Shown here: positions 1-64,000 of the stretch, piece after piece
Layout of the letters: each line of letters begins with the position of its first letter
How positions within the stretch are numbered: position 1 is the stretch's first letter
Virus record (IMG/VR): IMGVR_UViG_3300045958_000007
Location: 8,929 to 72,928 of that record
Source: a virus
Taxonomy: Duplodnaviria; Caudoviricetes
DNA length: 64,000 nucleotides
Reading direction: 5' to 3' (one strand)
The notes under the pieces: generated by a model
Told to the model about the DNA's origin: nothing
The model's input: the letters and a program-made list of their open reading frames with translations, nothing else
Databases searched by the model: none
Translations under genes and position numbers: made by a program

Positions 1-459
1 AACATTCAGCGCAATATTCGAGAGGTGTGTGCCGAGAGCAGTCTCGAGGGCGAGAGTCGCGGCCTTCAGGGACTGCTGGTGCGCTGCGTCGATCAGAACC
101 GACATCACGGCTCCGACCGCGTGGGACCGGGCCGACGTCCCCGCTACTCCTCTGGTGACGGTGAGGGCCTGGCCGTTCACGGCCGTTACCAGCATGTGCT
201 CCCAGGCCGTGCATTTGGTCACGCCCGTCGCTACCTGCGTGGTCGAGTCGCAGATGGTGACGATCATGTTCACGGCGAATCCGGTGCCGCTCGCGACGAT
301 CGCGACGTTATCCGTAGGGGCCATCGCGAGGCTGATCGTCGTCTGGACGTTATCCGCCGTGATGAACAGCGTTGAGTCGGTATCGAGGGACCCGGGGTAA
401 TTCGTGGTCTGCGCGGAGAGGCCGCAGGCAAAGAGGACTGCCAGAATAAGATTTCGCAT
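1..459 (-). CDS. Tail fibre-like protein with N-terminal signal peptide (3' end runs off the window; absent from ORF track)
   Basis: Manual translation from ATG 459: MRNLILAVLFACGLSAQTTNYPGSLDT...WEHMLVTAVNGQALTVTRGVAGTSARSHAVG...ALETALG, open to base 1. Confidence 0.75.
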   Translation of the reverse strand, partial: MRNLILAVLFACGLSAQTTNYPGSLDTDSTLFITADNVQTTISLAMAPTDNVAIVASGTGFAVNMIVTICDSTTQVATGVTKCTAWEHMLVTAVNGQALTVTRGVAGTSARSHAVGAVMSVLIDAAHQQSLKAATLALETALGTHLSNIALNV

Positions 460-480
460 GGAATTGGGTGTTGGGTTGGT

Positions 481-1176
481 CTACTGCTGGCCTTGCGGCG
501 CGGCCGGCTGGGGGTTCTGCGGCGCCGACATGGCATTCTGTTCGACGAGTGCCGCCTTGGCTTCCTGCGCCGCCGCCCATACCGCCTGCGCCAGCGAAGG
601 CCTGCCCCACTGCGGGTGAAGATCCTTGGCGAGCAGCTTCACGAGCAGGCGGAGCCAGCCCTGCGGCATGTTCACGGTGTCGTTGACGGTCGCGAAGTTC
701 GCGAGCGGGGTCCAGTACGCCAACTCAAGCGTGCCGGGGGTGTAGGAGGGCGGTGGAAACACCCGCACGTTGATGAGCGGATACGCGGTGTCCGCGCCGA
801 CGATGGCCGGAATGGAGGTCTGCTCACCGAGCGCCTGTTTTGCCATCTCGCCGAACTCCGGCATCGAAAGCACCCGGCCGCCGGAATGCAGGATGGTGCT
901 GTAGTACGCGCGCCAGGCCGTGACTTTCATGGCGCGCAGGCCCCCGGCGGTGGAGAAGGTGCCCCCTGAGCCGAGAGTGTACCCGGTGACGCCCGCCTGG
1001 AGGCTGAACGCCTGCTCGACCTGGGTGGGGACGGTCAAGCCCTCGGCACTCAGCATGTCGAGGATCGGGTTCAGGCGGTTGTAGGCGTCCGTCTGCATCG
1101 CCGAGGTGATCGTCTCGGTGGGGGTGATGGTGCCGATGTCGATAAATGCGGTGTTGATGATGTCGCTGACTAGCAT
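481..1176 (-). CDS. Head-to-tail adaptor, P22 gp4-like
   Basis: N-terminal DIINTAFIDIG...DAYNRLNPILDML and C-terminal MPQGWLRLLVKLLAKDLHPQW pattern; size and context fit. Confidence 0.7.
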   Translation of the reverse strand: MLVSDIINTAFIDIGTITPTETITSAMQTDAYNRLNPILDMLSAEGLTVPTQVEQAFSLQAGVTGYTLGSGGTFSTAGGLRAMKVTAWRAYYSTILHSGGRVLSMPEFGEMAKQALGEQTSIPAIVGADTAYPLINVRVFPPPSYTPGTLELAYWTPLANFATVNDTVNMPQGWLRLLVKLLAKDLHPQWGRPSLAQAVWAAAQEAKAALVEQNAMSAPQNPQPAAPQGQQ

Positions 1177-1186
1177 GGGGATGGCT

Positions 1187-1912
1187 TTAGCAACTGCTGG
1201 AGGTGAGCAGGCCGCCCGAGAAGGTTTCCGTACAGGTAGTGCCCGCGCTGTTCTTCATGGTCTGGCTGTGGGTGACCCCCGCCGCACCGCCGACGCTGAA
1301 CCCGGTACTGGCGTTGATCGCGCCGGTGGCGTCGACCGGGTAGCCCGGCGAGGCGTTGCCTCCGAAGCCCACGCGGCCCGTGGTGAGGTCCACCGTGAGG
1401 CTGCTGGTCCCCGGCCAGACGAACGTACTCCCGGCGGTCAATCCGTTGGCGTAGTCGATGCGGAACACGCTCCCGGACTTCATCAGCCGGGCGGCGGTGG
1501 TCGAGCGCGCCACGTAGGCGGCGCCGCTGTACTCCGCGTCCCAGAGCATCTCCTGGTCGTCCGCGGCCTCGGAAAGCAGGGCGAGTGCGCCCGCCGCGTT
1601 GGCCTGCAGCTTGATCTGGTTCACCCCCGGGGCCGCCGCCGGGTTCAGGTAGAGCGGCGACGCGCTGGTGATGAGCCCTGTGCCGGAGGGCGTGAGCGTG
1701 ACGTTCTGGTTGCTTCCGCCGGCGAGAATCGAGATTGCGCCCGACGACGCCGAGACGTGCGCCGGGGTGGCGTTCTCCATGAACACGAGAGCGTTGGGGA
1801 TCGCGGCGTTGCCCCCGGTGAGCACCGGCGCGTGATTCGCCGCCAGCACCCCCAGTTGAACGCCGGCGAAGGCGGCGAACAAGACCGCCGCGAGAGTAAG
1901 GATCCGTCTCAT
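1187..1912 (-). CDS. Tail-region beta-rich protein with signal-peptide-like N-terminus (241 aa)
   Basis: Re-started at MRRILTLAAVLFAAFAGVQLG (ATGA overlap with upstream stop); C-terminal GRVGFGGNASPGYPVDATGAI resembles tail fibre motifs. Confidence 0.7.
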   Translation of the reverse strand: MRRILTLAAVLFAAFAGVQLGVLAANHAPVLTGGNAAIPNALVFMENATPAHVSASSGAISILAGGSNQNVTLTPSGTGLITSASPLYLNPAAAPGVNQIKLQANAAGALALLSEAADDQEMLWDAEYSGAAYVARSTTAARLMKSGSVFRIDYANGLTAGSTFVWPGTSSLTVDLTTGRVGFGGNASPGYPVDATGAINASTGFSVGGAAGVTHSQTMKNSAGTTCTETFSGGLLTSSSC

Positions 1913-2430
1913 GCTGCCATCCCTGTGGTGTGCTGCCCGATTTGCACGTACTTGCCGCCCGAGAGCCGGAAGTGAAACGTCGTGATCGTGTTGGCGCTGG
2001 TGTCGATATCGGAGGAGACCCCCGAAAACCCGGTGCCCCAGAGGGGCGAGGGGGCGCCGCTGCCGTCCGGCCGCAGAATCACGTCGAGCGCGCCGGCGCC
2101 AGTCGTCGGGGCCTGAATCGTGGAGGACGTCGATTTGAGCACCTGGTCGATGAGCTGCGTCCCGAAAATCCAAACCCATCCCATCGAGGCCGGGGACTGC
2201 TTGACCTGCCACTGGTAGATCAGGCCTGTGTCGGTCTCGATCCAGAGGGTTCCGTTGGGAATCCCTTGCGTGTCGAGGGCCTTGCGCGATGCGCTCGTGC
2301 CGAACTGGACGATGCCCCCGCCGGTCGCGGCCGAGTCCCGCACCGCCTGATAGAAGAGGTACCAGTCCCGGCCGAAGAGCCCGTTTACGAGCGGCGGGTT
2401 CGATTGCTGCGGAACGATCGGAACGTCCAC
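1909..2430 (-). CDS. Putative tail protein downstream of gp10
   Basis: Tightly coupled ORF; PLVNGLFGRDWYLFYQ-type N-terminus seen after gp10-like genes. Confidence 0.6.
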   Translation of the reverse strand: MDVPIVPQQSNPPLVNGLFGRDWYLFYQAVRDSAATGGGIVQFGTSASRKALDTQGIPNGTLWIETDTGLIYQWQVKQSPASMGWVWIFGTQLIDQVLKSTSSTIQAPTTGAGALDVILRPDGSGAPSPLWGTGFSGVSSDIDTSANTITTFHFRLSGGKYVQIGQHTTGMAA

Positions 2431-2431
2431 C

Positions 2432-4585
2432 CTACGCTACCCCGGCCTCGTACTCGATATCGAGGTCGATCAGCATCAATTGATACTGGCCGGTGCCCGA
2501 GAGTCGGAATACCCGGTCGCGCGAGGCGCTGGTCCCGGCCCAGAAAACGCGCTGGCTGTAGGCTCCGGCCACGCCGGCGCCGCCCGTCACCGGCGAAATC
2601 GGATAAACGAAGGTGTTGCCACGGTCGTCGGAGTAGTCCCGCGTGATGGTCGGCTGTATCGTCGCCGAGCTCGTGGTGCCGGTTGCCACCTCGAGCGTCA
2701 TGCGTCCGAAAAACTGGAGGACGCCGGCGGCGTAGAAGTGCGGCAGGACGCGGATCCACTTCTTGTCTGCGCCGTTGTCGTCGAAGTAGTTGAGGTTCAC
2801 CTCGTAGAAGCTGCCGGAGGCGAAGTCGCAACCAATATGCATCCCGGCCGGTCCCCACTCCGGGATGAAGGTGTGGAACCGCGGCACGTAAGACGCGAAC
2901 GCCGATCCGGTCCAGGCCGCCCGCTGGTGCCAGATCGGCGTCCCCGCCTGTTGGCTCGCGGTTTCGTCGTAGACGTATGTGTTCAACGCTCCCGGAAAGT
3001 TGATGACCCAGAACTGATGCCCGTCGTGGACTTCCGGGTAGGCGATCGCGCCCGATGGAGTATCGATCCCGGAGGCCCAGGCCGCCTCTTCGGCGTGCGT
3101 CGAGATGCGGGTCGGGGTGAAGCCGTCGATCCGGTACGCGATGGGCGTCCCGCGCGGGCTGCCCCCGAGGTAGTAAATCCTCTCGCTCATCGCCACCGGC
3201 GCGTAGCGCGCGACACTGCCCTCGCGAGCCGCCGCCCCGCTGATCCGCTGAAACGGAAACGTGGGGTCGCCGGTGTTCTGCCAGACTTCGCTTTCCTCGC
3301 TGCCGAAGATGTAGAGCTGCTCGTGGTCTGCGAGGACCGACTGGATGTAGTCGGGCGCCCCCTCTTTGGTCGCGAAATCGAGCGGGTCCCAGGTGGTGCC
3401 GTCGAAGGGGGCGGAGATGTTGAACTGGCCGCCGAGGTCAGCTCCCACCGCGGCGGTGTAGGTTACTCCCGTGAGCGTGCCCGGCGAAACGCTGACCAAG
3501 AGAAGAGTCGCACTTACGACATCGACCACCGTGTAGTTGAGCCCGGCAATCGTGATCTTCTGGGTTGGCACGATCTCGTCGAACATGCTGCCGCTTACCC
3601 AGTTGACGGTCGTTCCCAAGGTGCTCACGGTGCCGCTCAAGGTCTGGAGCGTTGCCGTGAAGGCCGCGCCGGTCTGGGTGCCGGCGCCCCCGGTGAGCGT
3701 GATGCTCGTCGAGGAATTGACCGTCTGGATGTCGTATGCAATTCCGCTGATGACGATCTGCTGGCCCGCGATCAGCCGCGCGAAGTTGTCCCCCGAGGTC
3801 CAGGTAACGGCCGTGCCGCTGGTCGACACGACGCCCCGGAGCTGCTGCGGCGGGCGCTGCACGATGAAATAGCTGTCGAGGTATGCCCCCGTTACCGCGG
3901 TCACGGGATCGCCGTAAGCGGCGGCGTAGGTCGCGCCCGTCTGCGTGCCGGCGCTCGCCCCGAGGGTGAGACTGGTTGCGGAGTTCCAGGTGACGCTGTA
4001 CGGCGTTCCGTCGATCAGGATGTAGCCGCCGTTCATGGACGACGGAAACTCATCCCCGGAGACCCAGGTAACCGCCGTACCGGAGGTATTGACCGTGCCG
4101 CTGATCTGGAAGTGAGCGATGGCGGGGCCCGAGCCCTCATCGATGTAGGCGTAGCCGTTCTTGACGATCAAGAGCTGGTTGCCGTTGCCGAACATCTGCC
4201 CCGGGTAGCCGTCCGAGGTCGAGCCGGTAAGCTGCTGCTTGGTAATCATCGCCCCCGAGCCCGTGGAAGGGTTGCCCCCCACGTAAGAGCCGATGCCCAA
4301 CTCCCACAGCCAGGAATTCCCGCCGGCAACGCCGTTGGAGTCGTCGGTGAGGACGAACAGCCGGCCTCCGCCCGACCAGGCTCCGCGGAAGACGTGCCCC
4401 GACGTGCTGCCGAGCGTGTTCACGTCGCCGATCTTGTGGTACCCGGGCGCGAATTCGAGGATGCCCTTGTTCTTGCCCTGCTCGTTGGGGTCGTCGATGA
4501 ACTGCGGAATCAGGTTCATCGTCTGCTGGCAGGCAGCGGCCGGGTTGCGCAGGGTGTAGGACTGGCCGACTAAAGGGACTTTCAT
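2432..4585 (-). CDS. Tail hub / packaged DNA stabilization protein, P22 gp10-like, with three inserted repeats
   Basis: MKVPLVGQSY...QTMNLIP start; FATKEGAPD, IFGSEESEVWQNTG, RISTHAEE and RDRVFRLS motifs. Confidence 0.85.
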   Translation of the reverse strand: MKVPLVGQSYTLRNPAAACQQTMNLIPQFIDDPNEQGKNKGILEFAPGYHKIGDVNTLGSTSGHVFRGAWSGGGRLFVLTDDSNGVAGGNSWLWELGIGSYVGGNPSTGSGAMITKQQLTGSTSDGYPGQMFGNGNQLLIVKNGYAYIDEGSGPAIAHFQISGTVNTSGTAVTWVSGDEFPSSMNGGYILIDGTPYSVTWNSATSLTLGASAGTQTGATYAAAYGDPVTAVTGAYLDSYFIVQRPPQQLRGVVSTSGTAVTWTSGDNFARLIAGQQIVISGIAYDIQTVNSSTSITLTGGAGTQTGAAFTATLQTLSGTVSTLGTTVNWVSGSMFDEIVPTQKITIAGLNYTVVDVVSATLLLVSVSPGTLTGVTYTAAVGADLGGQFNISAPFDGTTWDPLDFATKEGAPDYIQSVLADHEQLYIFGSEESEVWQNTGDPTFPFQRISGAAAREGSVARYAPVAMSERIYYLGGSPRGTPIAYRIDGFTPTRISTHAEEAAWASGIDTPSGAIAYPEVHDGHQFWVINFPGALNTYVYDETASQQAGTPIWHQRAAWTGSAFASYVPRFHTFIPEWGPAGMHIGCDFASGSFYEVNLNYFDDNGADKKWIRVLPHFYAAGVLQFFGRMTLEVATGTTSSATIQPTITRDYSDDRGNTFVYPISPVTGGAGVAGAYSQRVFWAGTSASRDRVFRLSGTGQYQLMLIDLDIEYEAGVA

Positions 4586-4791
4586 CGGGGTCGGGGTTCG
4601 ATCGCGGGCCTGAGCAAATCGAGGGGCCTCGGCTCAAAGTTCAGGTGCGGCCGTAGCCGATCAAGAATGGCCGCGCGGCGCTCGCGGGAAAACTGCCGCA
4701 GCATCCGGTCCAGATGCTCCTGGGTCGGCGCGTGCCTCCGCGCCGCGTACTGCGCCTTCATCTCGGGGGTGCGATGGGGGATCCGGGGCAT
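4582..4791 (-). CDS. Small hypothetical protein, paralogue of 12595..12906
   Basis: Coupled to neighbours; DRLRPHLNFEPRP motif shared with the paralogue. Confidence 0.6.
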   Translation of the reverse strand: MPRIPHRTPEMKAQYAARRHAPTQEHLDRMLRQFSRERRAAILDRLRPHLNFEPRPLDLLRPAIEPRPR

Positions 4792-5316
4792 TTACTTCTG
4801 GCGCTTGCGCGGCGTTGCCGCCGCTTCGGCGGTATCGCCCTCGGCCGTGGCGGGCTGTTCCGGCTTCGCCGCGGCGAGCAGCTCGGCGCGCAGGTCTTCG
4901 ATCTGCGCCGCGGCTTCCTTGGAGCGCAGCTTTTCGGCCGCTAGTTCCTTCTGCAGTTCCAGGATCTCCGCGACCTTCTCGGCGCCGTAGTTCTCGAGCG
5001 CCCGGAGTTCGCGCTGCATCTCCCGCTGGAGATCGGCGTACTTCGCCTTCCACTCCTCGCCCGTCAATTCCTTGGGCGGGGCGGCCGGCGCCGGCGGAGG
5101 CGGCGGCGGAAACTTCGCGTACTCCGGCCCGAGGGCGGCGTCCTCTTCGGCGTTCTGGACGGTGACGGAGCTTCCGTCCTCGTGATACCGGGTGGCGGGA
5201 TACGGCCGGTGCTTGTACGGCTCGGGCCGGCCAGGGCGGACCGGGGCGAGGACCGCACCGCGCATCTGCGGGGTAATGATGAGCCGGGTCTTCTGCTGAA
5301 TAGGGGTATCGCTCAT
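4792..5316 (-). CDS. Conserved phage protein downstream of coat (coiled-coil C-terminus)
   Basis: YPATRYHEDGSSVTVQNAEEDAALGPEY motif typical of the small gene after P22-like coat genes. Confidence 0.7.
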   Translation of the reverse strand: MSDTPIQQKTRLIITPQMRGAVLAPVRPGRPEPYKHRPYPATRYHEDGSSVTVQNAEEDAALGPEYAKFPPPPPPAPAAPPKELTGEEWKAKYADLQREMQRELRALENYGAEKVAEILELQKELAAEKLRSKEAAAQIEDLRAELLAAAKPEQPATAEGDTAEAAATPRKRQK

Positions 5317-5334
5317 AACTTTTGCAATAACGGA

Positions 5335-5376
5335 AAAATCGGGGCGGCGGCGCCTCGAAACGGGAGCCGCCGCCCC
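5335..5376 (-). terminator. Intrinsic terminator after the coat/5402 genes
   Basis: GGGGCGGCGG/CCGCCGCCCC stem followed by a T-tract on the minus strand. Confidence 0.7.
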
Positions 5377-5401
5377 ATGGCTGAGGAGGAGAGAAGGGGC
5401 C

Positions 5402-6355
5402 TCAGTAAACCAGCATCACGGGCCCAACGCTGGCCGTGAAGGTCGTAGTCGGAGTGATCGCGGCCAGGGTGCCGAACGTGCCCGTCTGCGAGCCCGTCCC
5501 GTAGTTGGTGGGGGCGCCGGCGGTGGCGTAGGCCTGGAACGTGTCGGTGGTGCCGTTCCCCTGGAGCGCGATGAAATAGGTCTGCGGACCCACCACCCGC
5601 ACCGTCGAAGTGAAGTTGATGCATTGGTACTTCGAGGCGGTGGCGGTGGTAGTTCCGGCGGTGGCGGTATTCGCGATCAGGGCTCCCGAGGAGTCGTAGA
5701 GCGCGAAAATCCACTTATCGGTGGCGACCGTCGCACCGTTCAGCACGCACGCGCCCGTGAGGGTCGCATCGTTGCCGATGTTGAGCTGGGAGAACCAGAT
5801 CTTACCGGCCACGTCGGTCACGGAGGCGTTACTGATGGCGGTCGGCGGAACGAAGGTGGAGAACGCGGTAAACGGCTGCGTCTGGAGCTCCGGCAGGTGG
5901 CCGTGCTGCCACGCGCCGGCCACGCAATAGTTCCAGTGGCCGGTGCGGACGTTGAGCCGCGGGTTGTTGACGAGCGCCGAGGCGGTGCAGGCGCCGGAGG
6001 CGTCGTTCGGGCCGTTGTCGAAATAGCCCGGAGGCCCGAAGTAGACGAGTTCGCCGACGAGGTGCGCGGTACGCATGCTGCCGTTCTGGCCGCGGCGGAC
6101 GGTCCAGATGTTGCCGGTGACGTTGGCGACGACTTCCATGTATTCCCGGCCCACGAAGAGGCCGGTCATGACCTGGTTGTTGGTGCCGAGAGCCGCAACG
6201 CTGATGGTATTGGGCGAGCCGCCGGTGGAGGCCGAGAGCACGATCATGGTGTCCTTGGCCGACATGGGGGAGGCGATGGTGACCTGCGGGGTGACTTCCT
6301 GCGCGAACGCGAAAGCCACCAGCAGAAGAGTGGAGGCAATCAGTTTTTGAAGCAT
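5402..6355 (-). CDS. Signal-peptide-bearing beta-rich protein directly after coat (decoration-like position)
   Basis: MLQKLIASTLLLVAFAFAQ; EYMEVVANVTGNIWTVRRGQNGSMRTAH virion-type motif; several Cys. Confidence 0.8.
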   Translation of the reverse strand: MLQKLIASTLLLVAFAFAQEVTPQVTIASPMSAKDTMIVLSASTGGSPNTISVAALGTNNQVMTGLFVGREYMEVVANVTGNIWTVRRGQNGSMRTAHLVGELVYFGPPGYFDNGPNDASGACTASALVNNPRLNVRTGHWNYCVAGAWQHGHLPELQTQPFTAFSTFVPPTAISNASVTDVAGKIWFSQLNIGNDATLTGACVLNGATVATDKWIFALYDSSGALIANTATAGTTTATASKYQCINFTSTVRVVGPQTYFIALQGNGTTDTFQAYATAGAPTNYGTGSQTGTFGTLAAITPTTTFTASVGPVMLVY

Positions 6356-6429
6356 GTTGATGGGTTTTCCTTTTTAGCTGGATGGGGAGGCGGCTAAACG
6401 CCGCCGCCCCGTCTTTGGTTTCGCGGGAA

Positions 6430-7686
6430 TTAGCCGCAGATGCGCACGCCCCAGTCGCCGCGCTGCGCAACCCAGCCGAACATGATGTCGCAGCGGGTAG
6501 CAAAGATGTCGTTCACGATGTCGTACTGGGACACCGTGCGGATCGACATCCCGGTGGCGGGATCGGTGGCGCGCTTCGCCATCTCGACCGCGCGGGGCAG
6601 GTCGAGCGGCACGCAGGCCCAGGCGTAGGCTTCCTTGTGGAAGGCCATCGCCTGCGGGGTCAGCGTTCCGGCGGTGCCGAACAGGGTCAACGCCGCGCCG
6701 GAGAGCGGAGTCGTGTTGCAGGTGGCATACGGATTCGGCAGGCCGTTGTTGTTGGTGCCGACCGCGATCGCCGGGTAGATGGGCACCACGCCGTTGCCCG
6801 AGCCGTCCGCGTTCACCGGAGCGGTGACCACGAACTGCCGCAGATCGCTCAGGGTGTCGCCCGAAACCGGGTTCACCGCGTAGATCGGGGTGCCCCCGAC
6901 GCCGAGCGTGAACACGTCGCCGGCGTTATAGACGTTCTGCGCGTTGGGGGTGAGGCCGTTGATGACGAGGGCGCTGCCGGTCTGGCCCGCGCCGTTGACG
7001 ACCGGGGTGCCCGCGCCCGAGCCGATCGTGTGGGTGCGGATGTTCTGGGCGAGCAGCCAGTCGAAGCCGGCGCCGGTGCCCATCCGCCCTTTGAGGTACT
7101 GCTTTTTGATCTGCTCCGAGCTCTGGAACAGGCCTTTCAGGGTATCGATGATCTGGGTCTGGAACTTCGACGCGATCACCATGTACCGCTGCTCGTCGAT
7201 CGGCGCCGAATTGCGGTCCAGGGCCTCGAGAGCGGAGAGGTACGTCTGGAAGGCGGTCGAGCCGTTGGGCACGCTGCCGGGGGTGCCGACCACGTTCGGA
7301 GTAGCCTGGTAGGCCACGGTGAGGCCGACCACTTCGGCGGCGTTCGACAGCGCGATCGCCGCGCCTTCGATGTAGCGTTCGCCGATGCGGTCGATCGAGA
7401 GCGTCTGTTCGGCCGAGGTGAAGCTGAAAGCGGTGTGCTTGCGCTGGTTGATGACCAGCGGGATTTTCCGCTCTTCGACGTCCTGGATGACCAGGTTGGC
7501 GCCGTCGACGGCAGCGAATCGCACCGGATCCCGGAGCGAAAGGGTGTCGCCGATCTTGGCGCCCGGTTTGGCGAAGTGCTCGGACCAGTCTTCGTGGTGA
7601 ACGGCTTTGGCAAAGCCGAGGTTGTTTTGGAAGCGCCGCAGCAGTTCGTTGGTGATGATCTGCGGCGTAAGAATCGTATTGGACAA
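6430..7686 (-). CDS. Major capsid protein, P22 coat family
   Basis: SNTILTPQIITNELLRRFQNNL, KIGDTLSLRDPVRF, MAFHKEAYAWACVPL and RCDIMFGW motifs; follows scaffold. Confidence 0.92.
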   Translation of the reverse strand: MSNTILTPQIITNELLRRFQNNLGFAKAVHHEDWSEHFAKPGAKIGDTLSLRDPVRFAAVDGANLVIQDVEERKIPLVINQRKHTAFSFTSAEQTLSIDRIGERYIEGAAIALSNAAEVVGLTVAYQATPNVVGTPGSVPNGSTAFQTYLSALEALDRNSAPIDEQRYMVIASKFQTQIIDTLKGLFQSSEQIKKQYLKGRMGTGAGFDWLLAQNIRTHTIGSGAGTPVVNGAGQTGSALVINGLTPNAQNVYNAGDVFTLGVGGTPIYAVNPVSGDTLSDLRQFVVTAPVNADGSGNGVVPIYPAIAVGTNNNGLPNPYATCNTTPLSGAALTLFGTAGTLTPQAMAFHKEAYAWACVPLDLPRAVEMAKRATDPATGMSIRTVSQYDIVNDIFATRCDIMFGWVAQRGDWGVRICG

Positions 7687-7692
7687 GGGGAC

Positions 7693-8805
7693 TTACCTTT
7701 TCTTGAGCTGCGCCTCCCGCGCTTTGACCCACTTGGCGTAATCGTTGGCGTCCTGGTCCGACATGGGATCGGCTTGAGGGGCTAATGGTCTTCCGCCGAG
7801 GTGGGCGGGAGGGCGCGAGGCGCGCGATGGCTGTTGTTTCGGTTGCGGTTTTGGGGCAGGCTTCGGCGCTGCGGCTCCGGGCTTGGCGGCGCCCTTATCG
7901 GCGGCGGCGCCCTTGGCGGGCGGCGCAATCCGGGTGCGGATCTCTCCGAGCAGCATGCCGGCGCGGGCGAGGGCGACCCCCCATTCGCGCTCGTTGGTGG
8001 CGAGCGTCGAGCGGGCGATCTTCTCGGACTCCTCCGGGTGCTGGCCGAGGTAGTAGGCGATCTCGGTGCCGGCTTCCGGGTCCATGCGCATCACGGACTC
8101 CATGGCGGCCGAGATCTTCACCGCGGGATTGGCAACGACCTCGTTGTAATCGGCAAACCTTGCGGCGGCGCGATTCCATTCGGCCTGCGCGGAAGTCCGC
8201 GCGTGCTCTTCCTCGAGGGCCTGCTTCTGCTTCGCCAGGGCGGCGGCTACCTTGCGCTCGGTGAGCGCCTGGTTGTAGGCGTCGAGCGCCTCCTCGTACT
8301 GGTCCCAGGCGGATTTCTCGTCGGTGTCCTCGAAGTCCCGTAGCATCGGGCGGGCGAGCGGCTTGTCCGCCTCCTCGTCCACTGTTTCCGTGGAGGACGC
8401 TGCTTCCTCCGTAGCTTCCTCTCCCTCCTCCCCTCTGGTGAGGGCATCGAGGCGGGATTGGAGCTCCGCGATTGTGCCGGTCAGCTTCCGCATGCGCCGG
8501 GCGAGGCGCTTATCCTTCTCGGGCTCCTGTTCCTGGGCGGCCTGTACTTCTTCCTGCTCCGCTTCTCCCCCGGGCTCCGACTCCGTGGCGCTTTGGCCCT
8601 CCCGGATTTCTTCTTCTTCCTCGGAGGACTCGGATGGCGGCGTGACTCTGGCGCCCGCCGCGGGCGCTTCTTCTTCCTGCTCTTCGGCCTTCGCCGGCAC
8701 CTCGCCGGTCTCGCGGAAAGCCACGAAGGATTCGTAATCCTCCGGGATCTCTACATAGTCCTGGTCGGTCTGGGCGACGAGGGCGTCAGTTAGTTCGGAC
8801 TGCAT
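7693..8805 (-). CDS. Scaffolding protein
   Basis: Acidic, coiled-coil, Pro-rich; C-terminal YAKWVKAREAQ; between portal and coat; start moved to MQSELTD after GGAG. Confidence 0.8.
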   Translation of the reverse strand: MQSELTDALVAQTDQDYVEIPEDYESFVAFRETGEVPAKAEEQEEEAPAAGARVTPPSESSEEEEEIREGQSATESEPGGEAEQEEVQAAQEQEPEKDKRLARRMRKLTGTIAELQSRLDALTRGEEGEEATEEAASSTETVDEEADKPLARPMLRDFEDTDEKSAWDQYEEALDAYNQALTERKVAAALAKQKQALEEEHARTSAQAEWNRAAARFADYNEVVANPAVKISAAMESVMRMDPEAGTEIAYYLGQHPEESEKIARSTLATNEREWGVALARAGMLLGEIRTRIAPPAKGAAADKGAAKPGAAAPKPAPKPQPKQQPSRASRPPAHLGGRPLAPQADPMSDQDANDYAKWVKAREAQLKKR

Positions 8806-8885
8806 GCGTTTGGGTGTTTCTCCAATGCGGGGATGTTCGCGGCGTACAAAGCCCACCGCTGGGCGGGTACTGCTGAAGTCGTGAG

Positions 8886-10371
8886 TTATGCGGCCTGGGC
8901 AATCTCAGGCGGAGGTGCGCAAGGCATGATCGAGCGTGCAATAAGCAAGCGCCGCAACAAGCGGCACGACGCCATTTCCCAATGCGCGTAGTCGGTCGAC
9001 GCGAGAGCCTCCATGCTCGTCCACCCGACCGGCACGCCCATCAGATGCTCGACAAATCGCGGGTTCAAGATCCGGGGCGAGCAGGAGCAGCCGACGCCAT
9101 GCTCCGAGGTCGGCGGGGCCGGGAGGGAAAACCGGGATATATCCTGTTTCAAACAATGCCGGCGTTTCGGCGATCCCGCGCTTTCGGCCTCCTGCGCGGT
9201 GGGCGTCGACCACTGCCCTGCCGTCTCGCAAAGCGGCCTCGCGTTCCTGCGCTTGATCTTGTCCGTGACGGCTGAACGGTAGTCCTTCGCCTGCGGAGTC
9301 GGCCATTCCTTCACATGCCACTGCAGGTTGCCGCCCCGGTGTTTGGCCGTGTTCGGCCTCTGCGGGCCGCTCATCGCTCCGACCGTATGGGTTGGCCAGA
9401 ACCGCGCCTGCTGATCCAAGCCCTGCTCGTCCCTGCGCTCGCCGCCCCGCGAGCGAAATGAATCGGTGGCCGGGGTCTGCCAGCGCATCACCTGTTTGGC
9501 GAATTCCCCGCCGCCCCCGGCCGTCTTCCCGCGCTTGTCGGTGTTCTGGAAGCCGTGCGGAGTTTTCCAGGTTGCCGCTTCCTCCGCCAGAATCTTGCCG
9601 CCCGTTCCCGGCTTCCGCGTGCTCATCCGCACTCCCTGCGCCGTAACCGTAGGCCAGGTTTTCGCGGCCATCGCTAACGGCACCCCGCAGCCGTTGCCGT
9701 TGTAGCCTTTGGCTTTCATGGCGGCTTTCCGCTTCAGCCACGTCTCGGGCTGCTCGCCGTCCTGCGAGATGGCCGCGTCCGGGCTGGGCCAGGTCCGCGC
9801 CGCGCCCGTCAGCGAATCCTGCGCCCCCGGATGATTCCCGGCGCTCTCCGCGTCCTCCGCCCTCGCGCTCGGCCAGGCAGAAGAGCCGCCGGGCGCCGGT
9901 GGGGGCCCCCGACTTCTGCCGCCGTAAAGAGTCCCGCCGCGCACCTGTAACCCAGGCGTCGTAACTCGCACGCGACTTCAAAGAATCCGAGTCGAGCATG
10001 GGCGTCCACGTTTTCGAGGAAGACCCTCCCGGGCTGGCATTCCCGGATGATCCGGGCGACGTGCGGCCAGAGGTGGCGCGGGTCCTTTTCGGCCCGCTGT
10101 TTTCCGGCGCAACTGAACGGCTGGCACGGGTAGCCCGCGCAGAGGATATCGACCTTTCCCTTCCAGGGGCGGCCGTCGAACGTCTTAACGTCGCTCCAAA
10201 TTGGCGCAGGACGGAGGGATCCGTCTTCAAAGCGCGCAACCAGCCTTTGCGCGACAGTGATTTCCCTTTCCACGTAGCAGACGGTTCTAACTTCGCCGCA
10301 AGCGAGTCGTAATCCGAGGTCGATGCCGCCGTATCCGGCGCAGAGGGAGAGGACGGTAGGTATATCCACAC
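8886..10371 (-). pseudogene. Overprinted alternative-frame ORF (beta-type chain with WPTP repeats and motif IX-like segment), broken by the same frameshift
   Basis: GTG start MWIYLP... 2 nt from the alpha start; continues after the shift as WPS/WKT/WQT/WPT/WST repeats and LNPRFVEHLMGVPVGWT. Confidence 0.65.
8905..10369 (-). pseudogene. dcm: DNA cytosine-C5 methyltransferase (alpha-type chain), broken by a +1 frameshift at about 9889-9893
   Basis: Motifs I (LCAGYGG), IV (GYPCQPFS), VI (FLENV) and VIII (AAEVGGPHRR) in one frame; RLFCLA and motif X (LGNGVVP) in the next frame. Confidence 0.85.
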
Positions 10372-10379
10372 GGGTTCGG

Positions 10380-12614
10380 TTATGCGGCCTGGGCGGCTTG
10401 CGGCCCAGCCGGTTGCTGCGCCTGCGCCTGTTGCGCGGCCTGCTGCTGGTCAAATTGCTGCTGTTGCTGTTGCTGCTGCTGTTCGTGCTGTTGCTGGGCC
10501 TGCTGCATCTGCTGCGCCTGCTGGAACTCCCGCTCCTGCCCGGCGGCGTCGGCCGCGATGGTGAGGTTGGCGTGCTCCAACTCGGCGCGGAGATCGAGCG
10601 CGTGTTTGACCCCGGCGTGATCGAGTTGCGCGAGCTGCGTCATCTGCGCGCTCTTGGCCGTGGTCTCGGCCACCTGGAGCCGGGTCCGGTTGTTCTCGGT
10701 GTTCATCCGCTCCTTCGACTCGATATCGAGCATCTTGCCCTTGAGTAGCTGGAGCAATTGCTGGTTTTCGACCGTGAGCGCCTGGATCAACTGCTGCCCC
10801 TGCTGGAGCTGCGCCTGGATGGCCGGCGGGATGGCGTGCTCGTCCTCGTCCTGCAGGTTGGCCGGGAGCATCTTCTTCAGGCGCTTGGCGATCCGGTCGG
10901 CGCCGGGGAAATCGGAATTCTCGAAGTAGATGTCGGCGACGAGTTGCATCAACTGCGGGTTGCCCTGCGCCAGCGCCATCAGGGTGTCGCGCGTCTCCTG
11001 CCGCGCCGACGTATAGCTGGGCCCCTGCTCCACGGTGACGTCGTACTTGCCGACGTCGAGGCGATGGTGCTTGGTGCGGCCGTCCTGGTCGGTGAACGGG
11101 GCATTGACCCTGATTACCCGCTGTTTCTGGTCCTCCCCGATGATGCGGATTTCGCGGGCCGTATCGTACTTCTTGGGGATGAGGTCGAGGAGGATGCGTC
11201 CGGCGCGCTTGAGGGCGCGCGCCAGGTTGTCCATGAAATGAAAATTGGAAACGTCCCCCTGCTTCTGCAGCTTGCCCACGGCAACGCCGGAGAGGTCCTC
11301 CTTGACCGCGCCGAGCGAGGGGTCGAAGTATCCGGTCGAGGCCTTGATGTCGTCCGCAGCCGCCGCGGCACCGATCGAGAGGGCCTGCACCGGCGGGTCG
11401 AAGGTCCGCCATTGGGGCTCGGGCGCCAGCTTGTCCCCCACGGCCACGGCGTCATATTCGAGATAGGCCGCGTTGTCGCTGTTTGCGCGCTGCCAGTCCT
11501 TGCGTTTCGTTTTGAACTGGCCGACCGCCCCTACCCATTTCGGTTTGGGGGCTAAGGCGATGGTTTCGGCTTCCATCGTCTTGTAGAAGTTGAGGAGCTG
11601 CTGCGGATCGCGGGCGAACCGCGTCATCGAGAAGATGCGGCGCTCGCCCCGCACGATCATCTCGAGGCCGGTCACCATCACGATGGGGATGGTGGAGCCG
11701 TCCCACGGGGTCGGCTCCTCGAGCACCTGCGCGCCGTTGATGATGTACTGGGTTACCTGCGGGATCGAGACCGTGCGCTCCAGGATCTCGCCGTCCGGGC
11801 CGGTGGCCCAGTCCATCGCCTCGATATCGGCGTCGGTGAGGCCGTCCTTCTCCTTGAGGTCCTCCAGGTATTCACGGTGAAGGGTTCCGTCCTCTTCGCG
11901 GCGCATCCGGAGGGTCTTTTGGACTTCCTGGACCTCCCAATACTCCGCGACGAGCCGCGAGGTGGCGTCCATCCACCCCTCGTTTTCGAGGTCGGTGGCG
12001 AATTCGTCGGACAGGTCCGAGGCGTCGGGGCCGAAGCGCGCTTCAAAGGCGTCATTGGCGAAACGCTCGAGCACGAACCCCCACTTGGCATCGGAGCGGT
12101 CGGGCTTCCGCGCATAGCAATCGAGGTAGATCGAAAACGGATCGTCGACCGTGACCGTCTTGAGGTCCTGGTCGAAGCTCTCGTTGTCGGTGTACTCGGA
12201 GGTGTAGCGCCAGTAGCCGAAGCCGCAGCCGGCGGCGTAGAACAGGGCCGTGTCGTAGGCCTGCTCCGCGTCCGAGTCGTACTCGATATGGCGGATCAGC
12301 CCCTGCAGGACCTTGGCGGTGTCGGGGTCGCCTGCCGAGTCCACCGGGTTGACCCGGATGGCCGGCTTGTTCTGGCGCGCCTGGTTGCCGAGTTGGGTAA
12401 CCGGAGGCAGGACTTTGTTGAAGACGAGGCACGGCCGCGGCGAGGGGCCGCGCTCGCGATCACGCTTCACCTTCTGGTCCCACTGCTGGCCGGCGAGAAA
12501 CTCCAGGTCGATGAGCGCCTCCCGCCTGATTTCCTGCTCGGCGGCGACGGCCTGCTGATATCTTTTCCGGGCTCTCTCGAGGACTTGCCGGTACTTACTC
12601 TGGTTGAGCGGCAT
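10380..12614 (-). CDS. Portal protein, P22 gp1-like, with Gln-rich C-terminal tail
   Basis: DLEFLAGQQW, RPCLVFNKV, HIEYDSDAEQAYDTA, RFARDPQQLLN and GKYDVTVEQGPSYTS motifs; start set at MPLNQSKY. Confidence 0.92.
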   Translation of the reverse strand: MPLNQSKYRQVLERARKRYQQAVAAEQEIRREALIDLEFLAGQQWDQKVKRDRERGPSPRPCLVFNKVLPPVTQLGNQARQNKPAIRVNPVDSAGDPDTAKVLQGLIRHIEYDSDAEQAYDTALFYAAGCGFGYWRYTSEYTDNESFDQDLKTVTVDDPFSIYLDCYARKPDRSDAKWGFVLERFANDAFEARFGPDASDLSDEFATDLENEGWMDATSRLVAEYWEVQEVQKTLRMRREEDGTLHREYLEDLKEKDGLTDADIEAMDWATGPDGEILERTVSIPQVTQYIINGAQVLEEPTPWDGSTIPIVMVTGLEMIVRGERRIFSMTRFARDPQQLLNFYKTMEAETIALAPKPKWVGAVGQFKTKRKDWQRANSDNAAYLEYDAVAVGDKLAPEPQWRTFDPPVQALSIGAAAAADDIKASTGYFDPSLGAVKEDLSGVAVGKLQKQGDVSNFHFMDNLARALKRAGRILLDLIPKKYDTAREIRIIGEDQKQRVIRVNAPFTDQDGRTKHHRLDVGKYDVTVEQGPSYTSARQETRDTLMALAQGNPQLMQLVADIYFENSDFPGADRIAKRLKKMLPANLQDEDEHAIPPAIQAQLQQGQQLIQALTVENQQLLQLLKGKMLDIESKERMNTENNRTRLQVAETTAKSAQMTQLAQLDHAGVKHALDLRAELEHANLTIAADAAGQEREFQQAQQMQQAQQQHEQQQQQQQQQFDQQQAAQQAQAQQPAGPQAAQAA

Positions 12615-12906
12615 GGGGGAGGGGTTCGGGCTCGGCCGGCACAACAACGGGCGCGCACTCGTGCGCCTTGCCGGCTCCGCCCGCGGCGCCGCAGAACGGG
12701 CACTCGTCGGTCATCGGCCGGGGGGTAAATCTCAGGTACGGCCGCAGGCGATCAATCATGAGGCGGCGCGCTTCGGGCGCGGCTCCTTCGAGCAGGCGGT
12801 CGAGCATCTCCGGCGTGAAAATGGCGTTCGCCATCAGGGCGATGCGGCGGTCGTCGCGGCGCTCCTGGGGCGAGAGTTTGCGGGGGCGGGTGAAGCGGTG
12901 GCTCAT
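12595..12906 (-). CDS. Hypothetical protein with C-terminal CxxC, paralogue of 4582..4791
   Basis: MSHRFTRP start by ATGA coupling; DRLRPYLRFTPRP motif. Confidence 0.6.
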   Translation of the reverse strand: MSHRFTRPRKLSPQERRDDRRIALMANAIFTPEMLDRLLEGAAPEARRLMIDRLRPYLRFTPRPMTDECPFCGAAGGAGKAHECAPVVVPAEPEPLPHAAQPE

Positions 12907-13139
12907 GCGGCGGGGTCGAACGAGACCCATTGAGTCGTGATGAGGCCGCGGCCTACTGGGAACATTCGCAGGACTAAGCTGAAGTGGCGCGTCTCTTCCC
13001 GGTCCGTGGCGATGTTGTATGTGGTCATCCGCCGATGGATCGGCAGTCGCAGCACTAGCCGCCGCCAGACCTTGCGGCCGAAATGATGGTCGGAACGCCT
13101 CTCGGAGACGTAGGTGCACGGTGCGTATTTGGGTGTCAT
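12903..13139 (-). CDS. Hypothetical protein
   Basis: Fills operon; coupled to downstream gene. Confidence 0.45.
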   Translation of the reverse strand: MTPKYAPCTYVSERRSDHHFGRKVWRRLVLRLPIHRRMTTYNIATDREETRHFSLVLRMFPVGRGLITTQWVSFDPAA

Positions 13140-13166
13140 GGATTGGGGGCTATCTTCGGGGCCGCC

Positions 13167-13376
13167 TTACTCCATCTCGTCGAGGAACCCCGCCAGGGTC
13201 TCGGCCAGGGCGGCGACCGCGGCGCGGTCCAGGCGGCAGCACGGCACCAGTTCGTCGCCCCACTCGACCACCGAGGCGTGGCTGAGGATCAGGGCGACGG
13301 TTTGCACTCCGTCCTCGCCGTCCCCGCTGTCGAGCTGTACCTCGACCACGGGATTGTCGGGTTGCTCGTCGGTCAT
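13167..13376 (-). CDS. Small acidic hypothetical protein
   Basis: Operon position and ATGA overlap. Confidence 0.55.
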   Translation of the reverse strand: MTDEQPDNPVVEVQLDSGDGEDGVQTVALILSHASVVEWGDELVPCCRLDRAAVAALAETLAGFLDEME

Positions 13377-13663
13377 GCTGCTGGTCCGAGGTTCAGATCG
13401 CGCGTAATGGCGGGTGCCGGGTTCTTATCCGGCTCGCGCCATTCGGCGTTGCGGATGCGGTTCAGGTGAGTCAGCATCTTGCGTGGATCCGAGAACACGA
13501 ACGGCACCGGCTTGGGGCCGTGCGTCATGTTGTGCTGCACCTGGAACCCGCCGCCGCCGAGTTTCTGGATATGAACGCTGGCGATCTTCGGCGCCGAGAC
13601 CTTGATCGGCTTCGGCATGGGGATCACTACCTTGGGGACCTTCGGAACACCCGCTATTTTCAT
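13373..13663 (-). CDS. Small basic hypothetical protein (96 aa)
   Basis: Start at MKIAGVPK by ATGA coupling. Confidence 0.55.
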   Translation of the reverse strand: MKIAGVPKVPKVVIPMPKPIKVSAPKIASVHIQKLGGGGFQVQHNMTHGPKPVPFVFSDPRKMLTHLNRIRNAEWREPDKNPAPAITRDLNLGPAA

Positions 13664-14136
13664 GACCGCATCCTGTCGAGACCCTGGACCTGCTTTCCCT
13701 TGTGCGCCGCGGCCACCAGCCGGATCAGCGCCGGCGAGGCCATCGGGGCGCGCTTCGGGTCCGGTCTCCAGAGATTGCAGCAGCCGCCCGGGTCGATCCG
13801 GCCGGCCGTGTCGCCCGGCGAGCGCCGGTTCACGCGCTCGCAATCGAGCTTTGAGATCGAAAAGTGTTCGCAACGCTTGCAGGAGAAGCCGCCGGGGTTC
13901 TCCATGTAGCCGAGCTGGCCTTTATTGAACAGGCCGAGCCACGGGACGGCGATCCGCGATTCCCCGTGGGCGAAGTAGTTGCAGCTTCCGGCGTTCGCCG
14001 AGACGGGCGCAGAGCGGCCGTACCACGCGCACCCGAGCCTGCCATTGGGGAGCGCCTTCGTCATGGTGCATTCGCCGCAGCGATATTCCACGCCGGGCCG
14101 GTACTGGTAGCCGGCCTCCGCCTTCGAGATCTTCAT
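13660..14136 (-). CDS. Tandem HiPIP-like four-Cys domain protein, no export signal
   Basis: Two units: SKAEAGYQYRPGVEYRCGEC...C...GSCNYF and KGQLGYMENPGGFSCKRC...C...IDPGGCCNLW. Confidence 0.65.
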   Translation of the reverse strand: MKISKAEAGYQYRPGVEYRCGECTMTKALPNGRLGCAWYGRSAPVSANAGSCNYFAHGESRIAVPWLGLFNKGQLGYMENPGGFSCKRCEHFSISKLDCERVNRRSPGDTAGRIDPGGCCNLWRPDPKRAPMASPALIRLVAAAHKGKQVQGLDRMRS

Positions 14137-14139
14137 TGT

Positions 14140-14340
14140 TCAGTCGGCGCGCATCCTGGCGAGTCCCTGGAGCTTTGCGCGGTGCTTGCGCTCCATGGCT
14201 TCGCCTTCGGCGGTGACCTGGTTCCCGTGCATGGCGCCGATTTTGTTGAGCGTCCCGTACACCGCGTGATCGAGGGCGCGGCCTTTCTTGCCCTTCGCGC
14301 GGTACTCCCGGCGTAGCTTATCTTCGAGAAAATTGGGCAT
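14140..14340 (-). CDS. Conserved small basic phage protein
   Basis: MPNFLEDKL...AVYGTLNKIGAMHGN...MERKH pattern. Confidence 0.65.
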   Translation of the reverse strand: MPNFLEDKLRREYRAKGKKGRALDHAVYGTLNKIGAMHGNQVTAEGEAMERKHRAKLQGLARMRAD

Positions 14341-14343
14341 GGC

Positions 14344-16086
14344 TCATCGGCACCCCACCAGCGCATTAGGCAGCGGAAACAGGCATGGCGTTGGCCCGGG
14401 AATCGTGGACAGATTCGTAGGCTCGGATGGATTCCAGCTATACGGCGCGTTGCCGCTGATGCCAGGAATGCGGAAGGTTAAAGCGTAGTTCCGCATCGAG
14501 TCGCCGTTCCAGTTGTTCCCGGCCGAGTCCCCGACATTGCCGCGAGGTCCATTTTGCGGACCGGCATAGCCGATGCCGCTGTCCAGTTTCCAGTCGGAAT
14601 AGCTGGTCCCGGTTGAGCCGTAAGCGGCCGTAATGTTCAAGCTGACGCTGGTACCGCCCCCATAGCTGGTAACGGTGCCGGTCATGTAGTTGGCCGGGTT
14701 CGCGGTCGAGTAGCAGTAGATGTAATCGCCAGCCCCGAAGCCGGAACTGGCGTTCGGGATCGCGAAGGTTTGGGAGCCTGTCTGGTCTGGATTGTTGGAG
14801 GTGGCACTTGCGGCGGCGCAAACGCCCGTCGAACAGTGGCCGCTTGGCGACGTCCATGCATAGCGCAACTCAAAGGTTTCGGTTGCGGCCGGCGTCCCCG
14901 ACAGCGTAATTCGGACCGTATCGTTGGTTGCCCCCTTTAGGGCCACCGATGAAATGGTGAAGCCGCCTGCGCCGGTGTCCGTCAACTCGAAACCATAGTT
15001 GCCGTCCGGCAGCGCGGCCACATTGGTCGTATCGAGCACGAGCGGCAGCGTTGGTACCCAAAACTGCACGTCGATGTACTGGCCCGTGACCGTAATGGAA
15101 CGCGGCGCAAACGGCTTCCAGCCCAGGTGCTGATACGTGACTCGCGCCAGAGCGGCGCCCTCGATGGCGCCTTGCTGCCGATATCCCACGGCCGTCTTGT
15201 GTACGCCATCAGGCCCATAGGCATAGGGGTAGTCAGGTCCAAAGCAGAAAATTGTCCCGTCCGAATAATGGTCAAGACACGCCTGAAACTGACCTACCGG
15301 AACACCATCCCCGCTGGTTGACGCTGTTGGCGTGCTACGGACGGAGCCGCCCAGTGAGGCAGAAGCCCAGGACGACTTCTGCCAGATGAACAACGGCACC
15401 AGCCCGGTCTGACTCAGAACCGAGTTAAGCGAGGTCTGGTAGTCGGACTGAAGCTGAACCATGTCGGCCTCATAGGTCGAGTAGGTGGTCGAGCCGTTCA
15501 TTTCGCTTTCGCCCTGGTTATAGGAGACGGCCGGCGTGTAGAACTTCTTGCCCAGGCCGGTGGCAATCTGTTGGGCGCCCCACGCGCCCGAACTCGTTAT
15601 GCCATCGTTCGGAGTTAGGTTGCCCACGGCGTCGTTAAATTCACAGTTCGGCGAACCCGGCGTGCCGCCTGTGCAACTGGTGGCGCCCTTTTTCAGGATC
15701 GCGTAGGACGCTCCCGGCCATCCGTAATCGTCGGTCGCGCAAACCCGACCCGTTGCCGTGTTGTATTGGTTGCACATCGAAGTCGCCGGGCTTTCCAGCG
15801 ACGGGGGTGTGAGGCCGTTCCAGGTCTTGGGGACCAATGTGGTGAACGACGTATTCCCCCACGGATACAGGCCGTTGGAGGGATACATCATGAGACTGCC
15901 GTAAGCCGATCCCGACGTGCAGTTTGCATACCCGGTCGAGCTACAGTAGCCCGCCCAGCCCACGGACAGCGATTGCCCGTACCGGACAATCCAGATGATG
16001 TAATTGCCGGCGGCGTGGGCGACACCGATCCATGCGAAGGCCAACAGAAGAAAACAGAGGGCGTAGTACGCAAAAGTGCGCTTCAC
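14344..16086 (-). CDS. Secreted SGNH-superfamily esterase (SASA / sialate O-acetylesterase-like) with C-terminal beta domains
   Basis: Signal peptide MKRTFAYYALCFLLLAFAWIGVAHA; YGQSLSVG, YNQGESE and DGVH catalytic blocks. Confidence 0.75.
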   Translation of the reverse strand: MKRTFAYYALCFLLLAFAWIGVAHAAGNYIIWIVRYGQSLSVGWAGYCSSTGYANCTSGSAYGSLMMYPSNGLYPWGNTSFTTLVPKTWNGLTPPSLESPATSMCNQYNTATGRVCATDDYGWPGASYAILKKGATSCTGGTPGSPNCEFNDAVGNLTPNDGITSSGAWGAQQIATGLGKKFYTPAVSYNQGESEMNGSTTYSTYEADMVQLQSDYQTSLNSVLSQTGLVPLFIWQKSSWASASLGGSVRSTPTASTSGDGVPVGQFQACLDHYSDGTIFCFGPDYPYAYGPDGVHKTAVGYRQQGAIEGAALARVTYQHLGWKPFAPRSITVTGQYIDVQFWVPTLPLVLDTTNVAALPDGNYGFELTDTGAGGFTISSVALKGATNDTVRITLSGTPAATETFELRYAWTSPSGHCSTGVCAAASATSNNPDQTGSQTFAIPNASSGFGAGDYIYCYSTANPANYMTGTVTSYGGGTSVSLNITAAYGSTGTSYSDWKLDSGIGYAGPQNGPRGNVGDSAGNNWNGDSMRNYALTFRIPGISGNAPYSWNPSEPTNLSTIPGPTPCLFPLPNALVGCR

Positions 16087-17174
16087 TGGATCACCAAGTC
16101 CACCACGACGACCACGTTGGCGTTAGTCGTGTAAGTGCCCGGCAGAAGCCCAATGTCCAGGGTTTGGCCTGCGGTCACGGCCTGATTGAGCCCAGACACA
16201 TAGCCTTGCACTTCGGCGCTACCCGGCATGTTGCCGGTAAACAGATTCACCAGCGTCCCGTTGCCGCAGTTTCCGGTGTTCCCTGCCACGCAAATTGCAA
16301 TTTGCGTGTTCCCCCCGGGCGAGGTTGAACCGGCGCTATTGAGCAGATTATAAGTAGCGGCCTTGATCGTCCCTGTCTTCGGCGAAACGATGGAATAGGT
16401 ACTGCCGTTGCTCCCCGTGGACGCGCTATTCGGGTACATGGCGGCAAAAACGTAGGTAGACGTGTTGCTGGCCAGCGTAGAGTTGTGCAGATCCATGTGA
16501 ACAACGGTCTGGCCCGTGCCGCCGCTCTGCTGCGTCCATGCGTTAGCGGAGCCGCATTCGTAGATGTTTTGGCCCGCGGTGGCGTCGGTAGCAAAGTAAA
16601 GCTGACCCTGTGTACAAGTTCCCGGCATGGCGGCAGTAGTCCCCTTTTGGACCGGGAGTGTCGTTGCCGCGCTCATGTCCTGCGTGGTGCCGGAGCTGTA
16701 GGTGTTGCTTGTGGTAGTGCTGACGTTGCCCGTGCCGGCCGGTCCCTGCGGGCCTGTCGCGCCCGTCGCGCCAACTGGCCCCATACTGCCGGTCGAAATC
16801 GAGCACGTCCCCGAAGTAGAGGCGCTGAACGTGATGGTGGTGACGTTGGCGCTCGTCGCCACGACAGACGAAACCGAAGTAGACGCGCCCGAGGAGCCCA
16901 GCTCATTCCCCGAGGTGTCATAGCAGGCGACCCACGGCTGGCTCGTCCCGAGGTTGTGAGTGGCGGCCAGAGTCGTACCGGACGCGAAGGTGCATCCTGT
17001 CGTCCCGGTTCCCCCGGTGATGGAGCACGTCGCCGGCGCGGTAAAAGAAACCGTCGCGGGAGTACTCCCGGTCCCGCCGCCGCCGCTGCCCCCGGTGACG
17101 ACGGGCGGGGCTACTGGCACCTGAGCGAGTGCAACGCTCGCGAGGCACGTACCCAACACCAGGGCGCGAATCAT
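16083..17174 (-). CDS. Secreted fibre-like protein with short collagen-like stretch
   Basis: MIRALVLGTCLASVALAQ; GPVGATGATGPQGPAG; Thr/Gly-rich with Cys pairs. Confidence 0.7.
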   Translation of the reverse strand: MIRALVLGTCLASVALAQVPVAPPVVTGGSGGGGTGSTPATVSFTAPATCSITGGTGTTGCTFASGTTLAATHNLGTSQPWVACYDTSGNELGSSGASTSVSSVVATSANVTTITFSASTSGTCSISTGSMGPVGATGATGPQGPAGTGNVSTTTSNTYSSGTTQDMSAATTLPVQKGTTAAMPGTCTQGQLYFATDATAGQNIYECGSANAWTQQSGGTGQTVVHMDLHNSTLASNTSTYVFAAMYPNSASTGSNGSTYSIVSPKTGTIKAATYNLLNSAGSTSPGGNTQIAICVAGNTGNCGNGTLVNLFTGNMPGSAEVQGYVSGLNQAVTAGQTLDIGLLPGTYTTNANVVVVVDLVIQ

Positions 17175-17659
17175 TTCTCCCTCCAGACCAGGGTGATGTT
17201 TGCGGTTCCCGTGATCGAGGAAATCGTCACGGTGTAATTGGCTCCTGTCCCGGCTCCCGCTCCGAAAGACAGCTTGGAGAGGTCCAGGTTGATCGTGTTC
17301 GGCGCCGAAGCGAGGTGGGTGATGCCGCCGATCGCCGTCCCCGCCCCTACGTTCGATGCGGTCCAGACCGTGGCACTCGCCGGAGGACCTCCGGGCGGCA
17401 GCGCGGCCGCCGTGCCGGCGGTTGCGGTCGCGGCCGAGCCGTTGACCGATTGCGTGATGTTGCAGGTGACCGAGCAGTAGACCACGGCGGTTTCGAGCTG
17501 CAGGAGTTTCCCCCCACTCGCCGGCTGCTGGATCGTGAAGCTGGTCCCGGCGGCGGTGAGGTTGACGTCGCCAGTTGTGGCCGAGTAGCGATACTGCGCC
17601 AGCGCGCAGGCGGGCAGAAGACAGAGCAGCAGAGCGATGCTGCGAAGCGGGAATTTCAT
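17171..17659 (-). CDS. Secreted beta-rich protein
   Basis: MKFPLRSIALLLCLLPACALAQ signal; GGAG ribosome-binding site upstream. Confidence 0.75.
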   Translation of the reverse strand: MKFPLRSIALLLCLLPACALAQYRYSATTGDVNLTAAGTSFTIQQPASGGKLLQLETAVVYCSVTCNITQSVNGSAATATAGTAAALPPGGPPASATVWTASNVGAGTAIGGITHLASAPNTINLDLSKLSFGAGAGTGANYTVTISSITGTANITLVWREK

Positions 17660-17703
17660 AGGGAGGGGGACCTTTGGAAACCTAACGGCGGATCTTTGGC
17701 AAC

Positions 17704-18042
17704 TTACGGGCGAACCTTTGGCAACTCAGGGCGCAACAGCGCCCGGGTCAGCCGGGCGAAAATGCCGCGCGGGCGGCGCGGGGCCGCAATCGCTACCGGC
17801 TCGACCTTCGCCGGTGAGTACTTCCGTTCAAACACCTCGCGCGGATTGAGGTAGGTATAGCCGTCCGCCTGGATGACCACGTAATCGCCCGGCTTCGGCT
17901 GGATCCGCGCGAGCATCCCCGGCGTAGCCAGGAAGGTCCGATCGTTCTCCGTAACGATCAGAACGTGATCGTCATGGGCGGGTTGCCCCACTCTCGCGAT
18001 GCGGAAGGCTTCGACCTCGATAGGCTTGGCGCGATACTTCAT
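17704..18042 (-). CDS. Conserved phage protein (KYRAKP...PGDY...FERKY type)
   Basis: MKYRAKPIEVEA and KPGDYVVIQADGYTY motifs; ATGA coupling. Confidence 0.65.
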   Translation of the reverse strand: MKYRAKPIEVEAFRIARVGQPAHDDHVLIVTENDRTFLATPGMLARIQPKPGDYVVIQADGYTYLNPREVFERKYSPAKVEPVAIAAPRRPRGIFARLTRALLRPELPKVRP

Positions 18043-18452
18043 TCGGCTTCGGCGGCCCCCTCGCGGGAAATGACCTCGAGAGACGCGACCGCCGGATGCC
18101 GATCGAGCGCGCCCAGGACCTTCTCGGCATGGCCGGCATAGCGCACCCGGAAGCGCACGGTTATCACCTCGTGGGATGTTTTTCGCAGGATGTATCCGTC
18201 CATCGGCGCGTCGTACAGGACCTCCCAGCCGGGCCGCACCCGGACCACCAGGCCGCAGCCCGCGCCGCCCGACCCGAGGAGCTGGTTGTTGCCCCAGAGG
18301 ATGTATTCGTGGTCCTTGGCGTGGGCGGCCCCGTAGCGCACCGCCTCGAGACCTTCCGGGATTCCGGGGATCTCCGGGGCGGCGGGCGCCGGTGGGACGC
18401 ATCCGGGCTTGCCGCAGTTGGGGGTACGGATCTCAGGCGTGCACCAGCACAT
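18039..18452 (-). CDS. Hypothetical protein, Cys-rich N-terminus
   Basis: Abuts both neighbours. Confidence 0.55.
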   Translation of the reverse strand: MCWCTPEIRTPNCGKPGCVPPAPAAPEIPGIPEGLEAVRYGAAHAKDHEYILWGNNQLLGSGGAGCGLVVRVRPGWEVLYDAPMDGYILRKTSHEVITVRFRVRYAGHAEKVLGALDRHPAVASLEVISREGAAEAE

Positions 18453-18923
18453 TTATGCCGTCGCCTCCACCTTCGCCAGCGCAAACTGCTCCTCGTTGAA
18501 CAGGAGATAGCGTTCGCCATCGAGCATGAGGGCGCAGTCGCCGTTTACCTCGACGCCGTTGCGGCTCGTCGGCCGGCGCGGCACCAGGATTACGTCTCCC
18601 GGCGCGGTGTGCATCGGCACCCGGCTCTCGCCGGTCTGCTCCCACTCCCGCGAGCCGCACGCGCCGCACTCCCCGAACCCCGAGTTGCGGCGGTTCAGCA
18701 GAAACCGCTTTTCGGCGCCGCAGCTCCGGCACTTCCCGTGAATCAGCCGGTCGCCGGGCCCGACCGCCACTACCTCGGCCAGAAAGGTATCCCCGGAATC
18801 GCCCGGCCGGTCCGCCCGAATGGCATCGCAGCGCGGCAGGAACAGTACCGCGGAATAGGTATCGAGCGGCTTTGCCAGAATCATGTCGTCGAGCAGCCGC
18901 AGGCGTTCGATGGTCTTACTCAT
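18453..18923 (-). CDS. groES: GroES/Cpn10-like co-chaperonin with inserted Zn-ribbon
   Basis: LRLLDDMILAK, AEVVAVGPG, PGDVIL and LDGERYLLFNEEQ align to GroES; CRSC...CGAC insertion. Confidence 0.8.
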   Translation of the reverse strand: MSKTIERLRLLDDMILAKPLDTYSAVLFLPRCDAIRADRPGDSGDTFLAEVVAVGPGDRLIHGKCRSCGAEKRFLLNRRNSGFGECGACGSREWEQTGESRVPMHTAPGDVILVPRRPTSRNGVEVNGDCALMLDGERYLLFNEEQFALAKVEATA

Positions 18924-19223
18924 TTACTCATTCGCTCCCCTTGCTTTGGTTGTTCTTGGCGCCGCCACGCGCGAGGCGTACCGGCTATCCCGGAAGTAGC
19001 CGCCGTGGGCGGCGTCCTGGGGCCGCGTGATGGACTCGCGGCGCAGGTGTGGCGGCAGGGCGTTCGCCGCCTCGGCGCCGGCGAGGCGCGGCGGGGCGGC
19101 CTGGATCCGCTCGCCCAGGCGGAGCCCATAGTCCGGGTCGTTCTGCAAATCGCAGGCGTCGGCGGCGGCATCGAGCGACCGATAGAGCGCGCGCAGCGCC
19201 TTGGTGTCGGCGATCGCCTTCAC
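18924..19223 (-). CDS. Hypothetical protein
   Basis: GTGA coupling; operon position. Confidence 0.5.
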   Translation of the reverse strand: MKAIADTKALRALYRSLDAAADACDLQNDPDYGLRLGERIQAAPPRLAGAEAANALPPHLRRESITRPQDAAHGGYFRDSRYASRVAAPRTTKARGANE

Positions 19224-19459
19224 GCGGCCATCGAAGACAGCGAGTGCAGCCGGGCCGGGTTCAGCTTCATCCCCGGATACAGGCGGTGGACCTTGGCGCG
19301 GATCCGCTTCGCTACGGGCTTGCCCGAGGAGCGCGCGAGCGCGTCCTTGGCGTGCTCCTCATCTTCCAGCGGATAGCTGCCGGAACCGGGCGCTTTTTCC
19401 GGGATGCCGAACAGCTTTTTGGGGATTCTCTTGCGCTCCTCGGCGGTGAGCTTCGCCAT
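19220..19459 (-). CDS. Conserved small basic phage protein
   Basis: KLTAEERKRIP...SYPLEDEEHAKDALAR pattern. Confidence 0.65.
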   Translation of the reverse strand: MAKLTAEERKRIPKKLFGIPEKAPGSGSYPLEDEEHAKDALARSSGKPVAKRIRAKVHRLYPGMKLNPARLHSLSSMAA

Positions 19460-19461
19460 GG

Positions 19462-19812
19462 CTATTCCTCTTCGCCTTCGCCTTCGCCTTCGTCCTCGTC
19501 GTCGTCCATGTCGTCGTCGTCGCCGGCGCCGGGCTTGATGCCGTAGCTCTTCGCCACATGGTCGAGCATGTCCTGGCCGTCCTCGTGGGGCGTGCCGTTG
19601 CCGTCCTCGCGGAAGTCCGGGAGGTAGCGGCCGGCCTTGTCCGCCGCGGCCTGCTCGGCGGGAGCCGGCTTGCGGAAGGTGCGGGTGATGAAGGCCTGCC
19701 CGCCGGCGCTGTTCTTGGCCGGGTGGATCTCCATGTGGTGAATCTCGCCCTTCGCGGTGTTGCGCAGCCCGGCGAGGGGCTTGGTCTTGGGAGGTGCTGC
19801 TTTCTTTTGCAT
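19462..19812 (-). CDS. Hypothetical protein, basic N-terminus and acidic tail
   Basis: Start MQKKAAPP; ends DDDDMDDDEDEGEGEGEEE. Confidence 0.6.
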   Translation of the reverse strand: MQKKAAPPKTKPLAGLRNTAKGEIHHMEIHPAKNSAGGQAFITRTFRKPAPAEQAAADKAGRYLPDFREDGNGTPHEDGQDMLDHVAKSYGIKPGAGDDDDMDDDEDEGEGEGEEE

Positions 19813-19846
19813 CGGGTTTACTTGCCTGCGGTCTGGCGCGCTCGCT

Positions 19847-21379
19847 CTAGCCGCGCATCCAGCCGGAACTGCCGTACATCGAGCCGGCGAACTCGTCCAT
19901 CTCGTCGTCGTCGTCGCCACCCTCGGGTTCGGGCGGCGCTACCGGCTGCGCGAAGGTGAGGGCCAGGGCGTCGGCGTCGTCGGGGCTCGCGATGCCGCGC
20001 TCCTTCATGTCTTCCTTGGACTCGATCACCAGCTTGGAAGACTGGTTGATGTGGTAGCCCGGCCCGGTGAGCTGCAGCGCCAGGTCCTCCTCGTCGGGAA
20101 TCGCGCCGCGGAGCAGCCAGTCCTTCATCTGCGCCCACATATAGGCGCGCCAGTTGAATTGGTGGGGGTCCGGGCTCCGGCCCCCGAAATTCACTTCAAA
20201 AACATTGTTGAACCCCAGCGCCTTCAGCCGTTCGTAGATGGCCGCGCCGAATGCCGAGTCGATGAACAGGGCCGCGATCTTGCGGCCCGGCCGCTGGTCC
20301 CGCAGCAGTTCCGCCGCGACTCCGACCAATACGCTGCGGTCGCGTCCCTGCTCGCCGGTAATCCGCACCGGCGCGATCGAGCGGGCATCCAGGCCGCGGC
20401 GAAATCGGATCACGTTCCACGCCGCTCCCCCGCCCGACACGTCGAAGCCCGCGATCAGGGGCTCGTCCTTCAGGGCTTGGGCTGCGCGCTTGCGGGCGTC
20501 GTTCACCCGGCCGTTGTCGATAAACTGGAGCTCGTCGGCCAGGGGCGGCTGGCCGAGCACCCGAACCCGCACGAAATCGCTGTCGATCCCGTACTGCTGG
20601 ATCCACTTCTCGATCAGCGGCTTGTTCGCAAACCGCGAAGTGCGGGAGTCGACGGAGTGCCGGATCCAGTCGTCTTTCTCCGAGCCGAAGCAGACGCGGT
20701 GAAAAGCGCCCGAGTTGCGCACCGGCTGGCCCCAGGCGAACCACATGGGCTCCCCGTCCGTGAGACCGCCCTTGGCCGTCTCCCAGATCGCATCCGGGAC
20801 TTCGGAGGCCTCGTCGAAGAGGTACCAGCTCGTCGAATTCTTGGCGTGCTGGCCGGCGAAGGACTGCGCATTCTCGGCCTTGCAGGTCTGCGCCAGGATC
20901 TTCCAGGTTTCGGGGTCGGTCTTCGCCTTGATCGAATCCGCCCCGATATCGAACCAGCCTCTCACCATCAGGAGCTTCGTCCATCGCCGGATGGCGGCCC
21001 AGGTGCGGCTCTCGAGCTGGGTGTAGGTGCCGGCCGTGACGGTGCCGATCGAATAACGCCGGGTCGAGAGGATCCAATTTGCGATCCACGCGCCCATCGA
21101 AGACTTGCCGGTGCCGTGGCCGGAATTTTCGGCCAACTGGATCGGCATTACGGGGTCGCGGCCGTTGAACCCACGTTTCCGGACTTCCTCGCCGAGATCC
21201 CGGAGAAATCGCGCCTGGTTGTCGTCGGGCCCGGTCTCGTGCTCCAGCTCGCCGGGCTCGCCCCACGGGTACGCCCAAATCACGAACCGCAGGGGATCGT
21301 CGTAGAACCGCCGGCGGATGAACTGGTAATCGTCCTCGCTGAACCGGACTTCAGGCGCTTGGCTTCTTTTCGCTTGCAT
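19847..21379 (-). CDS. terL: Terminase large subunit
   Basis: Walker A SGHGTGKS, Walker B YLFDEASE, nuclease IAGFDVSGGG and SPDDADALALTF. Confidence 0.95.
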   Translation of the reverse strand: MQAKRSQAPEVRFSEDDYQFIRRRFYDDPLRFVIWAYPWGEPGELEHETGPDDNQARFLRDLGEEVRKRGFNGRDPVMPIQLAENSGHGTGKSSMGAWIANWILSTRRYSIGTVTAGTYTQLESRTWAAIRRWTKLLMVRGWFDIGADSIKAKTDPETWKILAQTCKAENAQSFAGQHAKNSTSWYLFDEASEVPDAIWETAKGGLTDGEPMWFAWGQPVRNSGAFHRVCFGSEKDDWIRHSVDSRTSRFANKPLIEKWIQQYGIDSDFVRVRVLGQPPLADELQFIDNGRVNDARKRAAQALKDEPLIAGFDVSGGGAAWNVIRFRRGLDARSIAPVRITGEQGRDRSVLVGVAAELLRDQRPGRKIAALFIDSAFGAAIYERLKALGFNNVFEVNFGGRSPDPHQFNWRAYMWAQMKDWLLRGAIPDEEDLALQLTGPGYHINQSSKLVIESKEDMKERGIASPDDADALALTFAQPVAPPEPEGGDDDDEMDEFAGSMYGSSGWMRG

Positions 21380-21968
21380 CGAACTCGGCGAGCCGTTTCT
21401 CGGCGGCTTCGAGCCTGCGCCCGAGGATTACGGAAAGGTTGATCGTCTGCGTCTGCTGCGGCGCCTTCCACTGCCCGCGCTCGATGGCGGCCTGCTGCAG
21501 GATGGCCCGCATCTCGGCCGACGTCGCGTTGTCGATCGCGTATTCCGGCACGGGCTCCGATACCCGGTTGCCCCGCTCGTCGACGCGGGTCTCCATTTTG
21601 TACGTGACCGTGACGAGGCCGGAATCGCCGCCCGGGACGGCCGCCATACCCTCGCTGTCGCCGCGCTTCTCGATCGCGCGCTTCAGCCGCAGGTAGTGGT
21701 CCTGCAGCTCGCGCATGCGCCAGTCCGGATCCGCCACTCCTTCGGTCCGCGCATCGCGCCTCCAGTCCTCGGCGTACTCCTGGACCTTCTTTTGAAAGGC
21801 CGGATCCGCTTTCCACCGCCGGAGGGTGCGGTCCGTGACCCCGATCTTGGCCGCGATCGCCTCGGAGGTGTCGCGGGCCTCGGCCAGCAGGCGGGCTGCG
21901 TACACCTGCTGCTCGGTGAGCTGCTCGGAGGGCGGCACCGGGGGAGCCGGCGTGTTCGATTCGCTCAC
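21351..21968 (-). CDS. terS: Terminase small subunit-like HTH protein
   Basis: HTH SEAIAAKIGVTDRTLRRWKADPAF; directly upstream of terL. Confidence 0.75.
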   Translation of the reverse strand: MSESNTPAPPVPPSEQLTEQQVYAARLLAEARDTSEAIAAKIGVTDRTLRRWKADPAFQKKVQEYAEDWRRDARTEGVADPDWRMRELQDHYLRLKRAIEKRGDSEGMAAVPGGDSGLVTVTYKMETRVDERGNRVSEPVPEYAIDNATSAEMRAILQQAAIERGQWKAPQQTQTINLSVILGRRLEAAEKRLAEFDASEKKPSA

Positions 21969-22234
21969 GGGAGCCGGGATCTATGGCAGAACGGGCAACT
22001 GCGGTCCTCGCTCGCCCGCCATTGGGCGCGCGTCGAGGTCACTCCGCAGCGGAAGCAGACGATCAGGTCCGCGTCCTCGCCTTCGGGCTGGTCGGAGTCG
22101 CCGCCGTACAGCACCGCCAGGCAGCCGACCTGTACCCATTCGGGGGCGGCCAGGTCGACCAGGAGGCGCAGCCGCGCGCGCGCCTCGCGAACTGAATGAG
22201 TGAGCGGCGGAGCCTTTACTTCGGGCGTCGTCAT
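21965..22234 (-). CDS. Hypothetical Zn-finger protein
   Basis: CFRC...CPFC; coupled to neighbours. Confidence 0.5.
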   Translation of the reverse strand: MTTPEVKAPPLTHSVREARARLRLLVDLAAPEWVQVGCLAVLYGGDSDQPEGEDADLIVCFRCGVTSTRAQWRASEDRSCPFCHRSRLP

Positions 22235-22422
22235 CAGCCCTCGATCGACTCCGGTAGCCGGATGGCGAACGGATTTTCATGGGCGCCCGAGAGATTAACG
22301 GCAACCGCCGGTGCCGGGCGCTTGGGGCAGAAAACGGCGTGCTCGCCGCGGCCAAAGACGCAGGCCTCGCAGGCCGATCCGGTGTCGTTTTTATACGGTC
22401 TCGAAACGATTTCGTGCTTCAT
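22234..22422 (-). CDS. Small Cys/His hypothetical protein
   Basis: MKHEIVSR...CEACVFGRGEHAVFC; ATGA overlap with recombinase stop. Confidence 0.45.
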   Translation of the reverse strand: MKHEIVSRPYKNDTGSACEACVFGRGEHAVFCPKRPAPAVAVNLSGAHENPFAIRLPESIEG

Positions 22423-23048
22423 TTTTCCTTGAGCGCCATCCGTAGGGTGCTCCGCTTGACGCCGAGGTCGCGGGCGATCGCGTTCCAACTCCAGCCCTGC
22501 GCCCGCAGCTCGAGGGCGCGCCCGCGGGGAAAGATCTTGCGCGGGCGTCCGCAGGGGCGATCCTGCTTGGATTTGGAGCGGCGGTCCCGGCCCTCCCCGA
22601 CCCTGCCGGCGGCGTAGTCGCGGCGGTACTGGTCAACGCCCGCCTGGACGCGCTCGATAATCAGGTCGCGCTCGAATTCCGCGAGCACCGCCAGAATGTG
22701 CATCAGCAGCTTCGCCATGGGACTGCGCTTATCGGTGTCGATCCCCTGCGTGGGGGCGATGAAGCGGATCCCGAGGCTATCGAGCTCCTGGACTTTTTCG
22801 ACGAACTCGGCGAAGGAGCGGCCGAAACGGTCGATCTTCCAGACCGCCACCACGTCGAACTTGCGCAGCCGCGCATCCTCGAGCAGCCGCTTTTGCGCCG
22901 GGCGCCGTCCGCCCGCCTTGCCCGAGGCCTTCTCGACGTACTCGATGGTGTCCCAGCCGTGCCGGGCGGCCAGCGCGCGCAGCTCCTGAAGCTGCATCTC
23001 GCAGTGTTGATCCTTGGTCGAGACGCGGGCGTAGAGAGCGGCCGTCAT
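22419..23048 (-). CDS. Small serine recombinase (resolvase/invertase family)
   Basis: YARVST catalytic motif, VWKIDRFGRS, LAEFERDLIIERV, C-terminal HTH. Confidence 0.92.
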   Translation of the reverse strand: MTAALYARVSTKDQHCEMQLQELRALAARHGWDTIEYVEKASGKAGGRRPAQKRLLEDARLRKFDVVAVWKIDRFGRSFAEFVEKVQELDSLGIRFIAPTQGIDTDKRSPMAKLLMHILAVLAEFERDLIIERVQAGVDQYRRDYAAGRVGEGRDRRSKSKQDRPCGRPRKIFPRGRALELRAQGWSWNAIARDLGVKRSTLRMALKEK

Positions 23049-23530
23049 TGGGCTGTTGCTGCTTCAATCACCCATCGGACCTTGGGGCCGACCGGATACC
23101 TCGCGGCCCGCGGCCGTTTGGGGCGGTTCCAGGGCCGGCCTTCGGTCATGCCGTCCGGACGCATGCCGATGGCGCACAGGCTGGATCCGCTTTCCTCGGG
23201 CATCGTATAGGTCACCATGCGGGTGTAGCCGAGCGCCCGCGCCGCGCGCCAGATCGCGCCGTAGAGCATCGAATTGGCGTTCTTGGCGCCGTCCGTGCAG
23301 GTGCGGCTGACTTCGATGGTGCGGCCGTCGCATAGCGCCTTCGCTACCGGATTGCCCGCGATCGCCACCCCGCGCAGACCGCCCCGCGGACCGCAGACGC
23401 CTACCGCAAAGCGATGCGCCTGCCGTCCTCCGTGGTGCCGGTGGTGGCGCTCGACGAAGCGGTTGGCGTCCTTGAGGGATACCGGGACCAGGCGCAGCGC
23501 CTGGGCCGGGCGGCTGGCGGAAGGACTCAT
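23045..23530 (-). CDS. XF1762-family GNAT/Mom-like protein
   Basis: ANRFVERHHRHH, IEVSRTCTDG, NSMLYGAIWRAARALGY motifs. Confidence 0.75.
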   Translation of the reverse strand: MSPSASRPAQALRLVPVSLKDANRFVERHHRHHGGRQAHRFAVGVCGPRGGLRGVAIAGNPVAKALCDGRTIEVSRTCTDGAKNANSMLYGAIWRAARALGYTRMVTYTMPEESGSSLCAIGMRPDGMTEGRPWNRPKRPRAARYPVGPKVRWVIEAATAQ

Positions 23531-24471
23531 GCGGCGCGCTTGGCCTCCGCGAATTTCGCAAGCCGCTCATGGGACATCGCGACGTACTCGGGGTTCAACT
23601 CGATCCCGACGTAGCGGCGTCCGTGCTCGAGCGCGACCAGGCCCGTGGTCGCCGCGCCGTTGAACGGATCCAGCACCACGTCGCCCGGCCGGCTTCCCGC
23701 GAGGAGGCAGGGCTCGACCAGCGCCGGCGGGAAGGTGGCGGAGTGGGCGCCCTTGAACGGCCGCGTATTGATGCTCCAGACCGTGCGGCGGTTGCGGCCG
23801 GAGCCGTCGTCCTCCCACGGAATGCCGGTTCCGAGGTGGTTATTGGGCCGCGTAGGCGTGTCCGTGCCGCGCCCGCGCTCGTACCGCGCTAGCGTGTCTG
23901 CTTTGAGCGGTTCCTTGACCGCCGCGTGGTCGTAGTAGTAGCGCCGGCTCTTGGTGAGCAGGAACAGATACTCATGGCTGCGCGTCGGCCGATCCGTAAC
24001 CGACTCGGGCATCGGGTTGCCTTTCGACCAGATGATGTCGGAGCGCAGATACCACCCGTCCGCCTGGAGGGCGAATGCCACGCGCCACGGAATGCCAACC
24101 AGGTCCTTGGGCTTCAGTCCCTCGATCGGCATCCGGTTCGGCTGGAACGTCGGGATGCCGGCATGGGGATTCTTTGAGTCCGGGTGGGTTTTGCCGGCTT
24201 TGCCGCCGCCCGTCGCATAACAGTCGCCGAGGTTGAGCCAGAGCGTGCCGTCGTCCTTGAGTACTCGCCGCACTTCGCGGAAGACATCGACGAGCCGGGC
24301 GACATACTCCTCGGGGGTCTTTTCGAGCCCGAGCTGCCCGTCGACGCCGTAATTTCTCAACCCCCAGTAGGGGGGCGAGCTGATGCAGGTCTGCACGGAT
24401 GTCCCGCGCATTCCTCGCAACCCGGCCAGGGCATCGCCCGTGAGAATCTCGTATCGCGACCTTCCCCTCAT
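23527..24471 (-). CDS. DNA methyltransferase, beta class, SPPY (likely N4-cytosine)
   Basis: CISSPPYW motif IV, HSATFP, VLDPFNGAATTG motif I, GIELNPEY. Confidence 0.9.
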   Translation of the reverse strand: MRGRSRYEILTGDALAGLRGMRGTSVQTCISSPPYWGLRNYGVDGQLGLEKTPEEYVARLVDVFREVRRVLKDDGTLWLNLGDCYATGGGKAGKTHPDSKNPHAGIPTFQPNRMPIEGLKPKDLVGIPWRVAFALQADGWYLRSDIIWSKGNPMPESVTDRPTRSHEYLFLLTKSRRYYYDHAAVKEPLKADTLARYERGRGTDTPTRPNNHLGTGIPWEDDGSGRNRRTVWSINTRPFKGAHSATFPPALVEPCLLAGSRPGDVVLDPFNGAATTGLVALEHGRRYVGIELNPEYVAMSHERLAKFAEAKRAA

Positions 24472-24716
24472 CTCTCCTGCTCGCATTTCTCTTCCAGCCG
24501 GCGAAACGCCTTCCGCACCTTCTCCCACCGCTTTTGATCGAAGATGCCGGCGTTCAGGGTCTCGGCAAAGCTGTTCCACTGCCTCGTGAAGTCCTGCCAG
24601 AGGGCGTAACCGGCATCGCTTTCGGGCGACTTCTGAGCAATCGCCGCGGCGGGGACGGCCGCCGAGAGCGCCATCGCCCGGAGAAGCCGGCGGCGGGTTT
24701 GGATGGAAAGGCTCAT
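24468..24716 (-). CDS. Small protein with twin-arginine-like leader
   Basis: MSLSIQTRRRLLRAMALSAAVPAAAIAQ followed by helical domain. Confidence 0.55.
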   Translation of the reverse strand: MSLSIQTRRRLLRAMALSAAVPAAAIAQKSPESDAGYALWQDFTRQWNSFAETLNAGIFDQKRWEKVRKAFRRLEEKCEQER

Positions 24717-24807
24717 CGGCGGTTTGTTCGGCATACAACCTCGCGGCGCGGTATGCCAGCGCCTTGTCGGGCGGACTCGGGCTGCAGGGGAGAGCAGCCG
24801 GGTCGGC

Positions 24808-25065
24808 TCAATCAAGCTCATCGAACTGAAGTGTGGTCAGACGGTCCTCGTCGGGCACCCAATGCGCCGGGGTGCTGGGTAAGAGCGGGCTCCGGAGCGG
24901 CTCGCCGAGCGCGCTCCCTCGCGCGATGCTCGGCCGTGCGTAGTAGGCGCGCTCCGCCGCACCGTGGTTGGCGTCGAAGATTTCAGCCCATCGCGCGCAG
25001 TCGCACCGGCGGAGGCCACATGGACAGCCACCATCCAGAGCGGGCGCCAGAGCGGTTGCTGCCAT
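24808..25065 (-). CDS. Small Cys-rich protein, paralogue of 26102..26353
   Basis: CDCARWAEIFDANHG...AYY motif. Confidence 0.55.
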   Translation of the reverse strand: MAATALAPALDGGCPCGLRRCDCARWAEIFDANHGAAERAYYARPSIARGSALGEPLRSPLLPSTPAHWVPDEDRLTTLQFDELD

Positions 25066-25067
25066 AG

Positions 25068-26102
25068 TTATGCCGCGAGGCGGCGCTCCGCGATCGCTAG
25101 ATATGCGGGCTCGCGCTCGATCGCGACAATTTCTTTCCAACCCGCGCGGCGGGCGCCCAGAACCTCGGAGCCCGACCCGGCGAACGGCACCAGCAGCCGG
25201 GCGTCGGGCGAGGGCGGCAGAATCAGGCGCGCCAGATACTCGCACAGCTTCACCGGCTTTACCGTGGGGTGCGTGTTGCCTTCGCCGCGCTCTTTCTTAC
25301 TGGCCTTGGCGCAGTAGAAGAAGCGGCTTGCCCCGCCGGCGTCGTTTTTCCAACCTGGCGGGCATTGGTGGCCGTTGAACTTCCCCCAGGTGTTGCGTGT
25401 CTTGTCGGCATGCCGCCGATCCGGAAAGCCGCCGGAGTGCAGGGTGCCGGTCTGCGCGTCCAGCTCGGCCGCAGATTGGGGATCCAGGATGACGTTCGCC
25501 GGCCAGCGGCCGGAGTCGTGCCGCGCGCTGCGGTATTCCTGCCGGCCCGGCGAGTCAATGAACCCTGGTTTGCAGTTGCGGTTACTGCTGCCCCACACCC
25601 CGTTTCCCTTCGGCCCGGGGATGCGGCAGGTGTTGATTGCGAGCGGTCGCTTTTTGCCCGGCTTCCACGCCAGCGTAATCGGCTCCCATGCGGGTTTCAG
25701 GTTGCCGCCCTTGGGAAACCCCTGCCCGTAGAGCCAGCAGAGCGTATCGCCGATCAGGAAACCCGCGTCCTCTAGCGCGCAGGCCAGGCGGTGAAAGGTC
25801 CGCGGTCCGCCGAAGGCCAGCAGCGGCGCGCCGGGCTTGAGCACGCGGAGAACCTTGGCCCAAACCTCCGGGCCCGGTACGCGATCATCCCACCTCATGC
25901 CCATGAACCCGCCGGGACCGTTGCCGGCGCCGATCCGCGCACGCCCTGCCGGATGCCGCAGATTGATCGAACGAACCCCGCTGCCACCTTGCTTATTCGC
26001 CGTGAGGCCATACGGCGGATCGCAGAGGCAGGCATCAAATGATCCCGCCGGCATCGCGCGCAACGCCTCGGCCACCTCGCCCGCTACAATCCTGGTGCTC
26101 AT
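25068..26102 (-). CDS. DNA methyltransferase, beta class, DPPY (likely N6-adenine)
   Basis: CDPPYG, HPTVKPVKLCEYL and LLVPFAGSGS motifs. Confidence 0.9.
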   Translation of the reverse strand: MSTRIVAGEVAEALRAMPAGSFDACLCDPPYGLTANKQGGSGVRSINLRHPAGRARIGAGNGPGGFMGMRWDDRVPGPEVWAKVLRVLKPGAPLLAFGGPRTFHRLACALEDAGFLIGDTLCWLYGQGFPKGGNLKPAWEPITLAWKPGKKRPLAINTCRIPGPKGNGVWGSSNRNCKPGFIDSPGRQEYRSARHDSGRWPANVILDPQSAAELDAQTGTLHSGGFPDRRHADKTRNTWGKFNGHQCPPGWKNDAGGASRFFYCAKASKKERGEGNTHPTVKPVKLCEYLARLILPPSPDARLLVPFAGSGSEVLGARRAGWKEIVAIEREPAYLAIAERRLAA

Positions 26103-26353
26103 CAATCACTCCCCCGGCCGAGCGACGATAGCGGCGACTGCGGATGGATCGCGCGCGGGCTGTAGTAATCCCGCATGGTCTCCCCGTGGTTGCGCTCGAA
26201 AATCTCGTCCCATTTCGCGCACTCGCATCGCTCCCGGCGCCCGCACCACTGGCACCGCGGCGCCGTCTTGTCCTCTTGCGTGGCGGCGCGCTCGTAGTTC
26301 GCGCGCCGGTGGCAGTTGCGGCAGATCCCGCAGGAACACCGGGGAACCTTCAC
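26102..26353 (-). CDS. Small Cys-rich protein
   Basis: GTG start by GTGA overlap; CSCGICRNC and CECAKWDEIFERNHG...DYY. Confidence 0.55.
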   Translation of the reverse strand: MKVPRCSCGICRNCHRRANYERAATQEDKTAPRCQWCGRRERCECAKWDEIFERNHGETMRDYYSPRAIHPQSPLSSLGRGSD

Positions 26354-26826
26354 CGGGGCCGTCGTCTCCGCTTTGGGCGATGGCGGCAGCTCCGGCGCTG
26401 CGCGCCCATAGCGGCAGCCGCCGGCTTTTCGTTGGCCTCCGCCGGAGCGGCCGGTGCGGTCTCGCGGGCCGCGCTCGCCAGGCTCACGGCCACGGGCAGC
26501 AGGTAGCGCCGCGCAAACTGGTCCAGTTCGAGCCCGAGCTCGGCGACCGGCAATTGAAAGTCGACGTAGATCGGACTCTTGCGCCCCACCGGGAAGATGA
26601 CTGCCGCGAACGCCACCAGGTCGTTCTTTTCCCCGGCGCCGTAGACCCATTCGAGGTGGAGCGCCGCCTTCTTCGCGTGGTCGATCGCGCTGGCGTAGCC
26701 GCCGATTTCGAGGTCGCGTTCGCCGGTGCCGGGGCTGTACATCTCGGGCGTCCGGCCGCCGTCCTTCTCGAATTCCGCCTCGAGGAGCCGCAGACACTCG
26801 AATGCGATGTGCGCGCCTTTCAGCAT
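26350..26826 (-). CDS. Hypothetical protein
   Basis: Start MLKGAHIA; coupled on both sides. Confidence 0.55.
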   Translation of the reverse strand: MLKGAHIAFECLRLLEAEFEKDGGRTPEMYSPGTGERDLEIGGYASAIDHAKKAALHLEWVYGAGEKNDLVAFAAVIFPVGRKSPIYVDFQLPVAELGLELDQFARRYLLPVAVSLASAARETAPAAPAEANEKPAAAAMGAQRRSCRHRPKRRRRPR

Positions 26827-27083
26827 CCGTTGAAAAGGTTCTCCATGCGCCCCACCGAGGGGTGCGCGCCGCGGCGCTGGGTGAAGTTCAGGAGGCTCGA
26901 GGATTTCTCGGCGCACCGCTCGGCGGCTTCGCGGATCTCAAACAGAAGGGGCCGGTTGGGGGCGTCCGCCGGAAGGGCGCCGATATAACGATCGATTCCG
27001 GTGAGGATGATGGTGAGCTCGTCGTTGAAGTCTTTCGCGCCGGCGGAGGCCACCGCGTTGATCCAGTCCGCCTGACTGCTCAT
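26820..27083 (-). CDS. Stand-alone HisKA/DHp-like domain lacking the phospho-accepting His
   Basis: AKDFNDELTII...LPADAPNRPLLFEIREAAERCAEKSSSLLNFTQRR matches the AHDFNNLLT...EI..A.ER...LL.F.R pattern with H replaced by K. Confidence 0.7.
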   Translation of the reverse strand: MSSQADWINAVASAGAKDFNDELTIILTGIDRYIGALPADAPNRPLLFEIREAAERCAEKSSSLLNFTQRRGAHPSVGRMENLFNGC

Positions 27084-27322
27084 TACTTCTTGAGGCCCGC
27101 GGACACCATGAACATCGTTCCGATGGCCCCGCCCAGCAGGAGCACCAGCATCCCGAGACCCGTCATCATCATGGTTTTGAGCGAGTCCAGCTTGCCGTCC
27201 ATCCTGACGATCGCCTCCTCGTTCTTGCCGATTTGCTCGTGCAGGTTTTCGATTTTCGCGCCGTGCTCCGCCACTCGGCTGGCGAGGGGATTTTCGGCGG
27301 AGATGGCGGTCGGGCTGGTCAT
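27083..27322 (-). CDS. Coiled-coil protein with C-terminal transmembrane helix
   Basis: Heptad pattern then MMMTGLGMLVLLLGGAIGTMFMV. Confidence 0.7.
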   Translation of the reverse strand: MTSPTAISAENPLASRVAEHGAKIENLHEQIGKNEEAIVRMDGKLDSLKTMMMTGLGMLVLLLGGAIGTMFMVSAGLKK

Positions 27323-27506
27323 GGCGCATTACCGGGGCGGCCCTACGCTGGGATAGCGGCGGGCAAGGAAGGTTCGGGGCGGAGATCTTTTACCAACGGC
27401 GTCGGCTCCGGCTCGTGGGGGCAACCGTCGTCGGCCATGCGGTCGAGTTCGTGTTCTTGCTGAGGGCTGTCTTCGGCCACGCGATTTGCTGCCGCTGGGA
27501 ACGCGG

Positions 27507-28154
27507 TTACTGGTTGACGCAACTGCCCGAGACCGCGGCGTTGACTACCCGCTGGATGTCGACGAGGCCGAACGTGGATCCACTGCTGAGGCTCTTCAGG
27601 CTACCGACACCGCTGACTACCTGGGACACTGCCGCCACTACGTCGAGCGCGTTGGTTGCGCCGTCGCCGTTCAGATCGCAGGGGGAGAGCAGGGGGATGT
27701 TGACCGCCGGGCCCGCGGCCGTGGCGACGGCGCTTCCGGCGAGTGACGCCGATAGGGTGTTGGTCAAGGTGAACGAGGGGCCCGTGGTGTTGGCTGAGGT
27801 GAACGGGCTGATGGGCGCTACCGGCACCGCGACGGTGGCCACCACGCCGTCCGCCAGGGTGTTGCTGTTGACGCCGTAGAGGACGCAGGTGGTCGTCTGC
27901 TGCGCGTTGGCGCCACACTGCACGGTTTTCTGGGCGGCCGTCGCCGCCGGTCCGGCGGTGACCGTGGCGCCGGACGGAACGGTGAAACTCCACTCCGACG
28001 CCGCGATGTTCTGGCCGGCCGAGCCGGCGAGGTTGATGCTGACGGTAGCGGTCTGCCCCGGCCGCGTGGCCGGCGCGGATACGCCGAGGCTGGGCCCGCT
28101 CTGCGCGATCGCGAGCGAGGCCAGCAAGAGGGTCATCAGGAGGATTCTCTTCAT
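27507..28154 (-). CDS. Secreted cohesin-like plus dockerin-like protein
   Basis: MKRILLMTLLLASLAIAQ; PGQTATVSINL...DGVVATV cohesin-like; CDLNGDGATNALDV...DIQRVVNA dockerin-like. Confidence 0.7.
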   Translation of the reverse strand: MKRILLMTLLLASLAIAQSGPSLGVSAPATRPGQTATVSINLAGSAGQNIAASEWSFTVPSGATVTAGPAATAAQKTVQCGANAQQTTTCVLYGVNSNTLADGVVATVAVPVAPISPFTSANTTGPSFTLTNTLSASLAGSAVATAAGPAVNIPLLSPCDLNGDGATNALDVVAAVSQVVSGVGSLKSLSSGSTFGLVDIQRVVNAAVSGSCVNQ

Positions 28155-28486
28155 GCTGCTTTGTTTCTCAGGCTTTCGTGGTGAACCCACAGCGCCACCG
28201 CCACCCGGTTCGGAAGCTCCAGCTTCGTCATGACGGCGTGCATGTACTGTTTGACCGTCCCGGGGGTGAGGTGCAGGCGACTACCGATTTCCTTGTTTTG
28301 CAGGCCCTGCCCCACCAGGAGCGCGACCTGCCGCTGGCGGCTGGTAAGCTCTCTCGATGGAGGACGGTGCTTCTTCAGCGCCGGGCCCTTGCAGTCCGGG
28401 CAGACCCGGGCGCTCTCGGTGCGAAACTCCCTCCCGCAACGGCTGCAGGTGCGGGCTTCCAGCACGGCCGGGAAATTCTGACTCAT
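28151..28486 (-). CDS. Zn-ribbon plus LuxR-type HTH regulator
   Basis: CSRC...CPDC; LTSRQRQVALLVGQGLQNKEIGSRLHLTPGTVKQY. Confidence 0.85.
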   Translation of the reverse strand: MSQNFPAVLEARTCSRCGREFRTESARVCPDCKGPALKKHRPPSRELTSRQRQVALLVGQGLQNKEIGSRLHLTPGTVKQYMHAVMTKLELPNRVAVALWVHHESLRNKAA

Positions 28487-28495
28487 GGCCCGGGG

Positions 28496-28843
28496 TTACA
28501 GGTTTTGCGGGTCGAAACCCAGGCCGCGAATCCGCATGTTCAGCCGCGCCGCGCGGTTGAGCAGCTCGTCGCGCTCGAGCGCCATGCCTTCGGCCGAAAT
28601 GCGCCGCGCGTCGTCGGAGGCGTCTTTTTCCCGCTCCAGGCGAGCGTTGATCCCCATCAGTTCCGCGCGTTGAGCGGCGAGGATAATGGCGTCCTTGGAA
28701 AGGCGTTCAAAGCCTTCCGTCAGGGCGCGGTTGCGCTGCTCGACGCCGGCGAGCGACTGCTTCAGTTGGCCGTTTTCGGCCGCGAGGTCGCGGTTTTCCT
28801 TCTGGATCCGCTGCTGCGTTCGTTTGCTGAAAATGCTCGTCAT
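28496..28843 (-). CDS. Coiled-coil hypothetical protein
   Basis: Heptad-rich; operon position. Confidence 0.6.
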   Translation of the reverse strand: MTSIFSKRTQQRIQKENRDLAAENGQLKQSLAGVEQRNRALTEGFERLSKDAIILAAQRAELMGINARLEREKDASDDARRISAEGMALERDELLNRAARLNMRIRGLGFDPQNL

Positions 28844-28855
28844 GAACTCCCCTTT

Positions 28856-29269
28856 TCAGATTTCGAGCGTCGAGTGGATGGCCTCGACCGCTTCCCGAAT
28901 GACTTCCACCCTGGCCTGCAGCCGCGTGAGGCGCACTCCCATGGGCGACACTGCCGGGCCTGGCGCGGTCTTCTCGCCGGTGTTCGGCTGCGGGTTCGCC
29001 CGCACTACCTCGAGGCGGCTCCCCAGCCTTTCAACGGCTTCCCCAAGGGCGTCGATCTCCTTCTCTACGCGCTCGGCGATCTCGGGAATTTCGAGCGTCC
29101 GCTTCGGGTGTTGCAAGTGGATGGGCTCGCCGGCCGGGAAAGTGGTTTTGAGAATCCGGCGCGGATCGTTCACGATGCCCACTTCCTGCTCGGGTGCCGT
29201 GTTGTGCTTGGCGGCTTCGGCCCGCTGCCATTCCTCTTGTGCGCGCTTATATTCTCGAAAGTCAGTCAT
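28856..29269 (-). CDS. Hypothetical protein
   Basis: Start MTDFREYK coupled to nusG-like stop. Confidence 0.55.
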   Translation of the reverse strand: MTDFREYKRAQEEWQRAEAAKHNTAPEQEVGIVNDPRRILKTTFPAGEPIHLQHPKRTLEIPEIAERVEKEIDALGEAVERLGSRLEVVRANPQPNTGEKTAPGPAVSPMGVRLTRLQARVEVIREAVEAIHSTLEI

Positions 29270-29847
29270 CACGCTGCTTTTCTCCCCTGAAACTCCGGCC
29301 GCGCCGGCGCCGACATCGCCGGCATCATGACTTTCACTGGCTCCCTCGCGATGGGCTCTAACATCGCCACGTCCACCTCGGCCGAAATCGACCGCCGCAG
29401 CATGGTGACGCTGACGATCACCCGCGCGGAATTCTTCGCGTACACAACGAAACCTTCGAGGCCCGCGAGCGGCCCGCGCACGACTCGCACTCGATCGCCG
29501 GCGCTGACAAAAGCGCAGGACTCGACCGCCTTTACCAGGGGTGTGTTTACGATCCGGCGGACCGCCGCGACCTCGAACTCGGAAAGGGCGACCGGAGACC
29601 GCCCGCACCCTACGATGCTTACCACTTGCGGAATCTCGATCACCGGCCGCGCATGAAGCAGCTCAAACCTTGCGAAGCAGTAGCCCGGGAAAAACTTGCG
29701 TTCGATGGTGCGGGCTCCGCCCTTGCGCGAGGGGTCCTTGCGCTCCTCTACCAGGTGCGGATAGAAGGCATCGATTCCCTCCCGGCCGAGTTTGTCGACC
29801 ACGAGGCGTTCCTGGGCGGAGCGGCAGTGTAGGGCGTACCAATCCAT
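29269..29847 (-). CDS. NusG/UpxY/RfaH-family transcription antiterminator
   Basis: WYALHC...FFPGYCFARF NGN domain; GDRVRVVRGPLAGLEG KOW domain. Confidence 0.9.
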   Translation of the reverse strand: MDWYALHCRSAQERLVVDKLGREGIDAFYPHLVEERKDPSRKGGARTIERKFFPGYCFARFELLHARPVIEIPQVVSIVGCGRSPVALSEFEVAAVRRIVNTPLVKAVESCAFVSAGDRVRVVRGPLAGLEGFVVYAKNSARVIVSVTMLRRSISAEVDVAMLEPIAREPVKVMMPAMSAPARPEFQGRKAA

Positions 29848-29939
29848 CGGCGGATGGCCTTCGGCCCCTGGATGCGGAAGCCCGCATCATCGAAACAGGG
29901 GCACACCGGCCAAACCACCAGCCGGAAAAACGGAACCGT

Positions 29940-30419
29940 TCAGGCGGCCTGGGCCGCGGTCGCCTTCACGACGGCGCTGATATCGCGCGCGCCGCTCAGG
30001 GACTCCTTCACAAAAGCCTGCTGTTCGGCTGCCGGCACATGCTCATCGAGCAGCTTGAACGTGTATTTCAACTTCGCCTTCAGCGTCTCCAGGCCGAGGG
30101 CCTTCTCGAGCGCCGCAAATGCCTGCTGTGGGCTGACGACTTCCCGCTTTTTCTCGCAGGCCGTCAGATCCACCCAATACTCGTTACCCTCGGCCCGGAT
30201 CGGGGCCTTCGGGTCGGAATCCTTGTAGTGCGCCCTGATCTCGCCCTTGAGCCTGTCCAGCTCGTCGAGCCAGGGCTTGTTCCGCGCGTACTCCGCCAGC
30301 AGATATCCGCAGCGGTCCAGCTTCCGCCGGAAATCCGCCTCGGCATCGGCCGGCACCGCCGGTTTCGGTTGCCCGAGCGGGACTGCGGGGGCCGGCTGAT
30401 GTCTCTTCAATTTCCCCAT
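29940..30419 (-). CDS. Hypothetical protein
   Basis: Clean ORF with upstream GGCGGCG spacing; coding-like composition. Confidence 0.65.
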   Translation of the reverse strand: MGKLKRHQPAPAVPLGQPKPAVPADAEADFRRKLDRCGYLLAEYARNKPWLDELDRLKGEIRAHYKDSDPKAPIRAEGNEYWVDLTACEKKREVVSPQQAFAALEKALGLETLKAKLKYTFKLLDEHVPAAEQQAFVKESLSGARDISAVVKATAAQAA

Positions 30420-30425
30420 CGCCGC

Positions 30426-30581
30426 CTATGCCGCCGCGTCCGGGGTGAGCCACCCCAACACCAGAGTCTCGAGGTCCTTCACGCGGCGCCGCAGCGCCTG
30501 GAACTCCTCGGCGATGCGCTCCTCGCGGGTCGGCTGCTGCTGCGGCCTTGCGCCCTTCACCAGAATCAGCCGTCGGTTCAT
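30426..30581 (-). CDS. Small coiled-coil protein
   Basis: MNRRLILVK...EEFQALRRRVKDLETLVL. Confidence 0.5.
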   Translation of the reverse strand: MNRRLILVKGARPQQQPTREERIAEEFQALRRRVKDLETLVLGWLTPDAAA

Positions 30582-30639
30582 GATCGGTACAGGACGATGG
30601 TAATGTCTGATCTGGTACATTTCAACGCTACAATGGGCT

Positions 30640-30692
30640 AGGTTTTCCTGGTATAGGAGCAGGAAAACCTGGTACTTCGGCCAGTTTTCCGG
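30640..30692. promoter_or_regulatory. Operator-like inverted repeats in divergent intergenic region
   Basis: AGGTTTTCCTG-N9-CAGGAAAACCT perfect 11 bp inverted repeat plus third half-site CCAGTTTTCC. Confidence 0.55.
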
Positions 30693-30748
30693 AGGAAGAC
30701 AAGGAATTCGGGCCCATGAAATCGTCGTCGTCGTCCCCCGCCCGGCGG

Positions 30749-31048
30749 ATGGAGCCAGTGTGGTTCTCACGCCGCGAACGCGAAGTATTATCCCTGCTCT
30801 GCCGCGGCTGGTCGAATAAGCAGATCGCCGCCAGGATCGAGATCTCGGTCGGCGGGGTCCGCTTCCACCTCACCACGTTGCTCCGCAAGCTCCGTCTCCA
30901 GGACCGCACCGAGATGATCCTCTGGTGCCTCCAGCATCCCGAGGACGTCAGCCGCGGGCGCACCGAGGACCCACGCCTCCACCCGGTCGGCTGCGCGTGC
31001 GGGGGCGCCTGTTGTTCGGCGATGCAGTTGATCGGCAAGGCCGCATAG
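30749..31048 (+). CDS. LuxR-type HTH regulator
   Basis: FSRREREVLSLLCRGWSNKQIAARIEISVGGVRFHL. Confidence 0.85.
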   Translation: MEPVWFSRREREVLSLLCRGWSNKQIAARIEISVGGVRFHLTTLLRKLRLQDRTEMILWCLQHPEDVSRGRTEDPRLHPVGCACGGACCSAMQLIGKAA

Positions 31049-31195
31049 CCGGCCGGTTGGCAGGCTGGCAACTCCGCCGGAGTGCGTGTATATCCTCCAG
31101 CCAACCAGCCAGCCGCGCATGAGCTAACGCCCTAAAGAAAGTAAACCCGTAAGGCGCGCGAAACGGCCGATTGGCGTCGGTTTCGGGGGCGCCGG

Positions 31196-31305
31196 TGCAG
31201 AACTCCAGGACTCGGGCATGCAGACCTCCAGGTCTGCGTGAATGCAGACCTCCAGGTCTCGGCTATGCAGACCTCCAGGTCTGCATCGATGCAGAACTAC
31301 AGGAC
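31196..31305. repeat. Five tandem palindromic repeats, period 23-24 bp
   Basis: TGCAGA(A/C)CT(C/A)CAGG(A/T)C at 31196, 31219, 31243, 31266 and 31290; central copies contain AGACCT-CC-AGGTCT. Confidence 0.9.
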
Positions 31306-31369
31306 ACAGGGAAGAGAAAGGAAAGAGAACGGAATCTGACTTATGCAGGCAAATAACTAAAAAAAAAGG

Positions 31370-31399
31370 TTGACGTTGGTACGAGGCAGTACGCATTAT
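31370..31399 (+). promoter_or_regulatory. Putative sigma70 promoter with upstream A-tract
   Basis: A-tract, TTGACG-N18-CATTAT; ATG at 31407 lies at the predicted start site. Confidence 0.45.
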
Positions 31400-31406
31400 G
31401 TGGGAG

Positions 31407-31700
31407 ATGGCTGCTAACAAGAGCCCCGAAAAGGGGGGCCTCGCCCGCTGGGAGGGGTCGACGCCGGACGAGCGCACCGAAGAGATGAGCCGGGTTGCGA
31501 ACAGGGGATGGACGAAGGCGCGCCGCAAGGAACGCTCCGACCTGATGAAGAGGTTTTGGGCTGGAGTGTCCGCGGAGCGGGCGGAACGCGCTGCTGCTGC
31601 TGCTGCTGCGGCGGCTGGTGGAAGCGCGCCGCCAGGCGCACGCCGAGCGCGTACATCCGCGGCTACTGCGGAACGCGACGAGGAGAGGGCTTCCTCCTGA
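31407..31700 (+). CDS. Small basic protein (GG-ARW-rich, poly-Ala)
   Basis: KGGLARWEGSTPDERTEEMSRVANRGW; similar in style to 53495..53731. Confidence 0.5.
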   Translation: MAANKSPEKGGLARWEGSTPDERTEEMSRVANRGWTKARRKERSDLMKRFWAGVSAERAERAAAAAAAAAGGSAPPGARRARTSAATAERDEERASS

Positions 31701-31709
31701 GCGATGCCG

Positions 31710-32639
31710 TCAGAGCCCAATCATGGCGGCGGCGTTCACTTTGAAGATTTCGGTGCGCCGGTAGTATTTTCGGAGTGCCTCCATGCTTCGATGCCCCGTC
31801 TGCGAGGCGATGAGGAATTCGCCAACGCCTGCATTGGCGGCCGTGGTCACGAACCCGGCGCGCAGGCTGTGACTGCCGTAGCCGGTGGGATCGATGCCGA
31901 CGCGGCGCAGCGATTCCCGCACTACCTTGGTCACGGCCTCGTCGCTCATCGGGTTCCGGTATCGGCCGCCGGTGACGGGCCGGAACAGCGGACCGGGATC
32001 CGGCCCCCGCACCTCGATCCATCGCTCGAGTGCGCGCACGGGGCAGGTCGCCGGATCGGAGCCGAAGGGCAGTCCAACCAGTCGCCCCTTTCCCGCGCGG
32101 TCCTGCTTTTCCCGCCGGATACTGAGGACGACGCCGGAGTCCGTGATCTCCACATCCTCGATTTGCAGCGACACGAGACTCGACCGGCGCAACGCCGACG
32201 CAAACCCTACCGCCAGGATGGCGCGGTTGCGGATCGCGATCGCGGTATCCTCGCCGGCGAGATCGCGGCACACCAACCGGAGCTGCTCGATTGTGAGCGC
32301 CTTCATCTGACGGGGCCGCTCGGCGCGGATGCGGCTGGCGGCGGTCATCAGCCGCCACGTCGAATCAGCCATGGGGCTCGCGAGGCCGGCGCGCTTGTGG
32401 TGAAACACCACGCTCGCCGCGCGGCGCCGCACCGTGCTGACCTTTTTCCCCTGCTCCAGTTGGTCCGTGAGCCAGAGCGAGATGGTTTCGTGCGAGGCGG
32501 GGAGCGGCGCGAGGTTATAGCGCCCGCACCACTCTTCAAAGATCCGCCAATCGTAGCGGTAACCTGCGAGCGTGTTGGGCGCGAAGGTACTTTCGCTAAG
32601 TCGGTCCCGTGCCGCGTACAGTTGCGGGAGAGGTGTCAT
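31710..32639 (-). CDS. int: Tyrosine recombinase (integrase/Cre-like)
   Basis: RNRAILAVGFASALRRSSL, GSHSLRAGFVT and QTGHRS...LRKY catalytic motifs; N-terminal core-binding helices. Confidence 0.92.
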   Translation of the reverse strand: MTPLPQLYAARDRLSESTFAPNTLAGYRYDWRIFEEWCGRYNLAPLPASHETISLWLTDQLEQGKKVSTVRRRAASVVFHHKRAGLASPMADSTWRLMTAASRIRAERPRQMKALTIEQLRLVCRDLAGEDTAIAIRNRAILAVGFASALRRSSLVSLQIEDVEITDSGVVLSIRREKQDRAGKGRLVGLPFGSDPATCPVRALERWIEVRGPDPGPLFRPVTGGRYRNPMSDEAVTKVVRESLRRVGIDPTGYGSHSLRAGFVTTAANAGVGEFLIASQTGHRSMEALRKYYRRTEIFKVNAAAMIGL

Positions 32640-33062
32640 CCCGAAACCTTATCGGCAATTTTGCGGGCGAGGTTAGCAGGGAATTTTGGTTGGGCTACAA
32701 ATCAGGATTGTAGTACAACCCCGATCCGGAGCAATACCAGCTTCCAAGGCCTGGGCCAAGCGGACAGGGCACCCCCGGTGCCGGGAAAAGGCTCACTGAA
32801 GGTCTGCCATTAACATTCTTGGTCGGAGCGTTTTTGTTAGACCTTCTGCAAGCTGAACAATGACCACCGGGAGGTGTTACCTGCCCTCCAGTGTAAAGCC
32901 TTCCCAGTGGGTCATTCAAGTTAAAAAGACCTAGCCTTTTGGGGGAGGTGCTGTTTTGATTCAGTTACAGCGGGACACGAGACGCAGATACACACCCGGT
33001 ACTCATACAACAATTCACCGATTCTTCTCCCTTTATTCCCTCCCTGTGGGCGGAGGCGTTCT

Positions 33063-34370
33063 ATGAGCGCCCCCAGCCCGATTAGACCTCGAAAAAAGCA
33101 CGGCGCGGCCACCGGCCGGAAGCCTTGGGTCAAACCGCCCGGCCAGCGGAAGAGCGGCGATCCCAAGGGTACCTACGCGCTGTTCAAGTGGGAGCAGGTA
33201 TTTGAGGCGTTCCGGGAGAATGACTGGCGGGTGATCGGACTGGCGCTCCTGCCGGACCTGACCCGGATTTCCGCCTCGGCCGGCGTGATGTCCATCCTGG
33301 GATGGGTGGCGGCCCACACCACCGGAGGGGTTTACGGCCTGCGCGGGAGCCGCGTTCTCCTGCACAAGAAGGGCGGCCGGACCAAGTTCTCCTGCACCCT
33401 CACCACGGCGGATTTCCACAAGCTGTGCGGTCGCCGCTTTTCCCGGCGGTACATCCTCAAGGTCGTCTCCTACTGCCTGGAGCAGGGCTTTCTGCTCCAG
33501 CGGGGGGAGACCGGCGAGGCGAAATACCAGTACGCGCTCGACCTCGAGCGGATCCAAAACGCCCCCACCGCGGAGCCCGAACCGGGCGAAGATGAGGCGA
33601 AAAATGAGGGCCAAAATGCGAGTTTTCGGGCTTCGGACGGATCGCGCGACCTCCACGGTGGAGAAGGCACATCGGATCAATGGTTTACGGATGAAAACGG
33701 AGGCGGTGATGGAGCGAATGAAAAGCGAATGCTATGCAGAACTCCAGGACCGAAATCGAACCTGCTTTTGCCGGGCAACTGGCTCCGGCTGGGAAGCTCC
33801 ATGGATGCCGCCGGCCACGAAGTAGCGGGCATCGATGTCCAGTCCGACCACCCCGTCAATGTTACCGCCTATCTGGACGCCAAGGGGGACATGAAAATCA
33901 GAATTTCGCTTCCCCCGGCCGAGGCCAAGGCGGAGCCCATCAGGGAAATCCCTGAGCAGGCGGCGCCGCAGGAATCCCCCGGGGAAGGGCCGAAACTACC
34001 CCCCACCCCGGCACCCGCTGATCCCGTCCCGGGCATGCGCCGGGACCAGTTACTCCTCGGGCTGGCCGACCGGAATCTGCGGGTCACCCCCGCCTACGCG
34101 GATAAGGTTCTGGCTGGGTATCTTCCGGATGCGTCCGTGGGGCACCTCCTCGCCACGGTGGACCAGGAGATAGCCAACGCCAAGGCCAAAGGCAAGACGT
34201 TCGTAACGAGCTGGCTCCCGCACACGGCCAGACAGGCGGCGGCCTCGTGGCCTACCGTGGCCGCGAGACCGCCGCAGGGTCGGGGCTATCAGCCGAGCGA
34301 GAGGGAGAAGCGCCTCGCCAACGAAGGCCGGCGGGCCAAGGGACTGCCGGAGAGGGACTATGAGACCTGA
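33063..34370 (+). CDS. Putative replication initiator (winged-helix N-terminus)
   Basis: Large ORF heading a rightward early operon; HTH-like FSRRYILKVVSYCLEQGFL; low-complexity linker; DnaD-like C-terminus. Confidence 0.55.
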   Translation: MSAPSPIRPRKKHGAATGRKPWVKPPGQRKSGDPKGTYALFKWEQVFEAFRENDWRVIGLALLPDLTRISASAGVMSILGWVAAHTTGGVYGLRGSRVLLHKKGGRTKFSCTLTTADFHKLCGRRFSRRYILKVVSYCLEQGFLLQRGETGEAKYQYALDLERIQNAPTAEPEPGEDEAKNEGQNASFRASDGSRDLHGGEGTSDQWFTDENGGGDGANEKRMLCRTPGPKSNLLLPGNWLRLGSSMDAAGHEVAGIDVQSDHPVNVTAYLDAKGDMKIRISLPPAEAKAEPIREIPEQAAPQESPGEGPKLPPTPAPADPVPGMRRDQLLLGLADRNLRVTPAYADKVLAGYLPDASVGHLLATVDQEIANAKAKGKTFVTSWLPHTARQAAASWPTVAARPPQGRGYQPSEREKRLANEGRRAKGLPERDYET

Positions 34371-35037
34371 CGAGCACCCCCTGACCCCGGAAGTCGCGGC
34401 GAGTGTGGTGGACGCGCTCGCCAGCTTCCGGTACTACCCGCAGAATCCTAAGTACGACTCGCTGATGCGGGATCTCATTGACGATATGTGCCCCTCGGCC
34501 GAGGCGGCGGTCTGGGTAGTCAAGCGGGCGTTTCGGCTGTGGAACGGCGAGTGGAAGGGGCCGCAGGAGCTGCGCGCGATCCTCTGCTCCAAGTACTCTC
34601 CCGCCGATGGCGAGACAGTCTACTCCCAGCTCAAGGAGTTTCGCGCCGGCATTCCGCCGGAGAATCCCGTGCCCGGGCCGGTGCGCGCCGCCCTCCCGCC
34701 AGGGCGGGCGTATAGCGCCGATCCGCAGATGGAGGTCGCTGCGGAGCAGATGGTGGGTGCCGTCGCGCGTAAAGTGCGCGAGTTGCCGGAACTCTCCGCG
34801 GAGGACGCCGAGCGGGCCCGCAAGTTCGGTGTGGCGCTGGAGGAGGTTCTGACTGCGCCCGAAGATCGGGAGCCGCTGCCCGCTCCCCGCAAGCCGCCCC
34901 GGCAGAGCCGATTCGTGCGGTTGAGCCATGACGAAGAACACGCTCCGCTGCCCCCGGGTTCCTACCGGCGCATCACGCAGGAGGATATAGACCGCGCCGT
35001 CCGCGAGCTGCGCGAGAAGAGAGGAGGCCCGCAGTGA
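34360..35037 (+). CDS. Putative helicase loader/inhibitor-like protein following rep
   Basis: Position and helical N-terminus; WKGPQELRAIL motif. Confidence 0.45.
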   Translation: MRPDEHPLTPEVAASVVDALASFRYYPQNPKYDSLMRDLIDDMCPSAEAAVWVVKRAFRLWNGEWKGPQELRAILCSKYSPADGETVYSQLKEFRAGIPPENPVPGPVRAALPPGRAYSADPQMEVAAEQMVGAVARKVRELPELSAEDAERARKFGVALEEVLTAPEDREPLPAPRKPPRQSRFVRLSHDEEHAPLPPGSYRRITQEDIDRAVRELREKRGGPQ

Positions 35038-35261
35038 TTTCGGTGCCGCCGCAGAAGATGACGGTGCAGCAGCTCGAGAGCCGGGTCCGCTTCCACGAGT
35101 CGACGGCGGAGATGTTCGCGCGGGTAGGCGAGGAAAGGATGGCGGCGGAATTCCGCGAGCTGGCGGCGACGTACCGGCGCGAGTTGGGGCGCCGCGGGAA
35201 CGAGGACTCCGCTGTTTTGGTTTCTCTCCGCTCTCCGGACGGAGACGACGCACCGCTGTAG
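35034..35261 (+). CDS. Hypothetical protein
   Basis: GTGA coupling. Confidence 0.5.
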   Translation: MISVPPQKMTVQQLESRVRFHESTAEMFARVGEERMAAEFRELAATYRRELGRRGNEDSAVLVSLRSPDGDDAPL

Positions 35262-35401
35262 GCGCGCTACAGCAGGCCAGATGCGGGGCCGGGCCGCATC
35301 CCCATCAGTTTCACCGGAGCAGATACCAAGGGCGTGATCGAAGTTGGGACCGCCGCTCTCACCCGTCGTGGGGCGGCGGTTCCCAGCGGGAGGCTTCGAC
35401 A

Positions 35402-35704
35402 ATGGCGACGAAGAAGAAAGGCGGGAGCGCAGAGCCCCGGGTCATCAAGACGGACCGGCACGGATTTGTCCGCTGCCGGGTTTGCGGCTGCACAGAGATA
35501 GATGCGTGCGCCAACGGTTGCGGGTGGGTGGACGAGGACCTCTGCATCACTTGTAACAATGCGGTGCTGGCGGTAGGGGACTGGATGGAGAATGCGCGCC
35601 GGCCGACGTGGGCGGGGCTGCGCCGCGAGGTGGACCGGCTGCTGCAGTTGGGCCGAGGCCGGGCGATGGCGGCGCGGAGCGGGGGCGGCCATGGCCGCGA
35701 GTAA
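35402..35704 (+). CDS. Zn-finger hypothetical protein
   Basis: CRVCGCTEIDACANGCGWVDEDLCITC. Confidence 0.65.
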   Translation: MATKKKGGSAEPRVIKTDRHGFVRCRVCGCTEIDACANGCGWVDEDLCITCNNAVLAVGDWMENARRPTWAGLRREVDRLLQLGRGRAMAARSGGGHGRE

Positions 35705-35975
35705 GCTGGTCCCTGACGTCGATCCCCTCCTGGTTACGAAACAGGTATGGGTGGTCCAGGTCGCGCTCGACTTCGTGCGCCAGATCCATCCGCAAACCGT
35801 AGCGCGGATGCCGTGGTGGGATCGGGCGATGGCGCGGATCTGGATCGAGCGCGCAATCTCCTACTCGCCGGCTCCGGGCTCGGTGCCGGAGCTGGAGCCG
35901 CTGATCGCGGCGCTCGAAGTATTGGACGGGGCGGATCGGGGAGTAGCGGCGGAGGCGGGAAGTGCCCGCGGCTGA
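35691..35975 (+). CDS. Hypothetical protein
   Basis: Start MAASKLVP overlapping the upstream gene end. Confidence 0.5.
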   Translation: MAASKLVPDVDPLLVTKQVWVVQVALDFVRQIHPQTVARMPWWDRAMARIWIERAISYSPAPGSVPELEPLIAALEVLDGADRGVAAEAGSARG

Positions 35976-35980
35976 GAGAG

Positions 35981-36013
35981 TAATTTTATTACCCCGGCCG
36001 GGTAATAAAATTA
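35981..36013. repeat. AT-rich perfect inverted repeat between convergent genes
   Basis: TAATTTTATTACCC-CGGCC-GGGTAATAAAATTA (14 bp arms). Confidence 0.9.
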
Positions 36014-36051
36014 CCGCCGCCCGCCGCGGGCAGGCGTGCAAGGGGTCGATT

Positions 36052-36660
36052 TTAGACGGCGTGCATGGCTTGCACGGCCGCCGGAACAACCTTTTGCGCG
36101 GACCCGCGGAGCGCCGCCAGGTCCTCCGGGAAAATGCGCCAGCTCGACCCGGGGCGGGCGCGCTTCTCGCCGTCGCGCCGGATCGGGGCGTCCTGGATCG
36201 CCGGCAGTACCCCGGCGTGGATCATGCGCAGGATGGTCGCCGGGGCGAGCCCGCGCGCCGCGGCGGCCTCGTCGACCGTCAGCGCCTTGGTGAGCACCGG
36301 GCCATTGGCCGCGGGCTTGTGCGCGAGCAGGGCGGCGAGCGCCGCAGTAACCAGTTCGCCGGCGGGCATGCTCTGCAGGGCCTGCACGGGCTCGACGTTC
36401 GCGCCATGCTCGCCATGCCCGGCATGCTCGCCATCGCCGGCCTGCGCGGCGGCGGCCTCCTCGGGGTGGTCCCGCTCGTACTTCACGCGCTCGACGTCGC
36501 CCGCGTGGATGCGCTTCACCATCTGGTTGGTGCTGGAGTCTATCTCCAGCTTCGTGCGCAGTTTGCCGCGCTCTGCCATGGCGAGCACGCTGCGCGGTTT
36601 AATGCCGAGGATCTCGGCGGCGGCTTCCTTGCTGATGTATTCGACTTGAGTAGCTTCCAC
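36052..36660 (-). CDS. Excisionase-like protein with two MerR-type HTH domains
   Basis: YISKEAAAEILGIKPRSV and LTVDEAAAARGLAPATILRMIHAGVLPA...WRI. Confidence 0.75.
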   Translation of the reverse strand: MEATQVEYISKEAAAEILGIKPRSVLAMAERGKLRTKLEIDSSTNQMVKRIHAGDVERVKYERDHPEEAAAAQAGDGEHAGHGEHGANVEPVQALQSMPAGELVTAALAALLAHKPAANGPVLTKALTVDEAAAARGLAPATILRMIHAGVLPAIQDAPIRRDGEKRARPGSSWRIFPEDLAALRGSAQKVVPAAVQAMHAV

Positions 36661-36773
36661 TGTTTTGGTCTCCGTGTGGTGCCGCTACACCTGCTGTGGT
36701 GTGCATGCACTCCTTGCAGACCTTACCATCGACACCCGCTGTTACTCCAGATAAATCGAGAGGAGAGATCGCA

Positions 36774-37010
36774 GTGACGTACACACGGCAGGGGGATCGC
36801 GTCACCCTCGAAATGTCGCGCGACGATTTTGACCGGCTGACTCTAATGCTCGGGTTTGCGCTGGGCGGCGCACTCCGAGACAGCGATCGCCGTCAGTTTT
36901 ATGCCTGGCTTGCGTTTGTAAACGAGCTCAACGCGACGAACCCTGATTTCACGCCGTATGAGATCCCGGAAGAGTTTCGGTCCGCCCAACAACCGGAGGA
37001 GCGGCCGTAA
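36774..37010 (+). CDS. Hypothetical protein
   Basis: GTG start after AGGAG. Confidence 0.6.
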   Translation: MTYTRQGDRVTLEMSRDDFDRLTLMLGFALGGALRDSDRRQFYAWLAFVNELNATNPDFTPYEIPEEFRSAQQPEERP

Positions 37011-37339
37011 TGCTCGCCAGATTGCAGTACGCCGAGGGCGGCCCGTCGCTCGAAGTCAGTTTGGTCTACGTCTGGGACCGGGAGACCATGCTCCCGCGTC
37101 TGATGTCCAACTCAAACGGGGAGAAGGACGCCATGCGGAACGACGTATGGGCGCTGCTCGACCGCGAGCCCGCGGTTGATCGCGTGGTGCTGGTGCGGTC
37201 GGGCCTCACCGTATTCTTCCTGATGCGCCGGCGTGGCTCCTGGTTCGACGTCACGGGTAGAGCCGTGGTGATCCGCATGGCCCCGCGGAGCGAAGCCGCA
37301 GCCGGCGGCGCGGCGGCGCGAGCCAGGGAGGCGGTATGA
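37010..37339 (+). CDS. Hypothetical protein
   Basis: TAATG coupling. Confidence 0.55.
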   Translation: MLARLQYAEGGPSLEVSLVYVWDRETMLPRLMSNSNGEKDAMRNDVWALLDREPAVDRVVLVRSGLTVFFLMRRRGSWFDVTGRAVVIRMAPRSEAAAGGAAARAREAV

Positions 37340-37469
37340 AGGACCGCGAACCGATACCGTGTCGGTGCCGCCGATGCGGGTCTCGCCGGGTATTCCAGAG
37401 CGCAGTGTGGACGTGGCGCTGTGCCGCGTGTGGGGCGGCCAATTACCGTAGAAAGCTGCGGAAGTACGT

Positions 37470-37841
37470 ATGAAGATCGCGGGCATGAAGTTCCTCACCG
37501 GCGCCCGGCTGCTGTGGCGCGAACTCGACTGGCGGAAGCAGCTCGTCATCGAAGCCCTCGCCGTCATGTGGGCCAACGTCGCGTGGGTCGATGGCCTACA
37601 CCTCTGGCAGATGATCTCGAAGACCCGCGCGGCCGAGCTGGGCTTTTGCGGGGGCACGCTGGCCGGGCTGCTCCTCATGACCGCGTGGTATTGGCGCCGC
37701 CTGCGGCCTCGGATTCTCGCTGAACTGGTGGAGGCCTCATCAGGGCTGGCGAGCCGTGCAAGCCGTGCAGAATCGACACCATCGACGCCTTGCGCGGTCC
37801 GGCGGGGCGGTTTCGGGGCGAGGGGGCGGCGGGGGCGGTGA
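37470..37841 (+). CDS. Small membrane protein
   Basis: Two hydrophobic segments. Confidence 0.55.
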   Translation: MKIAGMKFLTGARLLWRELDWRKQLVIEALAVMWANVAWVDGLHLWQMISKTRAAELGFCGGTLAGLLLMTAWYWRRLRPRILAELVEASSGLASRASRAESTPSTPCAVRRGGFGARGRRGR

Positions 37842-38118
37842 GCATCAACGATCAGATCCGGGAGCTCCGGGCGGCCGGCTTCCGCCCGGTGCGCCGTACC
37901 GTCTGGCTGGCGCCGTGGGGCGGCACCTTCCTTACCCCGCACGGGGCGTGGGATTCGATGCAGGCCAACCGGGAGCGCGCAGACCGTGCAAGGGCTGCAA
38001 AATCGACGGCATGCAAAGCCTGCGCGGCCGGGTCAACTTCCGATACGTTTCCATTATCGGAAGTCAGAAATGCCCCCCATCCCGGGAACCCTCCCGGTAA
38101 CGTAGAGGAGAATCCGAT

Positions 38119-38667
38119 ATGCCGGTAGCGGCTACCTGGGCGCGCCGTATCGCGCAGATTCGCAAGGAGGTCGAGGCCTATTCCGTGGACCTTTCTCGCC
38201 GCGACGTGGAACGGATTTTCCGCGTGGGCGAGACGCAGGCGCTTGGGATCATGAGCGCGGCGGGAGGACGATTATCGGAAGTCCGCGGGAAGATACTGGT
38301 GTCCCCCGAATCGCTCCTGGCCTACCTGAAGTACGGGCGGGCGGGGCAGGAGGCGGAGCGCGAGGCGGCGCGGCAGCAAAAGGTCGCGCAGCAAGTCGCC
38401 GAGATGGATGCGCGCCACCAGGAGGAGCCCCCGCTACTGGTTACAACCGTTCCGCGGCCGGTTGCCCGCGAGATCGACCGCGGGGGCCTAGAGCACCCGC
38501 CTGCCGGCATTACGATCGAGCCGGGCCGGATCGAGATCCGGTTCGACGGGGCCGTCGACGCACTCGACAAACTGAAGCGGCTGGCACTCCTGATCGCGCT
38601 GCATGAGGCGGAATTTGCCAAGTGGGCGGATGAGCAAGCCGAAGCGGGAAAGAGGAGGGCAGGGTAA
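38119..38667 (+). CDS. Hypothetical DNA-binding-like protein
   Basis: GGAG ribosome-binding site; LSRRDVERIFRVGETQA HTH-like segment. Confidence 0.65.
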   Translation: MPVAATWARRIAQIRKEVEAYSVDLSRRDVERIFRVGETQALGIMSAAGGRLSEVRGKILVSPESLLAYLKYGRAGQEAEREAARQQKVAQQVAEMDARHQEEPPLLVTTVPRPVAREIDRGGLEHPPAGITIEPGRIEIRFDGAVDALDKLKRLALLIALHEAEFAKWADEQAEAGKRRAG

Positions 38668-38668
38668 G

Positions 38669-39019
38669 GTGACTCCGGAACGCTCAGTTGCCTCGCGGGC
38701 TTCCTTTCGCGTGGCCCAGTTGGTCGCCGCGGCGTGGGAGGCCGCCAAGCGCGCGAGCGACCCGATCTCGGCAAGCGGCGTCTACCAGCACGAGCTCCTG
38801 CAGGCCTTCAACCAGTCCGAGGTGCGGGCTGGCTACTGGGATGCGCTGGTGGCGAACGAGTGGAACCTGATTCACTGCCCGGCAATCGAGGACGGCAGCC
38901 GATGGTGGGTCGTCAAAGTCGAAGCGACGGGAGAGGATCACATCGTCGGCCGCGGCAAGACCCCCGGGGAAGCGATGGATGCCGCTATGGCGAGGCCGGA
39001 ATGGAGGCAGGAAGGATGA
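38669..39019 (+). CDS. Hypothetical protein ending PEWRQEG
   Basis: GTG start just after the upstream stop. Confidence 0.55.
   Translation: MTPERSVASRASFRVAQLVAAAWEAAKRASDPISASGVYQHELLQAFNQSEVRAGYWDALVANEWNLIHCPAIEDGSRWWVVKVEATGEDHIVGRGKTPGEAMDAAMARPEWRQEG
38996..39019 (+). repeat. 24 bp direct repeat, copy 1
   Basis: CCGGAATGGAGGCAGGAAGGATGA identical to 39649..39672. Confidence 0.9.
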
Positions 39020-39672
39020 CCGGCTACGCTTCCAATACCCGTACCCGCCGTAACCTTGACGCGCTCCGCCGCGCGAGTTGGCGAATTCTTTTGACGCCCG
39101 ACAACCCGACCCCGCCGGATGATCTGCTCTTCGGCATCGACAACGGCGCATGGACGGCCCACCGCCAGAACCAGCCATTCGACGAGGCCGCGTTCGGCAG
39201 GCTTGTAGAGCGCCGCGGATCGTTCGCTGATTTTGTGGTGATACCCGACATCGTAGCGGGCGGGATGCGGAGTCTCGAATTCTCCGTCGCGTGGTTGCCT
39301 CGGCTGCGCGGCGTTCGCCGGCTGCTCCTACCCGTTCAGAACGGCATGAGCGTCGAGGAAGTTTCAGCGGTCCTTCGGGACTGGTCAGGCGTGGGGCTTT
39401 TCCTGGGTGGCGACACCGAATGGAAGCTCGCCACGATGTATCAGTGGGGGATGCTGGCCTGCGCGGCGCGCCGGTACTACCACATCGGGAGGGTCAACAC
39501 GGCACGGCGGATCAGGCTTGCGGCTGAGGCCGGAGCAGATTCGTTTGACGGCACGAGCGCCACCATGTTTTCCTGCACGGTCCCGCTGCTTCAGGCTGCT
39601 AGATCGCAGCCGAGCCTATTGGTTCCGTCGATGGCTCTGGGAGCAGCCCCGGAATGGAGGCAGGAAGGATGA
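39016..39672 (+). CDS. TGT/DpdA-like (guanine transglycosylase-like) protein
   Basis: IDNGAW, VIPDIVAGG, PVQNG, FLGG, HIGRVN and DSFDGTS motifs. Confidence 0.65.
   Translation: MTGYASNTRTRRNLDALRRASWRILLTPDNPTPPDDLLFGIDNGAWTAHRQNQPFDEAAFGRLVERRGSFADFVVIPDIVAGGMRSLEFSVAWLPRLRGVRRLLLPVQNGMSVEEVSAVLRDWSGVGLFLGGDTEWKLATMYQWGMLACAARRYYHIGRVNTARRIRLAAEAGADSFDGTSATMFSCTVPLLQAARSQPSLLVPSMALGAAPEWRQEG
39649..39672 (+). repeat. 24 bp direct repeat, copy 2
   Basis: Identical to 38996..39019. Confidence 0.9.
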
Positions 39673-39917
39673 GCGCGATACCCGTGCTGCGCGACGAGCG
39701 CGAGATTCAACGTGCGCACGACATCCTGGAGGCAGTCGTCCGGGGCGAGGTGAACGTGTCCGTTGATGACGAGAGCCGTGCGCACATATTCGGCGCCCTG
39801 GACGTGCTGTGCTGGGTCCTGCACCATGACCACAACCACACCTTCCCCTCCAATCTGGCCCGAATCGAGCGCGCGATGGAGAGGGCCGGCTACGTGCTGC
39901 GGGAGCGACTCCAGTGA
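39669..39917 (+). CDS. Hypothetical protein
   Basis: ATGA coupling inside the repeat. Confidence 0.6.
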   Translation: MSAIPVLRDEREIQRAHDILEAVVRGEVNVSVDDESRAHIFGALDVLCWVLHHDHNHTFPSNLARIERAMERAGYVLRERLQ

Positions 39918-40207
39918 CGGCGACCGAGCCCACTCCAGCACCGCGCAGCGTTTCCTTTATTCCGCAGTGGAGGATGGTGAAGCGCGGCCACGTATGGCAT
40001 TGTCGGAACCTGCTGGATCAAACGCATGCCGTGGTGGGCTTCGTGCGCTTCAGCTACGACGGGTGGGACGGCTACGTGATGACGGGAAAGAAGTGGCCGG
40101 ATGCCGAACGCTGGATCGATAACCGCGGCGGCCGTAAATTCTGGGAGGCGCGGCGGGCGGTCGAGCACGCGATCCGGAGAGAACGACAGGAGGAGGGGAT
40201 CATTTGA
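39914..40207 (+). CDS. Hypothetical Trp-rich protein
   Basis: GTGA coupling. Confidence 0.5.
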   Translation: MTATEPTPAPRSVSFIPQWRMVKRGHVWHCRNLLDQTHAVVGFVRFSYDGWDGYVMTGKKWPDAERWIDNRGGRKFWEARRAVEHAIRRERQEEGII

Positions 40208-40497
40208 TGCCACGGAAGCCAGGGCCGCCGCTCGGCGGGGAGGTGAACCCGGAGCAGGGAGTGCTCGCGGAGGTGCGGGAGCATTGGTACAAGATAGCCG
40301 GCATCCTGCTCTACAAGCTGAACAAGGCGCAGGGGCGCGGCGTCTCTGAGGAGGTCGACATCACCATCGACGACCTGCAGCGGTTCGCGCGGCTGTTCGG
40401 CGATGAAATGCCGGCGGTGGTGTACTACCCGAGCGACGACGTGATCCGGCTGTGGCTGTTGCCGGAGTCCGAAGCGCGCAAGAAAGCGAGGCAGTGA
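40207..40497 (+). CDS. Hypothetical protein
   Basis: TGATG coupling. Confidence 0.6.
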   Translation: MPRKPGPPLGGEVNPEQGVLAEVREHWYKIAGILLYKLNKAQGRGVSEEVDITIDDLQRFARLFGDEMPAVVYYPSDDVIRLWLLPESEARKKARQ

Positions 40498-40498
40498 G

Positions 40499-40792
40499 GT
40501 GAGCAACCCCAACATCCAGGTGGAAGTCACCGACATGCGGGAGATCCACTGTTTCCGGCTGGTCTTGAACGCCGCGGCCTCGGCCGATGATCCCGAGCGG
40601 CGCCCAATCGAGATCATGCTACGCGCCACCGACCTGGTGGACCTGATTCACAAATGCTCCGAGGCGCTCTGCGACTGGCAGGCGCAGACGTCCCGGTATT
40701 TGCTGGACAGGTATAGGCAGGTACTGACCAACGACGACAGGGCACCGGCAAACGCCCAGCCGAGTCCGTCGACGACGGGGGGACAGGACTGA
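40499..40792 (+). CDS. Hypothetical protein
   Basis: Operon position. Confidence 0.55.
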   Translation: MSNPNIQVEVTDMREIHCFRLVLNAAASADDPERRPIEIMLRATDLVDLIHKCSEALCDWQAQTSRYLLDRYRQVLTNDDRAPANAQPSPSTTGGQD

Positions 40793-40793
40793 G

Positions 40794-42134
40794 GTGCGCG
40801 CGCTCCTCCTCCATCTCGACGGCAAGCTGCCGAATCTCGCTTTGATGCGGATTGCCGCGCATCATCGCTCGCTTGGCGACGACGTGGAACTGCGGCGGCC
40901 CCAAAACCCCAGGATGATCGAGCGCGGGCTCTGGGATGCTCCGGACCGGGTATATGCAAGCCTAGTTTTCCGACGAACGATCCCCCTGGCGTTGCGGTTG
41001 AAAGAGGTTTACCCCGACGCGATTCTGGGCGGAACGGGTTGGGACCGGCGCGTCAGGCTGGAGCAAGTGGGTATCGAGACACCGAATCTCGACTACAGCG
41101 TTTATCCGGGCTATGCGCACTCGATCGGGTTTACGCAACGCGGGTGCCGGATGAGCTGCGAGTTCTGCGTTGTGCCGGCCAAAGAGGGAAGGCCACGCCC
41201 GGAAACATCAGTCCGGAAGATCTGGCGTGGAGAGCCGTGGCCGCGGCACCTTCTGTTGCTCGATAACGATTTCGGTGGCCTGCCTGGCTGGCGCGAGAAC
41301 GCCCGTCAGATTATCGAGGGCGAGTTCAAGGTGTGCTTTTGCCAAGGCATCAACGCGCGGCTGCTAAATGAAGAACTGGCCGAGGCGCTGGGCGCGATGA
41401 AATGCACCGATGACGACTTCAAGGAGCGGCGCATCTACACCGCCTGGGACAGCCGCCGCGATGAGAAGATCCTTTTCCGTGGGCTCAACTGGCTGGTGGC
41501 CGCGGGTTTCCGTCCCGACGACATCATGGTCTACATGCTCATCGGCTACTGGCCGAACGAGACCGTTGAAGATTGGGAATACCGCCGGGGCAGGCTTCGG
41601 GATTTCGGATGCAGGCCCTTCCCGATGGCTTATATTGACAGCACCACCACGCCCGATGAGGCGAAGCTGCGCCACGGCTTCCAGCGGTGGGTGATTCGGC
41701 GCGACGACCTGAAAATGTCATGGGCTGAGTTCATGGGTGCCGGCTTCCGGCCGGAGAAGGTGAGACGGTGCGCCGAGTTACCGATTTTGGAAGTGCCAAT
41801 GACGGGTGAGCGCGTGAGCCCTTACGGTCACCATTGGCGCACGGTGCTCAGGCCCGAGACTCTCGCCCGGGACTGCTACGAGTGCGTCCGCTGCGGGGTC
41901 GGCGATCGCCCGCGGGGGCTGCGCACGGCGCTCGAGGTGGCGCACCTGGACGGCGACGTGACGAACAATGCCCCGGAGAACCGCGCTACGCTCTGCAATA
42001 CGTGCCACAAGGCGCACGACCATGAGGCCTGGTGGCCGAAGTTCCAGGCGTGGCTGCTCGCGGAGCGGGAGCGGAAGATCGACGCGGCCGACGCGCGGCG
42101 GCCGATTCTGGAGTACTTGAGGGAGGCGGTGTAG
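40794..42134 (+). CDS. Radical SAM protein fused in frame to an HNH nuclease domain
   Basis: PNLALMR N-terminus, RGCRMSCEFC triad; C-terminal CVRC...EVAHLDGDVTNNAPENRATLCNTCH. Confidence 0.8.
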   Translation: MRALLLHLDGKLPNLALMRIAAHHRSLGDDVELRRPQNPRMIERGLWDAPDRVYASLVFRRTIPLALRLKEVYPDAILGGTGWDRRVRLEQVGIETPNLDYSVYPGYAHSIGFTQRGCRMSCEFCVVPAKEGRPRPETSVRKIWRGEPWPRHLLLLDNDFGGLPGWRENARQIIEGEFKVCFCQGINARLLNEELAEALGAMKCTDDDFKERRIYTAWDSRRDEKILFRGLNWLVAAGFRPDDIMVYMLIGYWPNETVEDWEYRRGRLRDFGCRPFPMAYIDSTTTPDEAKLRHGFQRWVIRRDDLKMSWAEFMGAGFRPEKVRRCAELPILEVPMTGERVSPYGHHWRTVLRPETLARDCYECVRCGVGDRPRGLRTALEVAHLDGDVTNNAPENRATLCNTCHKAHDHEAWWPKFQAWLLAERERKIDAADARRPILEYLREAV

Positions 42135-42136
42135 GG

Positions 42137-42364
42137 GTGAGGAACGAGTTACTGGAAAGAGCCGCGGCAGTGATGCTCCAGCACGTCGGTACCGTTCTCT
42201 GCCCCAAGTGCAACGAGCCGGTGAAAATCTGGGCCGAGCCGGGCGAGAAGCTGATTCGCGCGGGGGCGCCGCGGTGCCCTGAGTGCAAGACGCAGCTCTA
42301 CGATCAGGCGCGGGAGTTGCTCGGCCCGGCGGCAGCGTCGCCCCCGGCACCGGCGGGGTCCTGA
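42137..42364 (+). CDS. Small Zn-ribbon protein
   Basis: CPKC...CPEC. Confidence 0.55.
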   Translation: MRNELLERAAAVMLQHVGTVLCPKCNEPVKIWAEPGEKLIRAGAPRCPECKTQLYDQARELLGPAAASPPAPAGS

Positions 42365-42569
42365 AGCTCCAGGCAGGCGCGCCAGACCCAGAGGATTAGC
42401 GCCAGCTCCGGGAAGAATACGCGAAGGCCGAGGTGCTCTCCGAGTTCGTCCGCCGGCATGACATAGCCGGGGCTCCCATCGGGTATCCCGAGGAACTTCC
42501 CATAGCCGTAGCGATCGACAAACCGGACCGTGGTGCCCGGGGGCAGTGGGGTGCGAATCAAACCCCTAC

Positions 42570-42845
42570 CTACCCCGCGGCCATGGCCTTCTTCTTCGCC
42601 GCTGCCCACCGCTTCCGCTGCGCGGCGGCGATGCGGGCGCGCCCCTCCGGGCTGATGCGCGAACGCTTGCGCCGCAGGGCAGGAGCAGCCACAACCCCGA
42701 CCATCTCGGACCCGTTGCGGGTTTGGACGCGGGCTCCGATCCGCCGCTTCAGTTCCGCTATCTTTCGGTTGATCGTGGCGAGTTCCAACTCGTAGCCGAG
42801 TAAGGCGGCATAGAGAAGGTCGTCGTTGCGCTCCGGAGTGGGCAT
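42570..42845 (-). CDS. Coiled-coil plus basic-tail protein (nucleoid-associated/silencer-like family common in Acidobacteria)
   Basis: AALLGYELELATINRKIAELKRR...ISPEGRARIAAAQRKRWA. Confidence 0.75.
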   Translation of the reverse strand: MPTPERNDDLLYAALLGYELELATINRKIAELKRRIGARVQTRNGSEMVGVVAAPALRRKRSRISPEGRARIAAAQRKRWAAAKKKAMAAG

Positions 42846-42917
42846 ACGGTCATCATACCGCCCGAGTGTGTGGATTCGAGCAGTACTGCGGATGGTTTCG
42901 CTCCTACAATCGATGCC

Positions 42918-43265
42918 ATGGCAGGAGAAGCTTTGACCATCCCGAGCGGGACGCGGACCGGCAACACGAACGCCCGCGGTTACCGCCTACAATGCGGCCG
43001 GGTGACCATTTCGGGCCCGACCTTTCAGGAAGTGCGCGAAGCCTGCGCCGAGATCGCGGGTGCGAGCGGCGGCGAGTGGGGAACGAATGCCAGAGGCTCG
43101 ATGACCGGGACCACCGGGAACACCGGGACCGGCAGCCGGCGCACGCTGACGGCCGCGCACCGGAAAAAGATCAGCCAGGCGCGGAAGCGCCAGACCGCGC
43201 AGACCGCGCAAACCCAGCAGGGGCAAGGCGCGCAGCCGGCCAAGACGCGGACCGCTGGCGCATAA
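42918..43265 (+). CDS. Small basic protein with NUMOD3-like tail
   Basis: TLTAAHRKKISQARKRQ; TACAAT 7 nt upstream of ATG. Confidence 0.55.
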   Translation: MAGEALTIPSGTRTGNTNARGYRLQCGRVTISGPTFQEVREACAEIAGASGGEWGTNARGSMTGTTGNTGTGSRRTLTAAHRKKISQARKRQTAQTAQTQQGQGAQPAKTRTAGA

Positions 43266-43319
43266 TAGAAAGCGCCTGCATGGCGAAATGACGGGGGCCG
43301 CGCTGGGAAGATGGGCACC

Positions 43320-43535
43320 TTACCCGCCGCCCCCGTCTCCGCGCTTCGGGTGACGGCGGCGCCACTCGGCGCGCGCGGCCTCGAGCTGCACTCGAAATGT
43401 CTCCCGGGTAGAGCCGTGGACCGCCATGTAGTGCGCGGCGCAGCCATAGCGGATAAGCTGCCGATCCGTCATGGCGGCGAGGCGCTCGCGAAGCGCGCCC
43501 AGGTCCAGGCCCTCCTCTCGCGTGAAGGCGTACAT
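43320..43535 (-). CDS. Conserved small hypothetical protein
   Basis: DLGALRERLAAMTDRQLIRYG...QLEAARAEWRRRHP. Confidence 0.65.
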   Translation of the reverse strand: MYAFTREEGLDLGALRERLAAMTDRQLIRYGCAAHYMAVHGSTRETFRVQLEAARAEWRRRHPKRGDGGGG

Positions 43536-43581
43536 AGCCGTGCCCCGGCTCCCACGATACGATAAGGGCAGGAGCCCGTGT

Positions 43582-43989
43582 TTGACCCGCCGTAAGCTGT
43601 TCTCTGCCCTCGTTGGCGCCCCCGCTGCAATACCCGCAAAACCGGCGCCGCCGCCCAAGTTCGCCGTGCGGGAGTCCGGGTTTTGCGTGTGCGGCGGAGC
43701 CATGATCGCGCACGGCAGTTCTCTCGAGGGGACGGAGTATTTCTCCTGCACCCGTCCGGACTGTCCGCAGTACGACGTACCCCTGAAGCCCCCACGCATG
43801 GAGACGGAGCGCGCCGATCCGCGCGTAGTGCAGCGGGTACGGGCCCGGGAAGCGGCGGGGCAGAGGCAGGCGGATCTCGACCGCCCGCACGGTCTCTATG
43901 ACTGGGTGCGCAGGCGTTACTGGCACGCGGCCAGGGGCGAGTGGGTGGATGCGGCCCCGTTCGACACCGCGAGGCGGCCAAAGGCGTGA
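43582..43989 (+). CDS. Cys-rich protein with twin-arginine-like leader
   Basis: TTG start after GGAG; TRRKLFSALVGAPAA; CVCGG...CTRPDC. Confidence 0.55.
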   Translation: MTRRKLFSALVGAPAAIPAKPAPPPKFAVRESGFCVCGGAMIAHGSSLEGTEYFSCTRPDCPQYDVPLKPPRMETERADPRVVQRVRAREAAGQRQADLDRPHGLYDWVRRRYWHAARGEWVDAAPFDTARRPKA

Positions 43990-44348
43990 AGGTCTACAAC
44001 CGCGCCGATTTCTTGACGCTGCCCGAGGGGGTGATCTTCTGCAGCGGCCCCCAATGGGCCTTCGGCAACCTCCGGGTGAAGGGCGAATCGCTCCTCCGGT
44101 CTAACGATTTCGTGTGCCTGGAGCTCCAGTGGATCGACTCGCGCGACAGCGGCGAGGCGGTGGACCGGCTGGATGCGATGCTCCAGGCGGGCGCGAGCTA
44201 CCCGATGAACGGCGACTACGGCCGCGACGGGTGCTTCGCCGACGAGGAGGTGTTCCTGGTGTGGGAGCGGGCCGACCTGGAGCGGCTCATGCAGTACTGC
44301 GAACGCGCGATTGAGGCGACCGCCGGGCGGCCGGTGGCCGGCGCTTGA
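43986..44348 (+). CDS. Hypothetical protein
   Basis: GTGA coupling; KVYNRADFLTLPEG start. Confidence 0.6.
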   Translation: MKVYNRADFLTLPEGVIFCSGPQWAFGNLRVKGESLLRSNDFVCLELQWIDSRDSGEAVDRLDAMLQAGASYPMNGDYGRDGCFADEEVFLVWERADLERLMQYCERAIEATAGRPVAGA

Positions 44349-44510
44349 TTTCCCTGCAACTACACCCCGACGACCGCATCGTGTGCGAGCGGTGCCTCCA
44401 GGAGCCGGCCGCCTGCGATTGTGAAGATGGGCCCGGAATCAGCCGCCGGTGGAAGCCGCTCGGAGAGGTGCTCGCGGCGAGGGACCGCGCCCGCGCGGCG
44501 AGGGAGAGCC

Positions 44511-44744
44511 ATGGCAAACCAGTTCATTCCGGTGGTGACGATTGCGCACGAGGTCTACCTGAGTGCGATCGCCAACGGGGCGACGCGGGCGAAGGCCCTG
44601 GACCTGGCTCGGAGGTTCGCCGGCTCTCACTGCCTGGCCCGCGGCGGAGCGCATAGGTTCTCCGACGACGAGATCCGGCTCGGGGTCTGCGATTGCGAGG
44701 GTTGCCGAGCCTCCCGCAGCCTCCCCGAAAGGCCCGCACCCTGA
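44511..44744 (+). CDS. Hypothetical protein
   Basis: GGAG ribosome-binding site, MANQFIPV start. Confidence 0.55.
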   Translation: MANQFIPVVTIAHEVYLSAIANGATRAKALDLARRFAGSHCLARGGAHRFSDDEIRLGVCDCEGCRASRSLPERPAP

Positions 44745-44872
44745 CCCCTCCCTGCGCCTGGCCGTTTCGTCCTGGGGCGTCCTGGAGCCCGAAAGGTGGC
44801 TAAATTTCGGCGAGAGGCAGGAAAATGGACGTTATGGCCGATTTCACGCGCGCTACTGGTGGGAGTCGAAGA

Positions 44873-45145
44873 GTGAACCGTCGCGGATTTCTCGCCCTGC
44901 TCGCCGGCGCCGTCCTCGATCCCGAGCGGCTGCTTTGGCGGCCGGGAGCAAGGCTCATCTCCATCCCCGCCCCGGCCCCGGCGCCGGCGCGGATTCAGGT
45001 TTGCGAGATTCTTACGCCGGAGGTGATCTCCTCCGAAGTCCTCCGCATGATCCAGGCGCACCTGATCGACATGAGCCGGATCAACTTCCACTTCCACCGG
45101 GATGCGTTCGCGTTCGTCAGCGAGCCGCTCGGGGACCGCTGGTGA
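44873..45145 (+). CDS. Small protein with twin-arginine-like leader
   Basis: NRRGFLALLAGAVLDPERLLWRPG. Confidence 0.6.
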   Translation: MNRRGFLALLAGAVLDPERLLWRPGARLISIPAPAPAPARIQVCEILTPEVISSEVLRMIQAHLIDMSRINFHFHRDAFAFVSEPLGDRW

Positions 45146-45329
45146 CCCGCGGGGAGCAAGGGCTGGCTCCTCTGGCTCGTCGTCTTATGCGGCTGGTTGG
45201 TGCTCTCGATCGCGTTCGGCCTGTCTGACGGGCCAGTGACGGGCCTGATCGCGGCCGGCGTCGGGATCGTGCTGTGGGCGTTCATCTCGCTCATGGCCCA
45301 TTTCGGCTGAATTGCGATAATTCACTTAT

Positions 45330-45932
45330 ATGGGCTCCGACCTTTCCGCCCCGCTTCTGCAGGTAATCCGCAAGCTCCAGCAGACACCGACCAAGGGCGA
45401 GGCCTCCCGTATCAAGCGGCGTTTCGCCAATGCAACCGACGCGGTGGCGGTGGTGTGCGATGTATCGCCCTCGATGCTCGACACCATCGGGAGCTACGAC
45501 CTGCGCAAGTGGGACCAGCTCAGGATTGCGCTGGCGGACGTGTATCTCGGGTTTCCGGGCATCCATGTGATCGCCTTCGGGTCTTACGTTCGGAAGATTG
45601 CCGCGCTCGCCGAGCTGCCCGCGGGCGGCGCGCTCGGCGGCAGCACCAACATGGCGGCGGCGATCCAGGCGGCGGCGGAACTGAAGCCGCGGAAAACCAT
45701 CATCATTTCGGACGGCCTGCCGGATTCGACGACGCTCGCGCAACAGGAGGCCGAGGCCATGACGGGCGCGATCAGCGCCATCTACTGCGGGCCCGAGGGA
45801 CATCCCGGCGCCGAATTCTTGTACGGCCTGGCGCGGATGTCCGGAGGCCGCGGCGTGGTGTGGGAAGGACGCGAGGCCTTGACGGGCGTGGTGCGCAACC
45901 TCCTGGCGGCGCCGGCCGCCGCGCAGCAGTAG
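45330..45932 (+). CDS. von Willebrand factor A domain protein
   Basis: MIDAS DVSPSM, GGSTNM and IIISDGLPD motifs. Confidence 0.85.
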   Translation: MGSDLSAPLLQVIRKLQQTPTKGEASRIKRRFANATDAVAVVCDVSPSMLDTIGSYDLRKWDQLRIALADVYLGFPGIHVIAFGSYVRKIAALAELPAGGALGGSTNMAAAIQAAAELKPRKTIIISDGLPDSTTLAQQEAEAMTGAISAIYCGPEGHPGAEFLYGLARMSGGRGVVWEGREALTGVVRNLLAAPAAAQQ

Positions 45933-45937
45933 GGGAA

Positions 45938-46510
45938 ATGGATCTCGGGCTCAAAGCACTCGACGACGACCAACTGATCGAGCTGCTCGGCCAATGCTGC
46001 AACGAGCTGGCCGAGCGCGATCCCGTGGTGCGCGACCTGGCGCAGAGCGCCATCTTCGGTGAGGCCGAAAAGCTGCGGCTCATGAAGGAGAGCGCCAAGG
46101 AGGCCGTCGAGGAGGCGCGGAGCGAGTACATCGAGGATCTCCATCGCGAGGTCGGCGCCGAGGTGCGGCGGGCGGTCCAGGCCGGCGAAATCCGGCTACT
46201 GAGCCCGGCCGAGGAATCGCGCGAGGTGGCGATCGGCGACCTGGAGACGCGGGTGAAGTTGCTCGACGAGGAGATTTCGACCCTGGAGGACGAGGACGAC
46301 CCCGAGGCGCTCTTTCGCCTGCGGTATGCCAACGGGTATCTGGAGGCCGATGTGCGGCTGGGCGGCTTTGAGCAGCGCCGCTACCGGGTCGAACTGAGCG
46401 AGAGCCAAATGTCGGTGTTCGCCGGGAGCATCCTGCAGGGTCTCAAGCGGCGACCGGCTGACGGCGCAACTCGTCCAATCTTTCGGCCAGGGCTTGTCGC
46501 GCCTTGGTAG
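45938..46510 (+). CDS. Acidic helical hypothetical protein
   Basis: Start MDLGLKAL just after the vWA stop. Confidence 0.6.
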   Translation: MDLGLKALDDDQLIELLGQCCNELAERDPVVRDLAQSAIFGEAEKLRLMKESAKEAVEEARSEYIEDLHREVGAEVRRAVQAGEIRLLSPAEESREVAIGDLETRVKLLDEEISTLEDEDDPEALFRLRYANGYLEADVRLGGFEQRRYRVELSESQMSVFAGSILQGLKRRPADGATRPIFRPGLVAPW

Positions 46511-47099
46511 CGAGCGCCAGCCGCCGGCTTGGCCTGGGTTTCCGCTCGATGCCCTGTGTGAAGCCGAAGAGCACAGAGTAGCGCGTCCTCCATGTGTCGA
46601 TTAGGGGGTCATAGGCCTGGATGACGCGCACCGATAGATTCGCACCGGTGCAGCGGGAAGCGCCGTCATGGCTAAGTGCCGCTGGCAAATCCAGCTCGCC
46701 GGTGACCAGTTTGGAGCCGAATTTCCACCCTTTCGTGATGCGCGGCAGGAAGTGTTGCCGCACCATCGGGCCGAGGCGCCGCCAGGTGAAGCTCAGGATG
46801 CCGTCGGAGGGGTCCGAATCCACGTCCACGCAGAAATTGTGGAGCGCCACCATCTCGAAAGACGTGCTCCCCATGATCTCCGGGAACGATGGCGGGGTGT
46901 TCTCCCACGGGGCGAAGTCGACGCGGAAAGGCCGAGGGATGCGGACGTGGGCGAAGGACGAAAAGGGGGATCCCGGGGCCGCGCCGGTGATAAAGCCCCG
47001 CTCGACCACGATCATCGCCCCGTAGTTCGCGAGCTCGTCGCCGAGTACGCGGCAGAATTCGTGCGCGATGGTCTGGGGGGTGAGACGGGCGGCCGGCAT
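46443..47099 (-). CDS. Hypothetical protein
   Basis: Coding-like composition; ends the leftward early operon. Confidence 0.6.
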   Translation of the reverse strand: MPAARLTPQTIAHEFCRVLGDELANYGAMIVVERGFITGAAPGSPFSSFAHVRIPRPFRVDFAPWENTPPSFPEIMGSTSFEMVALHNFCVDVDSDPSDGILSFTWRRLGPMVRQHFLPRITKGWKFGSKLVTGELDLPAALSHDGASRCTGANLSVRVIQAYDPLIDTWRTRYSVLFGFTQGIERKPRPSRRLALATKARQALAERLDELRRQPVAA

Positions 47100-47286
47100 T
47101 CCTGGGGTTCGTTCGCCTCGGGAGCTGCAAGCATTCGCGTTTATCTCCCGCGGCCAGCTAACAGGTTAGCAGCCAGTGTTTGCGCTCGCCGGGGTGCTCG
47201 GGGCAGGGGGTGGGGTTGGGCTCGCCGCCGGAGTTTGCCGCCGTGACGGCAGAAGGTATCGAAGTCGGGGACGGCGGGGCGGTTGG

Positions 47287-47589
47287 TCATTTGCTCTCCT
47301 CGGCCTTCGTTCTTGCGGCGAACGCCGCCCCGCCCAGCTTCGCGATCGCCCGCCGGCGCCGCGGCGAGACCTTCATGCGCGCGCCCTGGCGCAGGTTCGG
47401 GTCGGCTCGCCAGCACCCGCAGGAAACGGTATTGCCCGCGATCAGGTTCTTGCTCGATACCAGCTTGGCGTTGCCGCACTCACAGGAGCACGGCCAGCAG
47501 GCGCGGCCGTTGCGGATGACCGGCTCGGCGTGTCTTGAGATGGTGAGGCGGCCGAAGGTTCGGCCGCGCAGGTCGGTAACGGCTCCCAT
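47287..47589 (-). CDS. Stand-alone Cys-rich domain of the type found at the N-terminus of AP2/HNH endonucleases
   Basis: DLRGRTFGRLT...WPCSCECG...NLIAGNTVSCGC. Confidence 0.75.
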   Translation of the reverse strand: MGAVTDLRGRTFGRLTISRHAEPVIRNGRACWPCSCECGNAKLVSSKNLIAGNTVSCGCWRADPNLRQGARMKVSPRRRRAIAKLGGAAFAARTKAEESK

Positions 47590-47592
47590 GCC

Positions 47593-47754
47593 TTATCGCT
47601 CGATTCCCGCCGCACGCAGAGTGCGGTGCGCGTCGGCCACCTGTCTGGCAGTGGGCGGATAGCAGTCGATGGGCCGCGCGTCCTGCGCGAGCTCGGCGGC
47701 GTCCAGGATTTCCTGCGCCTCGTAGATCTCTTGGTCCGTTGGCTTGGGCTGCAT
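47593..47754 (-). CDS. Small hypothetical protein
   Basis: MQPKPTDQEIYEAQ; AAAGGA ribosome-binding site. Confidence 0.5.
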   Translation of the reverse strand: MQPKPTDQEIYEAQEILDAAELAQDARPIDCYPPTARQVADAHRTLRAAGIER

Positions 47755-47832
47755 GCTTGTCCTTTCCCCGGCGTTCCGTAGCCGGGCCCGGTGACCAACC
47801 GGACGCCCCGCAACCACGCGGAGACCACGCGG

Positions 47833-48063
47833 TTACCTGCGGGGCTTGGACTTGGGTTTGCGCGCCGCGGCTTTGGCGGCCTGCTCTTCCTGGTGCTGGC
47901 GGCGGACCGCCAGCCACATGATTTGGTCGTAGCTGGCGGTGTAGCGCGTCCTGGTGCCCTTCGGACGGATCTCCAGGTGCCGAGGGTGCAGGGAGACGAT
48001 CAGAGCCCGTCCACGGTCAAATACGGCCGATTCGCGGGTCACGGGTTTGTCGAGGCGGGTCAT
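47833..48063 (-). CDS. Small basic hypothetical protein
   Basis: ATGA coupling. Confidence 0.6.
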   Translation of the reverse strand: MTRLDKPVTRESAVFDRGRALIVSLHPRHLEIRPKGTRTRYTASYDQIMWLAVRRQHQEEQAAKAAARKPKSKPRR

Positions 48064-48266
48064 AGCTCACCTCCCGAGAGAATACAGAACTCCTCGGCGA
48101 ACTCGCGCGCCTTTTCCGTGGCGTCATCCGTCACGGCAACCTCGTACCGCCAGCCCGAGGGGCTTGCGATCACCTCCAGGTTGACGTACTCGCCGCGTAC
48201 CTGAGCCTCCGGGTGCTTCTCGGCGATGGATTGCAGGGCTGCTATGACTTCGGCGATGGGCATCAT
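48060..48266 (-). CDS. Small hypothetical protein
   Basis: Coupled to neighbours. Confidence 0.6.
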   Translation of the reverse strand: MMPIAEVIAALQSIAEKHPEAQVRGEYVNLEVIASPSGWRYEVAVTDDATEKAREFAEEFCILSGGEL

Positions 48267-48376
48267 TCCCGGCCCTCCTCTCGCGCCGCCGGGCGCGCTC
48301 CGACCTGCCGAAGCTCATCGGGAGTCAGGGGCGCGGCGCGGCGAGCGATCAGCCGCGCCTGCTCGATCAGGTCCAT
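48263..48376 (-). CDS. 37 aa hypothetical protein
   Basis: MDLIEQARL after duplicated GAGAGGAG site; ATGA overlap. Confidence 0.45.
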   Translation of the reverse strand: MDLIEQARLIARRAAPLTPDELRQVGARPAAREEGRE

Positions 48377-48397
48377 CGTCTCATCTCCTCTCGTGAG

Positions 48398-48829
48398 CTA
48401 TCGGTCAAATGGTCTGCGTCCAAGTTCGTCCAGCCCGAGTTGCCGCGCCTCGGCGGCGATGGAGCGCGAAATCGGCGTGCAGTTGTCATACTGCACGGTA
48501 AAGACCTCGCTCCCGCTGTAGCTGGTGACGCGCGGATTGCGATTCAGGTGCCGCTGGACCATCTCGCTGGCCTTAACTTCGATTTCCATCGTCATCGTCT
48601 CATCTCCTCTCGTTGGGCTACCGGGGTTCATGTGGCCTCCAGTGACCGTTCCGACCCCCTCGATTTCTCTCGTCGCGCCGATGCGGCACCGCGCCGCAGC
48701 GAACACATCCTCTATTGGCCGATCCACGAGGGAGGAGAATCCAGGCGAGCGCAGGCGGTAGAGCGGCTGCGGTTTGCCGCCCTCCGCCCCCAGCCCGCAA
48801 TACGCACAGTTGAGCCGGTCCAGTGTCAT
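48398..48829 (-). CDS. Hypothetical protein with possible internal start at 48595
   Basis: MTLDRLNCAYC; internal AGAGGAG-N-ATG. Confidence 0.5.
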   Translation of the reverse strand: MTLDRLNCAYCGLGAEGGKPQPLYRLRSPGFSSLVDRPIEDVFAAARCRIGATREIEGVGTVTGGHMNPGSPTRGDETMTMEIEVKASEMVQRHLNRNPRVTSYSGSEVFTVQYDNCTPISRSIAAEARQLGLDELGRRPFDR

Positions 48830-49038
48830 TGGTCGGCCTCCTGGTCCAGCGGCTCCTCCCCCTCGCAATCGTCGCCCTCGTCGTAAATGTACTCGGCCTG
48901 AATCCCGCAGGCCTCCAGCACGTCGCGCAGGTCGGAGCCGCTCAACATGCCGGGATACTCGAATCGGAACGTCTGCCCGTTGACCGCGACCGTAACCTCA
49001 TCGTCGGTGGAGCAGATGCGGACGCCGGTGTTCGCCAT
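48826..49038 (-). CDS. Small acidic hypothetical protein
   Basis: Coupled to neighbours. Confidence 0.6.
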   Translation of the reverse strand: MANTGVRICSTDDEVTVAVNGQTFRFEYPGMLSGSDLRDVLEACGIQAEYIYDEGDDCEGEEPLDQEADQ

Positions 49039-49281
49039 CTACTTGCCCTCCAGTTCCGTCTCGACCGCTGCCGCCAATTCGGCGTTCCGGGCGCGCACGT
49101 AGTTGTAATCATTGGTCCCGTCGTTAGGGCGCTCCAGCCAAGTCCGCACGCGATCCGTGCCCGGCTCGTGGTAGACCACGATATCGGCACTCGGATCAAT
49201 TGCTGCGATGGCTTTCTCGGCGCGCTCGCGAGCGGCACTTTTCAGCTCGCGACCTTCCCAGACTCTGATGAAGTAACTCAC
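49039..49281 (-). CDS. Hypothetical protein
   Basis: AAGGAG ribosome-binding site and GTG start. Confidence 0.65.
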   Translation of the reverse strand: MSYFIRVWEGRELKSAARERAEKAIAAIDPSADIVVYHEPGTDRVRTWLERPNDGTNDYNYVRARNAELAAAVETELEGK

Positions 49282-49319
49282 GTTTTCTCCTTCGCCGCGT
49301 TGGTTGCGCGGCTGAGGAG

Positions 49320-49349
49320 ATTATGCGCTCACGGCCTCATTGAAGTCAA
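49320..49349 (-). promoter_or_regulatory. Putative sigma70 promoter
   Basis: TTGACT-N18-CATAAT on the minus strand. Confidence 0.55.
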
Positions 49350-49465
49350 CAGAAGATCGCGGGAATCGTCAGGAATCGTCAGATCCCGCTCCACCACGTA
49401 GAAGTATTTCGCGTCCGGGGGCGGCCCTTCGGAGGCGTACTCGATCTTGGTGGCCTTCGAGCCGG

Positions 49466-49720
49466 TCATCTCCATAGCGAGCTGGCCCGCTCGCAGGTCG
49501 GGAATCCCAAACTCCTGGCCTGGCGCGCGCGCCGCTCCGCGTTTGCGGCACAACGCTGGCGGAATTCCTCGGCCCCGATCTCGCGGCGCACCACATAGCG
49601 GATGCCAGCGATCAGAATCACCTCGTTGGGCTCGAGGCGCTTGCTCGCCGCGATCGTGCAGCCGGCCGGAGCGAGGCCGTGCTCCTGCATGATCTCGCGG
49701 AGGCGTTGCTCTGGGCTCAT
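49466..49720 (-). CDS. Hypothetical protein
   Basis: MSPEQRLREIM start. Confidence 0.4.
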   Translation of the reverse strand: MSPEQRLREIMQEHGLAPAGCTIAASKRLEPNEVILIAGIRYVVRREIGAEEFRQRCAANAERRARQARSLGFPTCERASSLWR

Positions 49721-49994
49721 GCTTTCATCATGGCTCACCGCCCCCCTCGCCCCGAAAAAACCGGACGGCGCCGGCGGACGGAGCGTGTTTTTTTCGCGCC
49801 GCGGCACCTGTCCACGAATTCCCGTGCAGAGTCGTGGTTATCTCTGCCCTTACGAGTGTTTTCAGTGATTTAGCCCTGGGCATGGGCAAAAAACATATGT
49901 TTTCCGCCTACTCATTCCGGGCCGCGTAACTCCTTTCGTTGCGTGTCCGCCATGTCCGGTTACCGAGAGGTTTTTTGCCCACCCCATAGACGCG

Positions 49995-50030
49995 AAAAGG
50001 CCCGCCACCGCGCGGGGGCGATGGCGGGCC
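49995..50030 (-). terminator. Intrinsic terminator
   Basis: GGCCCGCCA/TGGCGGGCC stem followed by TTTT. Confidence 0.7.
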
Positions 50031-50063
50031 AAGCAGCGGAAACGTCGAATACGCTTCCCTATC

Positions 50064-50237
50064 TTACCGGGTCAGCAGAAGGATCGTCAGCAGCTCGCCG
50101 GCGAGCGCCGCGGCCAGCAGCCACCAGAAGCGCCGCCGCCAGCGCACGGTATCGCGGTAGGGCGAGAGGCCGCCGTGGTCGCGGAGGAACTGGCGGAACT
50201 TGATCTCGGTTCGCCAGTCGTCCATAACCTCACTCAT
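50064..50237 (-). CDS. Small protein with C-terminal transmembrane helix
   Basis: RFWWLLAAALAGELLTILLL. Confidence 0.5.
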   Translation of the reverse strand: MSEVMDDWRTEIKFRQFLRDHGGLSPYRDTVRWRRRFWWLLAAALAGELLTILLLTR

Positions 50238-50348
50238 GAGTTGCGGCCCCCTCAATCCGCTCGAGCGCCGCGTCGGGGTGCCATTTACCCGCAGCGTCCT
50301 CCCACCCAACCGTGAACAGACGCGGTTCGGTCTGCTGATATACCCAGG

Positions 50349-50456
50349 TCATAGCCTACCCTCCAGCATAAAGGCCAGCGCGAGAAAGAAGAGGATCAGG
50401 AGAAAGCCGCCGATCCCTTCCCGCAGGGCTTGGATATCGTCCTTGCGGAGCATCAT
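50349..50456 (-). CDS. 35 aa membrane peptide
   Basis: GIGGFLLILFFLALAFML; GGAGG upstream. Confidence 0.4.
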   Translation of the reverse strand: MMLRKDDIQALREGIGGFLLILFFLALAFMLEGRL

Positions 50457-50457
50457 C

Positions 50458-50676
50458 TTATGCCACCTCCTGAAAGTCAGCCGCGGCCGTTGCCGCCGGC
50501 ACCATGTAGACCACGCGGGCCCGGCGCACCTGCCAGACGCGCACCTCCAGGCCCGTCGCCCGGGCCGTCTCTTCGGCCACGCCCTGCGCGCGGTCGAGGT
50601 GCTTCTCAAACCCCACCGCGGCGGGCGCGCCGTTCGGGTGGATGACGTGGATGGAAAAACCGGAGGGCCTGCGCAT
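50458..50676 (-). CDS. Hypothetical protein
   Basis: GAGGAGG ribosome-binding site. Confidence 0.55.
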   Translation of the reverse strand: MRRPSGFSIHVIHPNGAPAAVGFEKHLDRAQGVAEETARATGLEVRVWQVRRARVVYMVPAATAAADFQEVA

Positions 50677-50678
50677 GG

Positions 50679-51056
50679 TCAGTCCTCCTCCGGCAGCATG
50701 ATCGTGATTACGGGCTCGCCGTCGTCGCCGGGCCCGCAGACCGCCTTGAGCGTGACGAGACGGCGCTGCCGCTCCTTCATGATGAAGCAGACGCGGTAGA
50801 GGATTTCGGTACCGCCGCGCCGCATCTCCACGCGGAGCATCCAGAGCACATCCCACAGCCGCCCAGCCTCCGACTGGCCGAGGCGAACGCTGCGCGGGTC
50901 GGGCGTTACGTACCCATCCCAGACCGTGCGGGTGATGGCGACGGGGAAGCGGATACCCGCCTCCCGTGCCGTTTCGCTGACGTCGACCAGCGTGCCGTCA
51001 GCGAGGGCATCGGCCCGCGTATAGGCGTAGATGACTTCGCCAAAGAGGTTGTCCAT
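50679..51056 (-). CDS. DUF6573-like conserved phage/plasmid protein
   Basis: VIYAYTRADALADGTLVDVS...AGIRFPVAIT...RLWDVLWM. Confidence 0.75.
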   Translation of the reverse strand: MDNLFGEVIYAYTRADALADGTLVDVSETAREAGIRFPVAITRTVWDGYVTPDPRSVRLGQSEAGRLWDVLWMLRVEMRRGGTEILYRVCFIMKERQRRLVTLKAVCGPGDDGEPVITIMLPEED

Positions 51057-51058
51057 GG

Positions 51059-51832
51059 CTACTTCACCTCCACATAGGTTCCGCCGGCCAACTCCGCGCC
51101 GGGGATCTCGGTGCCCGCCTTGAGGTCCGCCTTCGCCCGCGTCTTGTCCACTTCCGCGCGCGGCGACTTCACCGCGTCGAGCACCTGCGCCCGGACGTCC
51201 AGGTCCAGAGAATCGACCATCAATTCCCACGTCTCCGCCGGAAGCGTTACGGTCACCCGCTTGTACTTGGCCGGGATCGCCGCCTCGTCTGTCACGTTGA
51301 GGCTCTTGTCGCATCCGTGCAGCCCGAGCGTGAGAGTGCGTCCCTCCAGCTTCTTGCGCTTGCCCTTGGGGTCGGTGCCGAGGGTCTCGATGATCCGGGT
51401 GATGTAGCCGTCCAGCCGGTCGAGGGCGCGCTCGTAGAGTTCCTGGCGCTCGGTGAGCCGCTGCCGCTCGGATTTGGCGACGGCGATTTGGGAAACCAGA
51501 TGCAGCCGGAACTGGCCCACGCGATCGCGTTTCTCAACCACCTGAGTCAGCGTCTCCCGCAGTTCGATCTCGTACTGCTGCTCCATCTCGGCGGAGACCG
51601 CCTCCTCGGTGTCGAGGAGGGCGGCCAAGTGCATTTCGAGGTCGTACAGCGTCCGCGCCACGGGCGGCGCCGGGGGCTCCGCGGCGGCAAGGCGGGTGGT
51701 CGATCCGCCCGCCTCCTTCACCTTCTGCTCGAAGCTCTGGGCGTCCGTCTCGGTCTCGAAGCGGTACACCTGATGGTCCGGGGTCTCGATCACCACCGGC
51801 CCGTGCGGCACTACAGCGAGTGGGGTAGCCAT
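51059..51832 (-). CDS. Siphovirus Gp157-family protein
   Basis: TLYDLE...KRDRV...IPAKYKRV...VDKTRAKADLKAGTEIPGAEL. Confidence 0.8.
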   Translation of the reverse strand: MATPLAVVPHGPVVIETPDHQVYRFETETDAQSFEQKVKEAGGSTTRLAAAEPPAPPVARTLYDLEMHLAALLDTEEAVSAEMEQQYEIELRETLTQVVEKRDRVGQFRLHLVSQIAVAKSERQRLTERQELYERALDRLDGYITRIIETLGTDPKGKRKKLEGRTLTLGLHGCDKSLNVTDEAAIPAKYKRVTVTLPAETWELMVDSLDLDVRAQVLDAVKSPRAEVDKTRAKADLKAGTEIPGAELAGGTYVEVK

Positions 51833-51835
51833 GGT

Positions 51836-52945
51836 TTATGCCACCTCCTTGTTCGCGTTCGCAATCGCTTCCAGGTGGAAGTACAGGTCGGCCGCTTTCT
51901 CCGGGGCGCCGGGCGTCCGGTTGTCGATGGCGTTGCGGATGTCCTGGAAGTTCCGCCAGCCGTACCGCTCCAGCTCCGCCCGCCAGACGGACTCGCCGAC
52001 GCGCTCGCGCATCCCCTTGAACGCCTCCGCGAGGTCCAGCATGGTTTTCCACGGGCCTTTGCGCTGCAACGGTTGCCGCCCCTCGACCTTCTGCTTGGCG
52101 ACATACGCGGCGGCCGACGAGCCGGGCCGGTAGCCGCCGGTGTCGATCACCTCCTCGGGCGGGGTGAAGTCCTCCATGTCCTGGCTGAAGAACTCGCTCG
52201 CCGAGGTGGCGTTCTTGGTGCCGCTGATCTTCGCGCGCTTGAGCGCCATCTTGAGCACGGTATTGACGCAATCGAAGATATCGGGGTTGGGTTTGCGCCC
52301 GGTCTGCTGGCTGGTGATTTGCGGGTCGTCGAGGGCGAAGGTAGCGCCGCAGCCGCCCACCTTTCGCCAGCAGTACCACTCATCGCGGTCCTTCGATTTC
52401 CGGATGTTCTCCTTGTGGCAGGCCGGGCAGGTGCGCTCGGCCTGCCGCCAACGGTATTTCGACTCCCAGGACGTGCAGGAGCCCATGCCCTCGCCGATCA
52501 GGAAGTCCCCGCGGAACACCCGGCAGTGAATCTGGTAATAGAAAAACGGCTCGCCCGCGTGGCGCTCGCCGCTCCAGTCCTCCTCCTTTTCGAGGAATGC
52601 AAACTGCGGCGTCAGCCCGAACAGGTTGAGCAGCTTTTCGGCGCCGGGCTCGAAGAGCATGGGCCGGTCCGCGCCGGGGATCTTGCCGTAGTCCACGCCC
52701 TCCACCATCAGGCTGGTCATCGCATCCTGGATGGCCTTGCGCCGCACGAGGGCCTGCTGAATATCCATCACCGGCATGAACCGGCTTACCTCGCCGGCGC
52801 CGCCGGGGACCAACGCTCTGCTATCCTCGATGCTGTTGGAGTGGCTCGAGATGGTCCCGCTGTCTTGAGTCGCAACCGGGACGGGTGCGCTAACACCCGT
52901 CCCCGGCTCTTGGTATCTTCCGTTCGGCTTTCCAAATAAAGGCAT
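51836..52945 (-). CDS. Putative single-strand annealing/recombination protein
   Basis: LFEPGAEKLL and NTVLKMALKRA...SEFFSQDMED motifs; adjacent to Gp157. Confidence 0.6.
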   Translation of the reverse strand: MPLFGKPNGRYQEPGTGVSAPVPVATQDSGTISSHSNSIEDSRALVPGGAGEVSRFMPVMDIQQALVRRKAIQDAMTSLMVEGVDYGKIPGADRPMLFEPGAEKLLNLFGLTPQFAFLEKEEDWSGERHAGEPFFYYQIHCRVFRGDFLIGEGMGSCTSWESKYRWRQAERTCPACHKENIRKSKDRDEWYCWRKVGGCGATFALDDPQITSQQTGRKPNPDIFDCVNTVLKMALKRAKISGTKNATSASEFFSQDMEDFTPPEEVIDTGGYRPGSSAAAYVAKQKVEGRQPLQRKGPWKTMLDLAEAFKGMRERVGESVWRAELERYGWRNFQDIRNAIDNRTPGAPEKAADLYFHLEAIANANKEVA

Positions 52946-52959
52946 CTGCCTTTCTCCTT

Positions 52960-53145
52960 TCAAATGTGGGCTAACAGGTCGGCTACGAACTCCTCCGGCA
53001 CGTCCACGCCCTCGACCCGGTAGGCGGGATCCTGGAGGTACTCATCAAGCAGGTGTTCGGCCTGCGCGCGGGCTTGCTCGCGGGGGCATGCCCCGGCCGC
53101 CAGCAGCCCGGTCATGATGAGCGCGATTGCTTCCTCGCGGAACAT
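52960..53145 (-). CDS. Small hypothetical protein
   Basis: TAATG coupling. Confidence 0.55.
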   Translation of the reverse strand: MFREEAIALIMTGLLAAGACPREQARAQAEHLLDEYLQDPAYRVEGVDVPEEFVADLLAHI

Positions 53146-53378
53146 TAGAACGGACGCCCCTCCTCTCCTCCGGCCGCAATGGCGCGCTCGACCGCTTCCA
53201 AACCACCAGCCGCCTCGATCTCTTCGGCTAGTTCCTCGTCACTGACGCAGACGGCGTGAGTGGCTCCGGGCACCGTCGCCCCTACCTCGGGCTCCGGTTC
53301 CGGTTCCTGGGCTTCGTACTCGGCCTCGCCGTGGGTGGGGCCGTCATAGTAGTTGTCGTAGTAGTCTTCGCTGTACAT
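53145..53378 (-). CDS. Small acidic hypothetical protein, first gene of the leftward early operon
   Basis: MYSEDYYD after AAGGGA. Confidence 0.6.
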   Translation of the reverse strand: MYSEDYYDNYYDGPTHGEAEYEAQEPEPEPEVGATVPGATHAVCVSDEELAEEIEAAGGLEAVERAIAAGGEEGRPF

Positions 53379-53421
53379 TAGCGTCCCTTTCCCTTTCATC
53401 GGGGTCTTCTACTTAACCCTG

Positions 53422-53486
53422 ATGCTAACGTAGCAGCGGTGCCACAGTCAAGCGAAAACATGCTTACCCAGGAGCGGTGCTATAAT
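53422..53486. promoter_or_regulatory. Divergent promoter pair (switch-like region)
   Basis: Minus: TTGACT-N18-TAGCAT; plus: extended -10 TGCTATAAT at 53478-53486; AGCGGTGC occurs twice. Confidence 0.6.
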
Positions 53487-53494
53487 CCGCAATC

Positions 53495-53731
53495 GTGGCA
53501 AAGAAGAACCCAGCGGCGGTGCAACTCGGCAAGCTGAGGAAGGAGAAAGGGCCGCCGCTCAACGAGGTTGGACGGCTCGGGGGGATTGCCAGAAAAGAGA
53601 AGCTGTCAGAGGAAGAGCGGAAATCCTCCGCGAGCCGCGCAGGAAAACGAAGCGCGGCGAAACTCACCGCCGCTGAACGCAAGAGACGGGCGCGTGCCGC
53701 CGCAGCGGCTAGGTGGGAGAAGAAGGCGTGA
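53495..53731 (+). CDS. Small basic helical protein in repressor/cro-like position
   Basis: KNPAAVQLG...GRLGGIAR...RARAAAAARW family pattern. Confidence 0.75.
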   Translation: MAKKNPAAVQLGKLRKEKGPPLNEVGRLGGIARKEKLSEEERKSSASRAGKRSAAKLTAAERKRRARAAAAARWEKKA

Positions 53732-53955
53732 CCATCCTCCGGTTGGCGGTTATGGCCGTCGTGGCTATCTGGGGTGGGGCCATAGCAATCGCCATGCTCG
53801 TAACCCCGATTTCCAAGTCCCGGGCGGCAAGCAGCAGTTCGCGCCTTCGGGATGCCCTGCCTGCCGGAAACCGTTCGACACGTCGCTGCCGCGCAACGTC
53901 GATGCGATTCGCGATGCCTTCCGTTCGATTCCAGAGGACCTGCGGGATCTGGTGA
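53728..53955 (+). CDS. Small membrane protein
   Basis: GTGA coupling; LAVMAVVAIWGGAIAIAMLV. Confidence 0.45.
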   Translation: MTILRLAVMAVVAIWGGAIAIAMLVTPISKSRAASSSSRLRDALPAGNRSTRRCRATSMRFAMPSVRFQRTCGIW

Positions 53956-54013
53956 GCTTCCAGGTTGACGCGGGGCCTGCCGAGGAGCGGAGATGATCGA
54001 CGCCCCCCAAAAT

Positions 54014-54052
54014 ACACAAATGGCCGGCCCTCCGCGCGGGAAGGCCGGCCAT
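54014..54052 (-). terminator. Terminator ending the lysis operon
   Basis: ATGGCCGGCC/GGCCGGCCAT stem followed by TTTGTGTATTTT on the minus strand. Confidence 0.65.
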
Positions 54053-54209
54053 GATGGAAGGCTTTGCGAAATTCGGTCGCTGACTCTCCTAAAGAGGTTC
54101 TTTCGAGAGTAGCGTGTTACGCCGCGATAGAGGAATCGGCGGACTCTTTGAACCCTAGGCGCGCCCTGCGTGCATCAACCGCCGACCCTTCGATTTCGCA
54201 TCGGTGAGA

Positions 54210-54818
54210 CTAGGACCGAATCAGTCGATCCCCCGCCCGATAGGCGTCGGCGAACGCCTCCAGGCCGTGACTGCCGCCGTTCACCAGGCGCCGGGCGGTC
54301 CCCAGGTCGGCGGCGGCGAGCGCCGCCCGGATGCGCGGCTCCTTGGCCTTGAGGAAGCTCGCGAGCAGCCGGGCCGCGATTACCGGATCGTTCGCCAGAT
54401 CCGGGCTCGCCACCAGGTCCACCCCGATTGCGGCGCCGTGCTGCTGGTAATTCGCGCGGCCGGTCAACTGGACGAAGCCCCGGCCGCGGAACCGCTCGCC
54501 GTCCGGAGCCCCGCGGTTGCCGAGATCGGGGCGCGAGTCGTACAAGTCGAAGGGATGCGCCGGAGCCAGCGGGGCGCCGGGCTCCTGGCGAACGAGCGCC
54601 TGGCCCGCCGGCGACGTGTTGAACCGCGAGATGCCCTCGCTCACGGGCTCGAATGCCGAGGCCTCGGCCCGAATGGTGCCGAGCGCCATCAGGAGCATAC
54701 TCCGGTCGCCGAGCTGCGCGTCCGAGAGCGCCTGCAGGACGTGCGGCAGGTTCGCCTCGATATTGCGCAGCGGGGCGCCGGGGAACATCGGAGCGACCAG
54801 CGCGGCCGTGACGGTCAC
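54210..54818 (-). CDS. Endolysin, glycoside hydrolase family 19
   Basis: TIRAE, DLGN, FRGRGFVQLTGRANY and RRLVNGGSHGL motifs. Confidence 0.9.
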   Translation of the reverse strand: MTVTAALVAPMFPGAPLRNIEANLPHVLQALSDAQLGDRSMLLMALGTIRAEASAFEPVSEGISRFNTSPAGQALVRQEPGAPLAPAHPFDLYDSRPDLGNRGAPDGERFRGRGFVQLTGRANYQQHGAAIGVDLVASPDLANDPVIAARLLASFLKAKEPRIRAALAAADLGTARRLVNGGSHGLEAFADAYRAGDRLIRS

Positions 54819-55027
54819 CGCAACGCCTCCGCGTACTCGCCGAGGGCATCCGCGTAGTCCCGGAGCGCCGCACAGAGTGCGTCCTTACTCCGGTTGCCCT
54901 CGCACGCGACCAGGAGGGTAGTGATGGTCGCCTCTGCGCAGCCGCTATCGCGCAGGCGCCCGGCGAGCCGCTGGGCCGCTTCGTCGAGGCGGTCCGCCGC
55001 CCGGTTGAACCGTTCGCCGTCCATCAT
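54815..55027 (-). CDS. Small helical protein in lysis cassette
   Basis: Coupled to neighbours. Confidence 0.55.
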   Translation of the reverse strand: MMDGERFNRAADRLDEAAQRLAGRLRDSGCAEATITTLLVACEGNRSKDALCAALRDYADALGEYAEALR

Positions 55028-55225
55028 CTATTGCTTCCTCCGGTACATGAGGTAGCCGGACCAGAGCAGGGCGAACGCCGCCGCGATCTTGACCAGCTCG
55101 CCGTGCGGCACCGCTTCCCAGCGGACCGAGGCAAGCAGGCTCATTCCGGCCGCGCCGCCGGCGCCGGTCGAGAGCACGTCCGCGATCTTGTTATGGCTGT
55201 TCGGGTCCACGGGGGAGGGCGTCAC
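55028..55225 (-). CDS. Putative holin
   Basis: 65 aa, hydrophobic segments, basic C-terminus YRRKQ, next to endolysin. Confidence 0.55.
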   Translation of the reverse strand: MTPSPVDPNSHNKIADVLSTGAGGAAGMSLLASVRWEAVPHGELVKIAAAFALLWSGYLMYRRKQ

Positions 55226-55803
55226 CTGGAGCCCCCGAAGCTGTAGAAGGCCATGAACTCGGGGCCCATCTGCAGGCTGCTATTGGTGCCCGTGACCGAC
55301 GCCGGGAGGGTGGTGCCGGTGGCGCGGAGGATCGGCATGAGAAACAGGTGCGGGGCGGGCTGGAAGGCGAGGAATACTCCAGTCGAATAGGCCAGAGCGT
55401 TGGCTCCGGACGGGGGCGCCGATTGTGTGTTGGCGAATCCGCCGTCGACCAGGAATCCGAGGAAGGCTTTGCCGCTGGCGCTCTGCGCGGCGACATAGGC
55501 CATGCCGGTGCGGATGCTGGTGGGCAAGTAGGTCTTAGTCCCGTTGGCGGCGAGCTGCGCGCCGGCGAGAGGGGTCGAAAAGGTGTTCCACCAATACCAG
55601 CTCGAGCCGCTGCCGAGCTGGACCGCAAGCGAGGTCACATTCGAGAGGGGTACGCTGGCGGCGCGATCCCACTCGACGCCGGTGCCAACGAGATAGGGCG
55701 GGAGGCTGGCGGTCGAGACGTTGGAGACCGGGAGCTGCGGCGCGGGGGCCTGTGCAAGTGCGGACACCGCCGCGAGAGTTAGCGCGAGAGTCAGTTTCAT
55801 CAT
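55222..55803 (-). CDS. Secreted, possibly outer-membrane beta-barrel protein
   Basis: MKLTLALTLAAVSALAQ; amphipathic strands ending PEFMAFYSF. Confidence 0.65.
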   Translation of the reverse strand: MMKLTLALTLAAVSALAQAPAPQLPVSNVSTASLPPYLVGTGVEWDRAASVPLSNVTSLAVQLGSGSSWYWWNTFSTPLAGAQLAANGTKTYLPTSIRTGMAYVAAQSASGKAFLGFLVDGGFANTQSAPPSGANALAYSTGVFLAFQPAPHLFLMPILRATGTTLPASVTGTNSSLQMGPEFMAFYSFGGSR

Positions 55804-55822
55804 GTGCGTTTTCCTTTGGGGG

Positions 55823-56518
55823 TTACCAGAACAGGGTGATGACGCGGGCAGCGGCGTAGGCCGGACCCAGAATCCGCTCGTACCAATGCTTGGGTCTGGC
55901 GATGGCGTCCGCCTCGCGGCGGGCGTCGTCCGCGATCGCTACCGCGGACTCCGCAATCTTCGGGGTAGCGTCCTTTACGCTCCGCATCGTCTGTGCGGTT
56001 TCGCCGAGCGTGACCTTGGCCGCGGCGGTGAGGCCCAGGACTTGCGCCGGCAGAGCGTCCCGGCGGAGCAGGATCGCGGAGGCCTCGTCGGCGTGCGCCG
56101 TGATGCTCGCGGCGTGGTCGAGCGTAGGCTTGAGGTCCTGGTGTATCTCGGCCACCGTCTCCGCCACCTCGCTCACGGGCGCCGCAGCCATCCCTACGGC
56201 CTCGAGGGCGTCCGCGCGGATTCCGGCGAGTTGGCCCGCGGTGTCGCTGCGCCAGGCGGCGATCTCGGCCAAGGCTTCCCTCCGGGTGGCCGTGAGCTGC
56301 GCGTCGGCCTTGCCGCTGATCGTGTCCAGCCGCGCCATGACGTCGGCGCGGAGCTGGTTCGCCTGCCGCTCGAGCAGGTCCCGGGTCTTCTGGCCTTCCC
56401 GCTGCGCCACGCCAAACTGCGCTTTGACGAGGGCGCGCGCGTCGAGCAGGAGGAGCGTGCCGCTCGCGCCGATCGAGAGGAGCGCCGCTGCGGCGGCACC
56501 GTATAGTACTTTCTTCAT
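55823..56518 (-). CDS. N-terminal TM plus long coiled-coil protein (i-spanin-like)
   Basis: MKKVLYGAAAAALLSIGASGTLLLL; heptads; lysis context. Confidence 0.6.
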   Translation of the reverse strand: MKKVLYGAAAAALLSIGASGTLLLLDARALVKAQFGVAQREGQKTRDLLERQANQLRADVMARLDTISGKADAQLTATRREALAEIAAWRSDTAGQLAGIRADALEAVGMAAAPVSEVAETVAEIHQDLKPTLDHAASITAHADEASAILLRRDALPAQVLGLTAAAKVTLGETAQTMRSVKDATPKIAESAVAIADDARREADAIARPKHWYERILGPAYAAARVITLFW

Positions 56519-56547
56519 GGAGTTTTCGGCCTCGCGGGGAATATGCT

Positions 56548-56742
56548 TTGGGAATGGATGCGGCGCTGCTGGTCGACAGTCTGATGCAGAAGTACGGAAT
56601 GGATGCCTACAAGAAAGCGATCGAGCTTACCGTCGCGGCCACGCGCCGGGGCGATCTCGCCGAGGCGCGGAAGTACTCGGCCGTCGCGCACCAGATCCTG
56701 AACCGCCGGCAGGCCGCCGTGCTCCGGGCAGGTTCCAGCTAG
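56548..56742 (+). CDS. Small helical protein on the opposite strand
   Basis: Fills the gap between two minus-strand genes; coding-like. Confidence 0.5.
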   Translation: MGMDAALLVDSLMQKYGMDAYKKAIELTVAATRRGDLAEARKYSAVAHQILNRRQAAVLRAGSS

Positions 56743-56812
56743 GCTCGTCGTAGATCTCCGGCTCCGGCCAGTGGTCGATGAGGAAGTGGCGGCGGGACAT
56801 AAGAGAAGGTCT

Positions 56813-59800
56813 TTACTGGGCGGCGGCGGCCCGCATCTCGGCGGGGCCGATGTGCAACTCCCGCAATCGGTCGAGGAGGTGCTGCTGGTCCTGGGCGGCG
56901 AGGCGCGGGAATTGCTGCCGCAGCTTTTGGGCGAGCACGGGTAGGAAGCGCTGCCTCTCCTCCGCGTTTGCGGCATCCATGGCGTCGAGCGCCGCGGCTA
57001 CGCCGAGCGATCTGAACCCTGCCACGTCCTTCGGCACGCGCGCCCGCTCTACCGCTTTGCGGATATCGGCCGGTGAGGCGATACCGTCGCGCACGGCCTT
57101 TTGCGCCAACGCGCGCGCGCGTTCGATGTCCCGATCCCGGAGGGCGTCTGTAATCCGATTGCTCGTTTCCTGCCTGTTGATCTCGTTGAGGGCCTCGCGC
57201 TGCTTCGCCAGAAACTCGGCGTGCGAGAGCGTGGTCGTCGGGTGGCTGAAGAGCTGCGGCGCGGCGAGATCCACGATCATGCGGAGCCAGCGGTTCTCGG
57301 GATCGTCGGCATGCGCGAGCACGCCCCTGGTGAACCCGGTGGCCGCCCCTACGTTGGCGAGAAAACCGTTCATGGTGAGGAACGGGCCGAGGAGGTGCTG
57401 CTTCACCCATCCGGTTGCGCCGGGCTTCTGCTTTTCGACCGCGCCCAGCGTCTGAAGGCTCGGTTTGCCGCGGTCGTCACGGAATCCCGTTATGTATGGC
57501 TCGGTTCCCGTGATTCCCACCCAAGCGGTTTTGGCGGGCGGTCCCATCACCGGCTCGACGGCGGCATTGACGGCACCGGCGACGGCCGCGTCCATCATCT
57601 GATCGGCGCTCGCGTGTACCTGATGGGCTTCAAACATTTGAGCGATGCCCAGCGCGCGGGCGCCGCGGTAGACGAGCGGCGAGAACCATTGGAGGCCGAT
57701 GTAGGCGTCACCGTTCGAGGGCGGGCCCCAGATCTGCCGCGCCAGCCACGAATTCCGGTCCTCGGAGTTCAGCCGCACCGCCAGGAATTTCGCGTGCGGG
57801 TCCTCCCACGGCCATTTCCCGGTGTAGGCGCGGTGCGCCGCCAGCCAGAGCGCGATGAGGCCCACGGCGCCGCCGGTGATCGCAGTCAGGGCGCGCAGCC
57901 ACCGGCCGCCCTTGCCTTCGACGGGCATCGGCCCGCGGCCGGTCCAGGCATTCACTCCGTTGCGGACCATCGTGCTGCCCGCGGTATAAAACGGGCTCCA
58001 GCCGCTCTCCTTCAAGCTACGCTCGATGCGGCCCTGCAGCGCCCGGGTATAGTTGCCGAGCTGGTTGACGAAACGGTACATCTCGCGGGGGGTCGCGCCG
58101 GGGTTGATTGCCTTCGCCGTGCGGTACATCAGCAGGCGCGCGCGAATGTCGACGCCGCGGGGGCCGTACAGGAATGGGCCGAACCCGCGCTCGAGCTTCG
58201 CCCCGGTCTGTTCCGCAAACTCCCGGCTCTTCCGGAACCAGGCCGAGGCCACGGCGCCGTACTTTTCGGGGATGAGGCCGAGCTTCGCCATTTCCGCAAT
58301 ATCCCGCGCCGCTTCTTCGTTGGTCGGGTCGGTATTGATGAGGTGCAGAATCGCCGCCGCGCGCTTAGTGAACGGCAGATTGCCGGCGGCCTTCGCGGCG
58401 AGGCTGCGGCCGAGGAACGGCGTATTCGCCACCAGCGTCCCGATGAGATTCGACGAGTGGATTACCGCGTCGAGCGGGCCGGCGAGCGTGAATTTGGTGA
58501 TGCGCCCGATCAGACTCTTGGGGTCGGACAGGTTGAGGTGGCGCTTATCGAGGATCGGCCGCAGCTCCTCCTCCAGCCACGCCGGGATAACGCCTCTGCC
58601 GGCGGGGAGGTGAACCGTACCGTTGGGAGTAATGAGGGTGCGGTCGGGGTGCGTCTCGATCGTGACCCCCTGATACTCGACGCCCCGCCAGGTGATCGTA
58701 TCCGGCGCCTCCTCCCCCTGCTTTACCTTCCGCAGCAGTCCCGCCTTGTGCAGAGCTTCGATCAGGGCGGCCTTATTGTTCACCCGGAAGGCATTTCGGA
58801 TGCGGTCATTGAATGCCTCCATCGAGGGGTCGTAAGCCTCGCCGTGGCCGGTGGCGAACATATTGGCGATGTTGCGCGGCTTGCGGTAGGGGACGGCGCG
58901 CCCGCTGCGGCCGGGAGCCTTGTGGGCCTCCTCTCCTTCCTCATCGAGCCGGATCAGCGGGTAGTAAGTCTTGAGCGGGCCCAGCGCATCGCTGAATACG
59001 CCCTCGTTCTCCTCGTGGTTGCGGGCGACCGGATCTTCGAGCAGCCGCTTATAGACATCGAGGCCGCGGGCGAACCCAGGGTTGCCGGTGATGTCGTCGA
59101 ATTCATCATCCGGCATCATCTCGGCCACGCGATCGGCCGCCCGGTTAAAGGTGTCCTCCAGGAAGGCGCGCAGCCCGTCGAAGTCCTCGCGTTCGAGCAG
59201 CGCCGCGGCGGTGATAGCAGGGGACTCCAGCGGCTCTCCCACGCTCTCCTCATGGATGGCCTTGAGCACCGGCGCCAGCCACTTCCCGAAAGAGTCGTGG
59301 AGGTCCTCGTCGGTCGACTCGATCGCCCCCTCGGCCATGTTCTGCCACCGCTCCCGGATGCCGCGCAGCCGGCTTTCGATCAGGGCGCGGCGGAAGTCGA
59401 GCCAGGAGGGGCCGTCCTTGCCGAGCGCCTCGACGATCCGGGGCACGGACGCGCGCACCAGGGCCGAGGTCTGCGCCCGCGAGGTGGCGGCTTTGACGGC
59501 TTGCGCGTGGACGCCGGGATGGGCTTTCTCCAGTTGCGAGAGGTTGCGGACGTACTTATCTTTCCAGGCCCCGAGGCCGGAGTAACTGACCTTGGCTTCG
59601 TCGTCGTGCCTTCGGTTCAGATTGCGGTATAGGTCGCGGGCGGCGGCGGCTACTCGCGAAGTGCCGGTCTCGTCTTTGAGGAAGTCGCGGGCCGGATTGA
59701 CTTCGGGTTTCTCGGACGCGATATTTGTATTGGAGCGGCCACCTGCGGACGGAGGAGCCTTGTCAGTCCGTCCCTCGCCCGGGTGAGATCCAGGGATGTC

Positions 59801-62800
59801 CGTCGTCCCCTTGGTAGTAGGCGGCTGCTCCCCTTCCTTTAGCGCGTGATAGAACTGTCGCGAAACGGGTCCGAACGGCCCTATTTCTTCGGCTTCTCTG
59901 GCTGCGAGAGTGCCCGGCTGCTGCCCGGAAACATCTCGTCCAGTTTCTTCTGCAGGGCTTCCTCGTCCCCCTCCTGGGCTGACTTCACCAGGTCTTGCAT
60001 GTTGCGTTTCGACTCCGCCAGCTCCGCCGGGGAGAGTTTCGTCTTTGAGGACCGACTCATAAATTTGATTGACGATGGTAGCAGCCTTGGCACCGTTCTG
60101 CCCCACCAGCCCCTTTACATAGGCTTCCGCCAGGTCGCGCGCTTCCTGCGCGGTAAGCCCTAACTCCTGCCAGCGCCCCGGCCGCATCAGCCGAACGCCG
60201 ATCTCGGCCACGATGATGGCGCGGTTGTGCTCGTAGAACGGCGATTGGGGGTTGAGCTTCGGGTAGCCGATCCGCCGGAGGGCCTCGTATGCCTTCTGGC
60301 CGGCGGCCGTTTCGACTACATGCGCCGGCAGGCTTCGCAGTCCCTTGGGCAGCTCCATCTGCTGCGCGTGATCGTACTCCTCCTCGGCGACTCGCTTGAG
60401 AACGTGGTCCGGGATGCGCGGACCCGCCTGGACAACGATCAGGGGCGGGCGCTTGGGGGCGCGGATGTCCTTCGGGTGCGTAAACAACGGCTGGGGGTTG
60501 TGCGGGTTGTCCTGCGCCTGGCGCTCGAAGTGGGCATCGATCCCGAGCGCCTTTGCGATCTGGTTGGCGACGTCGAACAGGGCCTCGTCGAATCCGGGGT
60601 CGCTGTCGTCTGATCTCGGGTTGTGCGCCGCGGCGCGGGCTTCCTCGAGGATGTTCGTCCACTCGTGCGGCCCCAGCACGGTGCCGATCGTGTGACGCGA
60701 GTTTTCCCCGAGCCCTACCTGCCCCATGCGCCTCAGCACGACGTCCATGGCGGGAGCGTTGACCACCAGAGCCGGGACGTTGCCGAACTTCCGGGCGTAG
60801 GCCTTGGCTCCGCCCCAATACATTTGGAGCTGCCCGGTAGTGGGGGTGTCGGCGGGATACCCGGGCTCGGAGAGGCGCCGCACGGTCCGCGGGTCGAGCG
60901 AGAATTCGCCGGGCCGGCGCGTGCGCGGCGGCTTGGCCAGGTCGTCAATGGTGACGGAACGCTCGCCGAACAGGTCCATCTGATCCGGCGAGGCGGCGCG
61001 CTCGCGGGCGCGGAGATCGTCGAGGGGGACGGATTCAAAGGGACGGGCGTAGGTGGCGGGGTGCTCGCGGCTCGGCGGTAGCGCAGGGTTGCGCTGCCCT
61101 TCGGGCGTCGACGTGGCCGCCGGCGGGGCCGGTTGTTCGTCAGCGAGACGGAGGAGCCGGTTGATTTCGTGGGTGAGACGGAATAGCTCGGTAGGGGCGT
61201 CCTTCCCCAGCTTGTCGAGCAGGCGGTCGCCGTCCTTGAGTACCGAGCGGAGTTGGCCGCGATCAATGGCGCTGTAGTCGCCCTTGCTCTGCGCGCCCTC
61301 CAGGGTTGTCAGCGCCGTCTGCAGGCGCGCCATGGTAACGGAGGGGTCTTCGGATGGGGTGAGCTGGGTGGATGCCGCTGCGGGCGCGGGCGGCGTCAGT
61401 ACCTTCAGATTGCGCGATCGCTGGGTATTGCCGGCATACGGCGTCCCGTCGTCGGCCTTGATGTGAAAGTCGCCGCGGTCGTTGTCAACGTCGGTAACGA
61501 CACCCTCGCGGGTCTGCCAGCCGCCGCGGCGCTCCTCAAAGGAGACGCGATCGCCGGTTTTGACCGGGACCGCCTTGGTGATCTTGAGTGGGGTGGTGTC
61601 CTTCACCCGCTCAATCGCGTTCCCGGTTTCCTCTTCTGGGTCGATGATGTAGTTGCCCGGCTCGGTACGGATGACGTACCCGTGGAGGGTCTTGCTCCCG
61701 GCCTTCCACCGCACGCGCTTGCCTACAAATTCCTGCGGCCTGGACGCGCCCGGAGCGGCCGGGGGCTCCGTGCCGTTCAGCTTCTCCTCGAGGCGCTTGA
61801 TCTCGGGCAGATAGTAATTGGTGAGGAGATCGGTCCCCGGGTCGGCGGGATCGCCGGTGCGCCCGCGCGCCAGCTCGTCGCGGTCCTCTCGCAATTCGTT
61901 CAGCCGCTCGACGAGGCCCTCGCGAGTAGCGGGGTCGCCGCGGAGCTCGTGGAGCTGGAATTTAAACCACTTATTTGCGGCGAGGATTTCGCGCTCGCGC
62001 ATCTTCTCCGGGTAACGGGAGCGGTCGATATCGCGCAGCCGTTCCCTCAGCTCTTCCTGGATGTCCTCCAGGGTTTTCTGTGCCCTTGCCGGCGCGGTCG
62101 GTTCGGGCTCGGGGGCTGCGGGCGGCAGCTTCGACTTATCGAGTTCGTAATGGGTGTAGTAGTGCGGCGGGGGTGCGGTGTGGCCCTCCGGCACATGGCC
62201 CGGCGGTCCCGCCGCATACCGCGGCGTGAGGACGCCCTCGCGGACGAATTGGGCGATGACGCGCTCCGTGTCGCTCCCGGGAGCTGCCGAGATCTCAAAC
62301 ATTGGCCCCTTGGAGTCGCCCTTGTAGTAAAACTCCGAGGAATTGACTTCGGGCCGCTCGCCGCGCCAGTCTTCGGCCGCGATTTTCTGCAGCACGTCGA
62401 GGCCTCGCCGGTATTCGTCGGGGCTCGGCGCGGGTATCCCTTCCGGGTTGGAGAGCCGCTCGAATTCCGCGCGCCGCGCCTGGTTGTGCGCCTCGCGCGC
62501 AGCGTCTTCCTTCTGCTGCTTCTTTTGCTCGGGGGTGAGTTCGGCCGCCGGCGGCGCTACTTCCGGTTGGGTTGCTGCTGGCCCGGCAGGGGCTCCGCCT
62601 GGAACTGAATTTCCTGCCCCGGCGCCGGCCGGAGGCTGCCCGGCTGGAGCAGGAGACTCCGCAGGAACGCCAGAGCCCGCTGCCTGCCCCCCGGTGAGAC
62701 GCTGAACCTGGCGGGTGAGTTCGTCGCGGATGGCCCGGTAGGCGCGTTGTTTGACTTCGGCATGTGGCTGTCCTTGGGCGAGTTCCCGCGCGGACTGATC

Positions 62801-64000
62801 GAGAATCGCGTCGATCGGCCCGGCGCTGGTGCTCAGTTTATCGTAGAGTTGAATCCCCTGATTAGCCGCCTGGTGCGCCTGCTGGTTGGCGGCCGTCTGG
62901 ATGCTGTTCCCGGTTTGGGTAAGGGTTTGGGCCGCGGCGTCGGTCGAGACCGCGCCGAAGAGTTTGCGCTCGGCTCCGAGCTGCTTGCGCACATAGTCGC
63001 TGATCTCTGCCTTTTCGGGGAGGAGCGAGCGCGTCATCTCCTCTTCGCCGAAGAGGCCACCCTGCGCCTGATCGGCGGTCGACTCGGTAATGGTCGAGGT
63101 GCGCTGGTTGAGCCGGATGAGTTCGCCCACCTGATCGTTGGTGAGGCGCTGACCGTTCTGCTCGCGCTGCTTCAGTAGGGTGTAGAGCGCGGTCTGGTCG
63201 GCATGATTCGGAACGCCCGCGCCGATGACGGCGCCGCGCTCGACCGAGAGCTCGCCCGCAATTACGTCGTCGAAGATCGCCGGAGCGAGGTTGGAGAGTG
63301 CCAGCCCTTGCGCGGCGACCTTTCCCTTGAGCGAAACTCCCTGCTGCGCGAGTTGGTCCGGGGTCAGGCCGGAGTCGCGGAAGACCTTGGCGGCGTCGGT
63401 GGCATCGCCGCGGCCCTCGGCAATATTCGCGAGCGCCCCCTGTAGCCGCGCCTCCTGGGCGTTGGGCGCGTCCAGGTAACGCACCAGCATTTGCTGCGCG
63501 GCTGGTTGCGTGGGGGCGAGACGGTTGGCGAGATCCAGGCGGTGATGGCCGTTGACGATGTAGGTTTGGCCGTCGTCCGGATCGCGCCAGACGAGGGTAA
63601 TGCCGGCTTTGACCGGATCCCACACCGGCACGCCCCGCAGCTCTTCGCCGGCGCCGCCCTGCCCCACGTTGCGCTTGAACTGGAAGCGGGTCGGGTCGGC
63701 GACGATCGAGGAGGTGGGGATGTAGCCCACCCAGCCGGGCGCGCCGGGGGCGGGGGCCTGGGGAAGCGCGGGGGACGGCGGCGGAGTTGCGGTGGGGGCC
63801 GGCGGTGGGGCGGCAGGCTCGCTCGGCGATCCAGCAGGCGTGGTAGCGGCGGCGGCCGGGGCCGGGGCCGGGGCGCTGCTCATCCGATCGAGCTGCGCCT
63901 GGAGATCGTGCGCGGCGTCCTCGTCCCCGTCCTCAACTGCGGCGCTGAGGCGGCGCTGTAGTTCGGCGATACGCGCCTGCTGTGCCTGTTGAACGAGCGC
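56813..64000 (-). CDS. Giant polyvalent / DNA-ejection-type virion protein, 5' end beyond the window (>2395 aa)
   Basis: Frame stays open from 63883 to 64000 (ALVQQAQQARIAELQRR...LDRMSSAP); ParB-like FQFK...WDP...YIVNGHHR; SH3/KOW-like units; helical C-terminal half. Confidence 0.85.
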   Translation of the reverse strand, partial: ALVQQAQQARIAELQRRLSAAVEDGDEDAAHDLQAQLDRMSSAPAPAPAAAATTPAGSPSEPAAPPPAPTATPPPSPALPQAPAPGAPGWVGYIPTSSIVADPTRFQFKRNVGQGGAGEELRGVPVWDPVKAGITLVWRDPDDGQTYIVNGHHRLDLANRLAPTQPAAQQMLVRYLDAPNAQEARLQGALANIAEGRGDATDAAKVFRDSGLTPDQLAQQGVSLKGKVAAQGLALSNLAPAIFDDVIAGELSVERGAVIGAGVPNHADQTALYTLLKQREQNGQRLTNDQVGELIRLNQRTSTITESTADQAQGGLFGEEEMTRSLLPEKAEISDYVRKQLGAERKLFGAVSTDAAAQTLTQTGNSIQTAANQQAHQAANQGIQLYDKLSTSAGPIDAILDQSARELAQGQPHAEVKQRAYRAIRDELTRQVQRLTGGQAAGSGVPAESPAPAGQPPAGAGAGNSVPGGAPAGPAATQPEVAPPAAELTPEQKKQQKEDAAREAHNQARRAEFERLSNPEGIPAPSPDEYRRGLDVLQKIAAEDWRGERPEVNSSEFYYKGDSKGPMFEISAAPGSDTERVIAQFVREGVLTPRYAAGPPGHVPEGHTAPPPHYYTHYELDKSKLPPAAPEPEPTAPARAQKTLEDIQEELRERLRDIDRSRYPEKMREREILAANKWFKFQLHELRGDPATREGLVERLNELREDRDELARGRTGDPADPGTDLLTNYYLPEIKRLEEKLNGTEPPAAPGASRPQEFVGKRVRWKAGSKTLHGYVIRTEPGNYIIDPEEETGNAIERVKDTTPLKITKAVPVKTGDRVSFEERRGGWQTREGVVTDVDNDRGDFHIKADDGTPYAGNTQRSRNLKVLTPPAPAAASTQLTPSEDPSVTMARLQTALTTLEGAQSKGDYSAIDRGQLRSVLKDGDRLLDKLGKDAPTELFRLTHEINRLLRLADEQPAPPAATSTPEGQRNPALPPSREHPATYARPFESVPLDDLRARERAASPDQMDLFGERSVTIDDLAKPPRTRRPGEFSLDPRTVRRLSEPGYPADTPTTGQLQMYWGGAKAYARKFGNVPALVVNAPAMDVVLRRMGQVGLGENSRHTIGTVLGPHEWTNILEEARAAAHNPRSDDSDPGFDEALFDVANQIAKALGIDAHFERQAQDNPHNPQPLFTHPKDIRAPKRPPLIVVQAGPRIPDHVLKRVAEEEYDHAQQMELPKGLRSLPAHVVETAAGQKAYEALRRIGYPKLNPQSPFYEHNRAIIVAEIGVRLMRPGRWQELGLTAQEARDLAEAYVKGLVGQNGAKAATIVNQIYESVLKDETLPGGAGGVETQHARPGEVSPGGGRGSPAEETGRDVSGQQPGTLAAREAEEIGPFGPVSRQFYHALKEGEQPPTTKGTTDIPGSHPGEGRTDKAPPSAGGRSNTNIASEKPEVNPARDFLKDETGTSRVAAAARDLYRNLNRRHDDEAKVSYSGLGAWKDKYVRNLSQLEKAHPGVHAQAVKAATSRAQTSALVRASVPRIVEALGKDGPSWLDFRRALIESRLRGIRERWQNMAEGAIESTDEDLHDSFGKWLAPVLKAIHEESVGEPLESPAITAAALLEREDFDGLRAFLEDTFNRAADRVAEMMPDDEFDDITGNPGFARGLDVYKRLLEDPVARNHEENEGVFSDALGPLKTYYPLIRLDEEGEEAHKAPGRSGRAVPYRKPRNIANMFATGHGEAYDPSMEAFNDRIRNAFRVNNKAALIEALHKAGLLRKVKQGEEAPDTITWRGVEYQGVTIETHPDRTLITPNGTVHLPAGRGVIPAWLEEELRPILDKRHLNLSDPKSLIGRITKFTLAGPLDAVIHSSNLIGTLVANTPFLGRSLAAKAAGNLPFTKRAAAILHLINTDPTNEEAARDIAEMAKLGLIPEKYGAVASAWFRKSREFAEQTGAKLERGFGPFLYGPRGVDIRARLLMYRTAKAINPGATPREMYRFVNQLGNYTRALQGRIERSLKESGWSPFYTAGSTMVRNGVNAWTGRGPMPVEGKGGRWLRALTAITGGAVGLIALWLAAHRAYTGKWPWEDPHAKFLAVRLNSEDRNSWLARQIWGPPSNGDAYIGLQWFSPLVYRGARALGIAQMFEAHQVHASADQMMDAAVAGAVNAAVEPVMGPPAKTAWVGITGTEPYITGFRDDRGKPSLQTLGAVEKQKPGATGWVKQHLLGPFLTMNGFLANVGAATGFTRGVLAHADDPENRWLRMIVDLAAPQLFSHPTTTLSHAEFLAKQREALNEINRQETSNRITDALRDRDIERARALAQKAVRDGIASPADIRKAVERARVPKDVAGFRSLGVAAALDAMDAANAEERQRFLPVLAQKLRQQFPRLAAQDQQHLLDRLRELHIGPAEMRAAAAQ

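Follow-up and report, generated by a model that had tools for sequence, protein, structure and literature searches.

Sec-type signal peptides on a tailspike and a putative capsid-associated sugar-binding protein of a soil podovirus suggest maturation outside the cytoplasm

The DNA analysed here (the window) is a 64,000-nucleotide stretch of the viral genome IMGVR_UViG_3300045958_000007 (8929-72928), which belongs to a 73-kb soil phage whose sequence relatives are uncultured. The phage is a podovirus of the GP4/phi24B/P22-like kind with a soil bacterium as host, and is temperate-looking. All genes given below with window coordinates lie on the minus strand. They include the genes for adaptor paralogue A, a leaderless, gp4/SU10-adaptor-like protein of 231 amino acids with no cysteine (481..1176), a P22 gp10-like nozzle protein of 717 amino acids (2432..4585; phrog_578 Hc3) with relatives that carry Pfam Phage_stabilise, a P22-type major capsid protein of 418 amino acids (6430..7686) and a portal protein of 755 amino acids (10380..12647). 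Immediately after the nozzle gene lies g173 (1909..2430), which encodes a leaderless 173-amino acid protein with a conserved N-terminal module and, by position, is needle- or central-fibre-like; proteins of this type, leaderless and 173-961 amino acids long, follow the nozzle gene in all relatives. In 10 independent contigs the genes run in the order adaptor A, tailspike, adaptor B, nozzle, with the tailspike leader present or absent, whereas in the window phage the nozzle gene has moved elsewhere. Tails of the GP4/phi24B type are built from two adaptor rings, a hexameric nozzle, lateral fibres at the adaptor–nozzle contact, a needle and a giant ejection protein (bioRxiv 10.64898/2026.04.10.717836). 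The window phage matches this part list, encoding two adaptor paralogues, the gp10-like nozzle, the post-nozzle needle-like gene and a giant SLT-bearing internal protein; however, its equivalent of the lateral fibre bears a leader, while the phi24B account mentions no signal peptide. The lysis genes (54210..55225) encode a 65-amino acid holin-like membrane protein, a 70-amino acid protein and a leaderless GH19-type endolysin.

Eight open reading frames had been read, from the sequence alone, as carrying Sec-type signal peptides, and all eight (SP1 to SP8) were recovered, with GC3 of 0.74-0.90 and leader anatomy in each. The leaders are 16-25 residues long, with one or two Lys/Arg near the start, no Asp or Glu and an uncharged hydrophobic core, and in all eight Ala stands at position -1 and Ala, Val or Leu at -3. 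Six had been said to have Gln right after the cut, and A|Q is found at 1..459, 5402..6355, 16083..17174, 17171..17659, 27507..28154 and 55222..55803; the other two, at 1187..1912 and 14344..16086, have A|A at the predicted cut. The start codons are sound: upstream in-frame extensions have GC3 of 0.08-0.67 and are non-coding, no alternative start of the eight yields a longer coding-like frame, three of the eight overlap the upstream gene as ATGA or GTGA, and purine-rich RBS-like motifs precede several. Leaders were called by a simple heuristic together with family conservation, rather than by a trained predictor, and among ~104 ORF calls genome-wide only these eight have Sec-like leaders. The same scan picked up a single N-terminal membrane anchor, in 55823..56518, and Tat-like RR N-termini in two other genes. 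A lipoprotein reading of the eight was rejected, the leader Cys of 1..459 and 17171..17659 being missing from homologues, and so was a Tat reading, the RR motif being present in 0/8. The n-h-c layout, the AxA-like cut and family conservation agree on Sec-type signals, and the eight N-termini are accordingly predicted, with confidence, to be real Sec/signal peptidase I leaders. SP8, an outer-membrane barrel, must use Sec and bears the same type of leader, which supports this reading of the others. Late expression of the eight genes is inferred from position only.

As a single class the eight genes do not hold together; they comprise three in the virion module, a cargo cassette of three, an outer-membrane protein, and SP7, which lies outside the structural region. 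The three that had been placed among coat, gp10 and gp4 genes (1..459, 1187..1912 and 5402..6355) do lie in the core virion module. The first of these, SP1, begins with a leader as claimed, but 1..459 covers just the first 153 amino acids of a 714-amino acid tailspike that extends past the window (whole gene G000:C1:7243-9387). Its leader (residues 1-16, cut LSA|Q) is followed by a conserved putative docking peptide, Q-T-T-N-Y-P-G-S-L-D-T-D, then by a beta-barrel N-domain with a Cys70/Cys83 pair, a helix and, from residue 151, a pectate-lyase-like domain (PF12708 matches residues 151-221 with 53 bits, the cut-off being 27), probably of the right-handed beta-helix type; homologues carry PF12708/PF13229. 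The N-module aligns over 107 residues with a chain of 116 residues in the portal-tail complex of phage GP4 (8jov_1, Z 11.7), and its fold also matches the tailspike N-domains of LKA1 gp49, phi297 gp61, AP22 gp54 and KP34p57, so that the virion-type character attributed to SP1 is borne out. Homologues share 57-72% identity over only the ~150 amino acids of the N-module, their C-termini being variable, and the docking motif Y/F-P-G-x-L-D-x-D..L.V..D-N is retained in leader forms. The gene has normal composition and a fixed slot. Podophage tailspikes of the P22 gp9 type, the four just named and the GP4 chain (PDB 8jov) are likewise built as an N-terminal beta-barrel and helix followed by a pectate-lyase-like beta-helix, with a conserved N-module, a variable C-terminus and a gene among those for adaptors and nozzle. 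SP1 differs from them in the cleavable Sec-type leader ahead of the docking peptide and in the conserved Cys pair within the N-domain. A search of the tail module of the window phage found no tailspike-like gene besides SP1. Known tailspikes are, as far as we know or could find, leaderless and fold in the cytoplasm.

SP2 (1187..1912) is a leader-bearing protein of 241 amino acids, ATGA-coupled to the upstream needle-like gene, with two C-terminal cysteines that are kept in the L072 homologue (37% identity). SP3 (5402..6355) is the leader-bearing post-coat protein, with 317 amino acids and four cysteines; a leader (residues 1-18, cut AFA|Q) precedes an FN3-like domain at residues ~20-110 and a CBM/jelly-roll domain at residues 160-317, and the gene is the next one after that for the coat protein in G000, G001, L015/16, L017, L069 and L070. 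Both SP2 and SP3 have normal base composition and fixed gene slots. Residues 160-317 of SP3 superpose on the 201-amino acid, capsid-bound chain Z of cyanophage A4 (Z 15.8), probably gp25, a capsid-bound sugar-binding module. A4 gp25 is an auxiliary cement protein with an N-anchor and a CBM (PDB 9jwb, PMC12002296); SP3 differs in its Sec leader, its four conserved cysteines and the FN3-like domain in place of the short N-anchor. The comparison of folds with tail fibres and decoration proteins thus gave matches for both SP1 and SP3, and the FN3-like virion domain together with the CBM domain agrees with a virion-type SP3, which on these structural matches is a putative capsid-associated glycan-binding protein.

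The remaining five genes are of other kinds. SP4 (14344..16086) has 580 amino acids, 13 cysteines, a GQS motif after the cut that is kept in close homologues, and a phrog_4201 'tail fiber' domain at residues 171-413; SP4 itself gave no Pfam match and no PDB sequence match, PF03629 (SASA esterase) appearing in distant homologues only, and it may be a SASA-like esterase. SP5 (16083..17174; 363 amino acids, eight mature cysteines, Gly/Thr-rich N-terminus) gave no family match and is translationally coupled to SP6 and SP4. SP6 (17171..17659; 162 amino acids) is a leader-bearing, BclA-C/C1q-TNF-like jelly-roll protein whose homologue in G001 (59% identity) has a diverged leader and an identical A|Q cut. 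The three leader genes form a cassette (14344..17659) with GC of 0.61-0.64 against ~0.66, and the gene set in G001 differs; lower GC and variable content are as expected of free cargo and count against a virion role. A search for promoter or terminator signals marking the leader genes as accessory cargo gave none above chance. SP7 (27507..28154; leader-bearing, 215 amino acids, four cysteines) is ATGA-coupled to a sigma-like gene and matched only a weak dockerin-like repeat. SP8 (55222..55803) has 193 amino acids, a Sec leader and no cysteine; a Pfam search gave no match, but with an Atlas feature score of 0.97 to OMP_b-brl clusters and TM of 0.64-0.72 to OMP models it is, on modelling, taken to be an ordinary phage-encoded outer-membrane barrel. 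Directly upstream of it lies the gene for a 231-amino acid i-spanin-like protein (55823..56518), which has a single membrane anchor at its N-terminus and whose periplasmic part is long and helical.

Among relatives, leaders at these loci are conserved across large families, being found in ~110/138 clusters of the tailspike N-module and in ~79 full-length post-coat homologues. Gln stands at +1 in 73/97 tailspike leader forms and is invariant in a 40-sequence alignment of the post-coat family. The leader sequence itself diverges, but not the cut site or the mature N-terminus; across hundreds of homologues leaders are kept in function, not in sequence. Homologues that start downstream of the hydrophobic leader would speak against a signal peptide, and most do not start there. 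Around 20 leaderless tailspike relatives occupy the same gene slot, and their starts lie 1-5 residues from the predicted cut of the leader forms, which suggests that cleavage recreates the native tailspike N-terminus. The tree of this family requires at least five events of leader gain or loss.

The paired cysteines that had been remarked on in several of the eight are present, mature counts for SP1 to SP8 being 10, 2, 4, 13, 8, 2, 4 and 0. Cysteine makes up 1.63% of the mature leader proteins and, in a set of 12 structural proteins that lack leaders, 0.18% (OR 9.3, p=2e-15). In post-coat homologues the count is even (4, 6 or 8) in 79/79, whereas cysteine is absent from 24/28 CBM relatives that lack the leader and from the L073 homologue, which is also leaderless. 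Two or more cysteines occur in the tailspike N-module of 79/92 leader forms and 4/23 leaderless ones, a link that is not significant after correction for phylogeny, with just five independent contrasts. Conserved leaders and even, conserved cysteines, set against mostly few or none in leaderless forms, argue well for export and oxidative folding. The sequence-only reading had proposed such a route, followed by addition to virions at lysis; its first part, periplasmic export with disulfide-dependent folding, is strongly supported by this comparison (leader conservation, invariant +1 Gln, even Cys), while the second can be put forward only tentatively.

Textbook assembly of tailed phages is wholly cytoplasmic. 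The Ff phages have virion proteins with signal peptides, pIII and pVIII, and are assembled by extrusion through the envelope; the window phage would resemble them in exporting virion parts before release, extrusion being the difference. Sec-exported or SAR endolysins are phage proteins exported by host machinery before release, and lambda Lom and Bor are also phage-encoded exported proteins. We know of no tailed-phage virion protein that is Sec-exported. Porphyromonas phages encode Q-rule signal-peptide proteins (PMC10367356), and phage-encoded beta-barrel OMPs exist (bioRxiv 10.64898/2026.10.24.761521). SP8 is exactly of the kind seen in these phages and in Lom and Bor, with its use of host Sec and its host-typical +1 Gln. 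However, those proteins are accessory or moron products with envelope or unstated functions, while here leaders stand on homologues of core virion parts. WceF of Pantoea stewartii is described as a secreted tailspike-fold enzyme with a signal peptide, acting on exopolysaccharide (PMC7949094); it resembles SP1 in its signal peptide and tailspike-like beta-helix and differs in being encoded by a chromosomal EPS-cluster gene.

A tailspike and a capsid-associated protein normally fold inside the cell, and with a Sec signal and paired cysteines on both, these proteins apparently mature outside the cytoplasm, a route undescribed for tailed phages. In the explanation that we favour, at somewhat short of an even chance, exported SP1, SP3 and probably SP2 remain virion parts and the others are exported cargo. 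Host Sec would move surface-acting phage proteins across the inner membrane, the signal peptidase cut would mostly bare a Gln that could cyclise to pyroglutamate, and disulfides would form in the mature chains in the periplasm. SP1, SP3 and probably SP2 would wait there, and DNA-filled, spike-less particles would receive them only after the two compartments are joined by the holin lesion and lysis, SP1 docking where adaptor rings and nozzle meet, by means of the conserved peptide at its mature N-terminus. SP8, SP4-SP6 and SP7 would be ordinary exported cargo, with the envelope or slime of the infected cell as their probable target. Retention of the docking motif and repeated gain and loss of the leader in one slot are best explained by late docking, and virion attachment after holin action or lysis is our best, if tentative, reading of the sequences. 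Leaderless sisters with the same tail module would keep to the classical, cytoplasmic route, which implies several switches; this large soil podophage group may thus have shifted final virion assembly out of the cytoplasm more than once, a suggestion made with similar reserve. To our knowledge post-lysis assembly is without precedent in Caudoviricetes. It would also mean dilution, which counts against late docking, and so does the thought that the g173-family protein could be the true receptor-binding protein, making the tailspike dispensable on the particle.

Possible, though doubtful, is the alternative that the leaders work and the exported proteins never join the virion, being instead free or envelope-bound depolymerase, esterase, CBM proteins and OMP that strip or remodel the polysaccharide and receptors of the infected or lysogenic cell, such that progeny leave the slime or superinfection is blocked, with adsorption left to a leaderless needle- or fibre-like protein. 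The g173-type protein found in all relatives would suit that task and SP4-SP6 resemble mobile cargo; phage proteins with Q-rule signal peptides have been reported and interpreted as modifying the host surface (PMC10367356), phage OMPs are on record (bioRxiv 10.64898/2026.10.24.761521), and WceF is described as a secreted bacterial tailspike-like EPS enzyme (PMC7949094). It leaves unaccounted for, however, a docking peptide and particle-binding-type domain kept at 57-72% identity beside variable C-termini, the constant place between two adaptor genes, and at least five switches between virion-bound and free forms in one slot without loss. Less probable, and in our view unlikely, are two pools arising from incomplete late export, in which the cytoplasmic precursor assembles normally, its leader uncut or otherwise removed, and the exported pool is free enzyme. 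Leader gain or loss would then carry little risk, which fits the repeated switches on the tree, and no extracytoplasmic assembly would be required; but an uncut hydrophobic leader would sit right on the conserved docking peptide, the conserved, even-numbered cysteines speak for an oxidising compartment as the place where the functional form folds, and the invariant +1 Gln suggests selection on the cleaved end. That these are no export signals at all, but N-termini hydrophobic by chance, wrongly assigned starts or segments cut by a phage protease, is very improbable. Predictors do flag some capsid proteins whose actual cut is made by prohead proteases (PMC10367356); here, however, the layout, cut and supported starts are common to eight unrelated proteins, their leaders are kept in function across homologues, leader presence covaries with Cys, and the SP8 barrel must be exported.

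Should the periplasm be where the parts for host recognition and decoration are made, as the favoured explanation has it, infectivity would be complete only at lysis, and the surface proteins of the virion could draw on disulfides and blocked N-termini for survival in soil. Pipelines that count a signal peptide against a structural role would then mislabel receptor-binding proteins. Sister genes with and without a leader, sharing one fixed slot, offer a ready comparison for experiments.

The host is probably a member of the Acidobacteriota (Terriglobia). Set beside the 6/8 phage leaders with Gln at +1, 14/45 Terriglobia leaders (31%) have it compared to 3/32 (9%) in alphaproteobacterial controls (p=0.03), the Terriglobia sample being two to three genomes scored by a crude heuristic. 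The paper on the Q-rule analysed no Acidobacteria (PMC10367356); the present counts hint at a +1-Gln rule outside Bacteroidota, and phage leaders may help in host assignment.

Sec-type signal peptides had been claimed for eight genes by the sequence-only reading, and all eight (minus-strand genes, here SP1 to SP8) have the anatomy expected of them. Each predicted leader comprises 16–25 residues, has one or two Lys/Arg but neither acidic residues nor any charge in its hydrophobic core, and ends in Ala (−1); each ORF displays coding-type GC3, and Gln is exposed after the predicted cut in six, the number originally put forward. The start codons are credible, since upstream in-frame extensions look non-coding, three ORFs begin in an ATGA/GTGA overlap with the preceding stop codon, and RBS-like purine runs precede several starts. 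Of ~104 ORF calls in the genome, only these eight have such leaders, if a membrane-anchored protein and two N-termini of Tat-like type are set aside. A membrane-anchor reading was rejected because the h-regions are too short, as was a lipoprotein reading of SP1 and SP6, where the Cys inside the leader varies among homologues. The early-region genes at 44873-45145 (+) and 43471-43989 (+) encode the twin-arginine-like N-termini M-N-R-R-G-F-L... and M-T-R-R-K-L-F..., and may specify Tat-exported phage proteins; the homologue of the former in the relative G001 has the same motif. Promoter and terminator scans near the leader genes gave no signal beyond chance.

The virus record (G000) is one contig of 72,928 bp with 66% GC, of which the window covers bases 8929-72928. 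Its final 100 bases are found again within a repeat close to the contig start, and a giant minus-strand ORF is broken by both contig ends into pieces of 905 aa (G000:C1:1-2717) and 2396 aa (window 56813-64000), so that the genome is probably circular or permuted and the giant protein, joined across the ends of a circle, probably exceeds 3300 aa. It begins with an SLT lytic transglycosylase domain, and its orthologue in G001 has 6512 aa. A long operon on the minus strand is transcribed from the terminase small and large subunits through SP6, SP5 and SP4 to the portal, scaffold and P22-type coat protein, followed by SP3 (5402..6355), a gp10/nozzle-like gene, the needle-like g173 (1909..2430, 173 aa), SP2 (1187..1912), a gp4/SU10-adaptor-like gene (adaptor A, 481-1176), SP1 (714 aa, the first 153 of them encoded at 1..459), a second adaptor paralogue (adaptor B, G000:C1:6410-7243, minus strand) and, lastly, a GNAT-like gene, genes for ejection proteins and the gene of the giant internal protein with its SLT domain. 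Such a set of parts agrees with a GP4/phi24B-type podovirus tail. The phi24B tail has two stacked adaptor rings, a nozzle, lateral fibres at the adaptor–nozzle contact, a needle and a giant ejection protein (bioRxiv 10.64898/2026.04.10.717836); the two gp4/SU10-adaptor paralogues that flank SP1 in every relative looked at fit its stacked rings. Cultured relatives are distant, with coat protein identity of at most 37%. The GNAT-like protein (~155 aa, G000:C1:5930-6406, minus strand, outside the window) is kept within the tail/ejection module of all the relatives (L017, L069, L070, L071, L072 and L073), an odd location for an acetyltransferase-like gene.

The eight leader genes differ in kind. 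SP8 (55222..55803) encodes a small β-barrel of the outer membrane (Atlas feature score 0.97; TM 0.64-0.72 to OMP clusters) and its leader is put to ordinary use, phage OMPs being already known (bioRxiv 10.64898/2026.10.24.761521). Directly upstream (SP8 and this gene together spanning 55222-56518, minus strand) lies a gene for a 231-aa i-spanin-like protein with a single membrane anchor at the N-terminus and a long, helical stretch in the periplasm, and holin-like and GH19 endolysin genes adjoin the pair. No lipoprotein o-spanin was seen; the i-spanin-like protein and SP8 could form a spanin-like system with the barrel as outer-membrane partner. SP7 (27507..28154), encoded away from the structural region, could be assigned to no family, a dockerin-like match being sub-threshold (E 0.089); Pfam, NCBIfam, PADLOC and PDB sequence searches returned nothing useful for SP2, SP5, SP6 or SP7.

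SP6 (17171..17659), SP5 (16083..17174) and SP4 (14344..16086) form a translationally coupled, Cys-rich cassette. The jelly-roll fold of SP6 is of the BclA-C/C1q-like type and has viral relatives. SP4 carries a conserved GQS block past the cut and matches a ‘tail fiber’ PHROG domain strongly (E 1e-48), its distant relatives carrying the SASA esterase family. The lower GC and GC3 of the cassette (0.61-0.64 and 0.74-0.81 at 14000-18000, against ~0.66 and 0.8-0.9 in the rest of the phage) suggest more recent acquisition. The closest complete relative, G001 (IMGVR_UViG_3300044818_000015; a 90-kb genome with direct terminal repeats and 62% identity in the portal), has SP6 alone of the three, followed by other large leader-bearing genes; positions 60062-78079 hold seven or more late genes with leaders, among them genes for proteins of 1103, 933 and 747 aa, and its portal and coat genes are separated by ~9 kb of inserted leader-bearing genes. 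The cassette thus looks like exchangeable exported cargo.

SP1, SP2 and SP3 occupy set positions within the core virion module, and for two of them structural models point to virion parts. The modelled N-module of SP1 (pLDDT >90 across the barrel) matches, nearly end to end, a 116-residue chain bound in the GP4 portal–tail complex (Z 11.7), as well as N-terminal domains of several podophage tailspikes. It is followed by a pectate-lyase-like domain, and the family's conserved N-module with variable C-terminus is the architecture of receptor-binding proteins. SP3 (pLDDT 84) is modelled as two domains, one FN3-like and resembling those of lambda gpJ, the phage Chi tail tip, the GP4 tail complex and the VP1 capsid (Z about 9), the other a CBM/jelly-roll for which a capsid-bound chain of 201 aa from cyanophage A4, probably its auxiliary cement protein gp25, gives the best match (Z 15.8). 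The earlier description of some leader-bearing proteins as virion-type gains support from the predicted folds of SP1 and SP3. A complex prediction combining the two adaptor paralogues with the mature SP1 N-module (aa 17-150) scored 0.00 in a run without controls, from which no conclusion is drawn. The tail module contains no second tailspike-like gene. Members of the leaderless, needle- or fibre-like g173 family (173-961 aa) directly follow the nozzle in all relatives, and could themselves bind receptors; the 961-aa member from L015 was considered as a Rosetta-stone fusion of anchor and leader protein and rejected, as it has no similarity to any leader protein.

The leaders are retained among relatives. 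In the post-coat (SP3) family nearly all full-length members, counted as 79 of at least 280 aa among 127 matches, bear a leader followed by a conserved mature N-terminus, with +1 Gln invariant in a 40-sequence alignment. For the tailspike (SP1) family, ~20 word-index matches grew to 405 when the mature N-module was searched exhaustively with HMMER; ~110 of 138 usable cluster representatives have a leader, and 73 of the 97 that were cleanly classified align Gln at +1. Leader sequences vary freely while the cut site and the motif Q-T-T-x-Y-P-G-x-L-D-x-D...D-N-V-Q-T-T-L are fixed, as would be expected if the signal peptide works. Homologues do not generally start downstream of the hydrophobic segment: most tailspike-family members start with the leader, and ~20 are truly leaderless. 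The latter begin M-S-x-(Y/F)-P-G-x-L-D-x-D, 1-5 residues from the expected start of the cleaved protein, in the identical slot order of adaptor A, tailspike, adaptor B and nozzle, and their start abuts the upstream gene, which makes a hidden leader impossible. In one such phage, L073, the post-coat homologue is also leaderless and starts at that family's mature motif, and in five phages whose tailspike has a leader the post-coat gene has one too; leader state therefore seems to be fixed per phage rather than per gene. It is clustered on the N-module tree, where nine changes are needed, at least five of them on well-supported branches.

Cysteine content follows the same division. The mature chains of SP1 to SP8 have 10, 2, 4, 13, 8, 2, 4 and 0 Cys, bearing out the cysteines reported in the sequence-only reading: 1.63% against 0.18% in twelve leaderless structural proteins (OR 9.3, p=2e-15). 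All 79 leader-bearing post-coat members have an even mature number (4, 6 or 8), with C203 in 78 and C245 in 77, whereas 24 of 28 leaderless relatives with the SP3-type C-terminal domain have none, and neither does the L073 homologue; one leaderless CBM relative, P0091 (~190 aa), has uninformative gene context. Among tailspikes, the N-module holds at least two Cys in 79 of 92 leader forms (exactly two in 72) versus 4 of 23 leaderless ones (OR 29), and whole proteins average 1.71% versus 0.81%, with even counts in 67 of the 92. P0264, the nearest leaderless relative, has Asn and Val in place of the SP1 pair Cys70/Cys83. Across five phylogenetically independent contrasts the pair tracks the leader in two or three and never the opposite, a comparison that is underpowered and not significant. 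Family conservation, leaderless sisters and the Cys signature together make periplasmic export and oxidative folding very likely.

The proposed route would begin with host Sec export, cleavage by signal peptidase I and disulfide formation, steps for which the sequence support is strong. Mature SP1 trimers, SP3 and perhaps SP2 would then be held in the periplasm and dock on finished, spike-less particles when the holin lesion mixes cytoplasm and periplasm, or just after lysis; a holin is needed, since the endolysin is a leaderless GH19 enzyme. P22 tailspikes are the last part added and join spike-less heads efficiently in vitro, which makes late attachment feasible. We favour such late joining of the virion tentatively, at somewhat short of even confidence, as it best accounts for the strong constraint on the docking peptide in leader forms, for cleavage recreating the native N-terminus of leaderless sisters and for repeated leader switching in one slot. 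That the exported proteins instead stay off the particle and work on the envelope or slime of the cell that made them is the main rival, credible but rather doubtful; it fits the SP4–SP6 cassette and agrees with how Q-rule proteins of Porphyromonas phages have been interpreted (PMC10367356), but leaves the conserved docking module unexplained. A mixed pool, partly exported and partly assembled in the cytoplasm, is improbable.

No report of Sec leaders on tailed-phage tailspikes or decoration proteins was found in searchable literature. The coat proteins of Ff phages, virion parts that themselves bear leaders, are among the nearest known cases. Others are the Porphyromonas phage proteins of unknown function, the phage OMPs and WceF, a secreted bacterial tailspike-like enzyme (PMC7949094). 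New here are the pairing of orthologues with and without a leader in a single fixed slot, the exact match between a predicted cut site and a native N-terminus, and the covariation of cysteines with the predicted leader in two independent families.

The phage DNA occurs in soil metagenomes: the sequencing runs found were all of soil or rhizosphere DNA, none of RNA, and the two best may be where this DNA came from. GTDB matches of the post-coat family fall on three MAG contigs, one per phylum, that are labelled Methylocapsa, Acidobacteriaceae and a betaproteobacterium, phage-contig binning being unreliable. ORFs matching the family's N-domain occur in 47 of 401 genomes from the class of the Acidobacteriaceae MAG, versus 1 of 301 in the Methylocapsa MAG's order, that one being the MAG contig itself; searching 400 Terriglobia genomes with the post-coat profile for prophage relatives gave a full-length match to the MAG contig alone. 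In the 47 genomes (L025-L031), the FN3-like N-domain common to SP3 and SP1 is found inside a conserved ~782-aa secreted chromosomal protein and inside ~1300-aa phage-tail-like ORFs. By a crude heuristic, +1 Gln follows 14 of 45 leaders (31%) from Terriglobia-class loci (L034-L053; G295, G391, G355), against 3 of 32 (9%) in alphaproteobacterial controls (p=0.03; Gln background 3.9%). Soil occurrence, MAG labels, the N-domain counts and +1 Gln make an Acidobacteriota host plausible. The ‘Q-rule’ was reported for Bacteroidetes in a study that did not cover Acidobacteria (PMC5837995), and may extend to the latter, beyond Bacteroidota.

Follow-up and report, generated by a model that had tools for sequence, protein, structure and literature searches.

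Phage C5 cytosine methyltransferase loci open in two same-strand frames and predicted to encode a two-chain enzyme

C5 cytosine methyltransferases consist of a large domain, carrying motifs I-VIII together with motif X, plus a small domain, which combines the target recognition domain with motif IX and makes all specific DNA contacts (PMC3404938). M.HhaI and M.HaeIII are single chains with a compact recognition domain placed between motifs VIII and IX, while two-chain C5 methyltransferases and fragment complementation are also known (PMC3404938, PMC2836561). M.AquI (CYCGRG) is naturally and sequentially split, its first chain harboring motifs I-VIII plus a portion of the variable region and its second chain the rest of that region together with motifs IX-X (PMC3404938). 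M.EcoHK31I from E. coli (YGGCCR) is a C5 methyltransferase made of alpha and beta chains (Lee, Kam and Shaw, 1995; related in PMC2836561 and PMC3404938); according to the account in PMC2836561, its beta chain carries motif IX and is encoded in an alternative frame inside the alpha gene. Complementation of fragments of M.SssI, M.HhaI and M.BspRI has established that the fold tolerates non-covalent assembly, best when the chain is cut in the variable region (PMC3404938). Further, an actinophage methylase gene holds an HNH endonuclease, read out of frame, in the ShiLan domain, with both frames translated (PMC11855218). In the full-text literature, whose coverage was incomplete and leaves absence unproven, no description of an end-to-end two-frame C5 methyltransferase was found. 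To our knowledge, bacteria and phages have few convincing cases of long genes overlapping on the same strand, which annotation pipelines do not permit.

The locus described here is a C5 cytosine methyltransferase locus of about 1.5 kb on the minus strand (10371-8886) of a P22-like phage, studied within a window of 64,000 nucleotides, a term used for the whole stretch of DNA analysed; its source is a metagenome-assembled virus contig of 72,928 bases that is rated complete. Judging from sequence comparisons and structural models, it is probably an orphan phage C5 methyltransferase gene in which two same-strand frames with two adjacent starts would specify a predicted two-chain enzyme, whose chains are here called alpha (catalytic motifs) and beta (+1 frame). 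M.EcoHK31I is the closest known case: as proposed here, it has two chains, of which beta is read from a different frame of the alpha DNA and bears motif IX, while alpha bears motifs I-VIII and X. A preliminary description of this DNA had drawn this parallel, which holds in that motif IX lies in the other frame and falls short in that the whole small domain, rather than motif IX alone, is assigned to beta. M.EcoHK31I keeps its recognition domain on alpha, with a small beta chain nested wholly within that of alpha; here, in contrast, beta is as long as alpha, starts 2-4 nt from the alpha start and has an N-terminal part predicted to contact alpha, whose own middle is a predicted disordered spacer.

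The other systems differ in further respects. M.AquI is likewise a natural split with part of the variable region and motif IX on the second chain (PMC3404938); however, its sequential division contrasts with the domain-wise one proposed here, in which motif X stays with the catalytic chain and nearly all of the DNA is common to both chains. M.HhaI and M.HaeIII have the same catalytic motifs and a large domain that is matched by the alpha model, whereas in the place of their recognition domain alpha has a linker, and recognition would be performed by a repeat array on the other chain. The ShiLan case resembles this one in that a stretch of a phage methylase gene is open in two frames, but its second frame is a selfish homing nuclease in an insertion, and here it would be a part of the enzyme spanning the whole gene. 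The M.SssI, M.HhaI and M.BspRI splits are laboratory constructs expressed from separate genes, unlike the arrangement considered here.

The window locus uses all three frames of the minus strand, designated A, B (A+1) and C (A+2), with the following features.

10380-12647, minus strand: P22-type portal gene, upstream neighbour (PF16510, E 9.8e-163)
10367-10371, minus strand: paired start GTGTG, with the beta GTG at 10371 and the alpha GTG at 10369, located 8 nt past the stop codon of the portal gene (10382-10380)
10369 (GTG) to 9809 (stop), minus strand: frame A, with motifs I, IV, VI and VIII
10345-10325, minus strand: motif I, LCAGYGG, frame A
10135-10112, minus strand: motif IV, GYPCQPFS, frame A
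10021-10007, minus strand: motif VI, FLENV, frame A
9910-9893, minus strand: motif VIII, GGPHRR, frame A
10371 (GTG) to 8905, minus strand: frame B, 488 codons open, ending with FPPGP (9129) and motif X
within 8994-8950, minus strand: motif X, GNGVVP, frame B
9971-8886, minus strand: frame C, eight W-x-(S/T)-x units followed by motif IX
9893-10369, minus strand: N-terminal part of candidate alpha, large catalytic domain with motifs I, IV, VI and VIII, frame A (PF00145; PHROG 363)
9886-9895, minus strand: extra-base site CGCCCGGCGG, from comparison with the intact relatives L008 and L097
9130-9888, minus strand: alpha linker, rich in Arg, Gly, Glu and Asp, on the same DNA as the beta repeats, frame B
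8905-9129, minus strand: C-terminal part of alpha, FPPGP...LEPA...DG...RVD segment and motif X, frame B
9892-10371, minus strand: N-terminal part of candidate beta, beginning V-W-I-Y-L-P-S, over the alpha catalytic coding sequence, frame B
9069-9890, minus strand: putative recognition part of beta, eight W-x-(S/T)-x units, frame C
8886-9068, minus strand: beta motif IX LNPRFVEHLMGVPVGWT (9068-9018) and C-terminal helix, frame C
7693-8856, minus strand: Glu/Ala-rich protein of 387 aa in the scaffold position, downstream neighbour, assigned by position only
6430-7686, minus strand: P22-type coat gene, downstream neighbour (PF11651, E 9.3e-33)

The minus-strand gene order is thus portal, methyltransferase locus, scaffold-position protein and coat, and no family match was found for the 387-aa protein. 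The preliminary description had placed a methyltransferase between portal and scaffold, with two GTG starts within GTGTG, motifs I, IV, VI and VIII in one frame, motif X after a shift, and W-repeats together with LNPRFVEHLMGVPVGWT in another frame; the portal was confirmed by Pfam and the scaffold is assigned by position only, both starts are present as it had them, and the motifs and repeats were recovered at the coordinates listed above. PF00145 matched frame A (E 2.7e-27, profile positions 2-154). Motifs IX and X went undetected by Pfam in the separate frames of the window; both are present there, each in a different frame. The repeat units begin at 9875, 9791, 9656, 9569, 9482, 9398, 9305 and 9212, 84-135 nt apart, and motif IX reads L-N-P-R-F-V-E-H-L-M-G-V-P-V-G-W-T. 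Beta, which bears the putative recognition repeats, begins 2 nt ahead of alpha and ends 19 nt past it, and the relatives examined for this agree.

Related loci (n=168) were gathered from virus contigs and from one genome per species, and represent phages as well as prophages from many Alphaproteobacteria and from Acidobacteriota, Bryobacteraceae, Terracidiphilus, Acidimicrobiia and others. At 85% nucleotide identity they form 28 clusters, one of which holds 133 alphaproteobacterial prophage copies. The beta frame is the alpha+1 frame in all loci. A second frame closed in homologues would have contradicted the near end-to-end dual coding suggested earlier, and this outcome did not occur, both frames being open across the whole homology span in about 160 of the 168 loci (28 clusters). 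The two-frame overlap measures 1.1-1.5 kb in the family, and beta (355-570 aa) is as long as alpha. In L008, the closest relative, alpha (466 aa) and beta (475 aa) are both intact, and its beta is 46% identical by BLASTP to that of the window. By tblastn, frame C of the window also matches cytosine methyltransferase genes of distant phages: the annotation of Synechococcus phage Yong-M2-251 covers the catalytic frame, that of Acidovorax phage Alfacinha3 gives the non-catalytic one as 'methyltransferase', and the unannotated frame is open end to end in both. The C-terminal part of alpha is conserved with the alpha of the Synechococcus phage and in the alignment of relatives, and PHROG 1008, labelled 'DNA methyltransferase', corresponds to the beta frame. 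Some relatives depart from the common layout. In L009, P0103 and P0089, motifs I-III are fused to the beta body and motifs IX and X share one frame, with motifs IV-VIII on the other chain; L004 has undergone a frame swap, and L024 carries a transposase-like insertion. The re-partitioned natural forms retain every motif.

Openness was compared with that of synonymous-codon shuffles, which hold each protein and its codon usage fixed. The shuffles gave an expectation of 2-7 stops in the beta frame and 6.5-13 in the alpha frame, against none observed in 27 of 27 clusters, which share ancestry, so that multiplied probabilities overstate the result; at 30-60% protein identity, the time for stops to arise was ample. 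By segment, zero stops were found in 21 of 21 clusters both in the beta frame over the alpha catalytic part (0.4-3.8 expected) and in the alpha frame over the beta repeats (1.3-6.7 expected). In the other genes of the window, the +1 frame has about 2.0 stops per 100 codons, and its longest open stretch is at most 225 codons. These figures bear on the possibility that only alpha is real, the second frame being a shadow ORF derived from G+C-rich codon usage and the database 'beta' a mis-called product, which we regard as extremely improbable. The window has a G+C content of 66% and long spurious ORFs are indeed common in it, and a language-model look-up can give a wrong frame the family of the real gene; a protein-atlas placement of beta beside C5 methylase clusters (0.96) was discounted, since a frame overlying a genuine gene may receive such a score. 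However, the expectation of 2-7 stops was obtained with the alpha protein and its codon usage held fixed, the third-position freedom in the middle of the gene tracks beta and not alpha, the small domain and motif IX are missing from alpha, and beta, for whose recognition part more than 500 homologues were found, is conserved across phyla at 30-60% identity, with an almost invariant W-Q-T-P...R-S-R-G-G unit.

To see which frame is under selection in each segment, 77 distinct sequences from the large clade were compared for nucleotide diversity at each codon position of alpha. Diversity at alpha positions 1, 2 and 3 was 0.082, 0.053 and 0.207 over motifs I-VIII, 0.278, 0.076 and 0.060 in the middle, and 0.089, 0.061 and 0.124 in the C-terminal part. 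The free codon position of the middle region is the third position of beta, and the codon-position diversity moves from the alpha to the beta frame at the end of the catalytic domain, a switch that provides direct evidence, at the sequence level, for both frames being protein-coding, each in its own segment. In the C-terminal part all three codon positions are constrained; there the beta motif IX region overlaps the C-terminal part of alpha, and thus both frames are constrained. Alpha is well conserved over its first 165 codons or so and its last 60 or so, and poorly between them, and beta shows islands of conservation in the repeat array and motif IX. The conservation of the beta N-terminal part exceeds the shuffle baseline, a measure that shared ancestry inflates, and this excess is suggestive only as a sign of selection.

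With regard to the products, the alpha model of a relative has a pLDDT of at least 90 across its catalytic domain and over the helix of motif X, reaching up to 96 in the C-terminal part, and residues 178-285 fall below 50 and are predicted to be a disordered linker. Foldseek aligned this model with the large domain of M.HhaI and M.HaeIII (E 1.7e-13, about 177 columns). As its middle is disordered in the model, alpha lacks a small domain. A single chain with the recognition domain between motifs VIII and IX is absent from the locus, and the repeats and motif IX sit in the +1 frame. The identity of motif IX derives from the natural in-frame fusion in L009, where PF00145 positions 269-323 cover L-N-P-R-F-V-E-W-L-M-G-F-P and G-N-A-V-V-P; the L-N-P...G-W-T segment of beta therefore corresponds to motif IX, an assignment taken from one fusion whose C-terminal match scored 23.9 bits against a cut-off of 22. 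Since motifs I-VIII and X belong to the large domain and recognition and motif IX to the small one, the alpha/beta split follows the domains.

Of the 43,114 cluster representatives retrieved in a profile search with beta, 6,555 matched at E 1e-30 or better. Pfam has no entry for this family, whose members mostly go under the label hypothetical, and the representatives checked were without a Pfam family. Pfam searches gave no family for beta in the window frames, and none for six longer beta-like proteins, among which no in-frame fusion to a catalytic domain was found either. The W-x-T-P units are about 29 residues long each and vary in number. Modelled alone, beta folded poorly, with a mean pLDDT of 54.7. 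Separately, a comparison of beta with solved structures returned chance-level matches only, none of them significant.

The alpha-beta complex predicted for L097 scored an ipSAE of 0.87, against 0.00 for the best control; among solved complexes 58 of 80 attained that mark, and among mismatched pairs 2 of 110. This score was obtained with our own alignments and may reflect likeness to solved single-chain C5 methyltransferases. The runs shared at least 49% of contacts, with a pLDDT of 56-58 for the partner, beta. Alpha contributes to the predicted interface with the region of motifs I-III, with motif VIII and with its C-terminal part; beta contributes N-terminal residues 1-7, 28-36, 47-58, 71-83 and 122-152 (numbering of the relative), which take in several helices, the W-Q-T-P...R-S-R-G-G unit, motif IX and the last helix, the tightest contacts being in the region of beta motif IX and the C-terminal helix. 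Both frames might instead be translated with beta being no methyltransferase subunit and having another role, for instance in regulation or anti-defence. [quoted passage not shown] With motif IX located in beta, and alpha otherwise devoid of a recognition domain, we consider a role for beta as an unrelated overprinted protein quite improbable.

The start region is organized differently among clades. In the clade of the window the layout is N-TG-TGG, with the alpha GTG two bases after the beta start, and about 25 relatives are alike; in the alphaproteobacterial clade it is ATG-N-ATG-AC, with the alpha ATG four bases before the beta ATG, and beta starts with M-T-W-L-Y; and in a third clade the beta start is internal, after motif III. 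In some loci the beta ATG immediately follows an in-frame TGA, and in L097 no start other than the alpha GTG lies between motif I and an in-frame TAA. Beta begins with M-W-L-Y-x-P, which is conserved at positions where the alpha residues vary. No clear Shine-Dalgarno sequence was found before the start pair of the window, which, together with its position 8 nt past the portal stop, suggests translational coupling.

A further possibility is that one polypeptide is produced by programmed frameshifting at two places, a +1 shift following motif VIII and a -1 shift separating motif IX from motif X, the open frames being incidental. The selected segments would then read, in order, as a canonical enzyme (motifs I-VIII, recognition domain, motif IX, motif X), and a natural variant has motifs IX and X in one frame, which Pfam takes as one C-terminal block. 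Nevertheless, in 21 of 21 clusters both spacer segments lack stops in the unused frame, the pairing of the starts and the beginning of beta are conserved, no X-XXY-YYZ slippery site is present between motifs IX and X in 29 of 29 loci, and the first junction has no stop or obvious pause site. We know of no precedent for two efficient frameshifts within one gene, and this alternative is very unlikely.

In the window copy, the end-to-end openness of the alpha and alpha+1 frames is absent, being broken at 9886-9895, while the starts remain paired and both chains retain their conserved residues. One extra base shifts both products by one frame: alpha breaks after H-R-R and beta before its first W-P-S-A unit, whereas by comparison at the break site alpha of the relatives requires H-R-R-x-R-L-F and beta a run leading into SSAWPSARAED. 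The calculation that removing one base gives frames of 487 and 494 codons is arithmetically correct. The break leaves alpha with a stop 27 codons downstream, the 488-codon ORF of the window joins the beta N-terminal part, the alpha linker and motif X through the extra base, and the recognition part is left without a start upstream of it. The enzyme encoded by the window copy, as sequenced, is most likely inactive. When this copy is read with an X at the break, residues conserved at 90% or more are kept at 54 of 55 positions in alpha and 35 of 35 in beta, with no further stop; the copy is thus pristine save for one base, which implies a recent lesion or an assembly error.

Besides inactivation and mis-sequencing, the preliminary description had considered that the gene might be phase-variable, a proposal that found no support: the break site reads C3 G2 C G2, and slipped-strand phase variation was rejected in view of the lack of a long homopolymer or short-repeat tract at the frame-change site. 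The nearest run, G5C5, lies 6 nt upstream. None of the relatives compared has a frame change at this site, exact-pattern scans of viral and metagenome collections yielded no near-identical contig spanning the break, and a distant DNA search of phage records returned only short matches of 69-75% identity. An assembly or sequencing error, with the phage itself having an intact two-frame gene, is a possible though less favored explanation. It would fit the single base separating an otherwise pristine copy from intactness, the very G+C-rich break site adjoining the G5C5 run, and the origin of the record as a metagenome-assembled contig. Against it, no break is seen in the other long genes of the record, one frame of about 2,395 codons staying open to the window edge, which implies a low indel error rate, and about 5% of natural relatives are likewise disrupted or re-partitioned, which implies that real lesions are common; for these two reasons a real mutation is ranked over an error, at roughly twice its likelihood. 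As the enzyme would be made of non-covalent pieces and all frames are open, single-base indels may also re-deal segments between the chains without killing it ('frame shuffling'). The window copy would then be a working three-piece form composed of motifs I-VIII, the beta N-terminal part with the linker and motif X, and a recognition array started internally, and would capture such shuffling as a route by which these genes evolve, a reading that seems unlikely.

In the preferred reading, of a gene with two frames and a two-chain product, alpha would constitute the large catalytic domain, with motifs I-VIII, a disordered spacer, the FPPGP segment and motif X, and beta, which begins with M/V-W-L/I-Y-x-P, would comprise an N-terminal part wrapping the catalytic domain, followed by the W-x-T-P array and motif IX, the latter two forming the small DNA-recognition domain. 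Alpha and beta would assemble non-covalently into one enzyme, a domain-wise version of the M.EcoHK31I design. Over most of the DNA, one frame would be under amino-acid selection and the other merely stop-free, and in the last 45 codons or so both frames would be constrained, with their products in mutual contact. The dual-coded heterodimer of the preliminary description gains support from the openness of both frames in most loci, an alpha without recognition domain, motif IX in beta and the predicted complex; from these we infer that both chains are translated, that they form a heterodimer and that the W-x-T-P array reads the target.

For the phage of the window, the practical point is that its methyltransferase is probably dead, or that the record contains an error at 9886-9895. 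At the level of the family, a two-frame layout has been kept across phyla, with 1.1-1.5 kb read twice, and it provides a model of a cheap overlap in which each frame is loaded only where the other is a spacer. The W-x-T-P array may represent a new type of modular device for reading DNA. Should both chains be confirmed, these loci would rank among the largest families of fully overlapping genes and would explain many phage 'methyltransferases' that lack a recognition domain, and both gene annotation and the prediction of specificity would change.

In the related locus L009 and in the proteins P0103 and P0089, the two-frame methyltransferase gene is divided differently between its chains:

L009, 2474-3946 and 2671-3717 (also represented by proteins P0103 and P0089): naturally re-partitioned two-frame gene.

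In these three, motifs I-III are carried by the beta body, joined in frame, and motifs IX and X share one frame, while the other chain comprises motifs IV-VIII and the linker and has an ATG of its own. Since this re-partition is common to two differing sequences, it is an inherited arrangement and no random error. In another relative, L004, both chains change frame together at approximately 2900-3090, in the direction opposite to the window shift, and the front of alpha and the rear of beta are thereby joined in one ORF. In addition, the related locus L008 harbors, downstream of its two-frame gene and at a distance of about 500 nt, a second segment (4892-5062) displaying 53% identity to alpha residues 417-466, i.e., the motif X region; this segment is located within a called 220-aa gene. 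In the L024 locus of Tropicibacter naphthalenivorans, a transposase-like ORF of 310 aa (554-1486) splits the methyltransferase gene after motif II, and therefore this gene is an insertion-disrupted copy.

Regarding the start region, the TAA of the portal gene is followed 8 nt on by the paired GTG starts (window 10371-10382), with no clear Shine-Dalgarno sequence found before them; in several relatives the start abuts the upstream stop (TGA-ATG-TGG). Translational coupling of the two-frame gene to its upstream gene is likely. The paired starts (GTGTGG) also occur in L171 (1501-3017), a distant member in which motif IV reads P-C-T, not P-C-Q. In L172 (1203-2843 and 1501-2724), which belongs to another clade, beta has an internal start around 45 codons past that of alpha, begins with M-K-T-S-E-N-S and ends directly after motif IX; the gene downstream, of 1,610 aa, gave matches to LAGLIDADG and to N6/N4 methyltransferase.

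For the alphaproteobacterial prophage clade, represented by L016 together with 76 related loci, diversity was compared between positions 168-1433 and positions 1440-2634. The upstream neighbor was far more diverse than the two-frame gene, with third-position diversity of 0.44 against 0.21-0.28, respectively. The low diversity of the two-frame gene fits either a constraint imposed by the second frame or a separate spread of the gene.

The recognition part of beta is a tandem array of 8 units (window 9212-9875, minus strand), each of 28-45 residues and opening with W-x-(S/T)-x, with the consensus W-P-T-P-x-A-x-D...G...L-x-x-x-A; read in the alpha frame, the same DNA yields a recurring L-A-D-A. 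As the number of units differs among relatives, in which beta length ranges from 355 to 570 aa, our results suggest that the array constitutes a modular recognition device.

Follow-up and report, generated by a model that had tools for sequence, protein, structure and literature searches.

Phage co-chaperonins are a classic case of a virus re-tooling the host folding machine. In the DNA of a soil phage, of which a stretch of 64,000 nt (the window) was analysed, one gene encodes what the initial annotation took to be a GroES-like protein with a zinc-ribbon-type insert in its roof hairpin. This locus raises two linked questions: whether the protein is indeed a lid for GroEL, and what a predicted metal-binding module might do at the very part of such a lid that faces away from its partner.

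A divergent Cpn10 homologue encoded by a soil phage

The gene occupies positions 18453-18923 on the minus strand and encodes a protein of 156 aa, hereafter P0001. Its open reading frame, read from the ORF list and the sequence, coincides exactly with the gene originally annotated, and the residues quoted from it are present. The ORF list, the match of its family profile to solved GroES structures and a predicted Cpn10 fold (Z 10.3) together identify it as a complete member of the Cpn10/GroES family. Translation starts at an ATG at 18921-18923, and direct reading of the sequence revealed a Shine-Dalgarno-like GGGGAG 12 nt 5′ of this codon (18936-18941, minus strand). The stop codon of the upstream ORF (18924-18926) abuts the P0001 start codon, and the P0001 stop codon directly precedes the ATG of the next gene; because it abuts both of its neighbours, we assign P0001 to a late operon of closely packed genes. 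The gene directly downstream (18039-18452, minus strand, 137 aa) is translationally coupled to it, TAA being followed at once by ATG, and its product has a cysteine-rich N-terminus of the form M-C-W-C-T-P...C-G-K-P-G-C. This product gave no Pfam or PHROG match, and its gene is not kept beside the GroES-like gene in two other viral contigs (L001 and L003, described below).

The IMG/VR record around the window comprises 72,928 bp and is rated complete by CheckV. Cpn60 (PF00118) is absent from this complete 72.9-kb phage record, and P0001 would therefore need the GroEL of its host as a partner.

Searches with the single sequence gave little. P0001 alone had no Pfam Cpn10 match even at E ≤ 10 and nothing in PHROGs, and its best match among solved structures was Mycobacterium tuberculosis Cpn10 (1hx5), at an E value of 0.008 and over the C-terminal half only. 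A word-index search with P0001 returned just two relatives; an exhaustive HMMER search with a profile of P0001 and those two then yielded 115 cluster representatives (E ≤ 1e-3). Fifty sequences from these representatives make up alignment A2, whose consensus reads P-L-G-D-x-V-L-V, G-x-I-x-x-P, G-x-V-V-A-x-G-P-G-D, C-x-x-C-G and C-x-C-G, followed by R-x-P-M-x-V-K-V-G-D, G-E-x-Y and H-E-E-Q-x-x-L-A-V. When compared with solved structures, the A2 profile matched Cpn20, Cpn10 and GroES chains at E values of 2.9e-18 to 3.5e-8, and these matches were always split into two stretches either side of the Cys-rich segment. PF00166 was matched individually by 48 of the 50 A2 members. Applied to a collection of 5.8 billion proteins, the profile retrieved 367 proteins at E ≤ 1e-5, and it recovered canonical cellular GroES proteins of 93-99 aa at about E 1e-13.

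P0001 is thus a divergent Cpn10/GroES homologue, an assignment that becomes firm only via the family profile and the fold. The complete GroES alignment initially reported stands at that level; it does not stand for the lone sequence, which fails Pfam and reaches M. tuberculosis Cpn10 only at E = 0.008. Many of the long relatives had already been auto-named 'co-chaperonin GroES (HSP10)' by JGI, so the novelty lies in the architecture and its behaviour rather than in the family assignment.

Structure prediction led to the same family. An AF2 model of the P0001 monomer, built on A2, reached a pLDDT of 87 and a pTM of 0.80, its weakest regions being residues 21-40 in the mobile loop (pLDDT 64-68) and residues 121-130 (pLDDT 65). 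All top Foldseek matches of the model in the PDB and BFVD were GroES/Cpn10, with MCM N-terminal domains ranked just under them, and the nearest clusters in the ESM Atlas were Cpn10, the first one viral. By VIA-align, the model superimposed on M. tuberculosis Cpn10 (1p3h_A) with Z 10.3 and an rmsd of 2.3 Å over 88 residues at 30% identity, and on 3nx6 with an rmsd of 1.1 Å over 73 of 75 residues; the scores against E. coli GroES in 1aon and against T4 gp31 (1g31) were Z 8.6 and Z 7.4, respectively.

These results leave next to no probability that the GroES resemblance is spurious, or that the ORF is not a real gene. Such doubts could draw on the failed Pfam search with P0001 alone and on the GC-rich composition of the window, in which long chance ORFs are common. 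They are countered by the 115 representative relatives found at E ≤ 1e-3, with motifs and cysteines conserved, by a confident model with Z 10.3 to Cpn10, and by a gene position that is kept in four further distinct viral loci. Taken together, relatives, conservation, fold and kept gene position refute this explanation.

Three insertions, one of them a predicted zinc ribbon

Departures from GroES were located in alignment A6, which combines P0001 with canonical GroES sequences of 93-97 aa as well as the short sequences from the P0001 family itself. The barrel is retained at both ends. The N-terminal strand (residues 7-19, RLRLLDDMILAKP; 18867-18905, minus strand) corresponds to the GroES 'RPLxDRVLVK' strand, is modelled as a strand over residues 14-19, and contains D13, which is invariant with respect to canonical GroES. 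The C-terminal strands (residues 136-152, G-E-x-Y...EEQ..LA; 18468-18518, minus strand) correspond to 'DGEEYLIL...ILAV' of GroES and are modelled at residues 137-143 and 150-152, with G136 and Y139 invariant in the same comparison. In GroES the subunit interface is built from the strands at the two termini, and these are conserved in P0001.

The mobile loop (residues 20-47; 18783-18866, minus strand) carries a conserved PGD..D.F motif, in which P40, G41, D42, D45 and F47 show little or no variation among the 10 closest relatives. About 12 residues are inserted distally in this loop relative to canonical GroES, and 30 residues separate equivalent anchor columns that are 24 residues apart in GroES. 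A hydrophobic tripeptide, L27-F28-L29 (LFL; 18837-18845, minus strand), occupies the A6 column of the GroEL-binding IVL/III of GroES, whose mobile loop binds GroEL through this tripeptide (PMC5649160). The Gly that usually precedes the tripeptide is missing in P0001.

The largest change lies in the roof, where an extended hairpin carries the ribbon-like insert (residues 59-101; 18621-18749, minus strand; delimited by length count and by the model, pLDDT 87-98). The spacing from GxG to P(M/L) is 45 residues in P0001 and 9 in canonical GroES, a net insertion of 36 that agrees with the roughly 35 extra residues first noted and that includes C65, C68, C86 and C89. The base of the hairpin is kept, as D58-R59 on one side and G99-E-S-R-x-P-M on the other. 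Short family members have D-K-x-x-D-G-S-R-x at the roof, which shows that the insertion sits at the hairpin tip, and in the model the roof strands are lengthened (residues 59-65 and 94-101) and accompanied by a small extra hairpin strand (residues 71-75). Alignment and monomer model therefore both bear out the proposal that the insert belongs to the roof β-hairpin, with a Cys4 module at the tip of a retained base.

Within this insert, cysteine conservation delineates two predicted zinc knuckles, C65-R-S-C68 (18720-18731, minus strand) and C86-G-A-C89 (18657-18668, minus strand). C65, C86 and C89 are conserved at 90% or more in 50 relatives, and all four cysteines are invariant in the 10 closest, a degree of conservation that argues against a chance arrangement. 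The Cys4 module of P0001 is, as modelled, a predicted zinc ribbon at the tip of the roof hairpin.

A third insertion (residues 117-131; 18531-18575, minus strand), absent from canonical GroES, follows a conserved R-R-P and amounts to about 10 residues in A6. The initial annotation, correct about the roof, had thus overlooked two further insertions, this one and the roughly 12 residues in the mobile loop.

A fixed place in the head module

In the window, P0001 is surrounded by a head and tail module. The small terminase lies at 21351-21968 and the large terminase subunit at 19847-21379 (minus strand; phrog_2, E 6e-26; phrog_5902, E 2e-40); on the other side of P0001 are a tail-fibre-like protein (14344-16086), an 84-kDa portal (10380-12647, minus strand; phrog_156, E 2.8e-124), a scaffold (7693-8856) and the major head protein (6430-7686, minus strand; phrog_283, E 1.4e-62), which at 418 aa and 46 kDa is a candidate client.

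Four other distinct viral contigs (L001, L003, L008 and L010) carry relatives of P0001; a further contig, L002, seems to be a duplicate of L001, and the context analysis thus covers five distinct viral loci, counting the window. In all five, the order runs from the large terminase through the zinc-type GroES gene to the phrog_156 portal, while the GroES-like proteins of these loci are just 29-39% identical. In L008 the portal is followed by the scaffold and then by the phrog_283 head protein, as in the window. So constant a position within the head module suggests that head proteins are the clients, and the link to head assembly that the neighbourhood provides is one of guilt by association only.

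Two small genes, at 19462-19920 and 19220-19459 (both minus strand), lie between the terminase and P0001. One of them has a long acidic tail (a D/E run) and the other matches phrog_16160, and the two recur upstream of the GroES-like gene in the same order in L001. The start of the 152-aa ORF at 19462-19920 is probably an internal ATG near 19815, past the terminase stop. We also considered a conserved partner gene directly beside the GroES-like gene, and rejected it: the immediately flanking small ORFs differ among the window, L001 and L003.

One relative was found outside the recognised viral contigs. It lies at 6001-6438 of a 12-kb contig (L004, JBEKLW010000021.1) in a peat Bryobacteraceae MAG, and its match to P0001, at 39% identity, agrees in range and identity with those of L001 and L002. 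The binning of this contig in Bryobacteraceae hints weakly at an acidobacterial host. Among cultured phages, tblastn with P0001 and P0130 against 50,697 GenBank phage records detected no relative, and metagenome scans for the DNA of near-identical protein pairs likewise returned none.

The position of the gene, always between terminase and portal, could also suit a GroES fold re-used apart from GroEL, for example as a ring or adaptor whose basic ribbons bind nucleic acid, or else a packaging or portal component, by analogy with the OB-fold and zinc-ribbon ring of the MCM N-terminal domain. The insert is basic, and MCM N-terminal domains, which rank just under GroES in Foldseek, offer a structural parallel: residues 58-102 alone superimpose on their Zn subdomains with Z 5-6.2. 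This match covers just 42-45 residues, and its Z is middling by the tool's own scale. Moreover, the sequence homology of P0001 is to Cpn10 and not to MCM, and the retention of a GroES-specific flexible mobile loop with its tripeptide would be hard to explain without GroEL. We therefore consider a role independent of GroEL quite improbable.

Separate evolution of insert and core

To what extent is this architecture shared? The initial annotation had suggested a search for other Cpn10 proteins with CxxC-CxxC inserts, and such proteins proved numerous. Among 209 collected sequences, 134 have a roof insert of 35-96 residues with at least 4 Cys; 51 have the short tip of 9 residues (two of them 8 or 10), comprising 39 canonical cellular GroES and 12 phage-type short forms; and the remaining 24 have a longer tip (15-53 residues) with fewer than 4 Cys. 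The cysteines follow the pattern CxxC...CxxC in 75 of 133 Zn-type inserts and CxxC...CxC in 41, together 116 of 133. The Zn-roof family is thus large, with at least 134 of the 209 collected sequences, and is tied to the head-assembly module; it seems to be confined to uncultured phages, where it comprises well over a hundred protein clusters.

A FastTree phylogeny was built from 109 core columns with the insert left out; its columns are few and many of its forks unresolved, and we draw on it solely for the distribution of the Zn state. Cellular GroES forms one clade with support 100. Outside it, sequences with a Zn ribbon, with a short tip and with a long tip lacking Zn motifs are interleaved, and well-supported branches alone force at least 6 changes of the Zn state. 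P0148, which has the ribbon, and P0164, which does not, share 90% identity and are set apart by a clean indel of 37 residues in the hairpin tip.

Where the ribbon is kept, its sequence diverges from pair to pair far more than the core. Core and insert identities are 98% versus 27% for P0127/P0129, 94% versus 24% for P0146/P0148, and 90% versus 33% for P0045/P0131. Of the 323 pairs whose cores share 55% identity or more, 322 have an insert that is less well conserved than the core, and over 8043 pairs core identity correlates with insert identity at only 0.17. P0008/P0050 show the reverse pattern (core 31%, insert 55%). In the subfamily of P0001 itself the contrast is mild, at 60% core versus 49% insert for P0001/P0002 and 74% versus 74% for P0003/P0118. 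This pattern indicates cassette exchange or strong diversification in which only the four Cys are fixed. On these sequence comparisons, the insert is an element that evolves separately from the core, apparently swapped, lost and regained across the family.

One insert subtype, marked by R-x-E-T-A-K-x-(W/F)-x-C-x-x-C-G between its knuckles, recurs in the family. It is carried by P0008, P0021, P0031, P0050, P0075, P0076, P0127, P0128 and P0135, on several core lineages whose cores are otherwise about 30-60% identical.

Two specific sources of the variability were examined and rejected. A diversity-generating retroelement is excluded for this phage, as its record has no reverse transcriptase (PF00078) and the window contains no other copy of the DNA encoding the insert that could serve as a template repeat, the best off-target match being 19 bp. 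Nor is a recent foreign origin of the insert supported by composition (GC 0.71 and GC3 0.93, against 0.66 and 0.81 in the rest of the gene).

Divergence of this kind invites a reading in terms of conflict, in which P0001 would take over or block host GroEL, or evade a defence that watches the chaperonin, its fast-changing crown being the product of an arms race. Inserts that diverge almost wholly between proteins with cores 90-98% identical, and a similar insert on very different cores (P0008/P0050), form a pattern typical of conflict surfaces, or else of exchanged cassettes. Mosaic recombination without any conflict gives the same pattern, however, and P0001 has no linked gene for defence or counter-defence; in its own subfamily the inserts are nearly as conserved as the cores (P0003/P0118, P0001/P0002). 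An arms race is, to our minds, very improbable.

The insert also differs from the core in charge: in 69% of the Zn forms its net charge is positive (+3 in P0001), whereas cores average -5.3. Basic charge and variability are compatible with an exposed interaction module, such as the crown that the initial annotation proposed might recruit coat protein or nucleic acid, and point to no particular ligand.

Some distant members bear on a further possibility. P0093, P0099, P0107, P0109, P0113 and P0072 have paired CxxCxGxG motifs, as in DnaJ, at the roof tip instead of a plain zinc ribbon, and in 6 of 10 distant members tested DnaJ_CXXCXGXG (PF00684) gave sub-threshold matches (E 4e-5 to 0.04; 14.7-24.1 bits, cut-off 32.7). 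The protein could be a GroEL lid whose ribbon is no passive crown but acts as a redox or metal switch, or as a holdase-like client binder, after the fashion of the zinc-cysteine modules in DnaJ, Hsp33 or M. tuberculosis Ruc. A precedent exists in Rv0991c, a zinc-ribbon chaperone activated by oxidation (10.1101/2020.03.05.980086), and the strict retention of four Cys while all else varies would fit such a role. P0001 itself, however, has CxxCG-A-E and CxxCG-S-R motifs in place of CxxCxGxG and no PF00684 match, and the DnaJ matches of its relatives all fall below the Pfam cut-off. In addition, the roof tip of canonical GroES faces away from the cavity, which would put a caged client out of reach, and natural variants drop the module cleanly, suggesting that the core function is independent of it. 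We judge a switch or holdase distinctly unlikely.

A probable lid for host GroEL with a proposed exposed crown

Which function, then, best accommodates a GroES core, a fixed place in the head module and a ribbon that evolves separately? We consider P0001 to be, probably, a phage-encoded lid for host GroEL in the folding of head proteins, on which seven zinc ribbons would make up an exposed crown. A lid for the host chaperonin is suggested by the retained core and interface strands of GroES, together with a mobile loop that is flexible, lengthened and equipped with its tripeptide. P0001 would assemble as a GroES-like ring, dock on host GroEL via the mobile loop with its LFL tripeptide, and help to fold proteins of the head module, for which the 46-kDa major head protein is the obvious candidate. 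What sets it apart is the roof hairpin, which is lengthened in each subunit and capped by a Cys4 ribbon that presumably binds zinc.

The roof geometry constrains how such a ring could be built. In GroES, the seven subunits bring their roof tips together round a very narrow orifice. Seven modules of 40 residues are too big for this orifice, so the hairpins would have to stand up if the ring forms; without such a reorientation, extensions this long and rigid at the sevenfold axis could prevent the heptamer from closing. The seven modules, each of about 40 residues, may thus rise round a wider opening as a crown or turret that faces outwards and is mostly basic. A basic and variable insert that is dispensable in natural variants fits a solvent-exposed accessory module, and its separate evolution, as read from sequence, fits an exposed accessory or specificity module rather than a wall of the folding cage.

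A more speculative version of the crowned lid, which we regard as unlikely though worth stating, assigns the ribbons a definite task. They may be an exchangeable, phage-specific adaptor turret outside the GroEL-GroES cage, set round an opened roof, which either tethers the chaperonin to a particular phage assembly partner or nucleic acid, or gives room for part of an oversized client (the 84-kDa portal, for instance) to project through the roof as its remainder folds in the cage. If so, phages would tune chaperonin specificity by swapping the ornament on the lid while leaving the cage unchanged.

More generally, a crown that recruits partners or opens the roof would represent a new route to client specificity for a general chaperonin, and would provide, in its sevenfold ring, a natural scaffold for the display of small domains. 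Ready-made experimental controls exist in the natural pairs whose members differ in nothing but the insert, or of which one member lacks it.

Comparison with known systems

Bacterial GroES/Cpn10 proteins (1p3h, 1aon and Thermus thermophilus 4v4o) have the same β-barrel as P0001 (Z 8.6-10.3) and match its family profile at E values of 1e-15 to 1e-8. They share the order of motifs, from D-x-V/I-L-V through the mobile-loop tripeptide, V-V-A-V-G-x-G and the roof hairpin base to G-D-x-V and G-E-x-Y. Unlike them, P0001 is phage-encoded, has three insertions and has no adjoining groEL.

The best profile match was chloroplast Cpn20 (7ekq; E 2.9e-18), a tandem Cpn10 that has no zinc insert, whereas P0001 is a single-domain protein. 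Two distant metagenomic relatives of 266-268 aa, P0105 and P0110, are themselves tandem Cpn10s resembling Cpn20, with a Cys-rich roof insert in domain 1 and a canonical Cpn10 as domain 2 (PF00166, E 6e-33 and 4e-43).

Helicobacter pylori HspA is a cellular GroES with a C-terminal, His/Cys-rich metal-binding tail. It resembles P0001 as a GroES homologue with an added metal-binding element, but its element is an unstructured C-terminal tail on a cellular protein, where the predicted ribbon of the viral P0001 is folded inside the roof hairpin.

A structural parallel to the insert is the Zn subdomain B in the MCM N-terminal region (1ltl, 4pof), which, like P0001 as modelled, places a Cys4 ribbon of about 45 residues in a hairpin of a ring-forming β-barrel, and which superimposes on residues 58-102 with an rmsd of 2.0-2.8 Å over 42-45 residues. 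MCM zinc subdomains mediate ring-to-ring contacts. The two proteins have no sequence relationship, and MCM forms a hexamer rather than a heptamer from a barrel that is an OB fold.

Among phage co-chaperonins, T4 gp31, RB49 CocO and the roof-less virioplankton GroES clusters delete the roof hairpin (Marine et al. 2017, PMC5649160). In the literature we found no description of a GroES/Cpn10 with a zinc ribbon in the roof, that study reporting roof deletions alone; papers on the alcohol-dehydrogenase 'GroES fold', which has a structural zinc, likewise offered no usable placement of its zinc lobe with respect to the roof. P0001 resembles gp31 and CocO in being phage-encoded, in having a mobile loop longer than that of GroES and in having a remodelled roof; in sequence it lies clearly nearer to cellular Cpn10 than gp31 does (30% versus 11% identity in structural alignments). 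The contrast with gp31 drawn in the initial annotation is a fair one, and extends to the other viral GroES proteins that delete the roof (PMC5649160): what is deleted there is lengthened in P0001 and furnished with a predicted metal-binding module. The Zn-roof family thereby reverses the known phage trick, adding a folded, fast-changing, predicted metal-binding module where the lid faces away from GroEL.
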